Below, in pieces: positions 1-64,000 of a stretch of 64,000 nt of DNA. The translations under genes and the position numbers were made by a program. The notes beneath the pieces were generated by a model. It was not told where the DNA came from. It was given only the letters and a program-made list of their open reading frames with translations, and ran no database searches. Every line of letters begins with the position of its first letter. Positions within the stretch are counted from its first letter, which is position 1. Origin of the DNA: Cetorhinus maximus (taxonomy: Eukaryota); assembly GCF_964194155.1 (NCBI RefSeq), contig NC_135911.1, forward strand, positions 8,742,001 to 8,806,000. The letters run 5' to 3'.

Positions 1-374
1 GGAAGCGGGAACATTCCTTGAAAAATGCATCATATGCAACATTCATGTAGCAAATGTGAACCTTACCAGACAGGAGAAGAGCAATGCACGCAGTAGAAAT
101 CCATGCCAGCCAAGTCATATTAAAGTGAGAAAAGCCGCCTTCCCTTCCTACTTGCAGCGGAGCCAGTGACAGCTCACGGCCAGGGGTTGCTGGCTGAGCA
201 ACTCGACAACTGCAACTCACCCTGTTGCACTTATCAGGGAGGAAGCAAAATGTGTCACAAATGATGCATGCGCAATTTTTAATTTCTCTCTCCCTCTATA
301 AAGCCCCTGAGGCATTAGTTCCTGCCAAGAGCTGATTGCAGCTATTGCAGCGATCATTTACAGCAAGGTTCCTG

Positions 375-855
375 ATTTTTTTTTTGCCGCAGAAATATAC
401 TTTATTCACGGAACATCTGAAAGAGCATTCCAAAACATTTCCAAATGGCCATCCCAGGAAGCGCAATCATATTCAGGCTTTCCACATAGATCACGTTGCA
501 CTCCGAGGTGCTTCAGTGCAATTAAAGGGGTATGACGGACATTTCGAAATGGCTGTTACAGACAGTGCAATGGTGTTCAAGTTGTCTACATGTATGATGT
601 TGCACACTCTGAGTTGCTTCCATACAATTGTGATACATGTGGTAGTCACTGCATACATTCAGTGTGAGTCATATAGCCCGAGGGGTCTATACAATTCCCA
701 GCCCCTCGGTGCACTGTAGCTGAAAGGTCTTAGACAGCGACCTTCCCCCATTGCGCCTTTGTGGTGGCTGCTCCAAGCTTCAGTGCGTCCCTCAGCACGT
801 AGCCCTGGGCCAGTCTGCAACACTCGGTCGGGGACAACTCTTTGCAAGGTTCCTG
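375..855 (-). mobile_element. Tx1/L1-clade LINE 3' fragment
   Basis: KELSPTECCRLA...YVLRDALKLGAA...KAQWGK plus 3' UTR, matching the longer copy at 42495-43612. Confidence 0.75.
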
Positions 856-1749
856 CACCCCATCTGAACTGGCTGCCCATGCACCAGCAGAGAATGTAGA
901 CATCTGCCCCCTCAGGCGGGAGGCCCCAGAGTACACACTGCAGGGCTGCATGTCCCAGGCAGTGTGAGTCCAGCATTCAACAGGCAAGGCCTCCCTTGCT
1001 AGTTTGATGCTGTCAGTTTGCAGGACTAGTTTGATCTGGGAAGCACTGTGCAAACACCTCAACACAGTTTTCCACCCCCCCCCCTCCCCTCAGGTGTTAA
1101 AAATCATTCGGTTGCTTCTAGCATTGAGCCAATATTTTTCAGTTAGATTGCATAATTAATACTTTGCTTAAACTGTGGCTAAACTTCCTCATTTGAGTGC
1201 AGCAAAATTGATATTTCCTTTGAGTTTGCATGTGTCAGCATTACTCATGCAACTTATTTTGACAAAACATCTGTTTCTGCTTTGACCACTAACTGGGCAG
1301 CAGTAGCTGTAACCACTCAGCCAAACAGAAAATCAATCACCCCAGCCCCCTCAAAGGGAAATGGATCAGTTACTTCAGGAGCTAGTGCTTGGCAGGAAAG
1401 AGGGCATCTGGTCCAATATTGCCTTTTTATTTTCACTTTCTTTTACCTGGGCTCGTTCTCCATCGTCTAGCAGGCAGTGGGTCATTATATGAGAGAGGGG
1501 CATTATATTAAGACAAACCCACAACTGTGACTAAACACTTGTGATAAACAGACATATACGCTCCCTCATGCAGAAGCTAACACATTTTGTTGTTGACAAT
1601 GAATGTTAAAAGGAATCGCATATATGTATTGTTTTATTAGAAATGTTATTGGCCATTTGCGATTTTGTGAATAGCAACTTCTAAAATCTTCCCTTCTAAA
1701 AAAGCACATTTTATTAATGAAACCTATAAAAGTACATTACACAACAGCT

Positions 1750-2590
1750 CAATGGACAACACCAATGGACTGGTCAAGGGGCAGATGGAATTCAACCTGG
1801 AGAAGTGGGAGGTGATGCATTTGGGGAGGGCAAAGAAATACACAATAAATGGGAGGACACTGAGAGGTGTAGAGAAAGTGAGGGACCTTGGAGTGAATAT
1901 CCACAGACCCCTGAAGGCCGCAGGGCAGGTTGATAAGGTGGTTAAGAAGGCACATGGAATCCTCTCCTTTATTAGCCAGTGTATAGATTACAAAAGCATG
2001 GAGCTTATGTTGGAACCTACATAACGCATTAGTTAGTCTGCAACTGGAGCACTGTGTACAGTTCTGGTCACCTCATTACAGGAAGGGTGTAGTTGCACTA
2101 GAGAGGGTACAGAGGAGATTGACGAGGATGTTGACAGGACTGGAAAATCGAGGCTATGGGGAAAGATTGGATAGGCTGGGGTTGTTCTCCTTGGAACGGA
2201 GGAGGCTGAGGGGAGATTTGATTGAGATGTACAAAACTGAGAGTGGCCTGGATGGAGGGGATGGGAAGGGTCTATTTACTTCAGCAGAGAGGTCAGTGAC
2301 TAGGGAGTATAGATTTAAAGTGATTGGTAAAAGATTAGAGGGGAGGTGAGGAATTTCCTTTTCACCCAACAGGGTTTGGTGGGTCTGCAACTCACTGCCT
2401 GGAAGGGTAGTAGAGGCAGAAACCCCTCAACTCATCGAAAAGGTGTCTGGATATGGACCTGAAGTGCTGTAGCTGGCAGAGCTGTGGATCAAATGCTGGA
2501 AAGTGGGATTAGGGTGGCTCGTTTTTCAGCCAGCCCACATACGATGGGCCGAGTGGCCTCTTTCTGTGCTGTAAACTTTCTATGACTTTA
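1750..2590 (+). mobile_element. CR1 LINE 3' fragment
   Basis: QMEFNLEKWEVMHLG, ERLDRLGLFSLERRRLRGDLIE; frameshifted. Confidence 0.85.
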
Positions 2591-2599
2591 TGAATGCAA

Positions 2600-3015
2600 G
2601 GGAGGTAGCGGTATTATTGCTGGAGTAGTAATCCAGAGACCCAGGGTGATGGTCTGGAGACCTGACTTCAAAGCCCATCATGGGTGATGGTGGGATTTGA
2701 ATTACATAAAAAATCTGGAATCAAAAGTCTAATGATGACCCTGAAACCATTGTCGATTGTTGTTAGAAACCCATCTGGTTCACTAATGTCCTTTAAGAAA
2801 GGAAATCTGCTGTCCCTGGCCTATGTGTGACTCTGGACCCACAGCAATGCAGTTGACTCTTAAATGCCCTTTGAACAGGAATGCTTCCATCCTTGGCCTA
2901 TGTGTGACTCTGGACCCACAGCAACGTAGTTGACTCTTAAATGCCCTCTGAAGAAGGGCAATTGGGGATGGGTAATAAATGCTGGCCTAGCCAGTGATTC
3001 TCATGAATGCAAAAA
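2600..3015 (+). mobile_element. tRNA-derived SINE (Deu-domain type) with internal ~60-bp tandem duplication
   Basis: Shared core ggaaatctgc...tgtgactc...ggttgactctta...gatggg.aataaatgctggcc seen in many copies (about 4000, 7650, 10060, 25400, 47400, 59150); 2817-2875 is repeated at 2894-2950. Confidence 0.7.
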
Positions 3016-4519
3016 AAAAGATTTAAAAGTTGACATTAGATAAAGTGCAAAACTGATTTTTTTTCCCCCAAAATGCAGCCCTGTGAGGTACCTCATGGCC
3101 GATAGCAACTTGTAAACTCACGATGATTCAACACTGAATAAACGTCAGGGTGATGACCCTTTCTGTGGCCCATTAACTGATGCTCCTCCTGATGTTCACA
3201 GAATGACAGGGTGCAGAAGAGGCCCATTGAGTCTGCACTGACACTTGAGAAACACCTGACCTACCTACCTAATCCCATTTACCAGCACTTGGCCCATAGC
3301 CTTGAATGTTATGACGTGCCAAGTGTTCTCATATTCTAGGCTGTGGGAACCACTTTGCTCTTACAGTTTGAGGCTCCCTGCCTCCTTTGTAACCAGCTCT
3401 ACCCAGTCTCCCCAATCATTTTATATGCCATGTGTGTGTAAATGATGTAACCGAGCCCTCCCCCCGTGTTTAATGCGCCGGTCTCATCAACCACCTCAAT
3501 TTTGAACTTCCTCAGATTGCCTCCTTTCCACAATTGCCTCATTTCGGCTCGCCTCGGGTGACAGCCAGTCCTATGCCCGTTCTGGAAGCGATAGTGCCAG
3601 CATTTCCATGCATTCACAGGGTCGAGCGTCGCTTGTCCCTCACAGGCAGTCTTATAAATAGATTGGGGGACCGGTTAGTCGCAGTTGCCCGATCTTCCGG
3701 GGAGAGGCTCTGGAAATGCGTTAAATTAAGAAAAGCTATTTGCAACTCTGAAAACCTCCACTTCCCAGCCTCCAGTTCCCCTTCTGTGCCGAATGGTATG
3801 CGTGTTAGGGAAATACTGAACTCAATGCAGTGGTCAGTGAGTTTCAGATCTTAATGTACAGAGTGACAGCATTTTATTTTGCATTTTCAGCTCCCCCACC
3901 TCCCAACCTCCACACCCTAAATCTACATGAGGCAAGCTTTTGCAGGCAGTTGGGGCCTCGTTCACTAAAGCGCTATTCCTATGTTCAATGGTGGTATTGT
4001 CATTAAACTAGTAATCCAGAGGACCCCCCCCTCCCCCCTCCCTCCCAAGGTAATGTTTTGGGAACCAGGGTTCAAATCCGGCAGATGGTGGAATTTGAAT
4101 TCAATAAAAATCTGAAATTAGAAGTCTAATGGTGACCATGAAACTGATTGCTGATTGTTGTAAAAAACCCCATCTGGGTCAATAATGTCCCTTTAGGGAA
4201 GGAAATCTGCCGTCCTTACCTGGTCTGGCCCACATGTGACACCAGACCCACGAGCAATGTGGTTGGCTCTTAAACGCCCTTTGAACAAGGCCAATTTGGG
4301 ATGGGCAATAAATGCTGGCCTAGCCAGTGACCCCCGCATCCCCATGCATGAACCAAAAAACAAAGTCCAATTCCTGCATAAGTGGTGAGTTTCCAGACAG
4401 GCCTTATCGAGGGGAAGGTTATTGCTCAGTGTGTGATGAGCCACGGTAGATTTAAGCTACTTAACTGGGTTTTTGATTCATTTGCCCCGAGCACACATAT
4501 ATATATATATACATTAAAT

Positions 4520-4885
4520 ATATGAGGGGAATAGATAGAGTGGACAGGATCAAATTGTTTCCCTTGGTGGAGGATTCTAGAACCAGGGGACATAGATTCA
4601 AGATAAGTGGCAGAAGGTGTAGGGAGGACATGAGGAGGAACGATTTTTATGCAGAGGGTAGTGGGTGTCTGGAATTCGCTGCCCAAGTTGGTGGTAGAGG
4701 CAGAAACTCTAAACTCTTTTAAAAAGTACCTGGATCTGCACCTAAAGTGCTGTAAGCTGCAGGGCTATGGGCTGGGTGCTGGAAGGTGGGATTAGAAAGG
4801 GCGCCTGGGTGTCCTCGGGCTGGCATGTACAAGATGGGCTGAATGGCCTCCTCCTGTGCTGTAACTTTTCTACGGTTCTGTGGTT
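4520..4885 (+). mobile_element. CR1 LINE 3' end
   Basis: MRGIDRVDRIKLFPLVEDSRTRGHRFK. Confidence 0.8.
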
Positions 4886-5283
4886 CTATATATAATCCTG
4901 ACTTCTCTGTACATAAAAACCAGTTGTTAATTTGGCTGAAGGGCTGTTTCAAGCCAGCCTAACATGTTCAGCCTGTGTACCAATTGCAACATCAATACAT
5001 TTGGCAACTCAAGGAAATGGCACTGTGCTGACTCCCTTACGAAACGCAGAAATGTAATTGCAGAGCCTATTTTCTCCTTGTGTGTAAATAAATATATCGG
5101 AAACGTGGAGCTGCTCAGCTGGGTGGCCCGTCCATTTTGGGAGCCTTCCTGCTCTTTGAAAATAGCGACGGAAATAAGTAAAAGCAGCTGTCACCCGAGG
5201 GGTATTGAGACAGCTTTTGTGAGGCACCATCTCCCCAGAGTGTCACCTGCTGGAGAAGCAAAGGCGAATGTTTCCACTTCGAA

Positions 5284-5332
5284 ATGGCATTAATGGTTTG
5301 GATGTCGATGGCATACATTGCTCTTCTGTCTG
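5284..5332 (+). CDS. Exon 1, signal peptide MALMVWMSMAYIALLS
   Basis: Hydrophobic 16 aa after ATG, phase-1 donor G|gtgagt matching the phase-1 V exon. Confidence 0.7.
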
Positions 5333-8300
5333 GTGAGTTTACAAACTTGTCACGCCATTTGGTGTTTGAGGTTTTTGAAAAAAAAAGTGCTTCTACTTCT
5401 TATGTCCTACTTGAAAATATTGAAAAAGAACTATTTTTAAAAAAAGTTGCCTTATGTGATGTAGGCTGGCAATGTCGGCGTTTACCCACCCATCTCTAAT
5501 TGTGCTTGAACTGCTGCAGTCCATGTGGTGTAGGTGCACCCACAGTGCTGTTAGGGAGGGAGTTCCAGGATTTTGACCCAGTGACAGTGAAGGAACGGCC
5601 GACATATTTCCAAGTCAGGATGGTGAGTGGTTTGGAGGGGAAGTTCCAGGTGGAGGCGATGTTCCCGTGCACCTGTCCCTGTCCTTCGATGTGGCAGAGG
5701 TCCTGGGTTTGCAAGGCGCTGTCTTGTTAAGTTGCTGCAGTGTCCTGCTGGCACTGTGCAGTGGCGGAGGGAGTGGATGTTGAAGGTGGTGGATGGGGCA
5801 CCAACCCAGTGGGCTGCTTTGTCCTGGATGGTGTCGAGTTTCCTGAGTATTGTTTGGAGACACATCCATTCAGGCAAGTGGGCATCAGACCCCTAACTGG
5901 TGTCTAGTAGATAGAGGATAGGCTTTGAAGAGTCAGGAGGTGAGTTAATCGCAGCCAGAATTCCCAGCCTCTGCCTTGCTCTTGTAGCCACAGTGTTTAT
6001 ATGGCTGACACAGCTTAGTTTCTAGCCAATGATAACCCCCAAGATGTTGATAGCGGGGGATTCAGCGATATAATTGTGTTGAACAACAAGGGGATATTGT
6101 TAGATTCCCTCTTGTTGGAGATGCCCATTGCCTGGATCTTCTGTGATGCCAACCTTACTTTGCCCCTGATCAGTCCAAGCCTGAAGGTTGGCTAAGTCCT
6201 TCTGCAGGCAGGTACAAAGTGTATCAGTATCTGAGGAGTTTCAAATGGCGCTGAACATTGTGCAATCATCAATGGACATCGTTACTTATAATACCTATAC
6301 ATGCATATTTTATATATATATATATTATATGAGTATAAATGAATATAAGAATAGGAGTAGGTCATTCAGTCCCTTGAGTCTGTTCTAACAATTAATTAGA
6401 TCATTACTGTACTTGAATTTAATTTAGTCACCTTTGATCAAAACCCTTAAAATCTTTAGTTTTATTAATCATGGAGATTTAATCAGACACGGGGCCCACC
6501 GCTTTTTGCGGGAAAGAATTCCACGTGTCTGGTCCTGTTTTGTGCGAAAGGGCTTCCCGATTTCATTCCTGAGCTACTTAGTTCTCAAGTTGCCATTAAG
6601 TTCTCTTGACAGGAACCGCCCAGCCACTAGAGGGAAAAGCTTCCCCTTACCCACTCGATCAAATCCTTGCAACCAATTTCTACATTTCTGTGAATTCAAC
6701 TCCCCAGCTTCAGAATTCAATGAACTCAGAGTCAAGTTGAGGCAATCCGTCTTGTTAATTTAACCTGTGAAGGCTCTGTATTCCCCTGGTGAATGTGTGC
6801 TCCCTCTCCCCAACCATCCCCTACCACCCCCTCACCTCCCACCAACCCTCTCAAGGACAATATACGTGTGGTGTGCTGCACAGCACTGAATGTAATGAGG
6901 GGAGATCTTATTGAAGTGTATAAGATCCAAGAGGCCTTGATAGGGTCGATACTGCGGGGGGGATGTTTTCCCTCCTGCTGGAATCTAGAACGAGGGGAGA
7001 CAGTGTTTCAGAGTAAGGGGTCTCCCATTTAAGACGGAGGTGAGGAGGAATCTCTTCTCTCAGTGGGGATCGTTCGTCTGTGGAATTCTCTTCCCCAGAG
7101 AGCAGTGGAGGCCGGGTCACCGAACATATTCAAGGCTGAGTTAGACAGATTTTTGATCGACAAGGGAGTCGAGGGTTACGGGGGGAGGACAGGAAAGTGG
7201 AGTTCAGGCCATAATCAGATCGGCCATGATCTTATTGAATGATGGAGCAAACTCGATGGGCCAAATGGCCTACTCCTGCTCCTATTTCTTCTGATTTTAT
7301 CAGATATAGAACCCATAAAGAACCCACATATAACAGCAACAAAAACAACGCTGGTCTGGTTCTGATGAAAGGTCACCTCGATCTGAACGGTTAACTGTGT
7401 TTCTAGCCGCAGATGCTGCCTGATCTGCTGAGTATTTCCGGCATTTTTTTTCTGTTTTCATTTCAGCTTTTCTGCACACCTGCAGCGTTTTGCTTTTGCA
7501 TTGACTGAATGGTACCAGAGCTGAGGGACTGCTGTTATGTGGAGAGACTGGAGAAGCTAGGCTTGCACTCCTTCAAGCAGAGGAGGTGAAGGGGAGATTT
7601 AATAGAGGCGTTGAAAACCTTGCAGGGCTTTAATAAGGAGACAGTGGTGGAATGGTATTGTCACTGGTCTAGTAATGTCAAGACCCAGGTTAATGTTCTG
7701 GGAATGTGGGTTCAGCCCCCACCAGCAGTAACTGGTGGAATTTAAATCCAATTAATAAAAATCGACAATTGAAAGTTAGCCTCAGTTATGGTGACCATGT
7801 CAACTCTCACTGACTGTCGTAAAAAGCCATCTGGTTCACTAGTGACCTTCAGGGATGGAAATTGACTGTCCTTGCCTGGTCTACATGTGACTCCAGACGC
7901 ATAGCAATGTGGTTGGCTCTTAACTGCCCTCTGATATGGCCTAGAAAGCCGGGCAGCTAGGGGTGGGCAAGCAATGCTGGCCTTGCCAGTGACACCCACA
8001 CCCCATGACAGAAAAACAATGAGGAGAAATTTCTTCCTGAGGTAGAACAGTCAGGAACCAAAGGCTCCTTAGACAGCACCGTCCAAACCCATGAGCACTA
8101 CCATCTAGATGGACAAGGGCCGCAGACACATGGGAACACCACCACCTGGAAGTTCCCCTCCAAGCCACGCACCATCCTGACTTGGAAATATATCGGCCGT
8201 TCCTTCACTGTCACTGGGTCAAAATCCTGGAACTCCCTTCTTAACAGCGCTGTGGGTGTACCTACACCACATGGACTGCAGCAGTTCTAGTAGACTGCCC

Positions 8301-11300
8301 ACCACCACCTTCTCAAGGGCAACGAGGGATGGTAATAAATGCTGGCCGAGCTAGCGAAGCCCACATCCTGTGAATGAATATCAACAAATAAAGGGGCTTG
8401 AGGAAGCATTTTTTTTTTAACACAGCGAGTTGTTGTGACCTGGAAGGCGCTGCCTGAAAGGGTGGTGGAAGCAGATTCAATAGGAATTTTCAAAAGGGGG
8501 AATTGGATAAATACTTGAAGTGGGGAGACTACAGGGATATAGGTAAGCAGCAGGAATGTGGGAAATTGAATAATGCAAGTCCTATATACAAAACCGACTA
8601 CACCGTAAAAGACCTTCATTAACTATTAGGGACCTCCTGAGGTTGCGAGAGACCAAACGACCTAGGAGCAGAAATAGGCCATTTGGCCCATCGAGTCTGC
8701 TCCACTGTTCAATGAGATCATGGCTGATCCGATAATCCTCAACTCCACTTTCCTGCCTTATCCCCATAACCCTTGATTCCCTTACTGATGAAAAATCTGT
8801 CTATCTCAGCCTTGAATATATTTAACGACCCAGCCTCTACAGCCCTCTGCGGTAAAGAACTCCAGAGATTAACTACCCTCTGAGAGAAGAAATTCCTCCT
8901 CATCTCTGTCTTAAATGGGCGACCCCTTACTCTGAGGTTATACCCTCTGGTTCTAGACTTTCCCATAAAGGGAAACAACCTCTCAGCATCTACCCTGTCA
9001 AGCCACCTAAGAATCTTATATGTTTCAATAAAGTCGCTTTTCATTCTTCTAAACTCCAATGAGTACAGGCCCAACCTACTCAACCTCTCCTCATAACAAA
9101 ATCCCTCCATCCCCGGGATCAACCTCATGAACCTTCTCAGGACTTCCTCCAAAGCCAGTTTATCTTTCCTTAGATAAGGAAACCAAAACTGTTCACAGTA
9201 TTCTAGATGTCGTCTAACTTGTGCCTTGCAGTTTTAGCAAGACTTTCCTATTTTTATACTCCATTCCCTTAGAGGCCCAACTATTTCTTTAATGACTTAT
9301 CACTGCATTGTAAATTCCATAATAACTCAAGGTTGTTACATTATGTAATACAGCATACATTCTTCCGTATTCAAATCTTCATACCAATTTCTATTTTGAC
9401 AATGGCAGATCAGCATTTTGATGCATTGGCACATATCTAGCCAAGAGTTAACAATACTGAAGGGAGATGAACTTATCAAACAGAAAATATTGCCATAGTT
9501 TTAGGCTAAGGGCTGGTAGATTTAAATCAGAGATGAGGAGGAATTACTTTTCTCAAAGGGTCGTGAATCTGGGGAGTTCACTACCTCAGAGTCCAGTGGA
9601 TGCCGGGACGCTGAATAAATTTCAGGAGGAGATAGACAGATTTTTAATTAGTAACGGGTTGAAAGGTTATGGGGAGAAATTGGAGTTGAGGCCAAAATGA
9701 GGTCAGCCATGATCGTATTGAATGGCGGGGCAGGCTCGAGGGGCTGAATTGCCTGCTCCTGCTCCTAGTTCTTATGTTCGTCCTTCGATTCCTTTAGTTT
9801 AAGAGGTTGGCCAATTTTGGAAGGTCTGGTGACAGGTAAAAATGTGCCTTGGACTATGAAGCTATTGGGCGTTATCACATCAGCCGCTTAGTTGCAATGA
9901 AGTAAATGGAACTTGAGATCACATTGGAAATACACCGGGTGACCGATGCTATATATCCCGCTATTTTTCCATAGAGCCTCCTAACGCTCCACTGAGTCCG
10001 GGTATAGCCTGCAGGTCACATACATTGGGTTCACCACATTGGGATTTTTTTTGACCCATTCGTGGGATGTGGGCATCGCTGGCTAGGCCGGTATTAATTG
10101 CCCATCCCGAATTGGCCTTGTTCAAAGGGCATTTAAGAACCAATCACGTTGCTTGTGGGTCTGGAGACACATGTAGACCTGGCCAGGTAAGGACGGTAGA
10201 TTTCCTTCCCTAAAGGACATTAGTGAACGAGATGGGTTTTTACAACAATCGACAATGGTCTTCATCAGACTTCTAACTGCGGATTTTTATTGAAATCAAA
10301 TTCCATTGTCTGACATGGTGGGACTTGAACACTGGTCCCCAGAGAATTACCCTGGGTCTCTGGATTACTAGTCCAGCTGCAGTGTCAACTTCTGACCAAC
10401 AGTAAAACTCCCTCTTCAGCCGCACTCTATGCCCCAGGTTACGCCTCCCACTCGCACAGGCCAACTGCAAAGCGACAGACACTGACGGCTCTTACTGACT
10501 GGGTGAACGAGTCAGACACAGTTTCCAATTCTGGGAATGCCTCAGTGATGAATGGGTAATATCGCCAGGCTTTAGTCACTGCTGCCCGTCTACCTGCAGT
10601 CCATCGAGGGTCTCAGGGTCTTTAGGCAGCTCGGTTTTCTGCGTGTTGCTACATTTCGATCCAGCCCTGCATCTCCCTCAGAAGCTGGAAATCTGACCAT
10701 TTCCTTTAGTCCTCCCCACCCCCCACACCCCCTCCCCCAACACAACCAACACCCATCGCCAGGCAATTCTTGTGAGGGATGTTGACTTCTTCCACCACAT
10801 GTAGGGTATAAGTACAAGCTGCACCTTACTGAGGACAAGCATGGTTTGAATGGAAAGCCATCGCCTTACTTCTTATATTCCTTCCAGTCCCCCATTACCT
10901 TCTTCCCTCTTTTCTCAACTTTTTACCTCGGCCCTCTCTCTCTCTCTCCCTTTCCATAACATCTTCCACTATCTGTCCTCATTCGCTTGTTTTCCTGCTG
11001 TATTTTCCATAGTTTCCCTCCACTGTGTCTGAGGATTGCCCTGCACATTACCATCACCAGGTTCACTTTCCAGGCCTAGGAGGGTGGCCTCCCATCTTCA
11101 ACCAGTCCCCCAAACTCCGCCTTCAGCCAAACACTTGCCCCAGGTTACAGTTCACAGAACTTTAACGGCACAGAAGGAGGTCATTCAGCCCATCGTGTCT
11201 ACATAAAGTCAGGATGGTGAGTGACTTGGAGGGGAACTTCCAGGTGGTGGTGTTCCCATCTATCTGCTGCCCTCGTCCTTCTAGATGGTAGCAGTCGTGG

Positions 11301-14300
11301 GTTTGAAAGGCGCTGTCGAAGGAGCCTTGGTGAATTCCTGCAGCGCACCTTGTAGATGGTACACACACTGCTGCTACTGTGCGTCGGTGGTGGAGGGAGT
11401 GAATGTTTGTGGATGGGGTGCCAATCAAGCGAGGCTGTTTTGTCCTGGACGGTGTCAAGCTTCTTGAGTGTTGTGGGAACTGCATTCATCCAGGTAAGTG
11501 GACAGTATTCCATCACACTCCTGACTTGTGCCTTGTAGATCGTGGACAGGCTTTGGGGAGTCAGGAGGTGAGCTACTTGTAGCAAGATTCCTAACCTCTG
11601 ACCAGCTCTTGTAGCCACAGTATTTATATGGCTAGTCCAGTTCAGTTTCTGGTCAATGGTAACACCAGGATGTTGATAGTGGGGGATTCAGTGATGGTAA
11701 TGCCTTTGAACATCAAGGGGAGGTGGCTGGATTCTTTCTTGTTGGAGATGGTCATTGCCTGACACTTGTGAAGCACGAATGTTACTTGCCACTTGTCAGC
11801 CCGAACCTGGATATTGTCCAGGTCTTGCTGCATTTGGACATGGACTGCTCCGGTATCTGAGGAGTCTTATGCAAAAGCCAAAAATATTAATGAAAGCGAA
11901 ATCACCCAAGGAAAAATGAGTTCTTTATTTAGCATATGAAAAGCAACATCGGAACAGGAGGAGGCCATTCAGCCCCTCGATCATGCGCCGCCATTCAGTT
12001 GCTCTGCTTGACATTCAGTTCTGCTGGTGCGAATGCAGCTGAATATCGGGCCGAGCGGAGAATGGGCGAGCCAGGGAGCAGATTTCTCCCCCCTCCCCGG
12101 ACGGAGCCTTGTGGGTAAGCTGTCGGATAGTTGAAGCTGCATTTTCTTACTCCTCAGATATGCCTGTTGAGGATTTAATGTTCCTTCAGAGCCTCTGATG
12201 CGGATTGAGGAGAAATCAGCTTCCAATGTGTTTCCTAACCCCGCCAATTATTGTTGTTCCTGCAGCTTCAACCAGTAACCACGTTACAGCTGTGACCCTT
12301 ACCGCTCTTGTTGGGACTGAGGTACTGCTTCCATGCCAGATGACACAAAACAGCACCATTTTCACACAGCTCGAATGGAAAAAGGGCCCTGAGAATAAAA
12401 AGTTCGCAGTGTATCATCATAAATTCGGGATAACAATCTCAGGTGAACGGTACTCCAGTCGGGTCGTTTTCAGAAACCATTCACGGCTGGATGGATCAAT
12501 TCTATTGAAGGCTCTGGAGATGGAGGATCAGGGGATGTATACGTGCAGCGTCACTTTATTCCCCCAGGGAATAACTGAGAAAGTAATGAATCTAACGATA
12601 TTAGGTGTGTATTCTACATGGAGCATTGTTCATGTGAAGATTCATTTGTGGGGAAATGTGATGTTCATGTGGAGAGGGGGGAGGGGGCTGAATTTTGGGT
12701 TGTGCATCCGGGTGTAAACTTAATACCCCTGCAATGATCATAAAAACTGTTGTTGTCTAATTCTAACACTTTAACCTAGTCACATTCTAGCTCCGATTCA
12801 TTATTTTATCATAGAGCTATTACTGAGATATTTAGTGTTTGTTTAACAGTTGCAAGTGAAGCTTTTATTTATAGGAAGGTTGGGAGTGTTACATCCAGAC
12901 GAGTAAAGTTTATCATATTCGTCTTCTCCCATTATTGATAGCCACATTCTGCAAAGATATCAGAGCCATTGACGACTCTCAGCAATCAATCTCTACCAAT
13001 TAATCTCTAACAGGTACAGACAAGAGGCAAGAGAAATCCCCATCCCCAGCGCTGGAGAACTTTGGGAAGCAGATCTACACCACAAGCATGTTGCACTGAT
13101 CCCGCGTCACTTCACACACTCTGTCAGATACACTACCCCTCCCTGTATTCTTCACCCTACTGCAGCTCTTTGACGCTCTCTCCCACTTCCTCGCCGTCCA
13201 CAATCGATCCCCCATCACTCACTCTCATGGTCGATTCATAGATCCACTTCTCTGAGTCCTGGTCTGGCCTGCAGGTCACAGGCATTGGTTTCACCGTCCT
13301 GGGCTTCAGTGCCACCTCTCACCCTCCAGCATGGTTCCAACACTCTCCCTTCAGCCGCACACTAGGCCCCCAAATTGCCCCTCCCGGTGGCACAAGCCCG
13401 TCCTTGTGGCACTTGCTGATTGGGTGATCAAGTGCCAATGATACAGTTTCGATCATGGGCATTTTTCTCAGTCCTGAATCTGGAACATCGCCAGCTTTTT
13501 GTCTGCCATTGCCGCAAAGACACCCCCTTTCCCCCCCACCCCCACCCCCCTAAAGATGGGGGCAGGGCCCAGAGCCAAGCCAGTTTCTCACACGTTGCTG
13601 CATTTCCACCCACCTGCCCAACCCTCTCGAAACCTAGCACTCCGACCATTTCCATTGGTCCTTCCGCACCCAGCACCCCCCCCAACAACACCCGTCGCCA
13701 GTCCCATCTAGGAAGACCCATCCCTTTGGCACCATCTGTAATGCATAAGCACAAGTTGGATCTGACTGAGAGCAATAACGTGGCTGAATTGAGACCAATC
13801 GCTTTGCTTCTTATATTCCTGCTCATTCCTTCCATTCCCCCATTGCCTTCATCCCTCACTTTCTTACCTGGGTCCCCTCTTTGCCTGTAACAACATCCAT
13901 TATGCAGTTGGGCCATTTGCTGGAGACATGTAAATATTGACAGGATCTGGTTTCTGGTTTTTTTTTGCTCCGGATTAATTGCAAGCTGCTGACATGGTTG
14001 AAACAGACGTTGAGTTAATTTCTGGTTTATCTCTCCAAGCAATTCCCAATAACAGGGCGATCCCGGTTCCCGCACGGACTGCTAATTCAGAAGTGCCAGT
14101 GGCAAATTGTACTTCAGCCAACGGAAACCCAGCAGCCGAGATCACGTGGATTTCCGGTTCCCCTGGAAACTATACAACAACCCTGATTGAAAACAGCAAT
14201 GGGACAAAAACTGTTATCAGCCTGTACAAGAGGGCACCCAGTGACTATGATGATGGTCAAACGGTGACATGTGTTATCTCCCACCCAGCATCAAGCAGCA

Positions 14301-17300
14301 CAGATTATTACACGATAACATTATCGATCCTCTGTAAGTTCCGTATACAAAGACGATTAATTCCAATAGTCGCTTGGTAGGACAGAACTTGAGTATTGCA
14401 GAAAAAAGAGACACGTTGAAGTTTTTCACCTTGCACTCATCAGGTATTCGCAAGAATACCGATATAATGGGGAAAACAACAATTTATACTGCATGTGAAG
14501 AGAGTGTTGGTTGGTTGGCAAGCGGACTCTGATTGGGCTCTGTGTATTAATATATGTAGCTTCCTGTACACACAAACACACACACACGTTGTTTTCCCTT
14601 TATTTTGGTGTTCTTGCAAAGTGTCCTGTTGAGTGGAAGACAAAAAGCGTCCACGTGTCTCTTTTTTCAGCGATACACAAATAATGTAATCCAATTCAAA
14701 GCGCGCTGCAGTTGAGTAATAAGACAGCCAGCTCCTCCCCTAACTAGAGAAGTGTTAAACTTCCCTCACTGGCTGAATTGACATTTTCTGGGTATCCGCG
14801 ACTCCAGGATTGCTGGGCCGGTTCAATGTGACCGGTTGTGGTTGATTCGCCAGCTGCCCATTTGCAAACCCCAGCCTCACATATTAAATAAGTCAAAAGC
14901 GATGATTTTCTTTCGGGAGGTTAGAGTTAAGGGAGGTTGCATCATTTTCTGGGCGTAAAGACTAGTTTGCAGCAATTCGGGGTCACTTCAACTTTGGATG
15001 GTTAGGCCCAGTGGGGTGTTTCCCAATGTGGAAGTTGCTCTATCAATGCAGCCGGATGCCGCAGTTCAGAATGAACCTCGGCCTGAATCATGGGTTATCG
15101 GAGCCTGCAGCGCCTCTCAAGCGACATGTTAATCTGTGGTGGTTTTCCTTTGAGGTTGTGGTTGCTCTACACAAGACATGTGATTCACCTAACACGAAAG
15201 GCAAAGACTGTTTTAAATATGTGGATGGGCCAGAGCTACTAACCTGCCATTTCCTGCCACTCTGGCCTGTTGTGCAAAAGCACCAATGTGGACTCTCTGC
15301 TGTGTTGGATGTACTGACCACATGAACACAATAATTCCCTCTGTAGATCCACCAGAAGTGACCATAACAGGCTATGATGGCAACTGGAGTGAAAACAGAG
15401 GGGATGTCACCCTCAATTGTGAGGCCAAAGCCAATCCCCCAGCAACAAATTACACTTGGCAATGGTAAATATGCGCTTCATTTATGAAGAATTGCATTGT
15501 GTATATTTTCAAAACTGTGTAGATCATGGATCGCTCAGATGCTTTCATACGGTTTGTGACCTGGTTGTTGAACTGGAAACAGGCTTCTCCGCACGGGTTT
15601 TGTTTACATGTCTCTGCTTTAAGGGAAACATTTGTGGAAAAAGCTGTAGTCACGCGAGGGTGTTTAACATGAACCTTCACTGACTGACTCTGGATGTATA
15701 TCTGTATATGTATATCACAGAATCTGTGACCCGTGGGCAGGTCGATACAGATTGGCAGAGCAGCGAGAGGCCATTTGCTGAACTAGTGTGGTAATAGGTG
15801 TTGCATACTTGAGATGCAGAAATGCCAACTGAATCCCAAATGAACACGACCAAACTTCCAATTTGATGCCTCGCTATTTGGGTTCCTGAAAAAATAAATT
15901 GCGTTAAAAACCTGGAGAGCCATTTGAAATGTGTCCCCTACAAAATACAACTGAACCAAAATAACCACTTGTATCTTGGGTGTAAATTTTTCTTTGGGTC
16001 AGTTAAGGACATGGTGGGCAGAGCGAACATCGCGATTCACCAGAAACAGCATTAAGAATGCGGAGAGAGAAGGAGAAAATGTAGTGTGTGTAAGATCATC
16101 ATGTATGCCATATTTATGAATGTGATGATGGGGGTAGTGCGGGGGTGGTGGGATTGAATGGCTTTAATATGGGGGTAAATGTTGACCACAATACAGGAGT
16201 ATGTGTAGAGCGGCCCAAGCAGCCCAGGTGGGAAAGAGCTGATATAACCAGCCCAGGGGAGAGGCCCCAAATTCAGGAGAACTTCAACAAACAGCGATGA
16301 GGGGTACAGTTGTATGATGTTCTGTACCAGAAACCTTCAGGATTATTTTCATTATGGGCGACTTTGGGAAACAGCAAAATGTAGGATTTTTGATAACTTG
16401 TTCATTATCACCATCTCTTGAGTGGGTTATTTGATATTGTCTAGTTTCTTCACTGGTTTTCTTCAATCCTGCACCATCCGCATCTCAGTGCTATCCACCC
16501 ATTCGGTTCTTCTTCTTCCTCTTCTCTTTTTACCTTCAATTCCTCCTTCAGCTGAGGCCAGGTCTTCGTTTCCGATCTGTGTACTTGCTCATCAATCTGT
16601 CTCCGCCTGTGCTTGGCAACCCTTTTGATTCCTGAACTTCTGCTCTTGACCTAAGCCACTCTTTGGCCTTTCTGTCCATCCAGCTGATTCTGAGCATCCT
16701 CTGCCAAACCCACATTTCAAAAACCCTAATCCCCCTCTCATCCTGTTTCCACAGAGTCCAAATCTCACATGCAATGGATGCAACACTCTACGCTGTTGAC
16801 CGTACCAGATATTTTCTTTTCCACCTTTACGCTGATGCTTTTGGATTTACAGGGATGACGTAAATCACTGGTCATGCCTCTTGCTGTAGCTAATCTACCT
16901 GGATTGCATTCTTGGGTATAACTTTGGTGTTTATCATCAAGTCAATGTACTTGAAATTGTCCCTCTATCTCGGTGCTTCCAATCTTGACTTTCCCATCGC
17001 TGTTTAGAGCCAGAACATTGGTCTTTAACTCATTTATCTCACGTATGTCATTCATGCCCTACTATACACCACGACTAACATCGCTTACCGTCCAGCGATA
17101 CAATCCGGTGGAGCATATCTGCTCTTTGGAGGCCAGAGCTAATATTCGTCACCTAGATTTAGTCACCAAGGCATTTCTTAAAATTGCATTGTTGGCTCTT
17201 CCAAGGTTACCAGAAGGAGTGGAGGCTAAAAATGCACGTGTATTCATAAAGAAAGTGAGCAATTTGATGAATGGGACCTGGATCTGTGAAGCTACCAACT

Positions 17301-20300
17301 CAATTGGGACAGGAAGAGGCAAACTGGAATTAATATTAAAACACTCCACTAAAGGTAGGTACATGTTAATAGAGCAATAGAAAGGGCCAAATTCCCTTTC
17401 ATTTTGTTAATGAAAGTGTAAGTGTTGGTGTTAAATAAATGGCTACACATGAAATTAGGTCATCGGGATGATGAGTTCACTTTGAGATCTATGGAAATCA
17501 TGGAGGACGCTATAAAAATGCAACTTCTTTATTTCAACGACGAAAGATCCTCAGACCCCAAATGCCGGCCATGTTTTCAGGACCCACCATTTGTCCATCT
17601 TTACCCTGAATCTTCTCGAGGTCCTGTTGCTTTATAAGCTCTGATAACCAGTGGCCAACGTGAAGATTTTTTAAAAATTCTTTCACGCGTTGTGGGTATC
17701 GCTGGCTGGGCCAGCATTTATTTCCCGCCTCTCATCATCCTTGAGAAGGCGGTGGTGAGCTGCCTTCTTGCACCGCTGCAGCCCCTGTGGTGTAGGTACA
17801 CCCACAGTGCTGTTAGGGAGGGAGTTCCAGGATTTTGACCCAATGACAGGGAAGGAACAGCTGATATATTTCCAAGTCAGGATGGTGAGTGGCTTGGAGG
17901 GGAACTTCCAGGTGGTGGTGTTCCCAGGTCCTTGTCCTTCTAGGTGGTAGACATGGTGGGTTTGGAAGGTGCTGTGTAAGGATCCTTGGCGAGTTGCTGC
18001 AGTGCATCTTGTAGATGGTACACACTGCTGTAACTGTGCGTCGGTGGTGGAGGGAATGAGTGTTTGTGGAACTGGTGCCATTCAACTGGGCTGCTTTGTC
18101 CTGGATGCTGTCGAGCTTCTTGAGTGTTGTGGGAGCTGCACTCATCCAGGCAAGCGGGGAGCATTCCATCACACTCCTGACTTGTGCCTTGTAGATGAAG
18201 TATATTAATTATATGTGAAGTTACTTTTCAAACAGCCTCTTGCATTTCCATAGGGCTAGAAAGGCAGATTTTTCTGCTCAGTTACCTGCAATTACAGAAT
18301 TGCTTGGGCTCCCCGAGTTCAGGGAATTTGGTTCATTTTGAGGACACATCTGAAGGATTTTAATGTATTCCCTCACACGAGGCAATGGAATACCATGAGC
18401 TATTTCCTGTTGATCATCCTGGCCTAATAATAAGGGCCATTGAAAAAGTAATTAATCAGCACATGAATCGGGATGTAATTGCATTTCCCTTGTGTTTTCC
18501 CTCCAACTATTTCCTCATTGAAGCTTCTTTCTTATTCTTCCACGGGATGTGGGCATGGCTGGCTGGGCCAGCTTTGATTTCCCAGCCCTAATTGGCCTTG
18601 AGAAGGTGATGCAAACAACACCCCCCACCAAAGCTGGTAATCAAAGAGGTGCGAGGGAGAGGTGCAATAATTACTGTCCACAATCAGTGTACTCGACTTA
18701 CCACCGAGCAGATCCCGTCAGTTCCAATTCCCGTTTTCAATTACATTGTCCTTATTTCTTTCAAAGCCAATTCCGTAAATGATACTGCTGTATTTGTCAC
18801 AGTTTCTCCCCCCCCACCCCGCCACTGTGTCCGAGTATTGCCCTGCACATTACAATCATCGGCTTCATTTTCTAGGTCTGCAGGGTCGCCTTCCATCTCC
18901 AACCAGCCCCAAAATCTCTGTCTTCAGCCAAACAGTTGCCCCAGTTCACAGAATCACAGCATTTTGATGGCGCAGAAGGAGGCCATTCAGCCCATCATGT
19001 CTGCACCGACTCCCCCTCTACAGTTCGCACCGGTCGCCTCAGGCCAACAACAGCGGTGCAGATCCTCACCCTTCAATGTTGACCGGAATATCAGACCTCA
19101 TGCCTTCTGCATCAGGAGGATTTCTTGGTCCCAGCATTGAAATGCCGCCTCTATTTTGTTAATTACTGCTCCATATCCTGCCCCTCCCCACCACAACCCC
19201 CCCCACCAAACATAGTCCACCATTGGTGGCGGACCCTTCAGTCAACTTCAGCCAAGCTGTCCTTGCAACACACCATTACACATTCCTCAGAAGCTCCTTG
19301 CTTTGCAAATCCGTTTTGGCCTCTCTCCTCATCCCCACATGCAGCTTGCGAAGGCTCTTAGCTACTTGCCACGTGAAATGCACGAGAGAAAGTAGTGTCC
19401 CCCCCATTAAAAAAAAAGTGCCCCTATTGCCCTCCCCCACCCCAACTAAAAAGAGATTGTTCCTGCTTTTCCTTCGTTTCATCCCCAAGCCCCTTTCCTT
19501 CCATCTTATTCTTCCTTCCTTACTTCCACCCACTTTCTTGCAGCGATGACCGAGTGAAGGCCTATGGGGAGGCAGCTGGAAGTGATTGGGCTCAGGACCT
19601 CGGTTTCACAAGCGCCTGCTGGTTGCCCAGGGTTGTGATGGTTTTACCGCGTCCACCACCGCCCAATATGTCAGGCCTAACTCAATTGTTCCCATCACAG
19701 CGTCTGATACGGGAAATGAGAACTGCCCGTCCCATTGGCTAACAAAAATTTATCACAGAAGCAAGGTTATTGATAGGAAGCTCAGAAAGAAGATGTATTT
19801 TTTAAATTACTAATTTGTACCCATTGGTTTACTCCCTATTCGTTTCTCGACGATCATTTCGCAGATCATGGGAATGGAAAGCTCATCATCCCATGTGTGA
19901 CATTGGGAGTAGTGGTGTTTGCCCTGTCCACGTTTCTCATTATTCTATTCATCAGGCGAAAACGCAGATCAGCAGGTAAATCATCAGAAAATGAAAGGTG
20001 AAACCAAATACCTACACGACTACAGATATTTCAACTCGGCGCTAGTGTTCATTAGTTCCACCGTAACATCATTTAACTTTCTTAGGTTACTCTGGTTTCA
20101 CTTTCCCGCCCGCTTGCTCTCTCATTCAATTCAATTCCCGAGGATCAGCTATTTGCTAATAATCTACCACAAGCCAGCAAACTATGTAGTTTACACTTCC
20201 TCTCAGCCTGCTCCCTATATAGACTCTACTCTCTTCTCCCAGTATCTTCATCGCCATTGCTCCTTCACTTATGATGCATCCTTCCATGCTACTGCTCCTG

Positions 20301-23300
20301 ATAGGTATGCCTTCCTTCTTCCTCAGCTGAGGATCCCCACTACCACCCGACTAATTGACAGGGCCCCTAAATATGACCGCCCCTTTTCTCATACGTCAAC
20401 TCACCCTCTTCCCCTATCAGCACCCCTCGCCCCCCTCCACCAAAGCCGCTACAGGATTCTACTTGCCCTTACCTTTCACTCCACTATCTGCTACAATCCA
20501 ACAGGTCATTGTCCGCCATTTCTGCCACCTCCAGTAGGATACCACCACCAAACGCACCTTCCCCTCCCCTTCCCTTTGAGCATTTTGAAAGGGACCAATC
20601 CCTTCGTGACACCCCAGCTCACTAATCAATGACTTCCCCCACTTCCCGCCACACCAAATCCAGAAGATGTACCACGTGCCTTGTTACCTCCCCACCACCA
20701 CCACCACCCCCACTTCCCAAATTCCAGGGCTGCAAGCGCTTTTTAAGGGGAAACAGTGATTTATTTACACCCCTTTCAACTTGACTTATTGCCTTTTTGC
20801 TGCTCACAATGCAGTCTCTTCTAAATTGGGTGACCAAAAGCACATTGACGATTGCTTTGTACACCACATCCATCCAGTCTGCAACTGTGTTCCCGAATTC
20901 CTGTCATTTTAATTCTCCGCTCCACTCCCACTCTGACCTCTCTGTCCTCGGCCTGCTGCAGTGTTGTAATAAGGCCAATGGAAGGCAGAGGGGAAGCAAT
21001 ATATTTTTCGATTCACACCTGCCTGGGCTTAATTTTGAGTTCAACAATTTCAGATCGTAACCCCTGCCCTTCTTTCTTGGTCAGCAGCTGTTGGTAATCA
21101 TTCTGCTGTTACCATTCACACCTCCTCTGCACCCTTCTTTTGTCCCTTTGCATGCCCCACTGCCAACCACTTTTACTTATTGTCAACGTTCCTTGTGTCA
21201 TTTAATCGTGTAAGTCGCTTTAAGCTTGTTGCTTCTTTCACCTTTTCCAGTCCTGACTGACAGGGCAACAGCGGAAACGTTTGATCTGCTTCTGCCTCCA
21301 GTGAAGCTGCCTGGCCTGCTGAGAATTTCCAACAATCTCTGCCTTTATTTCCGATTTCCAGCATCTGCGGTATCTTGCTTTTGCACCCTCAGTCAGAATT
21401 GGTGAGCTGGTTTACACCAGTGCATTCCTGCCTTTCATCAGTTGGAACAGCAGACGCGAATGTGCAATAACATAAGTCTCCTAATTTACAGTTACAGCCG
21501 AAACCTATGTCAACGTTCCCGTTCAACGAAAGACAATTGAGCAGGTAAGTTAAAGCTGCATTAATAGTTAGTAATTTCAGCTCTTTACTAAACATTTCGC
21601 TTCCACTATTGACAGCCTCAACTGTTTGCACCCGACCGGAACCACATGATAGCAATTGGTGTTTGAGACTGTAGCATTTAGCACAAATGGTTCACGTCTT
21701 AGTGACATCCCAGACAGTTATCTCTGGAATATGTCAGTGTTCTGTATCACCAAAAATATTGTTCCAATGGCTTTGCATCTTTCCTCCAAGCCATTTGCCA
21801 TCCTGACTTGGAAATATATCGGCCGTTCCTTGACTGTCGCTGGGTCAAAATCCTGGAACTCCCTCCCTAACAGCACCATGGTTGCACCTACACCCATTTG
21901 CTGCAGCGGCTCAAGAAGGCAGCTCACCACCACCTTCTCAAGGAGCAATTAGGGATGGGCAATAAATGCTGGGCCCAGCCAGCGACGCCCACATCCCCAG
22001 GAATGAATAGTAAGAAATAATAGCAGAAGAAAAACGACACAGCTTTTCATTCATATGAAAGCAGAAAATGCTGGGAAAACTCAGTACGGGCTCGAAACGT
22101 TGACTCTGCCCCTCTCTCCACAGATGCTGCCAGACCTGCTGAGCTTGTCCAGTATTTTCTGTTTCCGTTCCAGATTCCCAGCATCCGCAGTGTTAAGCTT
22201 TTCATTGGCTGTCAACGGGGCACACAGATTTGAGATAATTGGCAAAAAAGCCAGTGAGATGTTAAGGTTTCTTTATCCTCCATGGACCACGCCGTTTTGA
22301 TCTGAAAGGGATGCTGAATAGGCTGTGGAAACAGATTCAATAGTCAATTTCAGAAGGGAATTGGGCAAACGTTTCAAAAGGAAACTCTGCAAGGTCATGC
22401 AGAAAGAGTAAGGGAGTGGGATTAATTAGGGAGAACTCTTTCTTAGGGCTGGCACAGGCAGTACAGGCTGAGGAACCAGCTTCGGCTCAGTGTGAATTCA
22501 TGATTCTGTGAATGATTCTCATTTACTACCCAGAGAGTTGTTGACGCATTTGTCCCCCTGTTCATTGACCGTGCTGTACCCGCCTGTCCCCATGTCGTCT
22601 TAGCTCTTCTGTTGATGCCAATGCCTGATTGTTCCTGAATTGAACCGTATTCACTTTTATGTTCCAGGATTTGTCAGATGTGAACGCCACTTACATGGTA
22701 GGGTGGAAGGCATATTAATTTCAAGTGAAACTTTATTTAGGTAAATGGACATTATTGAGTTACTAACAAATCGCACTTGTGGCAACTTCCCGCAGGGCCT
22801 GAACTTAGCGGAACAATCGGTATACAACGAATTACAGAGGTATAATTTATTCTGCTTCATTAACTGTGAGCCAATCCACCGACATCATGAATATATCTGN
22901 NNNNNNNNNNNNNNNNNNNNNNNNNNNNNNNNNNNNNNNNNNNNNNNNNNNNNNNNNNNNNNNNNNNNNNNNNNNNNNNNNNNNNNNNNNNNNNNNNNNN
23001 NNNNNNNNNNNNNNNNNNNNNNNNNNNNNNNNNNNNNNNNNNNNNNNNNNNNNNNNNNNNNNNNNTCACACTGTCTGCCCCTCTGTCTGTCTCTCTGTCT
23101 GCCTGTCATGCCTGTCTGTCATGTCCACCTGTCTGCCTGTCTCTCTGTCTGTCTGCCTGTCATGCCTGTCTGTCATGTCCACCTGTCTGCCTGTCTCTCT
23201 GTCTGTCTGCCTGTCATGTCTGTCTGCCATGCCTGTCTGCCTGTCTATCTATCATGTCTGTCTGTTTGTCTGTCTATCTATCATGTATGTCTGTTTGTCT

Positions 23301-23533
23301 GCCTATCTATCATGTCTGTCTATGGAGCATGTCTGTCCATCTCTCTGGCTGCCTGTCTCCCTCTCTCTTTCTCTCTCTCCCCCTCTGCCTGTGAAAGATT
23401 CTTTCAGTTCCCTTCCACTTCCAGCCACGATCTTAGAAGTAAATACTGTGCTGTTCCCATTTACTTTGCACAGATTGATTCTCAGGCAATGACTGGACTA
23501 ACATTTATTTTAACATCTCTTTTTTTCAGATAA
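5284..23533 (+). CDS. Nectin/PVR-like type I receptor with 3 Ig domains (V-C-C), TM and ITT-like + ITAM tail; 10 coding exons, 1185 nt, 394 aa
   Basis: Exons 5284-5332, 12266-12604, 14040-14333, 15347-15464, 17206-17354, 19865-19975, 21498-21544, 22668-22697, 22796-22839 and 23530-23533 are joined by GT-AG introns in one open frame (phases 1,1,1,2,1,1,0,0,2) ending ...SVYNELQR*. Nectin motifs: FTQ, AVYHHKFG (AX6G), LFPQG, YPPEVTITGYDGNW...CEAKANPPA. Confidence 0.88.
5455..6275 (-). mobile_element. CR1/L2-group LINE fragment with SINE-shared 3' tail
   Basis: LRKLDTIQDKAA...; same family as 11205-11870, 17680-18200, 34355-34790 and 41715-42150. Confidence 0.7.
8660..9270 (-). mobile_element. 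CR1 LINE 3' fragment
   Basis: YEERLSRLGLYSLEFRRMKSDFIETYKIL...RRNFFSQRVVNLW. Confidence 0.85.
11205..11870 (-). mobile_element. CR1/L2-group LINE RT C-terminal fragment
   Basis: QQDLDNIQVRADKWQVTF, STIYKAQVRSVMEYCPLTW. Confidence 0.8.
12266..12604 (+). CDS. Exon 2, nectin-type IgV domain
   Basis: Acceptor ttcctgcag|, donor |gtgtgt; LLPC...QLEW...AVYHHKFG...DGSILL...EDQGMYTCSVTLFPQG. Confidence 0.93.
14040..14333 (+). CDS. Exon 3, second Ig (C-type) domain
   Basis: Acceptor ctctccaag|, donor |gtaagt; VANCTSANGNPAAEITW...DDGQTVTCVISHP, typical of nectin domain 2. Confidence 0.93.
14401..14668. mobile_element. Short Penelope-derived element with inverted termini bearing minimal hammerhead-ribozyme cores
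   Basis: 14401-14458 is an imperfect inverse of 14607-14668; the minus strand reads CTGATGA-GTGCAAGGT-GAAA-AACTTC. Same family as 31535-31856. Confidence 0.6.
15347..15464 (+). CDS. Exon 4, N-terminal half of third Ig domain (118 nt)
   Basis: Acceptor ctctgtag|, donor |gtaaat; YPPEVTITGYDGNWSENRGDVTLNCEAKANPPATNYTW closely resembles nectin-1/3 and PVR domain 3. Confidence 0.93.
17206..17354 (+). CDS. Exon 5, C-terminal half of third Ig domain
   Basis: Acceptor ttccaag|, donor |gtaggt; LPEGVEAKNARVFIKKV...NGTWICEATNSIGTGRG. Confidence 0.92.
19865..19975 (+). CDS. Exon 6, transmembrane segment
   Basis: Acceptor tttcgcag|, donor |gtaaat; DHGNGKLIIPCVTLGVVVFALSTFLIILFIRRKRRSA (uncharged TM plus basic stop-transfer). 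Confidence 0.9.
20150..21385 (+). mobile_element. Decayed Penelope-like element (RT end + GIY-YIG)
   Basis: HFNSPLHSHSDLSVLGLLQC...PGLNFEFNNFRS matches the GIY-YIG end at 44250-44390. Confidence 0.7.
21498..21544 (+). CDS. Exon 7, cytoplasmic, ITT-like motif (AETYVNVPVQRKTIEQ)
   Basis: Acceptor ttacag|, strong donor CAG|gtaagt; 47 nt converts phase 1 to phase 0. Confidence 0.8.
22668..22697 (+). CDS. Exon 8, cytoplasmic, first ITAM tyrosine (DLSDVNATYM)
   Basis: Acceptor cttttatgttccag|, donor ATG|gtaggg; 30 nt, phase 0-0. Confidence 0.8.
22796..22839 (+). CDS. Exon 9, remainder of ITAM (GLNLAEQSVYNELQ-R)
   Basis: Perfect branch point TACTAAC at 22761, acceptor cttcccgcag|, donor AG|gtataa. 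Confidence 0.82.
22900..23390. repeat. Masked plus visible (TCTG/TCTA)n microsatellite in the last intron of the ITAM gene
   Basis: N-run flanked by ctgt/ctat repeats. Confidence 0.8.
23530..23533 (+). CDS. Exon 10 coding part (A + TAA stop), followed by 3' UTR
   Basis: Long pyrimidine tract tctctttttttcag| then ATAA completes AG|A (Arg) and gives an immediate stop. Confidence 0.72.
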
Positions 23534-23959
23534 GCTGTTGCAAGAATGAACACAGCTCAGCCAGACCCCAGACAGTGTTCAACTCTGAACTTTGTCCTGA
23601 TCTTTCAACATTATTATACAAGCCCTCTTATGGAAATTCTGTTCTCAATGACGTAGACACAGGCAATTGTCATTCCTAGATCTCTCCTTATTTAGTGGTG
23701 CAGTAAATTTCAGTGCATTAAATCAAGATTGACATCCACCCAATGGGATGTCTCTACCGCTTGCAAATGAATGGAACTATTTCTATTACCCGCCTTTCTC
23801 AAAATCAGACCATTGCCATATAATGTATAATAGCTTTTTTTAAAAATGAGGTACAGGGACCAATTCCACAATTGAATTGTGCATAGCTCTCACACCTGGG
23901 AATGGACGGGGTGCAGAAGGTATGGTTAGGGGGGCAGGTGGGGGAGGGGGTGGCTATTT

Positions 23960-24400
23960 TATGAGGAAAGTTTGGACAAGCTAGGTCTGTATCCATTGGA
24001 GTTTAGAAGAATGAGAGCTGATCTTATTGAAACTTATTATATCCTGAAGAGACTTGACAGGGTGGTTGCTGAGAGGACGTTTCCCCTTTTGGGAGAGACT
24101 AGATCTAGTGGACACAGTTTAAAATAAAGAGAGTCTCCCATTTTAGATGGAGATGGGAAGATTTTTTATTCTTTCTGAGGGCTGTGAACCTTTGGAGCTC
24201 TCTTCCCCAGGGAGCATTGGAGGCTGGGTCAATGAATATTTTTAAGGCAGAGATAGATTCTTGACTAACAAGGGAGTCAATGGTTATCAGGAGTAGGCAG
24301 AATGTGGATTTGAGGTTACAGTGGGATCAGTCATGATCTTACTGAATAGCAGAGCAGGCCCAAGTGGCTGAATGGTCTACGCGTGCTCCTAATTCGTATA
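23960..24400 (+). mobile_element. CR1 LINE 3' fragment
   Basis: Matches other CR1 tails (ggagtttagaagaatgaga...gatcttattgaaac). Confidence 0.75.
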
Positions 24401-26863
24401 TAGAAACAAAAAGTGCTGGAAAAGCTCAGCAGGTCTGGCAGCATCAGCATAGTGGTGTTGTCACTGCGTTGGTATTCCAGAGATAAAGGGTTCAAATCTC
24501 ACCACAGCATGGGGAATGAATCCAATAAAAACCTGGAAGTAAAAGTCTGACGAAAGCCATTGCTGAATGTTATAAAACCCCAGCTGACGTGATGCCCTTT
24601 ACATAAGGAAATCTGCTATCCTTACCTTGTCTAGCCTACAGCTTGACTCTGAATGAAGGCAAATAAATGCTGGCTTTGCCAGTGGTGCCCACTTCCCATG
24701 AATGAATTTTTAAAAATGTAGCCAGTATTCTGGAATTCCCAAACAACCCCCCCCCACCCCCACCCCAACATTCTGGGTCACAATCGCTTGCTTCCCTGTC
24801 GCCAATGATCAAAGTAGGGTCTTGCCCACTTGGAGCTGCATTTCCAGTTGAACCACTTTCCCCCCCCCCAAAACGGAGCATACATTATCGACATTGGTCA
24901 GAACCATTCCAATTGGAAGGGTGTAGAGCTCTTTCATCCCAGCACTAGGGGCAGGTTGAGCAATTTGCGGACAGTCGCCGATGAGTCCTTCTTTATACTT
25001 AGGTTCTAATTGGATCAGCCATTGTTCACCCAGGTCCGATCAATGTGTAATCTTGGCTGGAACAAAGTGTAGTTGTAGAGGGAGAGAGAGAGGGAGAGAG
25101 ATAACAGAACCAGCGAGCTTGCTGTAGTGGAAATGACACGACTGTTTTTTAATAGGAAAGAGGGGGAGGAATGAATGTCCTGTTCAGAGACAGAAAGCAA
25201 AAGACACACAAGGAATGGCAGAAAATGTTAGAGCATGGGGTGGGTCGGGGTTGGAAGGGGTGGGTAGGGGTTGGAAGGGGTGGGTAGGAGTTGGAAGTGG
25301 GGGGTGGTTGGGGGAATGGGTGGGGGCGGGGGTTCAAATTGAATTGAAATTCAGTGAATCAGTCTGGAAAATTGAAAGCTTATCCTCAGCAATGGTGACC
25401 ATCATTGATTGTGGTAAAAAGAAAGCTCATCTGGTTCACTATTGTCCTTTAGGGAAGGAAATCTGCCGTCTTTACCTGGTCTGGCCTACATGTGGCTCCA
25501 GACCCACAGCAACGTGGATAACCCCTAACTGTCCTCTGAAATGGCCGATCAAGCCGTTCAGTTCAAGGGCAAATTAGAGATGGACAACAAATGCTGGCCT
25601 TGCCACGTCCCAATGAAAAACAAAATAAAGCAATTGGATAGATAATTGATGGGCCAAATTATAGGGGTTATGGAGTAAGGCCAGGGTGAGGGGAATAGAT
25701 TAGACCGCTTTGCAAATGAGCTGTCAGAGGTACGATGGGCTGAAGGATCTCACCCGCTGGTGATTCATTCTATGTTTCCACGAGTCCATGCTTTAGAAGT
25801 GTCTAAGAGAGCTGGCGTTGTAACTGTCCCAAACAATCCAGGAGGATGGATGTCAAATCTGCACGCCAATATGGACACACACTTAATAACGAGAGCAAAA
25901 CACAGGTACAACATTCTGTGATGGAAATGGGAATGACCCAATAAACAATGATTAAATACTAACACTGGTGACACATGTATATGCTTTAACATATTTCCTC
26001 CTGAATATTTCAACATAAGTCAAAATAACTGATTACATATATTAGTTGGAATTAATTCTGGTGGACAACATTTAATATGCCAACTTGGGAATATAAACTA
26101 GAGCATTAATGCTTTATTACAATGCATAACAGTAATAATAATACCGTCAATAATACCTCATTTCCCTTAGTGGCGCTGTCACTAATGGAGGGGCGATTTA
26201 AAATAGTTGAACCAAGATTGGATGGAGGTTGAGGGGCAATGTTTCCACCCAGAGGGTGCAGGGGGGACTTAAACTCACTTCCGGAAATCATGGTAGAAGC
26301 AAAATCCCTAATCACATTTAAAACGTACTTGGATTTTCACAAGGGTACAGGCAAAGTGCAAAAATGTGGGGCTAGGTTGGATAGCTGCTCCTGGGCCAGC
26401 ACAGACATAATGGGCCAAATGACCTCCCTCCATGCTATAGCACTGCACGACCCATTATAAGCAGAAGGCTTCACCCCTGATGAATTGTATGAGTGAACTT
26501 GTATCTCTGGAACAGGGTGGAAAGCCAAGTCCGGAGACTTGACCTGAAAGCCCCTACCTGTTGCAATAGGGACCTTTATTCAACGCATGTCCTCGGACTT
26601 TAATATGTTAACCATTTTCACCCAGAAGGATAACGTTTAATTGCAACACTGAATGTAAACTCTATAAATCCAATAACATTGCACTAAGCTTCAAGTTACA
26701 AACGGCAGTGGGGCAGATTATTTGAGTTAGGAATAATGGTTTTATTTAAGTCCAAGTTGTGTTGCAATGCAGGGTAACGTCTAAATGTATTTGAATGCCT
26801 TGAAAGTTACCGTTCAGCTTTAGCAGCACTCCACCGACGAATATATCAAAAAGTGGAATAAAT

Positions 26864-26989
26864 CTACTTCTGTTTGAGAATGCCATACACAATGCCTTCT
26901 GAACCAGCATTATCTTCACTGGGGCACTCTTTGTGGTATGTCCTTTGCTGGGGCATGTTCAGGGAGGAATACACGATCTCACGATGTCA
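26864..26989 (-). pseudogene. Pseudogene terminal exon retaining two ITIMs (*HREIVYSSL...GIVYGILKQK*)
   Basis: Aligns with 49710-49844; its first codon is TGA where the intact copy has TGT. Confidence 0.82.
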
Positions 26990-27518
26990 CTGCTAACGCA
27001 AAAAAGCGTTTTACCATAGCGAATACTTTATCATCAGGCACTAAACATTCCTTTCCAATGTTTTCTCTGCTTACGAAAGGGTACAGGTATGTCTGCACAT
27101 AAGAACAGCACGATTATCTCGTTTGACACACGGGAGTAAAGCACAACTCTGCAAACTGAGAAAAATTAATAGGGACTTGCAATCACAACCGCAGAGATGC
27201 CCCAAAGTGCCTCTCAGTCAATGATGTATTTTTAAGTGAGGGAACTGACACAATGCACGAAACGTGGCATCAGGCTTATGCACACTAAAAACATCGCAAA
27301 CGCATTGGAGGTGGTTCAGAGGAGTTTTACTAGGCTGATATCTGGAATGAGTGGGTTGTCTTATGAGGAAAGGTTGGACAGACTACGCTTGCTTAGAGGA
27401 GTGAAGGGTGATTTGATTGAAGATTCTGAATGGTCTTGACAGGGTGGACGTGGAAAGGATGTTTCCTCTTGTGGATGAGTCCAGAACTAGGGGGTACTGT
27501 TTTAAAATTAGGGGTCGC

Positions 27519-28321
27519 TGCTATGACACAGCAGTTGGCCAAGGCTGAGTTATTTAAAATCCCAGAGGGAAACTTTAATCAACTGTCACAATTTTCAGTT
27601 GGTATGGTTGAGATGCAGCTCGGAATTCAGGAATAAAATCAACAGGCCTCAAGAGTTTTTTTTTTGTAAATTAAATTAAACATTCATTAATTTAACAACA
27701 AATTTAAACACATACACATGTCTACAAATTACTACCAGAATAACTTTTAAACAAATCCCCAAATTAATCACTCCCAGGTAAATCTTCACCAACGCAACAA
27801 TAATCCATAGACTTAAACAGACACCGGGCAAAGCACATTTTATCTTACGAATTCAAAATGAGATTCCTTTCAATTTGTTCCTTTGCAGACAGTTGTAGGC
27901 TTACAGGCCGGTTAGATCTGACATGCCTCTGACCCACACCCAAAACTCTTTTCTGTATATACCTAGCCTTCCCTTTGAATGTACATTTCCATTGTATCAC
28001 CAGGGCCTTTGAACTCCACCTCTTCTAACAATAAAACCCTTTTCATAGTACCAATTTTATTAGTAATATAAATATATTGCTTGGTGTCTCCTAGCTAGGT
28101 GCAAGATTTCACCCCCAATCTTTGAATTCAATCGATTCAATGAAATGCAAATGTACCACTTAACTTACTGTTTAACATCTCAAAACTACTGTACATCAAA
28201 GTACCCAGACTAGCTGGCTTTAATCCAATTAACACACATACTCACAGACACAGACCCTATTACAAGTCCAATTTAAAATAATTCCCAATAGCATTATATA
28301 CATTAATATCTCTTCATGACA
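27519..28321. mobile_element. Solo LTR inserted in a CR1 fragment
   Basis: TG...CA termini (tgctatga / tcatgaca), 5-bp TSD gtcgc/gttgc; CR1 sequence resumes on both sides. Confidence 0.65.
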
Positions 28322-31300
28322 GTTGCCTTTTCAGGGAAGAGATGAGGATAATTATTTTCTCTTAGAGGGTTTTGTGACTTTGGAACTCTCTGCCTCAGAA
28401 GGTGGAGAAGGCGGGGTCCTTGAATATTTTTAAGGTGGAGGTAGACAGAATCTTGTTAGGCAAGGGTATCAAAGGTTATTGGGGGTAGATGGGAATGTGG
28501 AATTCAACAGGCAGACAGATCAGCCATGATCTTGTTGAATGGTGGAGCAGGCTTGAGGGGCCGAATGGCCTACTTCTGCTTCTATTTCGTATGTTTGTAA
28601 ATGTGATCAGGACCAGATAATTTGTTGTTGAGGCGTGGAAGGAGGGCTAAATATTGGAGAACTGATCTTTTATTGCTTGCCTGAGAGACCCTTGGTTTAA
28701 TGCCCAAGGTGAGACCCTTTGCACAGTACATGTTTCTGGATCTGGAGTGGGCCTTGGTCCCATGAACTGTGGGCTTCAAGCAGGACAATGCTACTAACAT
28801 TAACCTTTCAACATTTGGTAGTCCCTCAAATTAGTCCCTCTTATCAGGTTCTTTTTTAAAAACTCACTCGTGGGATGTAGCCAGCATCCTTCCCTTAATT
28901 GTCTGGGTTCAACCACATTGTTGCAGGTCTGACATTAGTGGACTGGCTTTTAATTCCAGATTTTTATTGAATTCAAATCTTTCTATCTGCCATGGTGGAA
29001 TTGAACTCAGGTCCCCAGAGAATTACCCTGATTTCTGGAGCACTAGTCAGTGAAAAGTACCAGTATGCCACCTAAACACTATCTGCTAGCCAGCTTTTGT
29101 TGATTTCAGGCACACTCGTACTGGTTATAAGCTATGTCAGACATTACTCTGAGATAAAAAGATTTTCGAAGAATGTGAATCATCTATTTCCATCCTGCAA
29201 GCTTTGTTTCAGCATGAGGGGAAAAAAAAAACACAGCAAGAGAGTGGTTGGTGATTGCTTAAGGTCAACGTATTCATTCCTTCTAAATCTGTGCACACAC
29301 TAACCCGCTTTCCATTGTTGTATCCGTCCAGCCTCTCATCTCTCCACCCAATCGACCTATTAGCCTGTCGGTGTGTGATGCACCACCCCGCAGCAGAGTT
29401 TAGCAATGCGCTTGGTGTGATAATTGAATAATTTTCTGATGATGGCTTTATCTCTATTGATCTATCTGTCTCTGCATCCATTTACCATTCAGCTATTATA
29501 TACCCAGCTAGCTGGCAAGCTTTTAGGCTATCATCTATCTGCCTATCCATCTATCCAGCCTGTTAGAGTTTTGAAGACGGGACCTTGGACTGAATGTTAA
29601 CTCAGCTCCTCACTCCATAGCTGCTGTCAGACCTGTTGGGTATTTTGAACACTTTCTGTTATTTAATTGCCTGGCTATACATCTATGTATTTATTTTTGC
29701 ATGTACGTATGCATGTATGCATCTATCGCTCTACCTATCTACCAANNNNNNNNNNNNNNNNNNNNNNNNNNNNNNNNNNNNNNNNNNNNNNNNNNNNNNN
29801 NNNNNNNNNNNNNNNNNNNNNNNNNNNNNNNNNNNNNNNNNNNNNNNNNNNNNNNNNNNNNNNNNNNNNNNNNNNNNNNNNNNNNNNNNNNNNNNGTCTA
29901 TCTNNNNNNNNNNNNNNNNNNNNNNNNNNNNNNNNNNNNNNNNNNNNNNNNNNNNNNNNNNNNNNNNNNNNNNNNNNNNNNNNNNNNNNNNNNNNNNNNN
30001 NNNNNNNNNNNNNNNNNNNNNNNNNNNNNNNNNNNNNNNNNNNNNNNNNNNNNNNNNCTGTCTATCTGTCTTTCTGCCCATCCATCCACCTACCTACCCA
30101 CCCACCCATCTGTCCGCCCATCATCCATCTACCCAGACATCCACCCCTAGATTATTAAGAATATTCAATAGAGTCCTGTACAGATGGCTGGTTCTCTTCA
30201 TATCAATAATAAGTTTGCCTTGTACTTCACCTACCAATGATCAATGTGAATCCCTTGATAAAAATGAAATGGAACAACTGCTATCCTGAATTTTTATGCT
30301 CATTTTCTGATAAGTATTAACGTGTCCCAGTGTTAGCTTAGGTATCTGACTGTCAGTGTCCTGGTGAATCATGTAACTAGAGTGGCAGGAAGGGCTTTAA
30401 ACTAATAAAGCAGAGGGAGGATTAGCGTAAGGGTCAATGCAGAACTCCGAAGAGAAAAGGCAATTGTGACTAAATCCTCGATCACCCTGCCTTTAGCTCA
30501 CCTCAAATCTAATTTACATTAAAATGAAATCTGTTTTTTATTCTTGTACTGTCACATTATAATAGACAGATGTGAAATTGAAAAATCTCAGGTGAAAACA
30601 GTAGCACTATATTTCCTGAATAAATTCTTCCAACTAATGTTCAGCTTAGAAATGAGTTATGAGAATGATTTAGCTGTAGCTGTCAGGCATCATGAGTTTG
30701 AGGTGGGTATCAATTGGAATTAGGAGCAATCTGGTGGAGTTTTTACACTCCAGGTACTTCTACATACTAAAGCTCATGTCTTGTTTGGATTTGGGAAAAA
30801 CTGCATAGTTGCTCCATGTGCAGATCCAACTCAATCTCAATTTGAAGTCATAGTGATAGAAGGTCCTCTGGGGCGCCAGTGCAAAACGGTCTGATTTGGA
30901 CCACCAGTTGTATACTCTGCCAGACATTAAATTCAATTGACATTAATTGAACTCCACGCTAGTTCTGGCGAGTAGCAGACAGCGTTTCAAGTCTCTCCCT
31001 CCAGTCAGTTGCGATATGGCAGACCTGTACCTTATCTCGGTTTGCCCAGATTGGTCCCATAATTCTCTTGACGAACAAAACTCTTAAACATCTCAGTTTC
31101 AGAATGTTCAAATTGCTTAGCCTCTAATGATTTCCGGCAGGGAGAAATTTTAATCCTTAAATCTTCGTTATTTTACCCTGTCCTTAGCTAATTTAGACAG
31201 TGGAGATGGAGGGAATAGCAGAGCTGGAGGGTGTGAATTGAGAGAGAGTAAAAGAGAGGGATGAGTGTAAAAATGGGAGGCAGACCATGATGGAGAAATT

Positions 31301-31534
31301 GAGAAAAAAGAGAGAAGTAGACAGATATCAGAGATTTGGATGAAGGGAAGATTTGCTTTTAGAAGCTCATGTTGAAGTATCACATGAATGGTCTCCTGGA
31401 GCATATTTTGATAACAAGGTATTATGGATCACCTGAAACTTGCAGGTAAAATAAGGACACAGCTGCCACAAAATGGATTTTTATTCAGTTTTATCAAATT
31501 TTGACCTCCATTTGAATATCCATTAGAAAAAAGG

Positions 31535-31856
31535 ACATTTTTGTTGAAGTTTTTCATCTTGCACTCATCAGGATAATGGCAAGAAGACCAACGTCAGGTG
31601 AAGCAACAGCCATTCTCTGTTCATTCCTCTGGGCAATTAGAGTCAAGCAGCCTGGTTTAAAATTTCAAACAATGCTTGGCAGTTAACTGTTGGTCACCAG
31701 TAACTAGTGCATTCTCCAAGGCAACGTCTCTAGCATTCAGAGCCCATTTTCCCACCAATCAGCACTCTCTTCTCATACAGCATAAACCTGTCGCTCTCCC
31801 CTGACATTCTTGTGATTGTCCTGATGAGTCTTAGATGAAAAGCTTCAACAAAATGT
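31535..31856. mobile_element. Short Penelope-derived element with inverted hammerhead-containing termini
   Basis: Plus strand 31821-31846 reads CTGATGA-GTC-TTA-GAT-GAAA-AGCTTC; inverted copy at 31545-31572. Confidence 0.65.
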
Positions 31857-32587
31857 ATTGTCTGTTTCAAGCCCTGAGCTACCAAGTGACAATCCTTTAA
31901 AACACGTAAGAGACATTTTCTCCAGAATGGGCGCCAATGTGTTATTGGCTCAGGGACGAGTGAAGGCGATTTTTAATTTGGTGTAAAAGTGGTGCTTATC
32001 ACACAAATGATTAGCATAAATCCCGCCCGAGTTTCCCGCCCCCTGTCACCTGTGTTGCTCCGGAGATGAAATTTAAAGTAGCCCTTAAAGTCGTGGATTT
32101 CCGGTAGAATCTCAGGGAGCTTGGGGGTGGGGTTGGGTGGTGGGGGTTGGGTGGTAACGTTTGAGGAGCAAAATTGGGCGGGGCGTGTAATGGGCGGGCA
32201 CTCCACTTCCTGCCAACTCAAACAGATGGGGCTCAGAGTCGGTGGGCCATTCTGTAACTTCAGAGTGAGAGAGATGTGGCCATGCATTGAATATTTGAGG
32301 CAGTTTTACCACCTTGCTGCTATTGCCAAGACAATTTGCCAAGAGGAGAGGTGGGAACATGCAGTGGACGGAGAACAGGCGTGAGTGAAGTGGCCAGCGG
32401 AAGGACCAATGGGGTTATAAAAGGTCTCAGAACCTATGAATGTTACTTCCTGCCCGGTGGTAAAGGTGAGAATTCATCCTCCTCAACTGATTATTTTGGG
32501 TGAACAGGCGCTGTCAATCTAAGAGAACGGGCAGAGGCCACAGAGTGGCATGTACCTCCTGGAGTGCTACAGTCACAACCACCTTTG

Positions 32588-33498
32588 TTACTTTGATGAG
32601 GAGAAAAGTTCACCAATAAGAGTAAAAGGATATTTCACCGCCCTCTTCAGCTCCTCTCTGATCTTACTCTAGGTCAGTGCATAAACGTCAGTGTGTGTAC
32701 AGGAGCTCAGGTAGAACAGCCTGGTCCCAGTTATATCGGCAGTACTAACCGGGTGGTTATAACTAGGGTAAGAGTGGTTGTTGGAGATCTCCATCAGTAA
32801 GAAAACACAGATCTTGGTCATCCACAGCAAGATAAAACTGCCCGATCCAGCAAACAGCAGAATGATGGACTTCCGCCTGTTGGCCACCTCGGCATCTCCT
32901 CGCTGCTCCCCCTTTCTGGGACCTCGGAGGCCCCTGTGGGCTCGATTGGCCAGCACAATGTGCCTGACGTTCAGAGCATTGAGCAACAGGATCAGGAGGT
33001 AGGGGCTCAATGGGTTCAGTAGGTGGTGGAGCCAGAAAAATGCCACCCAACCCGGCGAGGTGTAGAATTCCAGTCTGGTGGCACAGCCCCAGGGTACACC
33101 GCCCCATGTGCCGTAAGGTCGGAACTTAAAGTAAAAAGGGACATTCCTCAAAATGTTGAACAGGCAAACGGTCGTTACCAACGCCGCCGCTGTTTTCTCT
33201 GTGCAATATCTGGATTTCAGATTGTGACAGCAAATGGCCACGAACCGGTCAAAGGTGAAAGCGATGGTCAACCAAACGGAACAGTCTATAGCAGCGTAAC
33301 CCAGGATGGCGTTAGCGCTGCACACCACCGTGTAGAACAGGAATGAGAATGGGAAATAGCTGGAACTAAGTGTAGTGAGTATGACATCGAAGATAATGAC
33401 CATTTGATCGGCTGTCGCCATGGAGACCAGGTAGAGAGAAACACCTTTGCCGAGGCCGCACTTTCCCCTAGACAGGGTCACAATCGTCACTAAATTAG
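32588..33498 (-). pseudogene. GPR139/GPR142-like class A orphan GPCR, main exon with premature stop
   Basis: Acceptor tcttccag| then ANLVTIVTLSRGKCGL...YLVSMATAD...SVWLTIAFTFDRFVAIC...RRKSIILLF. TAG at 32669-32671 interrupts YALT*SKIREELK; the frame continues to TAA at 32588. First exon not located. Confidence 0.8.
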
Positions 33499-36118
33499 CT
33501 GGAAGATAAATTGAGAAGTTGTTGAATATTGAGAAGGGTGATGAGCCATCGTTACCACAGTGTGACCCAATGAAAGAATAATCATCGGGTAAAATATCCA
33601 ACAGTGAGCTTCTATTAACGTCACGTAGAGAGACACACATTTAAACACCAGTTCTGTAATGGTACAATTTAAGGTACAATTTAAAGTCTCATGAATTGTT
33701 CATGAGAAGGAATGAAACATATAGCGATTCAAACAAGATAATCTACAGGACTAGTGGGTATTAATAGCTCTGGGCAATAGGTTTTTTTAAAAACAGATTT
33801 GAATCTCTAAAGTGTGCTTTGCACCCACCAGATTGTCAAAGCACTTTATAGCCAATGAAATACGTTTTGAAGCATATTCACCATTGCTATGCGTGAAACC
33901 CACAGCCCATCTTACGCACAGCAAGATCCCACAAACAGCCATGCAATGCTGACCAGCCAATCTGGTATTGGGATGTTGATGAAGGGATAAGTATTGGCCA
34001 GGACCCCAGGGATAAATGATGCCATGGGGAGACCTTTCATATCCAGGAAAGCAGGCAGACGGGGCTTCGGTATGACATCTCACTCCCAAGGCACAGCACC
34101 AATACTGCATTGGTGTATCAGCTCTGATATTTGTGCTCACGCACTGTATGAGAAGGTAAGGTGCACTGTAATGAAGGGCCGGAGATAGCAAACTATGTGT
34201 TGAGGGATCAAGAATAGACAACGGGTGAAATGTCCTTTCAAAGGATGTTTTGAGGTGTTAGAGTTCACACCCCGAGTTATCAGTTCACACAACAACTATT
34301 CCAACATCCCACATTCGACTGCATAGGTAGATGAAAGCAAATAAACCTAATGTATAGGATAAAGCAGCCCTCTTGATTGGCACCCCATCCACAAACATTC
34401 ACTCCCTCCACCACCGACGCACAGTAGCAGCAGTGTGTGTACCATCTACAAGATGCACCGCAGCAACTCGCCAAGGCTCCTTCAACAGCACCTTCCAAAC
34501 CCACGACCACTACCATCTAGAAGGACAAGGGCAGCAGACAGATGGGAACACCATCACCTGGAAGTTCCCCTCCAAGCCACTCGCCATCCTGACTTGGAAA
34601 TATATCGGCTGTTCCTTCACTGTCACTGGGTCAAAACCCAGGAACTCCCTCCCTAACAGCACTGTGGGTGTACCTACACTGAATGGACTGTAGCAGTTCA
34701 AGAAGGCAGCTCACCACCACCTTCTCAAGGGCAACTATGTATATGGGCAATAAATGCTGGCCCAGCCAATGAAGCCGCCACCCTGTGAATTAATGTAATT
34801 AAAACATACTGGAACAGTATGTGTAAATGTGATTAAGTTCAGGAAAAGCACTAACTTGGCCTGGCCATAATTAACAGGTAAGTAAATGTATTGCATAGCG
34901 GTCTCTAGCTTCCTGATGTTTATCCCCTCAATGCCATAGAAATTTAAATGGCAACTGAGTGCCTGTTTCCGACACTGATCTGCATATGGTTGAGAGGGGA
35001 GGCCAAACGCGTTAATTAACTGGGTTGCGGCTCTTTCCCCTAGAAAATGGAAGGCTGAGAGATGAACTGACCTTCACGAATATGTGACCATTGAATGGGG
35101 TGGACATGCCAAACCGGAGCCCTTTGGAAGTGGTAAGATCATCATGAACAAATCCAGTAGGACATTCACGGGAGGCTCTCCTAATCTAGAAAGCGGTTGG
35201 AATATGGAACTCCCGGCCACAAGAGGTATTTGAGATAAATAAAAGAGTTTAAGGGTAAACCAGATAAGTTTACGGGCGAGCAAGGAATACCAGGTTATTT
35301 TGGGAGGATTGGGAGAAATAAGGGGCAGGAGAATCCTGTGGAAATTCACCCCAGGTGGCCCTGTACCTGTGCTGAATATTCCATACAATTGTAATTAATT
35401 TCACTTAAAAAACTCACATCAGTTCAATTCAATTTCATAATACATAAGGAGAGTCGTGCGAACATTAATTTTGTGTACATTCTTCATGGGTTAAAATAAA
35501 ATTATATATAAATGAATAATAACAATTAAAAAAATAATTAACCTATCAGAGATCTAAATTTAATTAACTATGCATCAATACGTGTTTAATTCATTCAAAT
35601 AATCAGCCAGTGAGTCCCAGCCTAAGTACATATCCTCATCCACACATCAAACTCCTGTTCACAGTTCTAAGGGCACGAATGAGTTCAGGAACGAACTTGT
35701 CCTGCGTCTGAGGGATTGTAGCCCTGACCCTGAATGCATCCAGCAGTAAAGCTGAGGCAAGTGGCGACGCTTATAGTTAAAGTGCTCTACGGTTAAAGTT
35801 CATCGAGAGCAGATTTCGCCAGGAGAGGTCTGTTGGTCAAATCTCTTTCTCGCCTGCTTCAAGAATCCTCAGCACTCTCAAGGGGCCTGCTTCTCTGAGA
35901 CAACGGTACCAGGCGTGGCATCCAGCAAGGGCAGCACCCTCAACCACAGCCGCATGGAAGAGTTTCCTGACTGTAGGGTCACCTTCCAAATCCACGGCCT
36001 CTACCATCTAGAAGGACGAGGGGCAGCAGACCCACGGAGAACACCACCACCTCTCGCTGGATCAAAATTCTGGAACCCCTTCCCTAACAGCACTGTGGGT
36101 GCACCTACACCACAGGGA

Positions 36119-36264
36119 AACGAGGTGTCAACTGTGGCTCAGTTCATAGCACCCTCGCCTTTGAATCAGAGGGTTGTGGGTTCGTGTCCCACTCCCGAAA
36201 ACCACGAACTGTGATTGTACTCAAAAGAGTTACAATCTGTGACTGTTGATAACTCGAAAGAGTC
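36119..36264 (+). mobile_element. Short tRNA-headed SINE with ACTC-GAAA-GAGT hairpin tail, nested in an older SINE
   Basis: A box tggctcagtt, B box ggttcgtgtccc; 12-bp TSD acaccacaggga at 36107-36118 and 36265-36276. Confidence 0.7.
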
Positions 36265-37257
36265 ACACCACAGGGACTGCAGTGGTTCAAGAAGGCGGCT
36301 CACCACCACCTTCTCAAGGGGGCAATTAGGGATGGGCAATAAATGCTGGGCCCAGCCAGCAAAGCCCACATCCCGTGAATGAATTTTAAAAAGTCGAGAA
36401 TATTTTGATTTCCTGAGACTAATGTACATCCCTTGCCTACCACGCCTGTGCACCCCCTTCCCTCTCGTTCAACTGGCCAGCCTGCTTTAACACCGAGATC
36501 TCTGTAGCCGGTAACTACTTCAATTTCCCAACCACCAATCTTCGCAGGAACCGTATCATTAACTGTCTTTTTTTGCCTCACTAGTTCTTTCACCTTGGTC
36601 ACCACCTGGTCAAGAGGGATTCACACAATCCGTCAGAAATACTTTTAAGGCAGTGGGCTGGGAGAGCCACTGTTCATCAGTCTGCTCCATGGGCCGGACT
36701 TCCGAGCATGCAGGGCGATTATCCAACTCAATCCAACATTACAGAGTGGTTTGCGGCGCCGGAGGAGGGCCATTCGGCCCGTCGCGCCTGCGCTGGACCT
36801 CCAAAGGAGCACTTCACCGAACGCCTGCTCCCCGCAGCCCTGCACACGCTTTCTCGGTTGACGCTGCCTCCGCCACGCTCTCACCTTCCGGACCCGGGCT
36901 ACTCCTTGCATGGGGGTGAGGGGGTTGGTGAGGGGGATTGCCCCCACCCCCCCCACCCCTCCTTTACCGCCATTGCTTCTCGTGCCAATTGCCTTAAATC
37001 CATGAATATCTTCCAGCCTGCAGAGTCACCGCTCTAGCTTGACAAGGTTTCTCACCACGAAATACAAAGGTTTCAGTAAAAGCTTGAACCGCCCCATCAG
37101 AAAAACGGTTTCCCTCGCTCACCCCCACACACTGGTACAAGTGTCCCGCCTGGTCTGGACTCGCCAGGGTGACGAGCTCCTTTTCAAATAATAGGATAAT
37201 CGAGTACAGGAGGATCCCATTCCACTCTTTGAAAGCGCTTTCCAGTTAGTCCCACTA

Positions 37258-37392
37258 CTGTGGCTCAGTTCATAGCACCTTCGCCTTTGAATCAGAAGGT
37301 CGTGGGTACGTGTCCCACTCCCGGAATCCAAGAACTGTGAATGTACTCGAAAGAGTTGCAATCTGTGACTGTTGATAACTCGAAAGAGTTAC
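37258..37392 (+). mobile_element. Second copy of the hairpin-tail SINE
   Basis: Near-identical to 36130-36264. Confidence 0.7.
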
Positions 37393-39589
37393 CCGCACCC
37401 AACACTGGGAGTGTTTTATCGACCCATTTAACCAAATTTTGGTTTAATGTTTGTAAGTTTCCTTTAAACTTTGTCCTTGGTTTTACAGCGGACCTGACTT
37501 TGGGGCTGTGTTTGCTTTATCCCTTATTTTGTTGATTTAGTTTAATTGGTTGACTCAAAAGAGTTACCCGCCCCCAACTACCCCACCCCCCTACCAATTC
37601 CAACCCCAGCCTTTCCAATGATCGCCTATTGATCCAAATCCCTTTTGTAAAATTACTGTCTGTGATCTCCATCCAGGTGGTCAATTCAAATAATAACAGA
37701 CTCGGAAGTTTAGAAAGAAATCTCATTTCGCCTTTGGTCTGGGCTTAAGAACTGTGTAATATCTCGTTCCCCAGGCTATCAAACCTCCTGGACATATTTC
37801 TCCCCCCACCCCCCCCCCACCCCCCGATTAGTGCGATCAAGCCCCTTCATAACTGTGAGCATTCCTATTATACCCATCCCAGCCCCAGCCCCACCCCCCA
37901 CCTCTCCCCCCAACTCTTCCTCTGCTCTATGGAGAATGCACAACCTTTATCATCTCTCCACACAACTGAAGTTTCTCATCCCCTGGTGCCATTCCAGTCA
38001 ATCCCCTCTGCACTCTCCTCCGGAGCCACTCTGTGAACCATTGCATCGACGCCCGGGTCACAAAGTCTGTGCTTTAGAATGTTTCATTCTAAAGACAGAC
38101 AGGACCATAAACATCACATCTGAGGAGGTGGGAAGGGTATCCTCACCCGGAACACAGACGGCTGCAAGGAAGTGGAAGACAACGATTAAAATCTGAATAA
38201 TTATTGGCCTTTGCATTGTTAATGATGGCCAGTCTCACTCACTGACTCTGCAGGCAGGGCTTGGCAGTCTGGGTTCAGATCCCGAGTTGAAAACGGTGCA
38301 TCACTTATACAGGATTGTAAACCCCCTGTGACACAACCGGGGTTAGTTCCAGTATATTGAACACACTTATTAAGAGTGTCCCTATGACACGGTGCATTCC
38401 CTCAGCGCTGACATATTCCACATGGGAATGGAAGTATTTGTGACCAGCGCTCCTCAAGGGGTTTTCACCAGCAATGAAGTGTGTTTGTTTTTCAATCAGA
38501 CTCTTGCAGAACAGGCGCTGATTCACTTCGAGACAACAACTTGGGCCGAATTTTACTTCTCATGCCGGTCACCTTCTGCGTTCCTGTCGATGAAAGGGAT
38601 TAATGGACAGAATTATGTGCAACTCTGCCACTCTCTACCGCCGAGAGAGCGGGTTCCCCGACCAAACCCTAAGCATCAAGCCAAGGGAAGCATTACTGTT
38701 ACGGCCCAGTGGTTCAAAAATACCATTTGAGATACAAGCGACTCCTGACATCACATTAACCTGAAGGCACCGTCCCCCTCACTTTAGAAGAGGTCCCTCT
38801 GCAGCAGGTAAAATCCGTGGCTTGGTGGGAAAATGAGCTGATATTTACAAGTGAACACTTGAAATCTCCCCCTGGAGTAGCAGGGCCTGCTTGCTGCATA
38901 GAGGTCCTGCCTTTTCGAGACTGGGTTGGTTAGGTTTCTGTTGGGTGAAGGTGTCAGGGCGTATTGGAGCCAAGCTGGGTGAATGAGGGGGAAAGTCAGC
39001 CATGATCTGACTGAATGGCAGAATCGGATGAAGGGGCTGAATGGCCTCCTGCTTTTTTTAAAAAAAAGCTTACCTTCCCATACGCGCGAGGGAAAGTTGG
39101 GAAGAACTCTGCATCTCAGAGAGAGAGAGAGAGAGAGAGCAATTAAGGTATTTTCTAAATGGCAAGAAAAGCAGAGCTAACGTTTCGAGTCCGTACGATT
39201 CTTCTTATCTCTCGATGTACTCCTGCTCCTATTTCTTATGTTCTTATAAAGGGGGGCTGAGGCCTGAGGCAGATCAGCCATGGTCTTATTGAATGGTGGG
39301 CCAGGCTTGAGGGGCCGAATGGCCTACTCCTGCTTCTTGAGTTCTTATCTATCTTTCCGCCTATCGATNNNNNNNNNNNNNNNNNNNNNNNNNNNNNNNN
39401 NNNNNNNNNNNNNNNNNNNNNNNNNNNNNNNNNNNNNNNNNNNNNNNNNNNNNNNNNNNNNNNNNNNNNNNNNNNNNNNNNNNNNNNNNNNNNNNNNNNN
39501 NNNNNNNNNNNNNNNNNNNNNNNNNNNNNNNNNNNNNNNNNNNNNNNNNNNNNNNNNNNNNNNNNNNNNNNNNNNNNNNNNNNNNNCTT

Positions 39590-40040
39590 AACATATGAGG
39601 AACGTTTGAGGACTCTGGTTCTATACTCGATGGAGTTTAGAAGGATGAGGGGGGATCTGATTGAAACTTACAGAATACTGAAAGGCCTGGATAGGGTGGA
39701 CATGGGGAAGATGTTTCCATTAGTAGGAGAGACTAGGACCCGAGGGCACAGCCTCAGAGTAAAGGGAAGACCTTTTAGAACAGAGATGAGGAGAAACTTC
39801 TTTAGCCAGAGAGTGGTGAATCTATGGAATTCATTGCCACAGAAGGCTGTGGAGGCCAGGTCATTAAGTGTATTTAAGACCGAGATAGATAGGTTCTTGA
39901 TTGGTAAGGGGATCAAAGGTTACGGGGAGAAGGCAGGAGAATGGGGTTGATAAACTTATCAGCCATGATTGAATGGCGGAGCAGACTCGATGGGCCGAAT
40001 GGCCTAATTTCTGCTCCTATGTCTTATGGTCTTATGGTCT
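39590..40040 (+). mobile_element. Relatively young CR1 3' end
   Basis: Intact 114-aa RT C-terminus ending YGEKAGEWG, followed by a (tcttatgg)n tail. Confidence 0.85.
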
Positions 40041-40450
40041 ATCTACCTGTCTGTCATGCATCTTTATTACGTATGATCATTTTTCAACGAATCTAGTTAT
40101 ATATCTATTATCCACGTATTAACATGCATGTGTCCATTCAACTATCTGTCGATGCTTTACATCTCAATAGACAGGTGAGTTCTTTAAAATGGATACTGAA
40201 AGGATTATGGTTTGTGGGTTAAAATAAGCCATGAATTGGAATACTGTCATGATTCCCCAAACTAGGAAAGGAGAGTCTTTCCATTTGGCTATTTGGCAGC
40301 ATACAGGTCTAATTGAAGGTTGAAAACTTTCAATGTTCCCTAGGCATTGACTGGGATGCCTGTGTGGAGTGAAGAGCATGATTTCATACAACGGCATATT
40401 GGGGATACCCGAAACCATTGGTCATAGTTCGAATTTAAATGCCAAGTTAC

Positions 40451-40530
40451 ATTGCAGTTGTTAGTTATTCCAATTTACAAGTGTGGATATGGCCAACAAC
40501 AGTCCCAGGAACAAATCTAGACACACAGTG
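40451..40530 (-). pseudogene. Pseudogene TM exon remnant (CLDLFLGLLLAISTLVNWNN*)
   Basis: Aligns with 52305-52424. The N-terminal part and the acceptor AG are deleted, and CAA>TAA occurs at 40461-40463; donor gtaact is retained. Confidence 0.75.
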
Positions 40531-42494
40531 AGAGGAAACACAATATCAGCATGTGAAAGCAAGTAGGACCCGTGTGATGTATTTACTGTTCTTGCTGCAC
40601 TTGGGGAGTTAGTGACGTAGTGTTATTGTCACTGGGCTAGTAATCCAGCAACTCAGGGCAATGCTCTGGGGACCCGGGTTCCAACCCCATAATGGCAGAG
40701 GGTGAACTGTTATTGAGTTCAATTTATTGACTTGAATTGAATTCAAGAAAAAAAAACCTGGAATTAAAAGTCTAATGATGACCATGAATCGATCTTCGTA
40801 AAATCCAGCCGGTTCACTAAAGCGGTCGACTCTTAAACTCTCACAAGCCACTAGTTCTCAAGACTAATAAATGCTGTTCTATCCAGCGACATCCACATCC
40901 CCCTGAAAAAGCAACGAATATGCCAGATTGGATACAGCCTTGATAACCTCCCAAGTGTGTTGGTGCAAGCTGTAATTAAATCAGCCACCCATCAATATTG
41001 TTTAATTTAGCACAGACCTGAGTATATCTCATCGTAGCTTAGGGCCCTTGAGTTGTTTTTTCACCCCCAAATTGAACAGTCTTCACACTTTTGAGAGTTT
41101 ATCTTTCCTCACCATGCTAACTTACAAGGGGTGGGGGCTGCCATGTATCTACACTGCCCATTGTCTATCTAGTGCCCCGCGGTTATCAGCACGATACTAC
41201 ATATCAGTTTGCCAAACTCAAGTCCAAGTTCAAAGCATGGGGCACTGTAGAGAGGATAATTACAGCAAACTAGGGAAAACACACTTACCTTACTACTGAA
41301 TTCTAACAGGGGGAGGGGGTGGTGTGCAAACCTCTCTAATCATGCTTGCCCCTGCCATATCACTGACAGAGATCTGGCCAAGATTGCAGGCAAATCCAAT
41401 AGGATGCATTAACCCTCTTCACACTTCTGGGCCCGTGAGTGCAGAGTTGGACTTGTTGAACATTCTCCAATGCCTTTCCCCCATTGCCTGGCTAAGTGTG
41501 ATTGCCTCGCCTGCTTCCAGTTCTGAATGCCCAGCTCTGTCTTGACAATCTCCAGCATTGGCCTCCCTTTCCACACTTGCACCCGTACCCCTGAAGCCCC
41601 CACTAAAGACCATCCTTCTGTACTTACCTCCCCCCCTCATACATATCCAGCTTCACAAAAAATCGATCTGTGCTATTCGCTTCAACCACTCCCTGTGGTG
41701 AGAAGATCCAAATTCTAACTACGGCAATGCTGCCCAATTGATTGACACCACACCCACCACATTAAACATTCACCCTTTCCACTACCAAGGGGTGGCAGCA
41801 GAGGTGTGTACCATTTACAAGCTGCACCGCAGCCAGGCTCCATTGACAGCACCTTCTCATCCTGCAGCCTGTGCCTATTGGAAAAACAAGGGCACCAGGC
41901 CCACCAGAAAAGCACACCGGCAAGTTCCACCCCAAACCATGCCATGTCCTGGCTTGGTATGGTATCTGTTTTCCTTCACTGTTGTGGGATACAAACCCTG
42001 ATACTCTCTCCCTAACAGCACATTGGGGGTATCTGCACAAGGTGGACTGTAGCGGTTCCACGAGGCGTCTCCCTACTGCCTTCTCCAGGGTAATTAAGGA
42101 TGGGCAACAAATGCTGGTTTTGCCAGGGACGCCCACATCCCGTGAAAGAATGAGGAAAATATCGAAGTTTCTGCTGGATTAATTTATTGGGTTTATTACT
42201 TACTGTCTCATGATTATGGCCCTCTGGTTCTGGACTTACCCAACAAGTGAAATCGTCCTATCAAACATCCTTTTTAAGGCTGTGTCACACCTCATCCCCT
42301 CTCTCTTTTCTTCAGCATTGAACACAATACCCGTAAGCCTCTCCTCTTCGCCGATTCAATGTAATGCTGGCCGCGCTATCAGGCCAGCTCAATGTGTAAC
42401 TCATTTCCATAGTGTCTGAAAGGGTTATTGCCAACCTGGAATCGAAGGCAATAGGATGACGAGCTACCGGCCCCTCCCCAGATTTAAAAAGGTA

Positions 42495-43612
42495 AACTTT
42501 TTTGTTTGGAAAAATATACTTTATTCATAAAATATCTGAAAGAACATTACAAAACCTTTCCAAATGGCCATCACAATAATCATATTCCAACTTTCCACAT
42601 AGATCATGAGGTGCTTCAATACAATCAGTGAACATCACAGACATTTCAACATGGTCGTTACAGGCAGTCCGACAGTGCAATGGTATTCAAGTTATTGACA
42701 TAGACCATGTTGCACTCTGAGGTGCTTCAATACAATTGTGATACATTTAGTATTCACTGAATACATTCAATGTGAGTCATACAGCCCGAGGGGTCTCTAC
42801 AATTCCCAGTCCCTCGGTGCACAGTGGCAGAAAGGTCTTAGACAGCAACCTTTCCCCATTGCGCCTTTGCAGCGGCTGCCCCAAGCTTTAGTGCGTCCCT
42901 CAGCACGTAGTCCTGGACCTTGGAATGTGCCAGTCTGCAACACTCGGTCGGGGACAACTCTTTGCGCTTGAAGACCAACAAGTGTCGGGCAGACCAAAGA
43001 GCGTCTTTCACTGAGTTGATGATCCTCCAGCTGCAGTTGATGTCTGTCTCGGTGTGTGTCCCTGGGAACAGCCCGTGGAGCACAGAGTCCTGTGTCACAG
43101 AACTGCTTGGGATGAACCTCGACAGAAACCACTGCATCGCCCTCCAGACCTTCTTTGCAAAGGCACAATCCACAAGGAGGTGAACAACGGTCTCTACCCC
43201 ACCACAGCCACCTCGAGGGCAATGTGCCGAGGGGGTGAGACTCCTGGCGTGTTGGAAGGATCTGACGGGGAGGGCCTTTCTCACCACCAGCCAAGCTACG
43301 TCTTGGTGCTTGTTGGAAAGTTCCGGCGATGAGGCATTCTGCCAAATGACTTTGGCAGTCTGCTCAGGGAACCATCCCACAGGATCCACATTCTCCTTAT
43401 CCCTCAGGGCCTCTAAGACGTTACCTGCCGACCACTGCCTGATGGACTTGTGGTCAAAGGTGTTTATCTGCATAAATTTTTCCACGAGTTACAGGTGGTA
43501 CGGCACGGTCCAACTACTTGGAGCGTTCCGCGGCAGCGTGGCCAGACCCATCCTTCGCAACACCGGGGACAGGTAGAACCTCAGCACGTAGTGACACTTG
43601 GTGTTTGCTATA
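42495..43612 (-). mobile_element. Tx1/L1-clade LINE ORF2 C-terminus (zinc knuckle) and 3' UTR
   Basis: CPRGGCGGVETVVHLLVDC zinc motif; poly-T on the plus strand near 42497. Confidence 0.85.
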
Positions 43613-43988
43613 AACTGTTGGGGAAGAGGAGCCTCGTGTTTCTGCCTGAGCAGGCCTGAGCAGGACTCCATTGGGCTGATCTCTGGCATCTGATATTGAA
43701 GCCATTGAACCAAACGTTCCACAAACGCACACTCCTCGCTGGTAGATAGCCGCAGTGACAAAAACGTTCACGAAGGGATGGGCCTCTAGTGAAAGCTTTA
43801 AGATCAGTTAGAGCGCCATATTGAGGAGCAGGAGGGAATAGGTTTTATTTTTGACCGGGTGACCTGTCATTTTATGCATGGACTGGCCCGAGTTACCTCA
43901 ATGCCTGCTGTCATACGCTGCCAGAAGGGGGCGGTCTAAACAGATAGAACAATCACTTTCAAAAGCAATTGAGACATTTGAAAGCAGA

Positions 43989-44862
43989 GATAAAAACAAA
44001 AAGCTAATAGCTACTGCGGATGCTGGAAATCCAAAGCAAAAACAGAATTACCTGGAAAAACTCAGCAGGTCTGGCAGCATCGGCGGAGAAGAAAAGAATT
44101 GACGTTTCGAGTCCTCATGACCCTTCGGCAGAACTGAAGTATAGTTAGGAGAGAGGTGAAATATAAGCTGGTCTAAGGTGGGGGGCGGGGGGAGAGAGAA
44201 GTTGAGTGTGGGGTGGTTGTGGGGACAAGCAAGCAGTGATAGTGCTCTCTTGCCCACATGTCCGTCCTTGGCTTGCTGCATTGTTCCAGTGAAGCCCAAC
44301 GCAAACTGGAGGAACAGCACCTCATCTTCCGACTAGGCACTTTACAGCCTTCCGGGCTGAATATTGAATTCAACAACTTTAGATCTTAAACTCCCCCTCC
44401 CCCCATCCCCACCCCGTTTCTTCCCCCTCCCTTTTTTTTCAATAATTTATATAGATTCTTCTTTTCCCACCTATTTCCATTATTTTTAAATCTACAACTA
44501 ATACCTTGTTAGTCTTTCCACCCCACCCCCACTAGAGCTGTACCTTGAGTGTCCTGTCTTCTATTCTTAATTAGCACTTTTCTTAGACAATATCACCACC
44601 TTCAACACCTCTTTGATCCTTTTGTCTGTGACATCTTTTGATTATCTGCTCCTATCACTGCTTGCTTGTCCCCACAACCACCCCACCCTCAACTTCTCTC
44701 TCCCCCCGCCCCCCACCTTAAACCAGCTTATATTTCACCCCTCTCCTAACTATACTCAGTTCTGCTGAAAGGTCATGAGGACTCGAAACGTCAACTCTTT
44801 TCTTCTCCACCGATGCTGCCAGACCTGCTGAGTTTTTCCAGGTAATTCCGTTTTTGTTTTGT
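43989..44862. mobile_element. Truncated Penelope-like element with inverted ~200-bp pLTRs and 14-bp flanking duplication
   Basis: 44035-44242 is the reverse complement of 44652-44860. The interior encodes HMSVLGLLHCSSEAQRKLEEQHLIFRLGTLQPSGLNIEFNNFRS*. catttgaaagcaga occurs at 43975-43988 and 44863-44876. Confidence 0.85.
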
Positions 44863-45698
44863 CATTTGAAAGCAGACTATTTGAGTGGCTACTGGTAAAG
44901 GGATTGGATAGATCGTTCAAAGACTCTAATAAATCCCTCACTGGGCGGGGGGGAAACCAACGCCTCTTTGCGGATATAGACTCCATTTGCAGGCATTCAA
45001 AGCCACAGGGCTTTTGCAGATTGTGTATATTTCCCTCTTGTCCCTCCAACTGTTTACTTTTTCAACTGCATTCAGTTCCACTGCCGAAAGTATTGCACTC
45101 GTCTAATGCGGTCTCGGTTACAGCGAGGCAAAAGCTGCGGAACCTGCTGGCGCTCCGGGCCGGCTCGGTCTCCACAAAGTGAAGCGAAGACTGTCACTTG
45201 CCATCGAGAGAGATAGAGAGAGAAAAGGCAGCCTGCTTTGGACTGGGGATTGCAAAGCGAGGTAAAGCCCTGGGACTGTGCGACTGTCAGGCTGTGTGGA
45301 AGTGACTGTCCCGGACCGTCTCTCTCTGATCTCCGGGGTGAGTCGAGTTGCATCATTTGAGCTGGGGGCACAAACGTTTGGCCTCGCTCGAATGAGTGAA
45401 ACGCTGTCCTCCTCTCATTGCCCTTATGATTGTTCTGCGTGTTTGTGCGCGGGGAGAAGACGCTCAGAGATTCCGCATTGCTCCCTATTGAATTGCTCCA
45501 TTGTGTAAGTTTTCTAATCAGACAGGCATCAGCTGCAAAAGAGCTGTCGCGTTGAAGGGCAGTTTTTTTTTATATTTTACTGATAGAAATACATCCCCGA
45601 GCATGAGTTTTCAGTTGCCGGTGTCTTAAAAAAAAGACTTGCAATTTCTACAGCGCCTTTCACCATCACCAATTGTGCAGTCAATGAAATGCTTTTGG

Positions 45699-46395
45699 NN
45701 NNNNNNNNNNNNNNNNNNNNNNNNNNNNNNNNNNNNNNNNNNNNNNNNNNNNNNNNNNNNNNNNNNNNNNNNNNNNNNNNNNNNNNNNNNNNNNNNNNNN
45801 NNNNNNNNNNNNNNNNNNNNNNNNNNNNNNNNNNNNNNNNNNNNNNNNNNNNNNNNNNNNNNNNNNNNNNNNNNNNNNNNNNNNNNNNNNNNNNNNNNNN
45901 NNNNNNNNNNNNNNNNNNNNNNNNNNNNNNNNNNNNNNNNNNNNNNNNNNNNNNNNNNNNNNNNTAGTGCCTGTGTGTTTGTGTAGTGCCTGTGTGTTTG
46001 TGTGTGCACGTGTATATGTGTACATGTTTCTGTGTNNNNNNNNNNNNNNNNNNNNNNNNNNNNNNNNNNNNNNNNNNNNNNNNNNNNNNNNNNNNNNNNN
46101 NNNNNNNNNNNNNNNNNNNNNNNNNNNNNNNNNNNNNNNNNNNNNNNNNNNNNNNNNNNNNNNNNNNNNNNNNNNNNNNNNTGTGTTAGTGTGTGTGTGT
46201 CTGTTTGTATGTATGTGCATGTGTGTGTATGTGTGTATGTTTGTGTGTGATTGTGTGTGTTAGTGTGTGTGCCTTTGTGTGTGTGTGTGTGTGTGTGTTT
46301 GCATGTGTGCATGTGAGTGTCTAAGTGTATGTGTGTCTATGTGTGAGTTTGTGTGTACATGTCTGTGCGTGAGAGAGTAAGTGAATGTGTGTTTG
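45699..46395. repeat. (TG)n-rich simple repeat, partly masked
   Basis: Visible tgtgtg arrays around N-runs. Confidence 0.85.
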
Positions 46396-47899
46396 AGTAA
46401 AAAGGGTTATTCCTCAAAATGCTCACCAGGGAAATTAAAAGTTTTTTTTACCCCGATCACAACTTTCTAATCGCACCGTTGAATATATGTGCTGCCATTT
46501 TTTGGGCAGTCAGTTTCCAGGATTGTCTTTGCTGCAAATCTGGGGAGGGAGCGGATGAACCAATCGTTGTCTCATCCTCTTGGTCAATGTGAAATTCTCC
46601 AACTCTTCCCTCCGACTCGCAGAAACAAGGGGTTCTCTCGACAGTGGCTCAAAGAGTTCAGGCTGGAGTTAAATCTCTTGGAACGAAGGCTGTGTCACCC
46701 GAGGGAAAGTTCCTGCTCAAAGCCAACAGTGCTCCAAGGGGCTTCACTTAGACAGCCCAGGAGGTTGTTTCTCCCAAGAGCTGGTGTCCCTTGTGCTTCT
46801 GCTGAGCCTCACCAGGAAACAAGCTACTTCAAAATGGTGGGGGTGTGGGTTTACAATCCCTTGGTGCCAATTATCACAAATAATCGGGCAACCTCTGATC
46901 TGACGCTGAATCGGTTTTGGAAGCAGATTATAAGCAGCAGCAACAATAACACCAGCAAGGGAGCCGTGTCGGGGATGGTGGTGGGTGGGGGGAGGGGGGA
47001 ATGTCATTCCTACAATTCCTACTGCTTTTCCTTTGCCACGTGGTCCTCTCCGCTAAAATGGACCACATGCCCACCTTGTGACGGCTATTGACCTGTCACC
47101 CCATGAACTACACACCGGCAAGTCACATCAACCCATCAGCAAAAGCTTTCCTTAATTACCCGACAACAGGTCACTTCTGAAAAGGAGTTTCAACTTGAAT
47201 TAGACAGTCCTCAGATAATTGGGGGAGGGTGGGGGAGGGTGGGGGGGGGGAGAGGGGGGACATGTCTGCGGAAGGAGCATCAGCATCAGTGAGGGAAGAT
47301 CCAGAGGCCCTGGCTCTGCCCTGGGGACATGGGTTCAAATCCCACCAGGGTGTCTGGTTTAGCTTGAATTCAGTTACTAAACCTGGGATGTCCCGCTGGC
47401 CTCAGTGACGGTGGCCATGAAACTATCATCATTTCAACCTGAAAACACATTTGGGGTCACCAATGTTGGCTCGGGAAGGAAATCTGCCGTCCTTACCTGG
47501 CCTGGCCCTACATGTGACACCAGGCCCACGGCAATGTGGCTGAGTCTTAACCGCCCTCTGCAATGGCCGAGCAGGCTATTCAGTTGAAGGGCAATTGTGG
47601 GGCTGGGCAGCCATTGCTGGAATTGCCAGTGACATTCAGTGCCCATGAAAGATTGGGGGGAGGAAGTAAGAAGGCATCACTTGGTGGTGACCCAGCTGCC
47701 CCATTGAAGGATGAGCTGCTGAATTGTTTACACCGAGGGCGCTGACAAGAGGAGGCCTATGCAAAGCCTGCTGCTTGTGGCCCAGCATGCTGTGGCTGGA
47801 AATGACTCATCTCAGCAGCAAGGGACTACAGAAGAAGGGAAAGGTAGGCGCAAAGGCACCAGCCATGACCCGAGCATGCCGGAATATCTGCACTCCCCC

Positions 47900-48030
47900 T
47901 GGTGGTCAAACCAGCAAGCAGCCTCTAGTAGCCAGGGAACTTAGACAATATGATTTTGAAGTAGCCAGTCTTAGTGAAGCATGGCCAGTTGGGGTAGGTC
48001 AGTTGAATAAAAAGGAACAGCATACACCTT
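47900..48030 (+). mobile_element. RTE-clade LINE endonuclease N-terminal remnant
   Basis: LVARELRQYDFEVASLSEAW...GQL resembles the RTE APE start (ARELARYNIDIAALSETR). Confidence 0.55.
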
Positions 48031-49709
48031 CTCTTATAGTGGGGGGAGAGTGGGGGGTGTGGTTCTACCTCTTGATAGTACAGAGGCAGGAGTCGCTATC
48101 TCCATCAGGAGAGAGATTACAAAGGATCTGGAAAACCTTTCCAAGCCCACCAAATAACGCCTGATGAGCCGACCCGCTTGCCCCTGCAAGAACACCCCAC
48201 ATGTGCTCCCACAGGCACTAACCGTGGTGACGTACTCACCATGAGCATCGCCCACGGCCAATCGAAGGGAGCTGACAGCGCGGCCGCCCTGGACAATTCC
48301 AACGTAGGGTCGCCAAAGAGTAAACGCCCAAATGGCAGGTCAATGTGTTACACAGGAACCCCACCCCATCAACCCCCCGCGAGGGAAGAGAGGTAGACAC
48401 AGCTACACCAAATTGTGATGGGGACGGGAATGAATCACTCTGACACAGCGATCAGGTCTCTGCCACAATAGACAATCATTAACTAATAATGCCTGTACGG
48501 CGTACATGCCAATGACTATATTTTCCACTGAATGCTCAAACAACAGTCAAACAGTTGAAATTAATTCTGGTAGAAAAGTCTTAGTATTTGACATTTGACA
48601 TAATAAAATATGGATTTGATGTTGTACAACGAAGCATAATACTAATATTATCAATAATAAAACACCCTTTCTCTTAGCGGAGAGGCAATTTACCAGGGGG
48701 GCATTTTAAGTGATGGAAGCAAGATTAGAGGGGAGTTGAGTTGGAGGGTGGTGGGAGTCTGACATTCACCAGCTAAAATCGTGTTCGAAGCAAAAGCCCT
48801 AATTACATTTTTAAAAACAATATAAGTACTTGGGTATTCGCTTGATGTGCTGGATCCTACGAGGCTATGGACAAAGTGCTGGAACGTGGGGTGAGGTTGA
48901 ATAGCTGTTCCTCGGGCAGCACAGCCACGATGGGTCGAATGGCCTCCTTCCGTGCTATAATTTTATCATACCAACGCGTGAACATACGAACAAGGAGTAG
49001 GCCATTCGGCCCCTCTCGACCCTGCTCCGCCAATTAATGAGGTCATGGCTGACCTGATGGTAACCTGTAAACTGCATCCCGCCTCCCCCACCACCGATAG
49101 CCTATCACCCCCTTGCTTACCCAGAATCTATCCACCTCTGCGTTAAAAAATATTCAAAGACTCAGCTTCCACCGCCTTTACAGGAAGAGAGTTCCAAAAG
49201 CTCACGAGCCTCTGAGAGAAAACATTTCTCTGTCATCTCTGTTTTAAATGGCCATGATTTTGTGCTAAGCAAACTGGTTCATTCCCGATGAATTAGATGA
49301 TCCTAATTGCATCTCTGTGACATTTGTGCAAGATGCGCCCAGGGATGTGGGCTTAGAACCCCCCCCCCCCCCCAAAACCCATGCCAAGTGCATTCGGAAC
49401 CTCAATAACCAATGCCCCTCGAATTCAGTCCGGAGCGAGCACAAAACCATCAAGCACGTTATCACCTTCACCCAGGGGAATCGTGTTTGGTTGTGGTACC
49501 GAAGGGAATAAAATGCAAACTCGATAAATCCAGTGCTGTGGTACAAATCCAAGTGGGGGGAATCCACTTGAATTCTAACTAATGGTTTCAGCCAAATCAA
49601 AAGTATATTACAACATAGGGTGACATGTAAGAGTGCCTGGCTCCCTTGAAAGTGAGAGCTGAAGTTCAGCCACACATTGCCGACTGATATATCAAAAGGT
49701 GCAATATAT

Positions 49710-49844
49710 CTATGTCTGCTTGACGATGCCATACACAATGCCGTCTGGCTCAATATTATCTTCACTGGCACATTTCCTCTTCGTGGTATCTCCTACTTTC
49801 TGCTGCTGTATGTAGAGCGACGCATACACCACCTCACGTTGACA
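49710..49844 (-). CDS. Exon 6, double-ITIM terminal exon
   Basis: Acceptor tttgtttcaacag|; CQREVVYASLYIQQQKVGDTTKRKCASEDNIEPDGIVYGIVKQT*. Confidence 0.87.
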   Translation of the reverse strand, partial: CQREVVYASLYIQQQKVGDTTKRKCASEDNIEPDGIVYGIVKQT

Positions 49845-52800
49845 CTGTTGAAACAAAGCATGTTTCGCCGCATTGAATTCTTTTCAGTGACAGATACTAC
49901 GGCTTCTCTCAAATTGACCCCCCCATGCATTACGGAAGAATACAGGCATGTCTGCAGGTAAGAGCAGCATGGCTATTCCGCTTTGACACGCCTAAAACGA
50001 ACCTCTGCAAGATATATAGAACGCTAGTCAGGCCACAGCTGGAGTACTGTGTGCAGTTTTAGTCGCCACATTATAGGAAGGATGTGATTGCACTGGAGGG
50101 GGTGCAGAGGAGATTGACCAGGATGTTACCTGGGCTGGAGCGTTTCATCTATGAAGAAAGACTGGATAGGCTGGGGTTGTTTCCCTTAGAGCAGAGAAGG
50201 CTGAGGAGGGACCTGATAGAGGTGTACAAAATTATGAGGGGCATAGATTGGGCAGATAGGAAGAAACATTTCCCCTTTGTGGAGGGGTCAATAACTGGGG
50301 GGGGGGGAGGGGGGGTGGGCATCGATTTAAGGTAAGGGGCAGGAGGTTTAGAGGGGATTTGAGGATTTTTTTTTCACCCAGAGGGTGGTTGGAATCTGGA
50401 ACACACTGCCTGAGGGAATGGGAGACGCAGGAACCCTCACAACATTGAAGAGGTATTTAGATGAGCTCTTGAAACGCCGTAGCATACAGGGCTATAGGCC
50501 AAGTGCTGGAAAATGGGATTAGAATAGACGGGCGTTTGGTGGCCGGAGCGGAAACGACGGGCCGAAGGGCCTGTTTCTGTGCTGCCTAACTCTATGACTG
50601 TAAGTTTTTTTTTTAAAAATGGAAGAGAGGCTCTCATTCAAAACCACAGGAGGTGCCAAAGCGTCTTCCAATGAATGATACACTTCCAAGTATTGTCATG
50701 GGTGCAGTGTGGGAAAAGCTGCAGCCAATCCATACACAGCAAACAGGCACGTGATAAGGTCAGAGAGTCATTTCCTTATTGTGACCTGGATTGAGGGCTA
50801 TATGTTAGCTGGGACACAGGAGACAGCGTCCTTGCTCGCTAAAGGCATATTGGCAATGGGTTCTTTTGCAACCACGTAAGAGAACAGAAGTGACCTCGGT
50901 TTAATGTCAAAAGCAGGCCACTGTTTTAATCCTCTATACCCAGAACGGTAATAAACCATGCCGTGCTTTCCCGTTGCGATCAAAGGCTTTTTGAATGACC
51001 TACCTCGTCTGTTTCCTTCCTGGAGGCCTCGCTTTCCGGGGCTAGACCGAGAGGGAAAGAATATCAAGAGGGTGGTTAGTCACTGGCGAATCCACGAGGT
51101 CAAGGTGCTCCCCTTCTGAATATAAATCTGTGCACACACGAACACGGCTTCCACTCTCTCACCGTCCATCCAGTCCACCCACTAATCCATCTGCCTAGGA
51201 TAGACCTCCCTACCCGCAGCACTTAGCAACGTGATGTGCGTGACAATTCATTAACTTTCTCAGGATAATTTTACCTCTGTGGTTCTAACCATCTAACAGA
51301 CAACATTGTTATATCTAGCTAGCTAGCAAGGCTTTTAGCAATTTTTTATCTGTTTAACTAGTTAGATAAAGTTTTGAATAAGAGCCGAGAACCAACGTCC
51401 GTCCGTCCGTCCGTCCGTCCATCCATCCATCTATCCGTCTATCTATNNNNNNNNNNNNNNNNNNNNNNNNNNNNNNNNNNNNNNNNNNNNNNNNNNNNNN
51501 NNNNNNNNNNNNNNNNNNNNNNNNNNNNNNNNNNNNNNNNNNNNNNNNNNNNNNNNNNNNNNNNNNNNNNNNNNNNNNNNNNNNNNNNNNNNNNNNNNNN
51601 NNNNNNNNNNNNNNNNNNNNNNNNNNNNNNNNNNNNNNNNNNNNNNNNNNNNNNNNNNNNNNNNNNNNNNNNNNNNNNNNNNNNNNNNNNNNNNNNNNNN
51701 NNNNNNNNNNNNNNNNNNNNNNNNNNNNNNNNNNNNNNNNNNNNNNNNNNNNNNNNNNNNNNNNNNNNNNNNNNNNNNNNNNNNNNNNNNNNNNNNNNNN
51801 NNNNNNNNNNNNNNNNNNNNNNNNNNNNNNNNNNNNNNNNNCGTCCGTCCGTCCATCCATCAATTAGCATTTATCAAATCTATTTAAGTATCCATCGACC
51901 ATATACCCGCCTTCCTGTCTGTCAGTCGACCCTGCTATGTTAGGATTGTGTCTGGGGTGGTGTGTGAAGGGGCTGTACTGTGTCAGAAGCACAATGTGAC
52001 ATCTTATGTACAGACAGGTATTATCAATCATTGTGGAAAATAGTCACTTTTATCCTGATTTACATATCAATAGAAATGATTTCTCTAAGATGCAAAACGT
52101 GAGCAGTGTGTTTTGCAGGTAGAAGTGTGTCAGAAACGGGAATTATGTCATTATTCACCAAACTAGGAAAGGAAAACGTCATTTAGCAGATTACAGTCCA
52201 ATGAGTGTGTGCGCTGTCAGTGCAGAGTTCAGCGGCTGTGTTGGGGAGACTGCCAGTCATTGGTGCAAGCCGAGGTCATAGTGCATTTGTAAAGGTCAAG
52301 TTACCTTTCAGCTGTTGGCTCTTCCGACTTAGAAAGGTGCGTGTTGCCAACAACATTCCCAGCAGCAAAATAAGGCTCATCACCCCAAGGATGATATATT
52401 TCCTGCACCTTACCGGCATAGCATCTGTGAGAGGAAACATATTTCCAACAGGTGAAAGGAAGTTCATTGCAGGATCCCTGTAGCGTCACTGTTGCTCTTA
52501 CTGTAACATTGCTTGTCATCATTATTCTCATCGACTTGCCCCACACCATGGGAGAAATATATAGTGCACCTTGTGGATAATCTTGCATCGTTAAAGTTAT
52601 ATATGGCACTCCTACTGTTTAGTTCACCATTTCTATAAGTTGTTTCACAGTTCGCTTCACTCTGAACAGAATAGATCCCGCCCTCAAACTTTCAACTACT
52701 TCATCTTTTTGCAGAGCTGTAAGAGTTTCATCAATACTGCCACAATTTCCCATTTTTACTTCCCTTTTGCTTCTAAATAGATTAACTGGGTTGAATTGGA

Positions 52801-55800
52801 ATTCATTTATAGGTCCACTATTTCGGTTAATTCAGCAACTTGCAGTCCCACGACCGCTACCACCTAGAAGGACAAGGGCAGCAGACACATTGGAACACCG
52901 CCAACTCCAAGTTCCCCTCGCAGTCACACACCATCCTGACTTGCAAATATATCACCGTTCCTTCACTGTCGCTGGGTCAATATCCTGGAACTCCCTCCCT
53001 AACAGCACTGTGGGTGTACCTACACCACATGGACTGCAGCGGTTCAAGAAGGCAGCTCACCACCACCTTCTCAAGAGGCAATTAGGGATGGGCAATAAAC
53101 GCTGGCCCAGCCACTGAAGCCCACTTCCCGTGAATGAATAAAAAAATAATCAGCCAATGGATACTACACCACCACTCAGTCACATTCTCCAATGCTATTC
53201 AATTTATTCGTTTTTGCTCTTTATCCAATTCGAAACTTTACTCAAGAAAGCTTTGCCTAGATAGATGGGAAGACCACCACCTTGAAGTCCCCTCCAAGCC
53301 ACTCACCATCCTGACTTGGAAATATATCGGCCATTCCTTCACTGTCGCTGGGTCAAAATCCTGGAACTCCCTCCCTAACAGTGCTGTGGGTGTATCTACA
53401 CCACAGGGACTGCAGCGGTTCAAGAAGGCAGCTCACCACCATCCTCTCAAGGGGCAATTAGGGATGGGCAATAAATGCTGGCCCAGCCAGCGAAGCCTAC
53501 AGTCCATGAAAGAATAACACAAATATCAAATTGGGTAGTCTTTATAAACTCCAAAGTGTGTTAACTGATCCTACACTGTTGGTGGAAGTTGGAATTGAAT
53601 CATCAAACTTGATCATTTGTCCCATCAACAATGTTCGATTGAGTACAGGTCTGAGTATATCTCAGGGCCCTTGAATTGATTTTTCAAATGTGTACATCTT
53701 CACGCTTTTGAGGGTTCCCCCTTTTCATGTGCTTTTGTCTCCTTAAGCTATTAGCTTCTGAGGGAAGAGGGTTACCATGTATCCACATTGCTCAGCCTAC
53801 CTGTGCTGCCAGCTGTTATCAGCAGGTTACCACACAGCGGTTGTCAATTTGACAACCTCAATGCAACTTCGAGGCAGGGAACTGTTGTACATGTCCAGAA
53901 CCACTAAAGTCAATTATGGCAGACCAGCCAATATAAATTTGCCTTAGTACTGAACTCTGATTGACCCTGTAATATTTTGGGGGCTTTTCCAAACCTCTCC
54001 AATCAGGTCCTGCCACTGCCACGCTACTGACATAGATTTGATCAAAATTGCAAGTGAAATCCTTGAGGGGAATCCATCTCCCCACATCTTTCTAGATGTG
54101 CATGTGCAATATTTGCACCTCTCTAAACCTTCTCCCCCATTAACCCATTGAGAGGGTGTCACAAAAGTGTAATAATTCCCATAACATTATTGTGACTTAT
54201 TGTAAGAAGTGGGGTTTGGATTGCTTTTGTGTATGTGTGTGTGTGTGTGTGTGTGTTGGGGTGGGGGGGCAGGGTGCGGTGTGTGAAGGGGGCGAGGAAT
54301 TTAATTGAATTGGAGATGCTGGTATGGAGGCTTTGACTCATCAAAAGAAGCTAGGTTTGAAATGCTAAATGCATAAACATGGCTAAAGTCTTAGAATGTA
54401 AGGTGAGGAGAATTTGCATTATTGGATAAATTGGGGCAGTTTGAATTTCAAAGAGATGGTAGGATGTCTACGCTCAGCCAGAGAAGCTAGGCCCAGCAGT
54501 GTGTTTATTTTTCTCAAAGGTTACAGGCAATATTGGCACCATGCAATAATTTATACTATGAGAAAGGTAAGGTTCCAAAGACATATGGGAACAATGGAAT
54601 TTACATTAAAAGAGATAAACATGGATAAAGAAGAATCAGGCTATGTGTCAGGGAGGGCATTGTAAGATCTAACAGAAGTGTGAGAAGCCTCCAGTATTTG
54701 TGTATTAAGCTGCTGTCTACAGAAACCGAAGCTGGGAGAAGCCACTTTGAATTCTACTGTCCAGGGTATTGTGTTGACTTGCCTGGATCTATTTAAAATC
54801 TGTTTTTTTACTGTTGCTTTAATGGGGGTGTGACTGGAAGCCAGATTAATTAGGGATTTTAGGAATTATTATAGTAGTAACTTGTAGACCAATGTATGTG
54901 CTTGAAATCTTTTATTTTGTTAATATATATTTAATTTAGTTTTTTTTTTAAATCTCTGAAGTCTTGGTGGACTTATTACTTCTGAATTCAGGGCATGCAT
55001 CTCAAACTAAATACAAATTGCAAAACTGTTGTGACCGTGTGATCAAGTTTCCCTCGTGGATTTGATCTGCCCGGCGCACATCATCTGCCACATCAAAACA
55101 GTGGGCTTGCATCGCATGGTTCCAATTCTCAATATCCATCTCTATCTTGACAATTTCCATCAATGGCTTCCCTTTCAACAGCCGCACCATTCCCTCTGGA
55201 GTTTCTCCCCGCCCCCCGCCCCCAACCAAGCCCCCATCAAAAGAACTTTCATTGTCTCTCTTATCACTCATGCATTTTCTGGCCTTCAGCACCATCAAAG
55301 GCACTTTAGAAAAGTAAGCTGCCATTGTTGAAGTGTTAATACATTCTCTTGCTACCACATTGCTGCTAACCTTCTTCAATAGGGAAGTGTGATCTCCATG
55401 TTCTGCTATTTTAAAACATTGAGACCAATGTGGACATTTTCAGTCTGGAACCATCTGCTTTTCAGGAAGTCCATAGGAGGCAGCAAAAAAATCGTGCCGA
55501 ATTTCAGCAGGATGTTAACCTTGTGAGGGAAGTATAATAATTTTAACAATATTTTTCTGGTTTATTGTGAAGTAGGTTTATGGGGGTAAGTAGGGTTGGG
55601 TCTGTCTGTGTGATTTAATTACATTTGGTGTCAAGTAGACTGAAAGCTTGAAATCATCAAACAAAGCTAGATGCTTAACATGCTAATGAGTAAAGATGGA
55701 TGCTGGCTTAGCATCTAAACTATGAAGGGAATTAGCCCTTATCTAAGGAAAGATGTACTGACACTGGAGGCAGTCCAGAAAAGGCTCACTAGTATAATTC

Positions 55801-58800
55801 CAGGTATGGAGGGATTTTCTTATGAGAAGAGGTTGAGTAGGTTGGGCCTGTACTCATTGGAGTTTAGAAGAATGAGTGGCGACCTTATTGAAACATATAA
55901 GATTCTGAGGGGGCTTGACAGGGTAAATGCTGAGAGGTTGTTTTCCCTTGTGGGAGAGTCTAGGACCAGAGGGCATAATCTCAGAGTAAGGGGTCACCCA
56001 TTTAAGACAGAGATGAAGAGGAATTTCTTCTCTCAGAAGGTAGTCAATCTGTGAAATTCTTTACTGCAGAGGGCTGTAGAGACTGGGTCATTAAGTATAT
56101 TCAAGGCTGAGGTAGATAGATTTTTCATCAGTAAGGGAATCAAAGGTTATGGGGGAAAAGCCAGGAAAATGGAGTTGAGAATTATCAGATCAGCCAGACT
56201 CGATGGGCTGAATGGCCTACTTCTGCCCCTATGTTTTATGGTATTATAGTCTAAATGAAGAGATTATTTGGATTTTAAAAGGATCTTAGTCTGTTTCCAA
56301 CTAGCCAGATAAGCAAGGCTAAGGAGTGTGTTTATTTTTCCCAAAGGCACTGACAATATTGGCAACATGAAAGTTTTATATTATGAGGAAGAAACAATTT
56401 CAAAGACATATGGAGCAATAGAATTTACGTATTAAAAAGATAGAAACATATATGAAGGAGGATGAAAGGCTTTGTGGGAGAAGGCCATGTAAAATCTAAC
56501 AGGAGTTTGTGAAATAGCCTTAATGATGCCTCCAACATTTTGCATAAGTCTGGCAAACAATGAAACTGAATTTGGGGGAAACCCATTTGGAATTCCACTG
56601 TCAAGTGGGTATTGTGTTAATTTGCTAGTTCTGTTTTAAATCTAAAATCTTTTTTGGATTGCTTCCTTAAAGGGTGTGTGTAATTGGGAGTCAAGTCAAA
56701 TAGGAATTTTAGGAGTTATTATACTCATAAGTAATTGTAGTCTTATGTTTGTACTTGAAGTCTTTTATTTTGTTGATAAATGTTTTAATTTAATTTTTTA
56801 AATCTCTCAAGGTCTTGGTGGACTCATTACTTCTTGATTCAGTGCAAACATTTTCTTGTAATGAATACTTTTATAAATAAATTTCAAAACCAATTTGATA
56901 GGGCGACCAGGCTTCCCTTGTAGATGTGGTCCACCTGGCACACATCATCTGCTATGTCATAACATTATGGCCTGATTTAGTTGCTCCCATTCGGGTAGAG
57001 TTGAACACACACATTCACAATTGTGTCAGCAAGGTACACTTGTCCTCATCCGACTGAGATAGCCTGACCTTTTTAAAACATTGTAACCCTTTTTTAAAAG
57101 ACAATTCTTCCATGAGGTGTGAGTGTTGCTGGAAATACCAGTGCAGGACTGAGGGAGTGATGCATGTTGATGAGAGGTTAAACTGAAGGCCCATCATCTA
57201 GCCTGGCTGGGTATAAAAGGCCCCATGGAACTAATCTGAAGAAGATGGGGGCCCCCACCCCGAATTGCACTTGAGACGCTGGTGATGAGCCGCCTTCTTG
57301 AACCACTCCAGTCCTGCAGCCCTGGTTTTTTTAGTACGACTGAGTGCCCATTTCAGAGGGCAGTTAAGAGTCAACCACACTGCTGTGGATCTGAAGTCAC
57401 ATCTAGGCCAGACCAGGTAAGGACAGCAGCAAAACCAGATAGATTTTCACCACAATCCATGATCGTTTCATGGCTATCATTACTAATACGACTTTTAGTG
57501 CCAGATTTAGGAGTCTGATTTAATTAATGAATTTAATTTCAATTCCATCAGCTGGCATTTAAACCTCTGACCACACAGCCATCAGCCTGGGCCCTTGGTT
57601 TTACCAGTTCAGTGATACTACCACTGTCACCCTGCATCGTGATGTCGAGGGTTTCTTTTTTTAACCTACCTGAAATGTTCAGTTTTGTTTTGCTCGAAAA
57701 GATTCCCTTGGGGAACGTTGTCCAGGAACAGGTGTAAATGCCCGAGTCGCTTTTGCTGGAGTTGCTTATCATGAGCGTGGCGTCCTGTTGAGAAGGGTGC
57801 CTGAAATGGATTCGACTGGAGTTGGTCTCCCCCGGGTAACTTATTCCGTGCTGGGGATGATACACTGCCAGGTTTGCCTTCTTGGCGGGACTGCTCCAGG
57901 CGACACTCACCACATTCACACCTGGGTCGGAAATGGTGAGGGAACATGGAAGGATCACCACCTCTCCCTTATAGCCCGTCACGGAGAGCGATGTGTGTAC
58001 CCTCACTGCACAGTGAACTGGAAAGTAAATACACATTCAGCCAAAGGGGCAACATTTCTGCTGTTAGTTTGCACTTTCGATCTTTGGTCTTAACATTTGC
58101 GTTCTTTCCTTTACCCCCCCCAAACTATTTTTATTCATAAAGTTTGTAAAGCAGAGTTCAGATTTGACATTACATGAAAGTCAGCACATTCCATCAGGTG
58201 TCTCATTGCATTGGCCGTTACGGATTTTGACTGCAATGCACATTCACATGTCAGGTCAGACATGCTCCGCTTCTTGCAATCCGAGGGGTTTAACAAGGCT
58301 CCCAGTCCCTGGGTGCATGATGGCGGCGGGATGGGCCGAACAGCCTCCTTCTAGCGCTGTAAAATGTAATGATTTAGCTCCAGAGAGCACAATCCAATCC
58401 CACAGTGAGGGAAACCCACGCCTCTTTGAAGCCAGGGGACCATCTGCCAGCACTGAAAGGCTGCAGGGCTCTGCAGGATATTTATATTTCCCTCGAGGTC
58501 ACTTTCTGCTCTCTCTCTCTCTCTCTTTCTGCTGAATTAACTCCCGCAGCCTAAAATACTCTGCCTGCTAAATGCGGCCTCGAACAACGCGAGGCAATTG
58601 CTGAAGGAACTGTTGCTAATCCGGTTCTCGTTCCGCTGATAAGTAAAGCGAAGACTGTCACTCGCGGGAGAGGCAGCGCTCTTGTCTTAACCGCGAGGGA
58701 CCCGTTTGAGACCAGCGTTGCACTGCATTGCATCGAGGCGAGTCCCGCCAGGGCGCAGTTGTTAAATGCAAAGTGACTGTCCCAGTATTTATCTCCACCT

Positions 58801-60513
58801 CTCTCTCTCTCTCTCCCCTACCCTGTCCTTTGGAGCGAACCACATTGTGTCACTAAGGGGCTGGGACATGAACGTCCGGCACGAGAGAGACTCTCAAACC
58901 CAGCGCATGATTGAAAGGTCGGCATATTCTCTTCCATTGCAGCCCCCATTTCTCTGTGTGCCAGCAAAAGGAGCATCTGGAACTCTGCATCGCTCCCACG
59001 ACATGATATAAACGTTTCTAATCAGCCCAAAGCATCAGCTGCAATGGTTCGGCGACTTGGAGGAGGTTCCTGTCGATGACAGAGATGAATCGCCAGGGAC
59101 TAGAGAGAATTCAGCCTGCAAGTGCTCGGGGTATTTTCTTTTTTAATTCATTCATGGGGTGTGGCTAGGCCAGCATTTATTACCCATCCCTAACTGCCCT
59201 TGTTCAGAGGGCAGGTCAGAGTCAACCACATTGCTGTGGATCTGGAGTCACATGTAGGCCAGACCGGGTAAGGGCGGCAGATTTCCCCCCCTAAAGGACA
59301 TGCTCTGCCTGTGTGGTGTCGACTGAGGGATGATGTTGATGACTCACGGCCCACATCGCCTTCGATTTAGTGCCATGGGAGTTTTCAAACCCACCCAAGG
59401 GAACTGATGGGACTTCAGTCGAGCCTTTCAGCTCCCCATCCCCCATCTCCTCAGCACTGCATTGGAGTGTCAGCCTTGATTTTTGGGCTCAAGACTTGGA
59501 GTGGGAGTTGAACCCAGGACCTTGTACTCAGGCTAATACCTGAGCCCGGACTGGCCAAAATACATCAGGTTAATGAGCCAGGCTGTGTAGGGGCGTGGGA
59601 GCTTGTGGAGGGGAGGGGGCGAGGGAGGGGGAAGGTGATTTGAGGGGAGGGGGGCTGAGAGGCAAAGGGAGGAGGGGAGCTGGGGGACTGGGCGTGGTGG
59701 GTAACCTAACCCCTATGAGTGCAAAAGGACTAAACTGTTTACATAAATATCAATTTCATTCCTGACTACAATCACCGATTGACGGGCAGACAGACCAGGA
59801 GTGAGAGAAACTGACAAACAGAAACCTAAGCTAACAAAACGACACGTTAGTGCTTAACAGGCGGCACTGTCAGTGAATGAGCATAGGAATTAAGGATAGA
59901 AAATGTTACATTTCATTATTGTCAATAGCTTAACATTAATCATCGCCGGGAGAGTTAGAGAGTTCATTCATTATTGATATGAAGTGGGCCAACAGTATGT
60001 AGATATCTCTATNNNNNNNNNNNNNNNNNNNNNNNNNNNNNNNNNNNNNNNNNNNNNNNNNNNNNNNNNNNNNNNNNNNNNNNNNNNNNNNNNNNNNNNN
60101 NNNNNNNNNNNNNNNNNNNNNNNNNNNNNNNNNNNNNNNNNNNNNNNNNNNNNNNNNNNNNNNNNNNNNNNNNNNNNNNNNNNNNNNNNNNNNNNNNNNN
60201 NNNNNNNNNNNNNNNNNNNNNNNNNNNNNNNNNNNNNNNNNNNNNNNNNNNNNNNNNNTAGATAGATGGATGGACGGACCGATGGATGGATGGATGGACA
60301 GATGGATGGATGGATAAAAAAGAGATAGATGAAAGGATAGATAGATAACATGATAGATTAGAAGATAGACAAACAGACAGGTCGAGGGATAGAGAGATGT
60401 AGAGAAATAATAACTTAATTCTTTCCAGGACGAATTTTGAACTTACCATAAGCCGTGGTGATGAGAATGAGCCACACACTGGAGAGTAAAAACTGATTAA
60501 TTAATGGTTTCAT
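49710..60513 (-). CDS. Single-IgV nectin-family inhibitory receptor (TIGIT/PVRIG-like architecture) with two ITIMs; 6 coding exons, 726 nt, 241 aa
   Basis: Exons 60513-60447, 58017-57670, 52424-52305, 51041-51004, 49951-49934 and 49844-49710 are GT-AG bounded and in frame (phases 1,1,1,0,0). V domain has AVYHPQHG (AX6G) and TFPKG; tail has VVYASL and IVYGIV. Confidence 0.86.
49934..49951 (-). CDS. Exon 5, 18-nt micro-exon TCLYSS (possibly skippable)
   Basis: ctgcag| ... |gtaatg; the same 18-nt length and splice sites are conserved in the paralog at 27075-27092. Confidence 0.55.
50020..50600 (+). mobile_element. CR1 LINE 3' fragment in an intron of the ITIM gene
   Basis: ALEGVQRRLTRMLPGLE...RLGLFPLEQRRLRRDLIEVYKIM. 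Confidence 0.85.
51004..51041 (-). CDS. Exon 4, cytoplasmic mini-exon APESEASRKETDE
   Basis: Acceptor tctttccctctcggtctag|, donor GAG|gtaggt; 38 nt converts phase 1 to phase 0 as required. Confidence 0.78.
52305..52424 (-). CDS. Exon 3, transmembrane segment
   Basis: Acceptor tttcctctcacag|, donor |gtaact; DAMPVRCRKYIILGVMSLILLLGMLLATRTFLSRKSQQLK. Confidence 0.88.
54201..55100. mobile_element. Solo-LTR-like element
   Basis: TG...CA bounded; similar along its length to 56270-56964. Confidence 0.5.
55566..56964. mobile_element. Solo-LTR-like element with nested CR1 (about 55735-56250)
   Basis: TG...CA termini, 4-bp TSD ttat; internal CR1 ORF fragment 55722-56054. Confidence 0.6.
57670..58017 (-). 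CDS. Exon 2, nectin-type IgV domain (348 nt)
   Basis: Acceptor tactttccag|, donor |gtaggt; VILPCSL...VSVAW...AVYHPQHG...DATLMI...DSGIYTCSWTTFPKG. Confidence 0.93.
60447..60513 (-). CDS. Exon 1, signal peptide MKPLINQFLLSSVWLILITTAY
   Basis: Hydrophobic leader with phase-1 donor G|gtaagt. Confidence 0.8.
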
Positions 60514-61810
60514 GTTTGAGTTAAGAGAAATCAAAGTTGGAAAATGGAGCTTCCTCAACAGTGCACTCGGCCTCTCCCTTATCACATCCCAGCTAACAGC
60601 ACCGCCAATCTGTGCTCCGCTCAAGCGATTGCAGTCTCCCAGGCTCTGAAGTCAAACGCACAAAGCCCACCCCCCACACCCGCACACAATGGCAACGAGA
60701 GTCCTTGGTCAATGTCTTGGAAATTCTTCGATCCGGAGCGACCAGGTTCGACCAGTTCACAGTTTAGTTCTGACTTGGTTAGCAGCGGAAATGTGCTTAG
60801 CATAATTGAAGCTGAGCCCTTTCCTGCAAGACTGTTATCGCGAGAGGAAACGGAGGGTTTGATTCATATCTGCAGTTGGATATATATGTAATTATGTCTC
60901 TGCCTTAACCAACCAGCCTTACATTTAGGCTAGACACTTACTTCAAGCAACCCCCTATGTTTCCTGCGGGACTGGCTGCAGAGGATAATCATGTTAATCA
61001 TTTTTCTGCCAGATTTAAGAGGCTGCATGTTTTTAGAAAGAGAAATAAGGCTGCCAGAAGTGTATATTTTTCAAGCAGATTGCAACGTTAACTGTGTGGG
61101 TGGTGAATAAAGCAGGAAACTGAAAATTTGAGGTAGCAGTGCCTTCAACACTTGTAACTCTCTCGAGTCAAGCTAAATTAAACTAAATTAACAAAGTCAG
61201 GATGCAAATGAAGAAGCCGCCCCTTAAAGGGAAACTGCAAAAAGCAAAGGCAAAATTCAAAGAAAACTTACGAGCATCAAACCAAAATGTGATTAGGAGG
61301 GTCAATAAAACACCCCAGTCCCCTCGGTGCCCACCGAGCACGGAAGGTCTCGGCAGTGCCGGAGTTGCATGCTCCCTCCCCAGGGATACCCGGCTGCGAA
61401 TGTAGCGGTGGAAGAGGGGCAGACAGTTAGGCTGGGTGCCCCCCCCCTCAATCACCCGCTGCCTGGACCTGTTAATGGTCAACTTGGTCAGGAGCAGATT
61501 CACAAGAGGTCCTCCTCCCTTCCTGCCCCACTCAACACTTGTAGTTGCATTTGTGAGCTGGAGACAGTAAGCATTCGAAATTGTGACAGTATTTTCGTGC
61601 CCTTTATTGCGATAAAAATATCTTAGAAGACAAACCTAAAAATCAATATGAAGCCTGGTGTAAGTCGCAACTTGGAAGCTGTAACTAAAACTCGATCGTA
61701 TTAATTGTTTAAACTAGTTATGTTGATTACTGTTAGAAAACTAAAGAAACCCGAGTGAACTAAAGCTTGTTCAACTCAATATATGGAGGAAAGATGGATT
61801 ATATCTGCAG

Positions 61811-62027
61811 TAACTCTTTCGAGTTATCAACAGATCATATGTAACTCTTTCGAGTACATTCACAGTTCTTGGTTTCTGGGAACTCTTTCGAGTTATCAAC
61901 AGTCACAGATTGCAACTCTTTTGAGTACAATCGCAGTTCTTGGTTTCCGGGAGTGGGACATGAACCCACAACCCTCTGACTCAAAGGCGAGGGTGCTATG
62001 AACTGAGCCACAGCTGACACCTCGTTT
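61811..62027 (-). mobile_element. Third copy of the hairpin-tail SINE, with four hairpin units
   Basis: Reverse complement of the 36119-36264 head; aactctttcgagt-type unit repeated four times. Confidence 0.7.
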
Positions 62028-62339
62028 ATATCTACAGTAAGTGGGACTTGGAGAGAGCAGTGTGATGCCAGACAGCGACATCTACAGTTATTACCTGGAA
62101 CTACTGTTCAGAGTTGTTGACGTGGAGGCCGAGGTGGGAAGATTGAGTAAAATCATGGAAGGAGGATATGACTACCAGGACACTTTGACCCAGGTGGCAG
62201 GCATACCCTTTAGGTTAGGCAGCTGTATAGATTTGGGTAGGCTTCAGGGACAGGAGGATATGACTGCAGGTCTGAGTGGTAAGCGGGCCTCAAATGAAGT
62301 GGCGGAGGAGACCCATCCACTCCCATTGCCTGGCAGGCA

Positions 62340-63030
62340 TGCGGCAATGGCAGAGCGCCCCATTGCCAGAACATTCAAAGAAGCACCGAGACATGGCATG
62401 TCAGGTGGCGAGAAGGACCACCCCCCCTACAGGCCCTTCCTGCATACCCGGAGTCTCAGCATTTTACACTCGAGGCGGCTGTGGTGGGAAACAAACTTTG
62501 GTCACTTCCATCTGGAATCTGCCTTTGCAAAGCACGTCCGAAAGAGATCCGCTGTTTTTTTTTTCCCATTGAGGCCCAACTCAAGCAACTCCATTACAAA
62601 GGAGCCTGCGCTCTATGTCTAATCCCAGGGACGCACACTGAGATCAACATCAACTCAGGACCATCCACTTAGTGAAAGACACTCTTTGATCTGCCTGAAA
62701 ACTGCTGGCCTTTCAGGGCGAAGAGCTCTCCGCGATCAAGTGTTGCAAACTGGCACATTCCAAGGCCCAGGACTAGGTGCTAAGGGATGTACTAAAGCAC
62801 GGGGCAGCTCCCCAGGGGCAAGGCCACTGTCTAAGGCCGTAGAACACCAAGTGTTTTGACATGAAACGTAAATGTACGTTGTAAATACAACCTGATGTGG
62901 GGAGTGTAGTGAGGCAGCGAATGTCCTGCATTGATATAAACTGATCTATATTGCACTTTATGTAATGTCAACCTTGACCTGTTATGTAATTTAGTTCTGC
63001 ACATTTTACGAATAAAGGACATCTTAAGGG
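62340..63030 (+). mobile_element. Decayed Tx1/L1-clade LINE 3' fragment
   Basis: Similar to 42495-43330 (PGTHTEININ) with frameshifts. Confidence 0.7.
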
Positions 63031-64000
63031 GAAATTTAGGAAGTTGCTTCCAATGTGGATGTCTTCATAGGGTGTGGGCAAATTGCCCCCACTGCTTGTA
63101 TCAGGAAGGCATTCAAGTGGATGGAAAATGTTGTAAGAGTTGGAGGGTGGGAGGGGTGAGAGGGGGTGCGGATGGTGGGCAGATGCTGTTCTCTGCCCCG
63201 ATGACCTGGTCTACCTAAGGCTGAATTGTTGGCCGTGTTCCACAGTGAAGGGCTTCTCCCCTCGGCTGAAGGAGAGCTTGGAGGACCCCACTGGGGAAGG
63301 TAAGGGCCCCTTTCTGTTGTTGTCGGCACCTCAATCAAGGGGGGTCGTAGAAGCAGCAATGAGGTTCCACTGGGGGAGTGAGAGGAGCTGATTGGAAATT
63401 AAGAAGCACCTCACCTCACCTCAATGAATTGTGGGCTTGCTGCTAAGGGAGTTGCAAATTGGTATATAGTGTCCTAAAGGTTAGAGTTTGAAATGTGTGT
63501 CTGAAGGTGTGGGGTGCGAGGCAGGGGTCTTAATTCCTGCGATACTGGCACCAATACTGGGGAAAGGGGTAGCTCTGAGATAGAATCCAGTTTCTTAAGG
63601 AGATCAGTGCCCCGGTGAATGAAATAACAAGAGTGGTAGTTAGGGCAGATTCAGGGTCGATTCAGGTCATGGTAAATCCACCAGTCTGAAGAGAAAAGTC
63701 AAGTTGTGGCTAGTATCTGATCCCCCTACCTTTAGCTCACCTCAAGGCTAATCCGCATTGGGGGCTGGGTGTCTCTGGAGAGGGAGCACACGGTGTCTGC
63801 CGGCACCATCGAGGCCTTCCGTGCTCGGTGGGCACCTCGGGGACTGGGGCCCCTTTTAATCAGATTTTGATTTGACCTCGGTAAGTTTCCTTTGCACTCT
63901 ATGTTTTGTTTGTGCAGTTTCCCTTTAAGGGGCTGCTTTTACTTTGTCCCCGATTTTGTTACTTTAGTTTAATTGTTTTGCCTCCAAAGAGTGGAATGAG

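What the first reader, a model, noticed from the sequence alone, without database searches (positions are those of the whole stretch)
5284..60513. Candidate paired activating/inhibitory nectin-family receptor system
Seen: two convergent, apparently intact genes share a nectin/PVR-type IgV (both with AVYHxxxG lock and xFPxG key motifs). One ends in an ITAM (YMGL-x7-YNEL), the other in two ITIMs (VVYASL, IVYGIV), and a dead ITIM paralog lies between them. Known: the mammalian PVR axis uses TIGIT/CD96/PVRIG (inhibitory) against CD226 (activating, no ITAM), and paired ITAM/ITIM clusters are typical of pathogen-driven families such as CEACAM1/CEACAM3. Inference: this is a birth-and-death paired-receptor cluster built from nectin-type domains in a cartilaginous fish. 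The two products could compete for one ligand, or bind each other through lock-and-key motifs.
Basis: partly seen in the sequence, partly recalled or inferred. Interest (0 to 1): 0.9.

Follow-up and report, generated by a model that had tools for sequence, protein, structure and literature searches.

The report
Shark nectin-like activating/inhibitory receptor pair
Sharks carry two head-to-head nectin-like receptor genes with nearly identical outer parts but opposite 'on' and 'off' signalling motifs in their tails, likely kept alike by repeated gene conversion since early shark evolution, and the 'on' copy likely serves as a decoy against microbes that would exploit the 'off' copy.

Summary
The ITAM gene A and the single-V ITIM gene B share only about 35% of their V domain. 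A's true partner, A', starts at window 118 and runs head-to-head out of the window: a 7.6-kb inverted block, 95.4% identical, covers the whole V-C2-C2 ectodomain and stops at A''s transmembrane exon; A' ends in ITIM+ITSM. In 6 of 6 shark species with both types, ectodomains group by species (ITAM clade rejected, p 1e-152) while tails group by type, the signature of recurrent gene conversion from sawshark to lamniforms. The ligand-binding face of A/A' varies more than the rest of the domain, unlike neighbouring nectin-like genes. This works like CEACAM1/CEACAM3 or Siglec-11/16 but is built on a nectin scaffold; my literature searches found no description of it. B is an older, separate TIGIT/PVRIG-shaped inhibitory-type receptor that a structure model allows to bind A. 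Expression, signalling and any pathogen ligand are untested.

The parts
67..118 (-). Leader exon of A', the ITIM+ITSM twin. The rest lies left of the window: V C34:8732789-8732451, C2 8731002-8730709, 8729692-8729576, 8727817-8727668, TM 8726231-8726130, tail 8725205-8725176 and 8718819-8718703 (IVYATL, TVYADV); window = C34:8742001-8806000
   Evidence: equals RefSeq XP_078389658.1 (P0002); start codons 5166 bp apart, head to head
5284..5332 (+). Gene A leader exon (outside the homogenised block; type-specific across sharks)
11206..18777 (+). Homogenised block: inverted repeat of window -8159..-15765 (A'), 95.4% over 7624 columns; holds all four ectodomain exons; ends at A''s TM-exon acceptor, whose copy in A reads AA instead of AG
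12266..12604 (+). Gene A IgV exon, nectin/PVR type (lock AVYHHKFG, key FPQG); 5 residues differ from A'
14040..14333 (+). Gene A first C2 exon
15347..15464 (+). Gene A second C2 domain, first half (nectin-type split exon)
17206..17354 (+). Gene A second C2 domain, second half
19865..19975 (+). Gene A transmembrane exon, no charged residue in the helix
21498..21544 (+). Gene A cytoplasmic exon 1 with YVNV (GRB2-type YxN); alternative acceptor at 21492
22668..22697 (+). Gene A cytoplasmic exon 2, ends in Y-M of the first YxxL, phase-0 intron follows
22796..22839 (+). Gene A cytoplasmic exon 3: G-L, 7-residue spacer, YNEL; single copy in the assembly
23530..23533 (+). Gene A terminal coding exon (stop); gives the same ...LQR end as three other sharks' models
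26864..26989 (-). Dead B paralog: last exon with two ITIM-like motifs behind a TGA
40420..40564 (-). Dead B paralog: TM exon remnant, acceptor lost, 45-bp deletion
49710..49844 (-). Gene B last exon, VVYASL and IVYGIV
51004..51041 (-). Gene B cytoplasmic mini-exon
52305..52424 (-). Gene B transmembrane exon
57670..58017 (-). Gene B IgV exon, nectin type (lock AVYHPQHG, key FPKG)
60447..60513 (-). Gene B leader exon

Best explanation
Genes A and A' are head-to-head nectin-like receptor genes with about 95% identical V-C2-C2 ectodomains and opposite tails (ITAM-like versus ITIM+ITSM); they are likely a paired receptor kept alike by recurrent gene conversion, in which A' would dampen and A would activate a leukocyte, likely as a decoy against pathogens that bind A'. 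Steps: (1) shown: inverted 7.6-kb block that holds the ectodomain exons and excludes leaders, TM and tails; (2) shown by trees: ectodomains group by species, tails by type, across eight shark orders' worth of models; (3) inferred: non-allelic conversion between the inverted copies re-copies the binding domain whenever the two drift, and tracts that reach the other gene's TM exon are removed by selection; (4) shown on proteins, not on codons: the GFCC'C'' face is the most variable part in A/A' but the most conserved part in neighbours C and pvrl2l; (5) inferred: a microbe that uses A' for entry or for an inhibitory signal (SHP-1/2) also engages A, which signals through Syk/ZAP70 and GRB2 for uptake or killing. 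Gene B is a separate, older single-V inhibitory-type receptor in the same cluster that may bind A/A' or another nectin, as TIGIT binds PVR.
For: Block and orientation. Uneven divergence inside the block, as overlapping tracts of different age give and one duplication does not: introns 1.3% and 1.6% in the middle, 4.3% and 5.6% to the right, a 563-bp identical run; chi-square 70, df 4, p 2e-14 over the five non-coding segments. Within-species ITAM vs ITIM identity: V 95, 97, 91, 96% (4 species with both V), C2-C2 95, 95, 98, 95, 98% (5 species); between species V 41-84%, C2-C2 43-88%; tails of the two types within a species 19-39%. Ectodomain tree: 6 of 6 species with both types form their own starred pair; an ITAM clade is rejected (AU p 1.5e-152). 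Tail tree: ITAM 100/100; joining basking-shark A and A' tails is rejected (p 2e-63). Leaders also follow tail type by eye. Face variability, same four species: A/A' 1.00 vs 0.66 bits (p 0.008), gene C 0.44 vs 0.66; pvrl2l (3 species) 0.22 vs 0.46; over 11 sharks 1.39 vs 0.87. Tail build (four exons, YxxL split by a phase-0 intron, YxN motif in 7 of 8 species) is the one described for ITAM-bearing CEACAMs (PMC2832619 and PMC5112662 passages). Those papers and PMC5701461 (passages) describe the same signature in CEACAM and Siglec pairs; nectin-1, nectin-2 and PVR are virus receptors (PMC2777377, first part read). A-V with B-V: predicted score 0.71, best of 3 controls 0.02; the mark was reached by 51 of 78 solved complexes and 2 of 108 mismatched pairs (eukaryotes: 39 of 65 and 2 of 126); runs agree in at least 96% of contacts, partner pLDDT at least 89; like complexes are solved, so the pass may be from memory and does not say which family member binds.
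Against: No expression, signalling or ligand data. Other sharks were seen only as annotated proteins: orientation, linkage and dN/dS there are untested, and several models lack V or TM exons. No ITAM copy was found for 3 of the 11 species with a full tail (Heterodontus, Heptranchias, S. canicula) and no ITIM copy for 2 (Mustelus, C. punctatum). The ITIM tail clade is weak (83/27). The motif has an acidic residue at -1 to -3 in only 2 of 8 species. Differences between twins are not clearly enriched on the face: 17 of 26 out of sample (p 0.035), but 11 of these come from one white-shark copy; sawshark 4 of 9 and zebra shark 2 of 4 are at expectation. The key residues F-P-x-G and lock Y/G are invariant, which fits a retained host ligand. 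Entropy tests treat sites and species as independent. The left edge of the block lies in a common repeat, which inflates divergence there.
Confidence: 0.7

Rival explanations
1. Same pair, same conversion, but the ligand is a host protein (B, pvrl2l, TIGIT-like or CD96-like receptors): A and A' tune a self-recognition threshold and pathogens play no part.
For: Invariant lock and key core across 11 sharks; predicted A-B lock-and-key interface, 0.71 vs best control 0.02, with the caveats above; candidate counter-receptors exist in the genome.
Against: The residues around that core vary far more in A/A' (1.03 bits) than in gene C (0.15) or pvrl2l (0.11), which a conserved host ligand does not explain well.
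Confidence: 0.2
2. One reading: A and B are the activating/inhibitory pair and compete for one ligand.
For: Opposite motifs, same cluster, both nectin-type V; an A/A'+B clade in the V tree is not rejected (AU p 0.36); B sits beside the ITIM gene in Heptranchias too.
Against: 35% V identity, different domain number, no shared DNA block; B's nearest V is another two-ITIM gene at C34:6.6 Mb (96/86); a 95% twin exists.
Confidence: 0.08
3. No conversion: each shark lineage made a fresh duplicate of the ectodomain exons in front of an old tail (birth and death with exon shuffling).
For: Copy number varies: V-only ITAM models in white shark, several Mustelus and Heterodontus models.
Against: It needs six or more independent events that each keep both old leaders and both old tails; divergence within the one block is far from uniform.
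Confidence: 0.08
4. Assembly artefact: A' is a false haplotype duplication.
For: 95% identity in an inverted repeat.
Against: Leaders, TM and tail exons differ and each has orthologs in other sharks; the same twin pattern is in five other species' annotations.
Confidence: 0.02

Closest known systems
CEACAM1/CEACAM3-type paired receptors (mammals, Xenopus; PMC2832619, PMC5112662, passages read)
   Same: ITIM+ITSM receptor beside an ITAM/ITAM-like twin in opposite orientation; conversion of the ligand-binding exons; variable CFG face; four tail exons with YxxL split by a phase-0 intron and a YxN motif
   Different: Nectin V-C2-C2 with disulfide and PVR motifs instead of a CEA N domain; the tract covers the whole ectodomain with introns (7.6 kb) rather than mostly the N exon; traced across sharks, not within one mammal or frog lineage; no pathogen known
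Siglec-11/Siglec-16 (PMC5701461, passages read)
   Same: Neighbouring inhibitory/activating pair kept alike by repeated conversion in each lineage
   Different: Siglec-16 signals through DAP12 by a charged TM residue (recalled); A has its own tail motif and an uncharged TM; primate-only time depth; lectin, not nectin
Mammalian PVR/CD155 (PMC7286890, passages read)
   Same: V-C2-C2 nectin-type protein with an ITIM, no PDZ tail, fast evolving, virus-receptor family; A' lies 1.3 Mb from pvrl2l
   Different: Not orthologous: PVR groups with nectin-2/pvrl2l, A/A' form their own shark clade (100/100); PVR is described as placental-only and has no ITAM twin
TIGIT and PVRIG/CD112R (for gene B; PMC4749091, passages read)
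   Same: Single IgV, TM, two tail tyrosines, lock and key motifs
   Different: B's V is much closer to nectin-1/2 (E 1e-17) than to TIGIT (1e-4), PVRIG not among the 60 rows shown; better TIGIT-like V exons lie on contig C16; B has two ITIM-type motifs, no YxN

Membership tests
Paired immune receptors (A/A') | Near-identical ligand-binding ectodomains | tested here: met
   V 95-96%, C2-C2 95%; 91-98% in five other sharks
   35% V identity, 3 vs 1 Ig domains
Paired immune receptors (A/A') | Opposite signalling motifs | tested here: met
   YxxL-x7-YxxL in A; IVYATL and TVYADV in A'
Paired immune receptors (A/A') | Linked genes in opposite orientation with a conversion signature | tested here: met
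   orientation seen in this genome only
Paired immune receptors (A/A') | Diversified ligand-binding face | tested here: met
   protein entropy with gene C and pvrl2l as controls; no codon test
Paired immune receptors (A/A') | Expression on immune cells, shared ligand, opposite signalling output | not testable with these tools
   needs RNA and bench work
ITAM | YxxL/I-x6-8-YxxL/I | tested here: met
   7 of 8 species' models strict, zebra shark YxxV first
ITAM | Acidic residue at -1 to -3 of the first Tyr (definition in PMC2832619) | tested here: not met
   absent in A; present in 2 of 8 species; an acid at -4/-5 in 8 of 8
Nectin/PVR family | A-x6-G and (Y/F)P-x-G motifs in the first IgV (PMC4749091) | tested here: met
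   A, A' and B; best PDB hits nectin-1
Nectin/PVR family | (V/I)(S/T)Q motif | tested here: inconclusive
   A FTQ, A' LTQ, B VSV: partial matches
Classical nectins 1-4 | C-terminal PDZ (afadin) motif | tested here: not met
   A, A' and B end in LQR, KQS, KQT; pvrl2l ends in AVYV
Nectin-1 ortholog (RefSeq name 'nectin-1-like') | Groups with nectin-1 | tested here: not met
   the genome's nectin-1 is at C2:225.08 Mb and groups with teleost nectin-1a; A/A' separate
TIGIT / CD96 / PVRIG ortholog (gene B) | V closest to the mammalian receptor, conserved synteny | tested here: inconclusive
   V closest to nectin-1/2; other loci fit TIGIT and, by position next to nectin-3 only, CD96; no TIGIT, CD96, CD226 or PVRIG sequence was in the tree; a 7q22 marker family was not on C34

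The most novel reading that the evidence does not exclude
Sharks evolved their own ITIM-bearing 'PVR' and an ITAM decoy twin on the nectin scaffold, and have kept the two binding domains matched by gene conversion for some 200 million years or more, an unusually long-lived host-pathogen arms race; the variable face marks the binding site of a still unknown shark pathogen, and B is the TIGIT-like host counter-receptor that uses the invariant lock and key.
Probability: 0.4. Interest if true: 0.85.

Novelty: new variant of a known kind. Interest (0 to 1): 0.72.

Why it matters
Mammalian nectin/PVR proteins are adhesion molecules, checkpoint ligands and virus receptors, and none is known (from memory and from the papers read) to carry an ITAM. 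A conversion-maintained ITAM/ITIM pair on this scaffold extends the paired-receptor strategy to the nectin family and to cartilaginous fish, where innate and NK-like receptors are poorly mapped. It gives two specific markers and a testable decoy hypothesis for shark leukocytes, a footprint of where a pathogen would bind, and a long-running natural case of concerted evolution with a sharp boundary at the transmembrane exon. The genes are hidden in databases under the names 'nectin-1-like', 'tactile-like' and 'myelin P0-like'.

Tried and rejected
Expression: no RNA holder listed. Laying contigs of three DNA runs of one sample and one small doubtful RNA run: the DNA contigs carry A'-type letters (e.g. 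15388, 15392, 15461, 15463) and one run shows about double depth inside the block, another none; the sample may be the assembly's source, so not counted as support. Synteny: pvrl2l (10.06 Mb) and an ApoA-IV/ApoE-type exon (10.30 Mb) lie on C34, as for the NECTIN2-APOE region (human linkage recalled), but CLPTM1 is on C33; ERCC1, UFC1 and TPI1 fell on small unplaced contigs and Bin3 on C35/C40: suggestive only. Pfam scan of 133 ORFs (132 of 443 filtered flank ORFs plus one window ORF) named no marker gene: 4 reverse-transcriptase pieces, 4 Ig exons, 1 GPCR. Range: among 150 best profile hits, 69 new proteins of at most 760 aa were examined, 44 with a TM; 2 had an ITAM pattern (a teleost and a lamprey model), neither in the A/A' clade. 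No ray or chimaera A/A' appeared, although ray gene C and pvrl2l did; these searches are not exhaustive. Atlas look-ups for B's ortholog and a flank V gave only generic V-set neighbours. AlphaFold model of A: three Ig domains and a TM helix, mean pLDDT 68, no fold search run. A V exon or leader for the dead B copy: none above shuffled scores. Rows left out of the trees: isoforms and partial or tail-less models (P0003, P0005, P0010-12, P0014, P0021, P0023, P0027, P0029, P0030, P0033, P0037, P0039, P0042) and two teleost nectin-1 rows. Literature: searches (listings and abstract starts) showed no paper on this pair; passages of PMC7286890, PMC13262535, PMC13278318 and PMC12065747 do not mention it; subscription papers and all supplements were not seen, and shark genome-paper supplements could list these genes. 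Earlier scan findings: none.


Full report
1. The observation. Six-frame scans find both IgV exons and all named motifs. Splicing at GT-AG sites gives gene A (+, 5284-23533): leader, V, C2, split C2, TM and four small tail exons, and gene B (-, 60513-49710): leader, one V, TM, a mini-exon and a last exon with two ITIM-type motifs. A equals RefSeq XP_078389611.1 of basking shark apart from a tandem acceptor and the last intron. B has full-length counterparts in Heterodontus and Heptranchias. Between them lie two remnants of a dead B copy. Both V domains hit nectin-1 best among solved structures.

2. The pair is not A and B. Their V domains are 35% identical, the same distance that separates B from pvrl2l, gene C or another ITIM gene on the contig (35-38%). 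A second leader exon at window 118-67, pointing away from A, led to A' (P0002, XP_078389658.1): V-C2-C2-TM with IVYATL and TVYADV, intact at all splice sites. A and A' share one inverted block of 7624 aligned bases at 95.4% that holds the four ectodomain exons with their introns and leaves out leaders, TM and tails. Its right end falls at A''s TM acceptor, and the copy of that acceptor in A reads AA instead of AG; I infer that tracts run up to, but are not kept beyond, the exon that sets the tail. Only these two copies exist in the assembly, and the ITAM exons are single. The order on the contig is C(-), A'(-), A(+), dead B(-), B(-); gene C is a further nectin-like gene whose tail tyrosines are lost in most species.

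3. Recurrent conversion. Inside the block, non-coding divergence runs from 1.3-1.6% in the middle to 4.3-5.6% on the right (6.5% on the left, partly a common repeat), with a 563-bp identical run (heterogeneity p 2e-14). Searches returned models of this family from 12 shark species; ITAM-type tails in 8, ITIM-type in 9, both in 6. In those 6 the twins are 91-98% identical in the ectodomain, against 41-88% between species, while their tails are 19-39% identical. The ectodomain tree pairs ITAM and ITIM genes within each of the 6 species with starred support and rejects an ITAM clade (AU p 1.5e-152); the tail tree gives one ITAM clade (100/100) and a weak ITIM clade (83/27). Since sawshark and galeomorph sharks both have the pair, it predates their split; a recent preprint puts the common ancestor of non-hexanchiform sharks and rays at 256 Ma (212-312) and most splits between orders in the Jurassic (10.64898/2026.02.13.705779, passages), so about 200 million years or more is my inference. 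Layout and introns in other species were not seen.

4. What drives it. Across 11 sharks the C-C'' and F-G segments of the V domain vary more than the rest of V or the C2 domains (1.39, 0.87, 1.02 bits). With the same four species, A/A' shows 1.00 vs 0.66 while gene C shows the reverse, 0.44 vs 0.66; pvrl2l 0.22 vs 0.46 and B 0.59 vs 0.54 on three species. The lock Tyr/Gly and the F-P-x-G key are invariant. Four of five A-A' differences lie on this face, but an out-of-sample test is weak (17 of 26, driven by one copy). This pattern, with opposite orientation, conversion and the four-exon tail with a phase-0 split YxxL and a YxN motif, is what the CEACAM papers describe for pathogen receptor/decoy pairs (PMC2832619, PMC5112662, passages), and nectin-1, nectin-2 and PVR serve as virus receptors through this face of the first domain (PMC2777377, first third read). 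The most likely working is therefore an inhibitory receptor exploited by microbes and an activating decoy re-matched to it by conversion. Syk/ZAP70, GRB2 and SHP-1/2 recruitment follow from general knowledge of these motifs and are untested; strictly, A's motif is ITAM-like.

5. Gene B. B forms its own shark clade (100/99), sister to a V-TM-two-ITIM gene 2.1 Mb away. It has the shape of TIGIT or PVRIG, but its V is far closer to nectin-1/2 than to TIGIT, two V exons on contig C16 have TIGIT as best hit, and a V exon next to nectin-3 sits where CD96 would be expected (linkage recalled; its best hits were nectin-3 and PVR). A model of A-V with B-V scores 0.71 against a best control of 0.02 (mark reached by 51 of 78 solved and 2 of 108 mismatched pairs; contacts agree at least 96% between runs; partner pLDDT at least 89), with A's F115-P116 in B's lock pocket. 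Like complexes are solved, so this shows likeness, not binding, and cannot choose among family members.

6. Relation to known systems and novelty. A/A' are not orthologs of nectin-1, nectin-2/pvrl2l, nectin-3 or PVR and lack a PDZ tail. They meet the sequence criteria of paired receptors; expression and function remain open. Eight literature searches and the passages read gave no description of an ITAM-bearing nectin-like pair in sharks; the nectin evolution paper knows an ITIM only in PVR and no ITAM. The library lacks most subscription papers and I saw no supplements. Verdict: a real system, a new variant of a known kind: the paired-receptor-with-conversion logic on a nectin scaffold, with a different partner from the one first proposed.

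Noticed in passing
window 32669-33640 (-): Single-exon rhodopsin-type GPCR frame (7tm_1, E 4e-17) with a stop just after the last helix and a poor N-terminus, inside the dead B copy; probably a pseudogene.
   Followed up: partly
L004-L006, C34:8702855-8690964 (-): Gene C: nectin-like V-C2-C2-TM with tail motifs that have lost their tyrosines here, in Heterodontus, epaulette shark and sawfish, but keep them in Heptranchias (both) and skates (one); its binding face is strongly conserved.
   Followed up: partly
L021-L023, C34:6604488-6620500 (+): Another nectin-type V exon with a TM exon and a two-ITIM exon, sister to gene B in the V tree.
   Followed up: partly
L035:4375-4716 and L036:4647-4988 (C16:46.46 and 46.59 Mb): Two near-identical V exons whose best solved-structure hit is TIGIT (E 5e-10, one of the two tested): candidate shark TIGIT duplicates; tails not found.
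   Followed up: partly
   Followed up: partly
P0098/P0182 (teleost Metynnis): pvrl2l-type ectodomain with repeated ITAM patterns in hypothetical gene models; an independent ITAM gain or a model fusion.
   Followed up: partly
P0004, P0009, P0011 (white shark): ITAM models are V-only and come from at least two annotated loci; one has an altered key (SPPG) and a replaced F-G segment.
   Followed up: partly
L018:26-394 and C34:8860151, 8864970 (+): A cysteine-less V exon followed by a C2 and a TM exon, about 54 kb beyond gene B; CEACAM/HEPACAM-like in build by recall, not identified by the tools.
   Followed up: partly
L008:2372-2839 (+): A divergent V-set exon left of gene C, no clear relative among solved structures.
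   Followed up: partly
C31:14.56-14.66 Mb: About 100 kb of very long open frames (up to 4671 aa) with repeated weak apolipoprotein-profile hits: a giant tandem-repeat coding region.
   Followed up: no
window 119-5283 and the two long first introns: A crossover inside the inverted block would flip both promoters and leaders between the genes, yet leaders follow tail type in the species seen, so such flips seem not to be kept.
   Followed up: partly

Follow-up and report, generated by a model that had tools for sequence, protein, structure and literature searches.

Nectins and PVR are well known both as entry receptors for viruses and as checkpoint ligands, and no activating twin of PVR is known. 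CD226, TIGIT, CD96 and PVRIG have dissimilar ectodomains, and they are not known to carry an ITAM. The closest described systems are the CEACAM receptor/decoy pairs, for which opposite orientation, gene conversion and diversification of the CC'C''FG face, as well as four tail exons, a YxxL motif split in phase 0 and a YxN motif, are documented in PMC5112662, PMC2832619 and PMC13278318. According to PMC7286890, in which the word ITAM does not occur, PVR is restricted to placental mammals, and a passage in PMC4016189 that cites work on tunicate nectins (Zucchetti et al. 2009) mentions ITIMs.

Here we analyzed a gene of the basking shark Cetorhinus maximus that is probably the activating half of a paired-receptor locus, with a predicted ITAM tail, an ectodomain likely matched by gene conversion to that of an ITIM/ITSM-bearing twin, and a likely role as a decoy. 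Like CEACAM1/CEACAM3 and the Xenopus and reptile CEACAM pairs, the shark pair combines an ITIM- and ITSM-bearing receptor with a predicted adaptor-free ITAM receptor in an inverted layout, with conversion, variable CC'C''FG strands and four tail exons; its tail also shares the phase-0 split YxxL, the YxxL-x7-Yxx spacing and the YxN motif of the CEACAM ITAM tails. On the other hand, the shark ectodomain is of nectin/PVR type and not CEA type, its conversion covers V, C1, C2 and their introns whereas that of CEACAMs covers mainly the V exon, and the pair usually comprises one or a few genes with no large cluster. The V-C-C architecture, the lack of an afadin-binding end and fast evolution (PMC7286890) are also seen in PVR/CD155 (Necl-5), whose ITIM is shared with the twin. 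Classical nectins 1-4 resemble the pair in the fold and sequence of the three Ig domains, but the pair lacks their E/A-x-Y-V end and its binding face is not conserved. With CD226, TIGIT, CD96 and PVRIG it shares PVR-signature motifs in the V domain, predicted opposing signals and a YxN-type motif. We found no description in the literature of an ITIM/ITAM twin pair on a nectin/PVR scaffold.

A nectin-type ectodomain and its inverted twin

The window is the whole analyzed stretch of 64,000 nucleotides, and positions are counted from its first letter. Ten GT-AG exons on the forward strand give an open frame of 394 amino acids, predicted from the DNA to encode a V-C1-C2 receptor. Exon 1 (5284..5332) encodes a type-specific signal peptide and lies outside the tract common to the twins. 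Exon 2 (12266..12604) encodes the Ig V domain with the PVR-type motifs F-T-Q, A-x6-G and F-P-x-G (Pfam V-set, 9.7e-16; top PDB match nectin-1 D1), and exon 3 (14040..14333) the second Ig domain (Pfam C2-set_2, 3e-16; top PDB matches PVR and nectin-1). The two halves of the third Ig domain were assigned by gene model and Pfam to exons 4 (15347..15464) and 5 (17206..17354), and exon 6 (19865..19975) encodes the transmembrane (TM) segment, a helix at residues 327-352 in the predicted structure. This segment had been described as uncharged, and K, R, D and E were indeed absent from all eight ITAM-type TM segments. A candidate stalk exon near 18877 was discarded as repeat-like sequence with a similar stretch near 11070.

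Pfam, PDB, profile and predicted-structure comparisons agreed with the original prediction of a nectin-type V-C-C ectodomain. Foldseek matched all three Ig domains to human nectin-1 (E 9e-33, 38%), and in the profile search nectin-1 scored 266 bits vs 90 for CEA among the matches listed (60 of 88); nectins far outscored CEA and CEACAMs, so that the domains are not CEA-type N and A/B domains. Orthology to CD96 was considered because of a resemblance in the F-G strands and because of the label 'tactile-like' in Carcharodon. The scores do not favour it: the V domain gave 40 bits with CD96 D1 vs 62 with nectin-1 D1 in the PDB comparison, and CD96 was absent among the matches listed in the profile search (60 of 88). 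Of the PVR signature motifs (V/I)(S/T)Q, A-x6-G and (Y/F)P-x-G, as given in PMC4749091, the last two are present, and the first reads F-T-Q here and L-T-Q in the twin. An afadin/PDZ-binding C-terminus was absent from both end models of the gene and from all tails of the pair family. Nectin-type genes are clustered on the same contig (C34), including a separate nectin-2-like gene 1.3 Mb away (C34:10.06-10.08 Mb), and a neighbouring gene encodes a single V domain with an ITIM. The marker families Porin_3, CLPTM1, APP_E2, LSR and TCR_zetazeta had no match on this contig.

A twin bearing an ITIM plus an ITSM (IVYATL and TVYADV) lies head-to-head on the opposite strand, with start codons 5.2 kb apart. 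Its exon 1 is at 67..118 on the minus strand and its remaining exons are upstream of the window (G000:C34:8718700-8732788), where its V domain, 96% identical, lies 9.5 kb before the window; its eight exons reproduce model P0002 exactly. The tract common to the twins (11206..18777; inverted copy G000:C34:8733841-8726235) is 95.4% identical over 7624 columns, and reaches 96.8-100% in 250-base bins from 12000 to 15249; the V-C1 intron is 1.1% diverged. This 7.6 kb tract comprises the ectodomain exons and introns, whereas leader, TM segment and tail differ. The tract has sharp boundaries; at its 3' end (18773..18778, plus strand) is the counterpart of the splice acceptor of the twin's TM exon, changed from AG to AA. 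The ectodomain is thus, at the level of sequence, common to an ITIM/ITSM twin and not to a classical afadin-binding nectin, and the locus, where a linked pair of genes combines ectodomains of high similarity with ITIM and ITAM tails of opposing type, is a predicted paired receptor.

An artefact of haplotype duplication was rejected: the copies are inverted, exon 1, TM segment and tail differ, and five further species likewise have the two types. In DNA contigs from one sample, depth was about twice as high inside the tract (9-12.5 vs 3.6-5.3, and 108-144 vs 57-70), which is not a measure of copy number; one piece outside the tract had a depth of 99. Opposite orientation, a layout permitting conversion, was observed in the C. 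maximus genome only, and linkage of both types in other sharks is suggested from equal-sized contigs only.

Among database gene models, the ITAM tail was present in 8 of the 11 shark species with family members and both types in 6. An ITAM copy was not found among the models of S. canicula, Heterodontus and Heptranchias, nor an ITIM copy among those of Mustelus and Chiloscyllium. In trees of shark sequences without any mammalian sequence, the ectodomains of ITAM and ITIM copies were sisters in all six species with both, likewise for V alone, and a single ITAM-ectodomain clade was rejected (p-AU 4e-7). In the TM-plus-tail tree, on the other hand, 8 ITAM rows were split from 10 ITIM rows with support of 100/100. 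Ectodomain identity was 88-98% within species vs 46-75% between ITAM orthologues of different species. The ITAM tails, with local identity of 36-91% over six species from five shark orders, formed their own clade, and the signal peptides differed between twins at 7-11 of 14-16 residues in each of six species. Ectodomains thus group by species and tails by type, indicating long-running gene conversion, and the twins have likely been kept matched by repeated conversion.

Proposed function and the V-domain binding face

A nectin-type ectodomain with a predicted activating tail, a near-identical twin predicted to be inhibitory and recurrence across sharks together point to a likely microbe decoy. 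An analogy to CEACAM3 had been proposed from the activating gene alone; it holds, and is much better founded because an inhibitory twin and a gene-conversion signal were found. Ligand would bind the V domain on its C-C'-C''-F-G face, and clustering would lead a Src-family kinase to phosphorylate both ITAM tyrosines. The phosphorylated ITAM would recruit Syk/ZAP-70, the YxN site could bind Grb2, and uptake or cell activation would follow with no need for an adaptor chain, while the twin would recruit SHP-type phosphatases. If conversion copies the twin's ectodomain into the ITAM gene, a microbe could not distinguish the two, and one gripping the inhibitory twin would also grip the ITAM decoy and elicit an activating signal. 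Both activation and decoy function are inferred for the ITAM gene.

The binding face was variable. Outward positions on the front face of the V domain had a mean identity of 37% vs 79% on the back face across 11 species (permutation p=1e-4), whereas an unpaired neighbour, G3, showed the reverse (front 87% vs back 50%). For whole segments of the pair and G3 in the same four species, identities were 41% vs 74% for C-C'-C'', 52% vs 83% for F-G and 62% vs 61% for D-E (p=2.5e-4). Faces were assigned by hand from homology to nectin-1 and were checked only against predicted strands; cross-species variability served as a protein-level proxy for dN/dS in the ligand-binding exon, with a positive outcome. 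Differences between twins were also enriched on the front face (32/288 vs 17/384, p=0.0014), partly from one Carcharodon copy, with p=0.057 when Carcharodon was left out. The V exons of the C. maximus twins differ by five non-synonymous and four synonymous codons, which is no proof of selection.

These data bear on a different reading, which we regard as rather unlikely, namely that both members have as their ligand a host protein from the nectin family, whose recognition they tune by establishing a threshold for activation, as CD226 does against TIGIT and CD96. Its ligand could be the nectin-2-like gene product or that of the neighbouring single-V ITIM gene, and conversion would equalize specificity. 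The retained A-x6-G and F-P-x-G motifs and the clustering of nectin-type genes on the contig fit this reading, as does the YxN motif, which is reminiscent of the CD226 and TIGIT tails. A conserved ligand should, however, conserve the binding face, as in G3 and in the nectin-2-like gene, whose V domain is 76% identical between C. maximus and Heptranchias; the pair shows the opposite, with 55% for its V domain.

The exon-split ITAM-like tail

The original prediction had placed a hidden ITAM across tail exons of 47, 30 and 44 nt, and these were recovered with AG/GT ends in one open frame. Exon 7 (21498..21544, 47 nt) carries a Grb2-type YxN motif (YVNV), exon 8 (22668..22697, 30 nt, phase 0-0) ends one residue after the first ITAM tyrosine, and exon 9 (22796..22839, 44 nt), a single copy in the genome, supplies the remaining ITAM with the second YxxL. 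Another in-frame AG lies 6 nt upstream of the exon 7 acceptor. The tail thus reads YxN followed by YMGL-x7-YNEL, and the pattern Yxx(L/I)-x6-12-Yxx(L/I) has one match in the 394-residue frame, at residue 378. Of the four tail exons proposed, exons 7-9 stood and the last is uncertain. This probable exon 10 (23530..23533), with four coding nucleotides for the last base of an Arg codon and the stop, has a strong acceptor (CTAAC at 23498-23502, a T-rich tract and CAG) and would complete the phases 1-0-0-2 of exons 7-10. The NCBI model P0001, whose sequence is labelled only 'nectin-1-like', bypasses it: its 394 residues are identical, followed by 19 extra residues read into intron 9. The ITAM, to which exon 10 is external, is the same in both models, and the QR-stop ends of relatives could reflect donor read-through as an alternative to the 4-nt exon. 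Note that one possible RNA run had reads in repeat-rich bins only and a depth of 0 at the V, second C2, TM and ITAM bins, and is not evidence on expression.

The phase-0 split of the first YxxL after Y+1 was present at the exon 8/exon 9 junction as proposed, and an ITAM adaptor gene on another contig (C356) of the same genome has the same split (YE|EI and YT|GL). For an estimate of chance, phase-0 Yx|x(L/I)-x6-8-Yxx(L/I) donor/acceptor pairs were sought in 88 control stretches of equal length, and turned up in 2 when pyrimidines were filtered loosely and in 3 when no filter was applied; under a strict filter (10 of 15 pyrimidines) no control passed, but the genuine exon 9 acceptor failed too. 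Conservation across species is the stronger sequence evidence for the ITAM. Both tyrosines and a spacer of seven residues were found in all eight species with a full tail model, the consensus Yxx(L/I)-x6-8-Yxx(L/I), present in C. maximus, was strictly kept in seven (in Stegostoma the first Y+3 residue is V), and seven of eight carried the YxN motif. The ITAM is not whole in three relative models (P0016, P0026 and P0043), and P0043, from S. torazame, lacks exactly the 10 residues matching exon 8. The TM-plus-tail query found nothing above noise in Pfam, PDB and Atlas (best Atlas score 0.82). Searching for homologues with the tail alone recovered nothing but the query among 20 candidates, and was uninformative because known relatives were missed.

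The residue at Y-3 is N in C. maximus and acidic (D) in one of the eight species, and the Pfam ITAM model matched none of seven ITAM-type proteins; by its residues, the motif is 'ITAM-like' in the CEACAM sense, without the canonical D/E at Y-3. It is improbable, though in keeping with the seven species lacking this residue and the unmatched Pfam model, that the YxxL pair acts as sorting or endocytosis signals and not as a Syk-binding ITAM, the gene then being a non-inhibitory sink that draws ligand from the ITIM twin; YxxL/M/V/I/F is also an endocytic consensus according to PMC2832619. Against this, the seven-residue spacing is fixed in all eight species, the phase-0 split is common to ITAM adaptors of this genome, and eutherian CEACAM ITAM-like motifs likewise lack the acidic residue, according to the same paper. 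A spliced tail constructed by annotation, or a copy that is a silent by-product of inverted duplication, is very hard to sustain: in favour of this, the relatives are gene models, the models diverge after exon 9 and the acceptor of exon 9 is modest, but the ten exons form one open frame, the tail is conserved in its own clade and loose chance matches occur in 2-3 of 88 controls.

Wider distribution

On the preferred reading, a conversion-matched receptor and decoy, the CEACAM decoy design would have arisen on a second adhesion family, with the matched pair spread across five shark orders. The pair is a concrete, testable candidate innate receptor pair for cartilaginous fish, would point to a shark microbe that binds it, and questions the confinement of ITIM-bearing PVR-type nectins to placental mammals. 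Much more tentatively, the nectin/PVR family may have had its own CEACAM1/3-style receptor-and-decoy arms race, begun before the living sharks diverged and possibly already in early vertebrates; if so, ITIM-bearing PVR-like receptors would have an ancient origin and not be new to placental mammals, and the activating twin would have been lost in mammals. A lamprey, a teleost and a turtle also have nectin-like gene models with ITAM-like tails, and the lamprey model lies beside a paralogue with ITIM/ITSM-like motifs.

Structure and identity of the ITAM gene

The leader exon (5284-5332), V exon (12266-12604), C1 exon (14040-14333), split third domain (15347-15464 and 17206-17354) and TM exon (19865-19975) of the ITAM gene, all on the plus strand, join with the tail exons (21498-21544, 22668-22697, 22796-22839 and 23530-23533) into a single open frame of 394 aa. 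The four tail exons had been proposed in the original prediction, and AG/GT ends were found at these coordinates. The proposed exon-split ITAM was likewise recovered, as the frame has one match to the ITAM pattern, YMGL-x7-YNEL, with a phase-0 intron after Y+1. The NCBI model of this basking shark gene, P0001 (named ‘nectin-1-like’), has the same 394 residues and then runs for 19 residues into intron 9; the predicted 4-nt final exon is therefore unsettled, while the motif, which lies outside that exon, is unaffected. The 30-nt exon (22668-22697) is of phase 0-0, so that its skipping would delete the first ITAM tyrosine in frame, and it is absent from one S. torazame model.

The proposed nectin-type ectodomain was supported by Pfam (V-set and CD80-like C2-set domains), by its closest solved relatives in sequence (nectin-1, nectin-3 and PVR), and by fold matches to the same three proteins, with a predicted model of pLDDT 82 and a Foldseek E value of 9e-33 to nectin-1. 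The afadin-binding end was not found in the ITAM-gene tail; the gene is nectin-like, yet no classical nectin. The contig also carries, at a distance of 1.3 Mb, a nectin-2-like gene whose match to Heptranchias ‘PVR cell adhesion molecule related 2 like’ extends to the last residue; further nectin-type genes are present on contigs C2, C7 and C4867. A study on nectin evolution restricts PVR to placental mammals and contains the word ITAM 0 times (PMC7286890), and tunicate nectins with ITIMs are mentioned in PMC4016189.

The ITIM twin and its distribution with the ITAM gene

A genome search returned a V exon of 96% identity just ahead of the window, on the opposite strand. It is part of an eight-exon gene (protein model P0002), the ITIM twin, whose exon 1 is at window 118-67 on the minus strand and whose single last exon carries both an ITIM (IVYATL) and an ITSM (TVYADV); 5166 bases separate the start codons of the two genes. 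Between window positions 11206 and 18777 the genes, exons and introns alike, are 95.4% identical over 7624 aligned columns, with divergence of 1.1% in the V-C1 intron, 1.6% in the C1-C2 intron and 4.2% in the C2 intron. The shared tract ends exactly at the TM-exon acceptor of the ITIM twin, where the ITAM-gene counterpart has AA for AG, and blastn of the ITAM-gene leader, TM and tail exons against the twin gave no match except a weak one for exon 1. At residue 48 the ITIM twin carries an additional N-glycosylation sequon, which is absent from the ITAM gene.

In a 27-row ectodomain tree, which includes some partial rows, the ITAM and ITIM copies were sisters in each of six species, with support of 93-100 (two of these six pairings were unstarred), and they were sisters again in a 20-row V-only tree of full-length models. 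A constraint grouping the eight ITAM ectodomains was rejected (p-AU 4e-7, quick tree). The TM and tail tree (18 rows) divided by type at 100/100, and the leaders of the twins showed 7-11 differences in 14-16 positions. A conversion pattern between the twins is evident, alongside the anatomy, the layout and the variable face.

Pair-family members, counted from database gene models, were present in 11 shark species, with an ITIM-type tail in nine, an ITAM-type tail in eight (Cetorhinus, Carcharodon, S. torazame, Mustelus, Hemiscyllium, Chiloscyllium, Stegostoma and Pristiophorus) and both in six. The strict ITAM pattern was found in 11 of 43 gathered proteins, and a complete ITAM is lacking in three models (P0016, P0026 and P0043). 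Checking conservation of the tyrosine spacing gave a spacer of 7 in all eight ITAM-type species, and the TM, predicted to be uncharged, was so in all eight. YxN is present in seven of these tails, D/E at Y-3 in one, and the Stegostoma ITAM has V at the first Y+3. The Carcharodon ITAM models (P0004, P0038 and P0040; apparently at least two genes) have the V domain only, like CEACAM3, and several divergent copies, ITAM-type or truncated, occur in Mustelus (P0200, P0016, P0026 and P0021). Because the sawshark Pristiophorus carries both types, the pair is older than the galeomorph/squalomorph split, which dates to roughly 250-300 million years ago. Searches in rays gave only G3, an unpaired neighbouring gene, and those in chimaeras returned nothing, at a sensitivity too low to call absence.

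A profile search returned 138 further proteins, of which 57 were left after dropping 47 longer than 720 aa and 34 without a TM. Three non-shark proteins among them have the ITAM pattern: P0090, a hypothetical protein of a teleost; P0137, annotated in a turtle as ‘nectin-2-like isoform X4’; and the lamprey protein P0104 (‘nectin-3-like’). P0104 is accompanied by a paralogue, P0169, that is roughly 70% identical to it and has ITIM/ITSM-like motifs. The tails of the three have no visible resemblance to the shark ITAM tail; these models may be convergent or chimeric and serve as leads only.

V-domain faces and possible function

Face sites were picked by nectin-1 homology before the alignment columns were viewed. 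PVR V-domain motifs are given in PMC4749091. Across 11 species, mean pairwise identity of the pair was 37% at 19 outward front-face sites versus 79% at 11 back-face sites (p=1e-4), a variability that is a protein-level proxy, distinct from dN/dS. In G3 the front face was 87% and the back face 50% identical, and whole-segment counts in four species, the same for the pair and G3, agreed with this contrast. The basking shark twins show five V differences, four of which (I48, F49, H68 and T113) are within binding-face segments; pooled over six species, twin-to-twin differences were 32/288 in these segments versus 17/384 (p=0.0014, or p=0.057 minus Carcharodon). On its back (B-E-D) face, the V domain (12266-12604) has an unusually conserved surface in the pair but not in G3.

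CEACAM pairs have four tail exons, a phase-0 split, YxN, opposite orientation and conversion (PMC2832619, PMC5112662 and PMC13278318; further comparison literature, PMC3858274 and PMC12065747). The likeness to CEACAM3 drawn in the original prediction holds by analogy, in that anatomy, twin, conversion pattern and variable face suggest that the pair would operate like CEACAM1/3, yet it is no CEACAM; the shark and CEACAM tail exons may or may not share a common ancestry. From established ITAM/ITIM biology, a Src-family kinase would phosphorylate the ITAM-gene tail, which would recruit Syk/ZAP-70 and Grb2, and the ITIM twin would recruit SHP. On the CEACAM precedent, the inhibitory twin is probably exploited by a microbe, with the ITAM gene as its matched decoy. 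It is rather unlikely that the pair tunes the response to a host ligand, and a purely endocytic sink is a still less probable role for the ITAM gene. As read from its sequence, we take the ITAM gene and its split motif to be real; that the spliced tail is an annotation construct is very improbable. Of 88 control stretches, 2-3 gave a loose splice-pair pattern of ITAM type, in a check whose strict filter failed the real acceptor as well. The shark pair was undescribed in our literature search on nectins, sharks, ITAM/ITIM paired receptors and decoys, which covered mostly titles and abstract openings and few subscription papers.

Neighbouring and related genes

G3, a third nectin-like V-C-C gene with a conserved binding face, is on the minus strand at G000:C34:8702873-8690979 (L004-L006). 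Both of its tail tyrosines are replaced in basking shark (VVHATL and TVNADV) and retained in Heptranchias, and the gene is also present in rays. A single-V PVR-family gene on the minus strand (58012-57650, about 52400, and 49853-49716; V-set 8e-16, weak PVRIG match) has a TM exon and a last exon with two ITIM-like motifs, and is TIGIT/PVRIG-like; in the Heptranchias model P0007 its counterpart is fused to the ITIM twin. A second copy of the two-ITIM last exon lies at 26986-26867 (minus; 68% DNA identity over 415 columns), and no V exon belonging to it was found within the window. A further PVR-type V exon is on the same contig (G000:C34:6604506-6604877, L016), with no match for a C-domain exon in the next 35 kb. 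PMC4016189 reports that no FcRgamma homologue was found in sharks; at G000:C356:1999-12220 (L024 and L025), an FcRgamma/zeta-family TM exon precedes two ITAM exon pairs, each with a phase-0 split (YE|EI and YT|GL). Finally, a rhodopsin-family GPCR frame in a single exon (33640-32669, minus; 323 aa; 7tm_1 4e-17) lies amid the immune genes.
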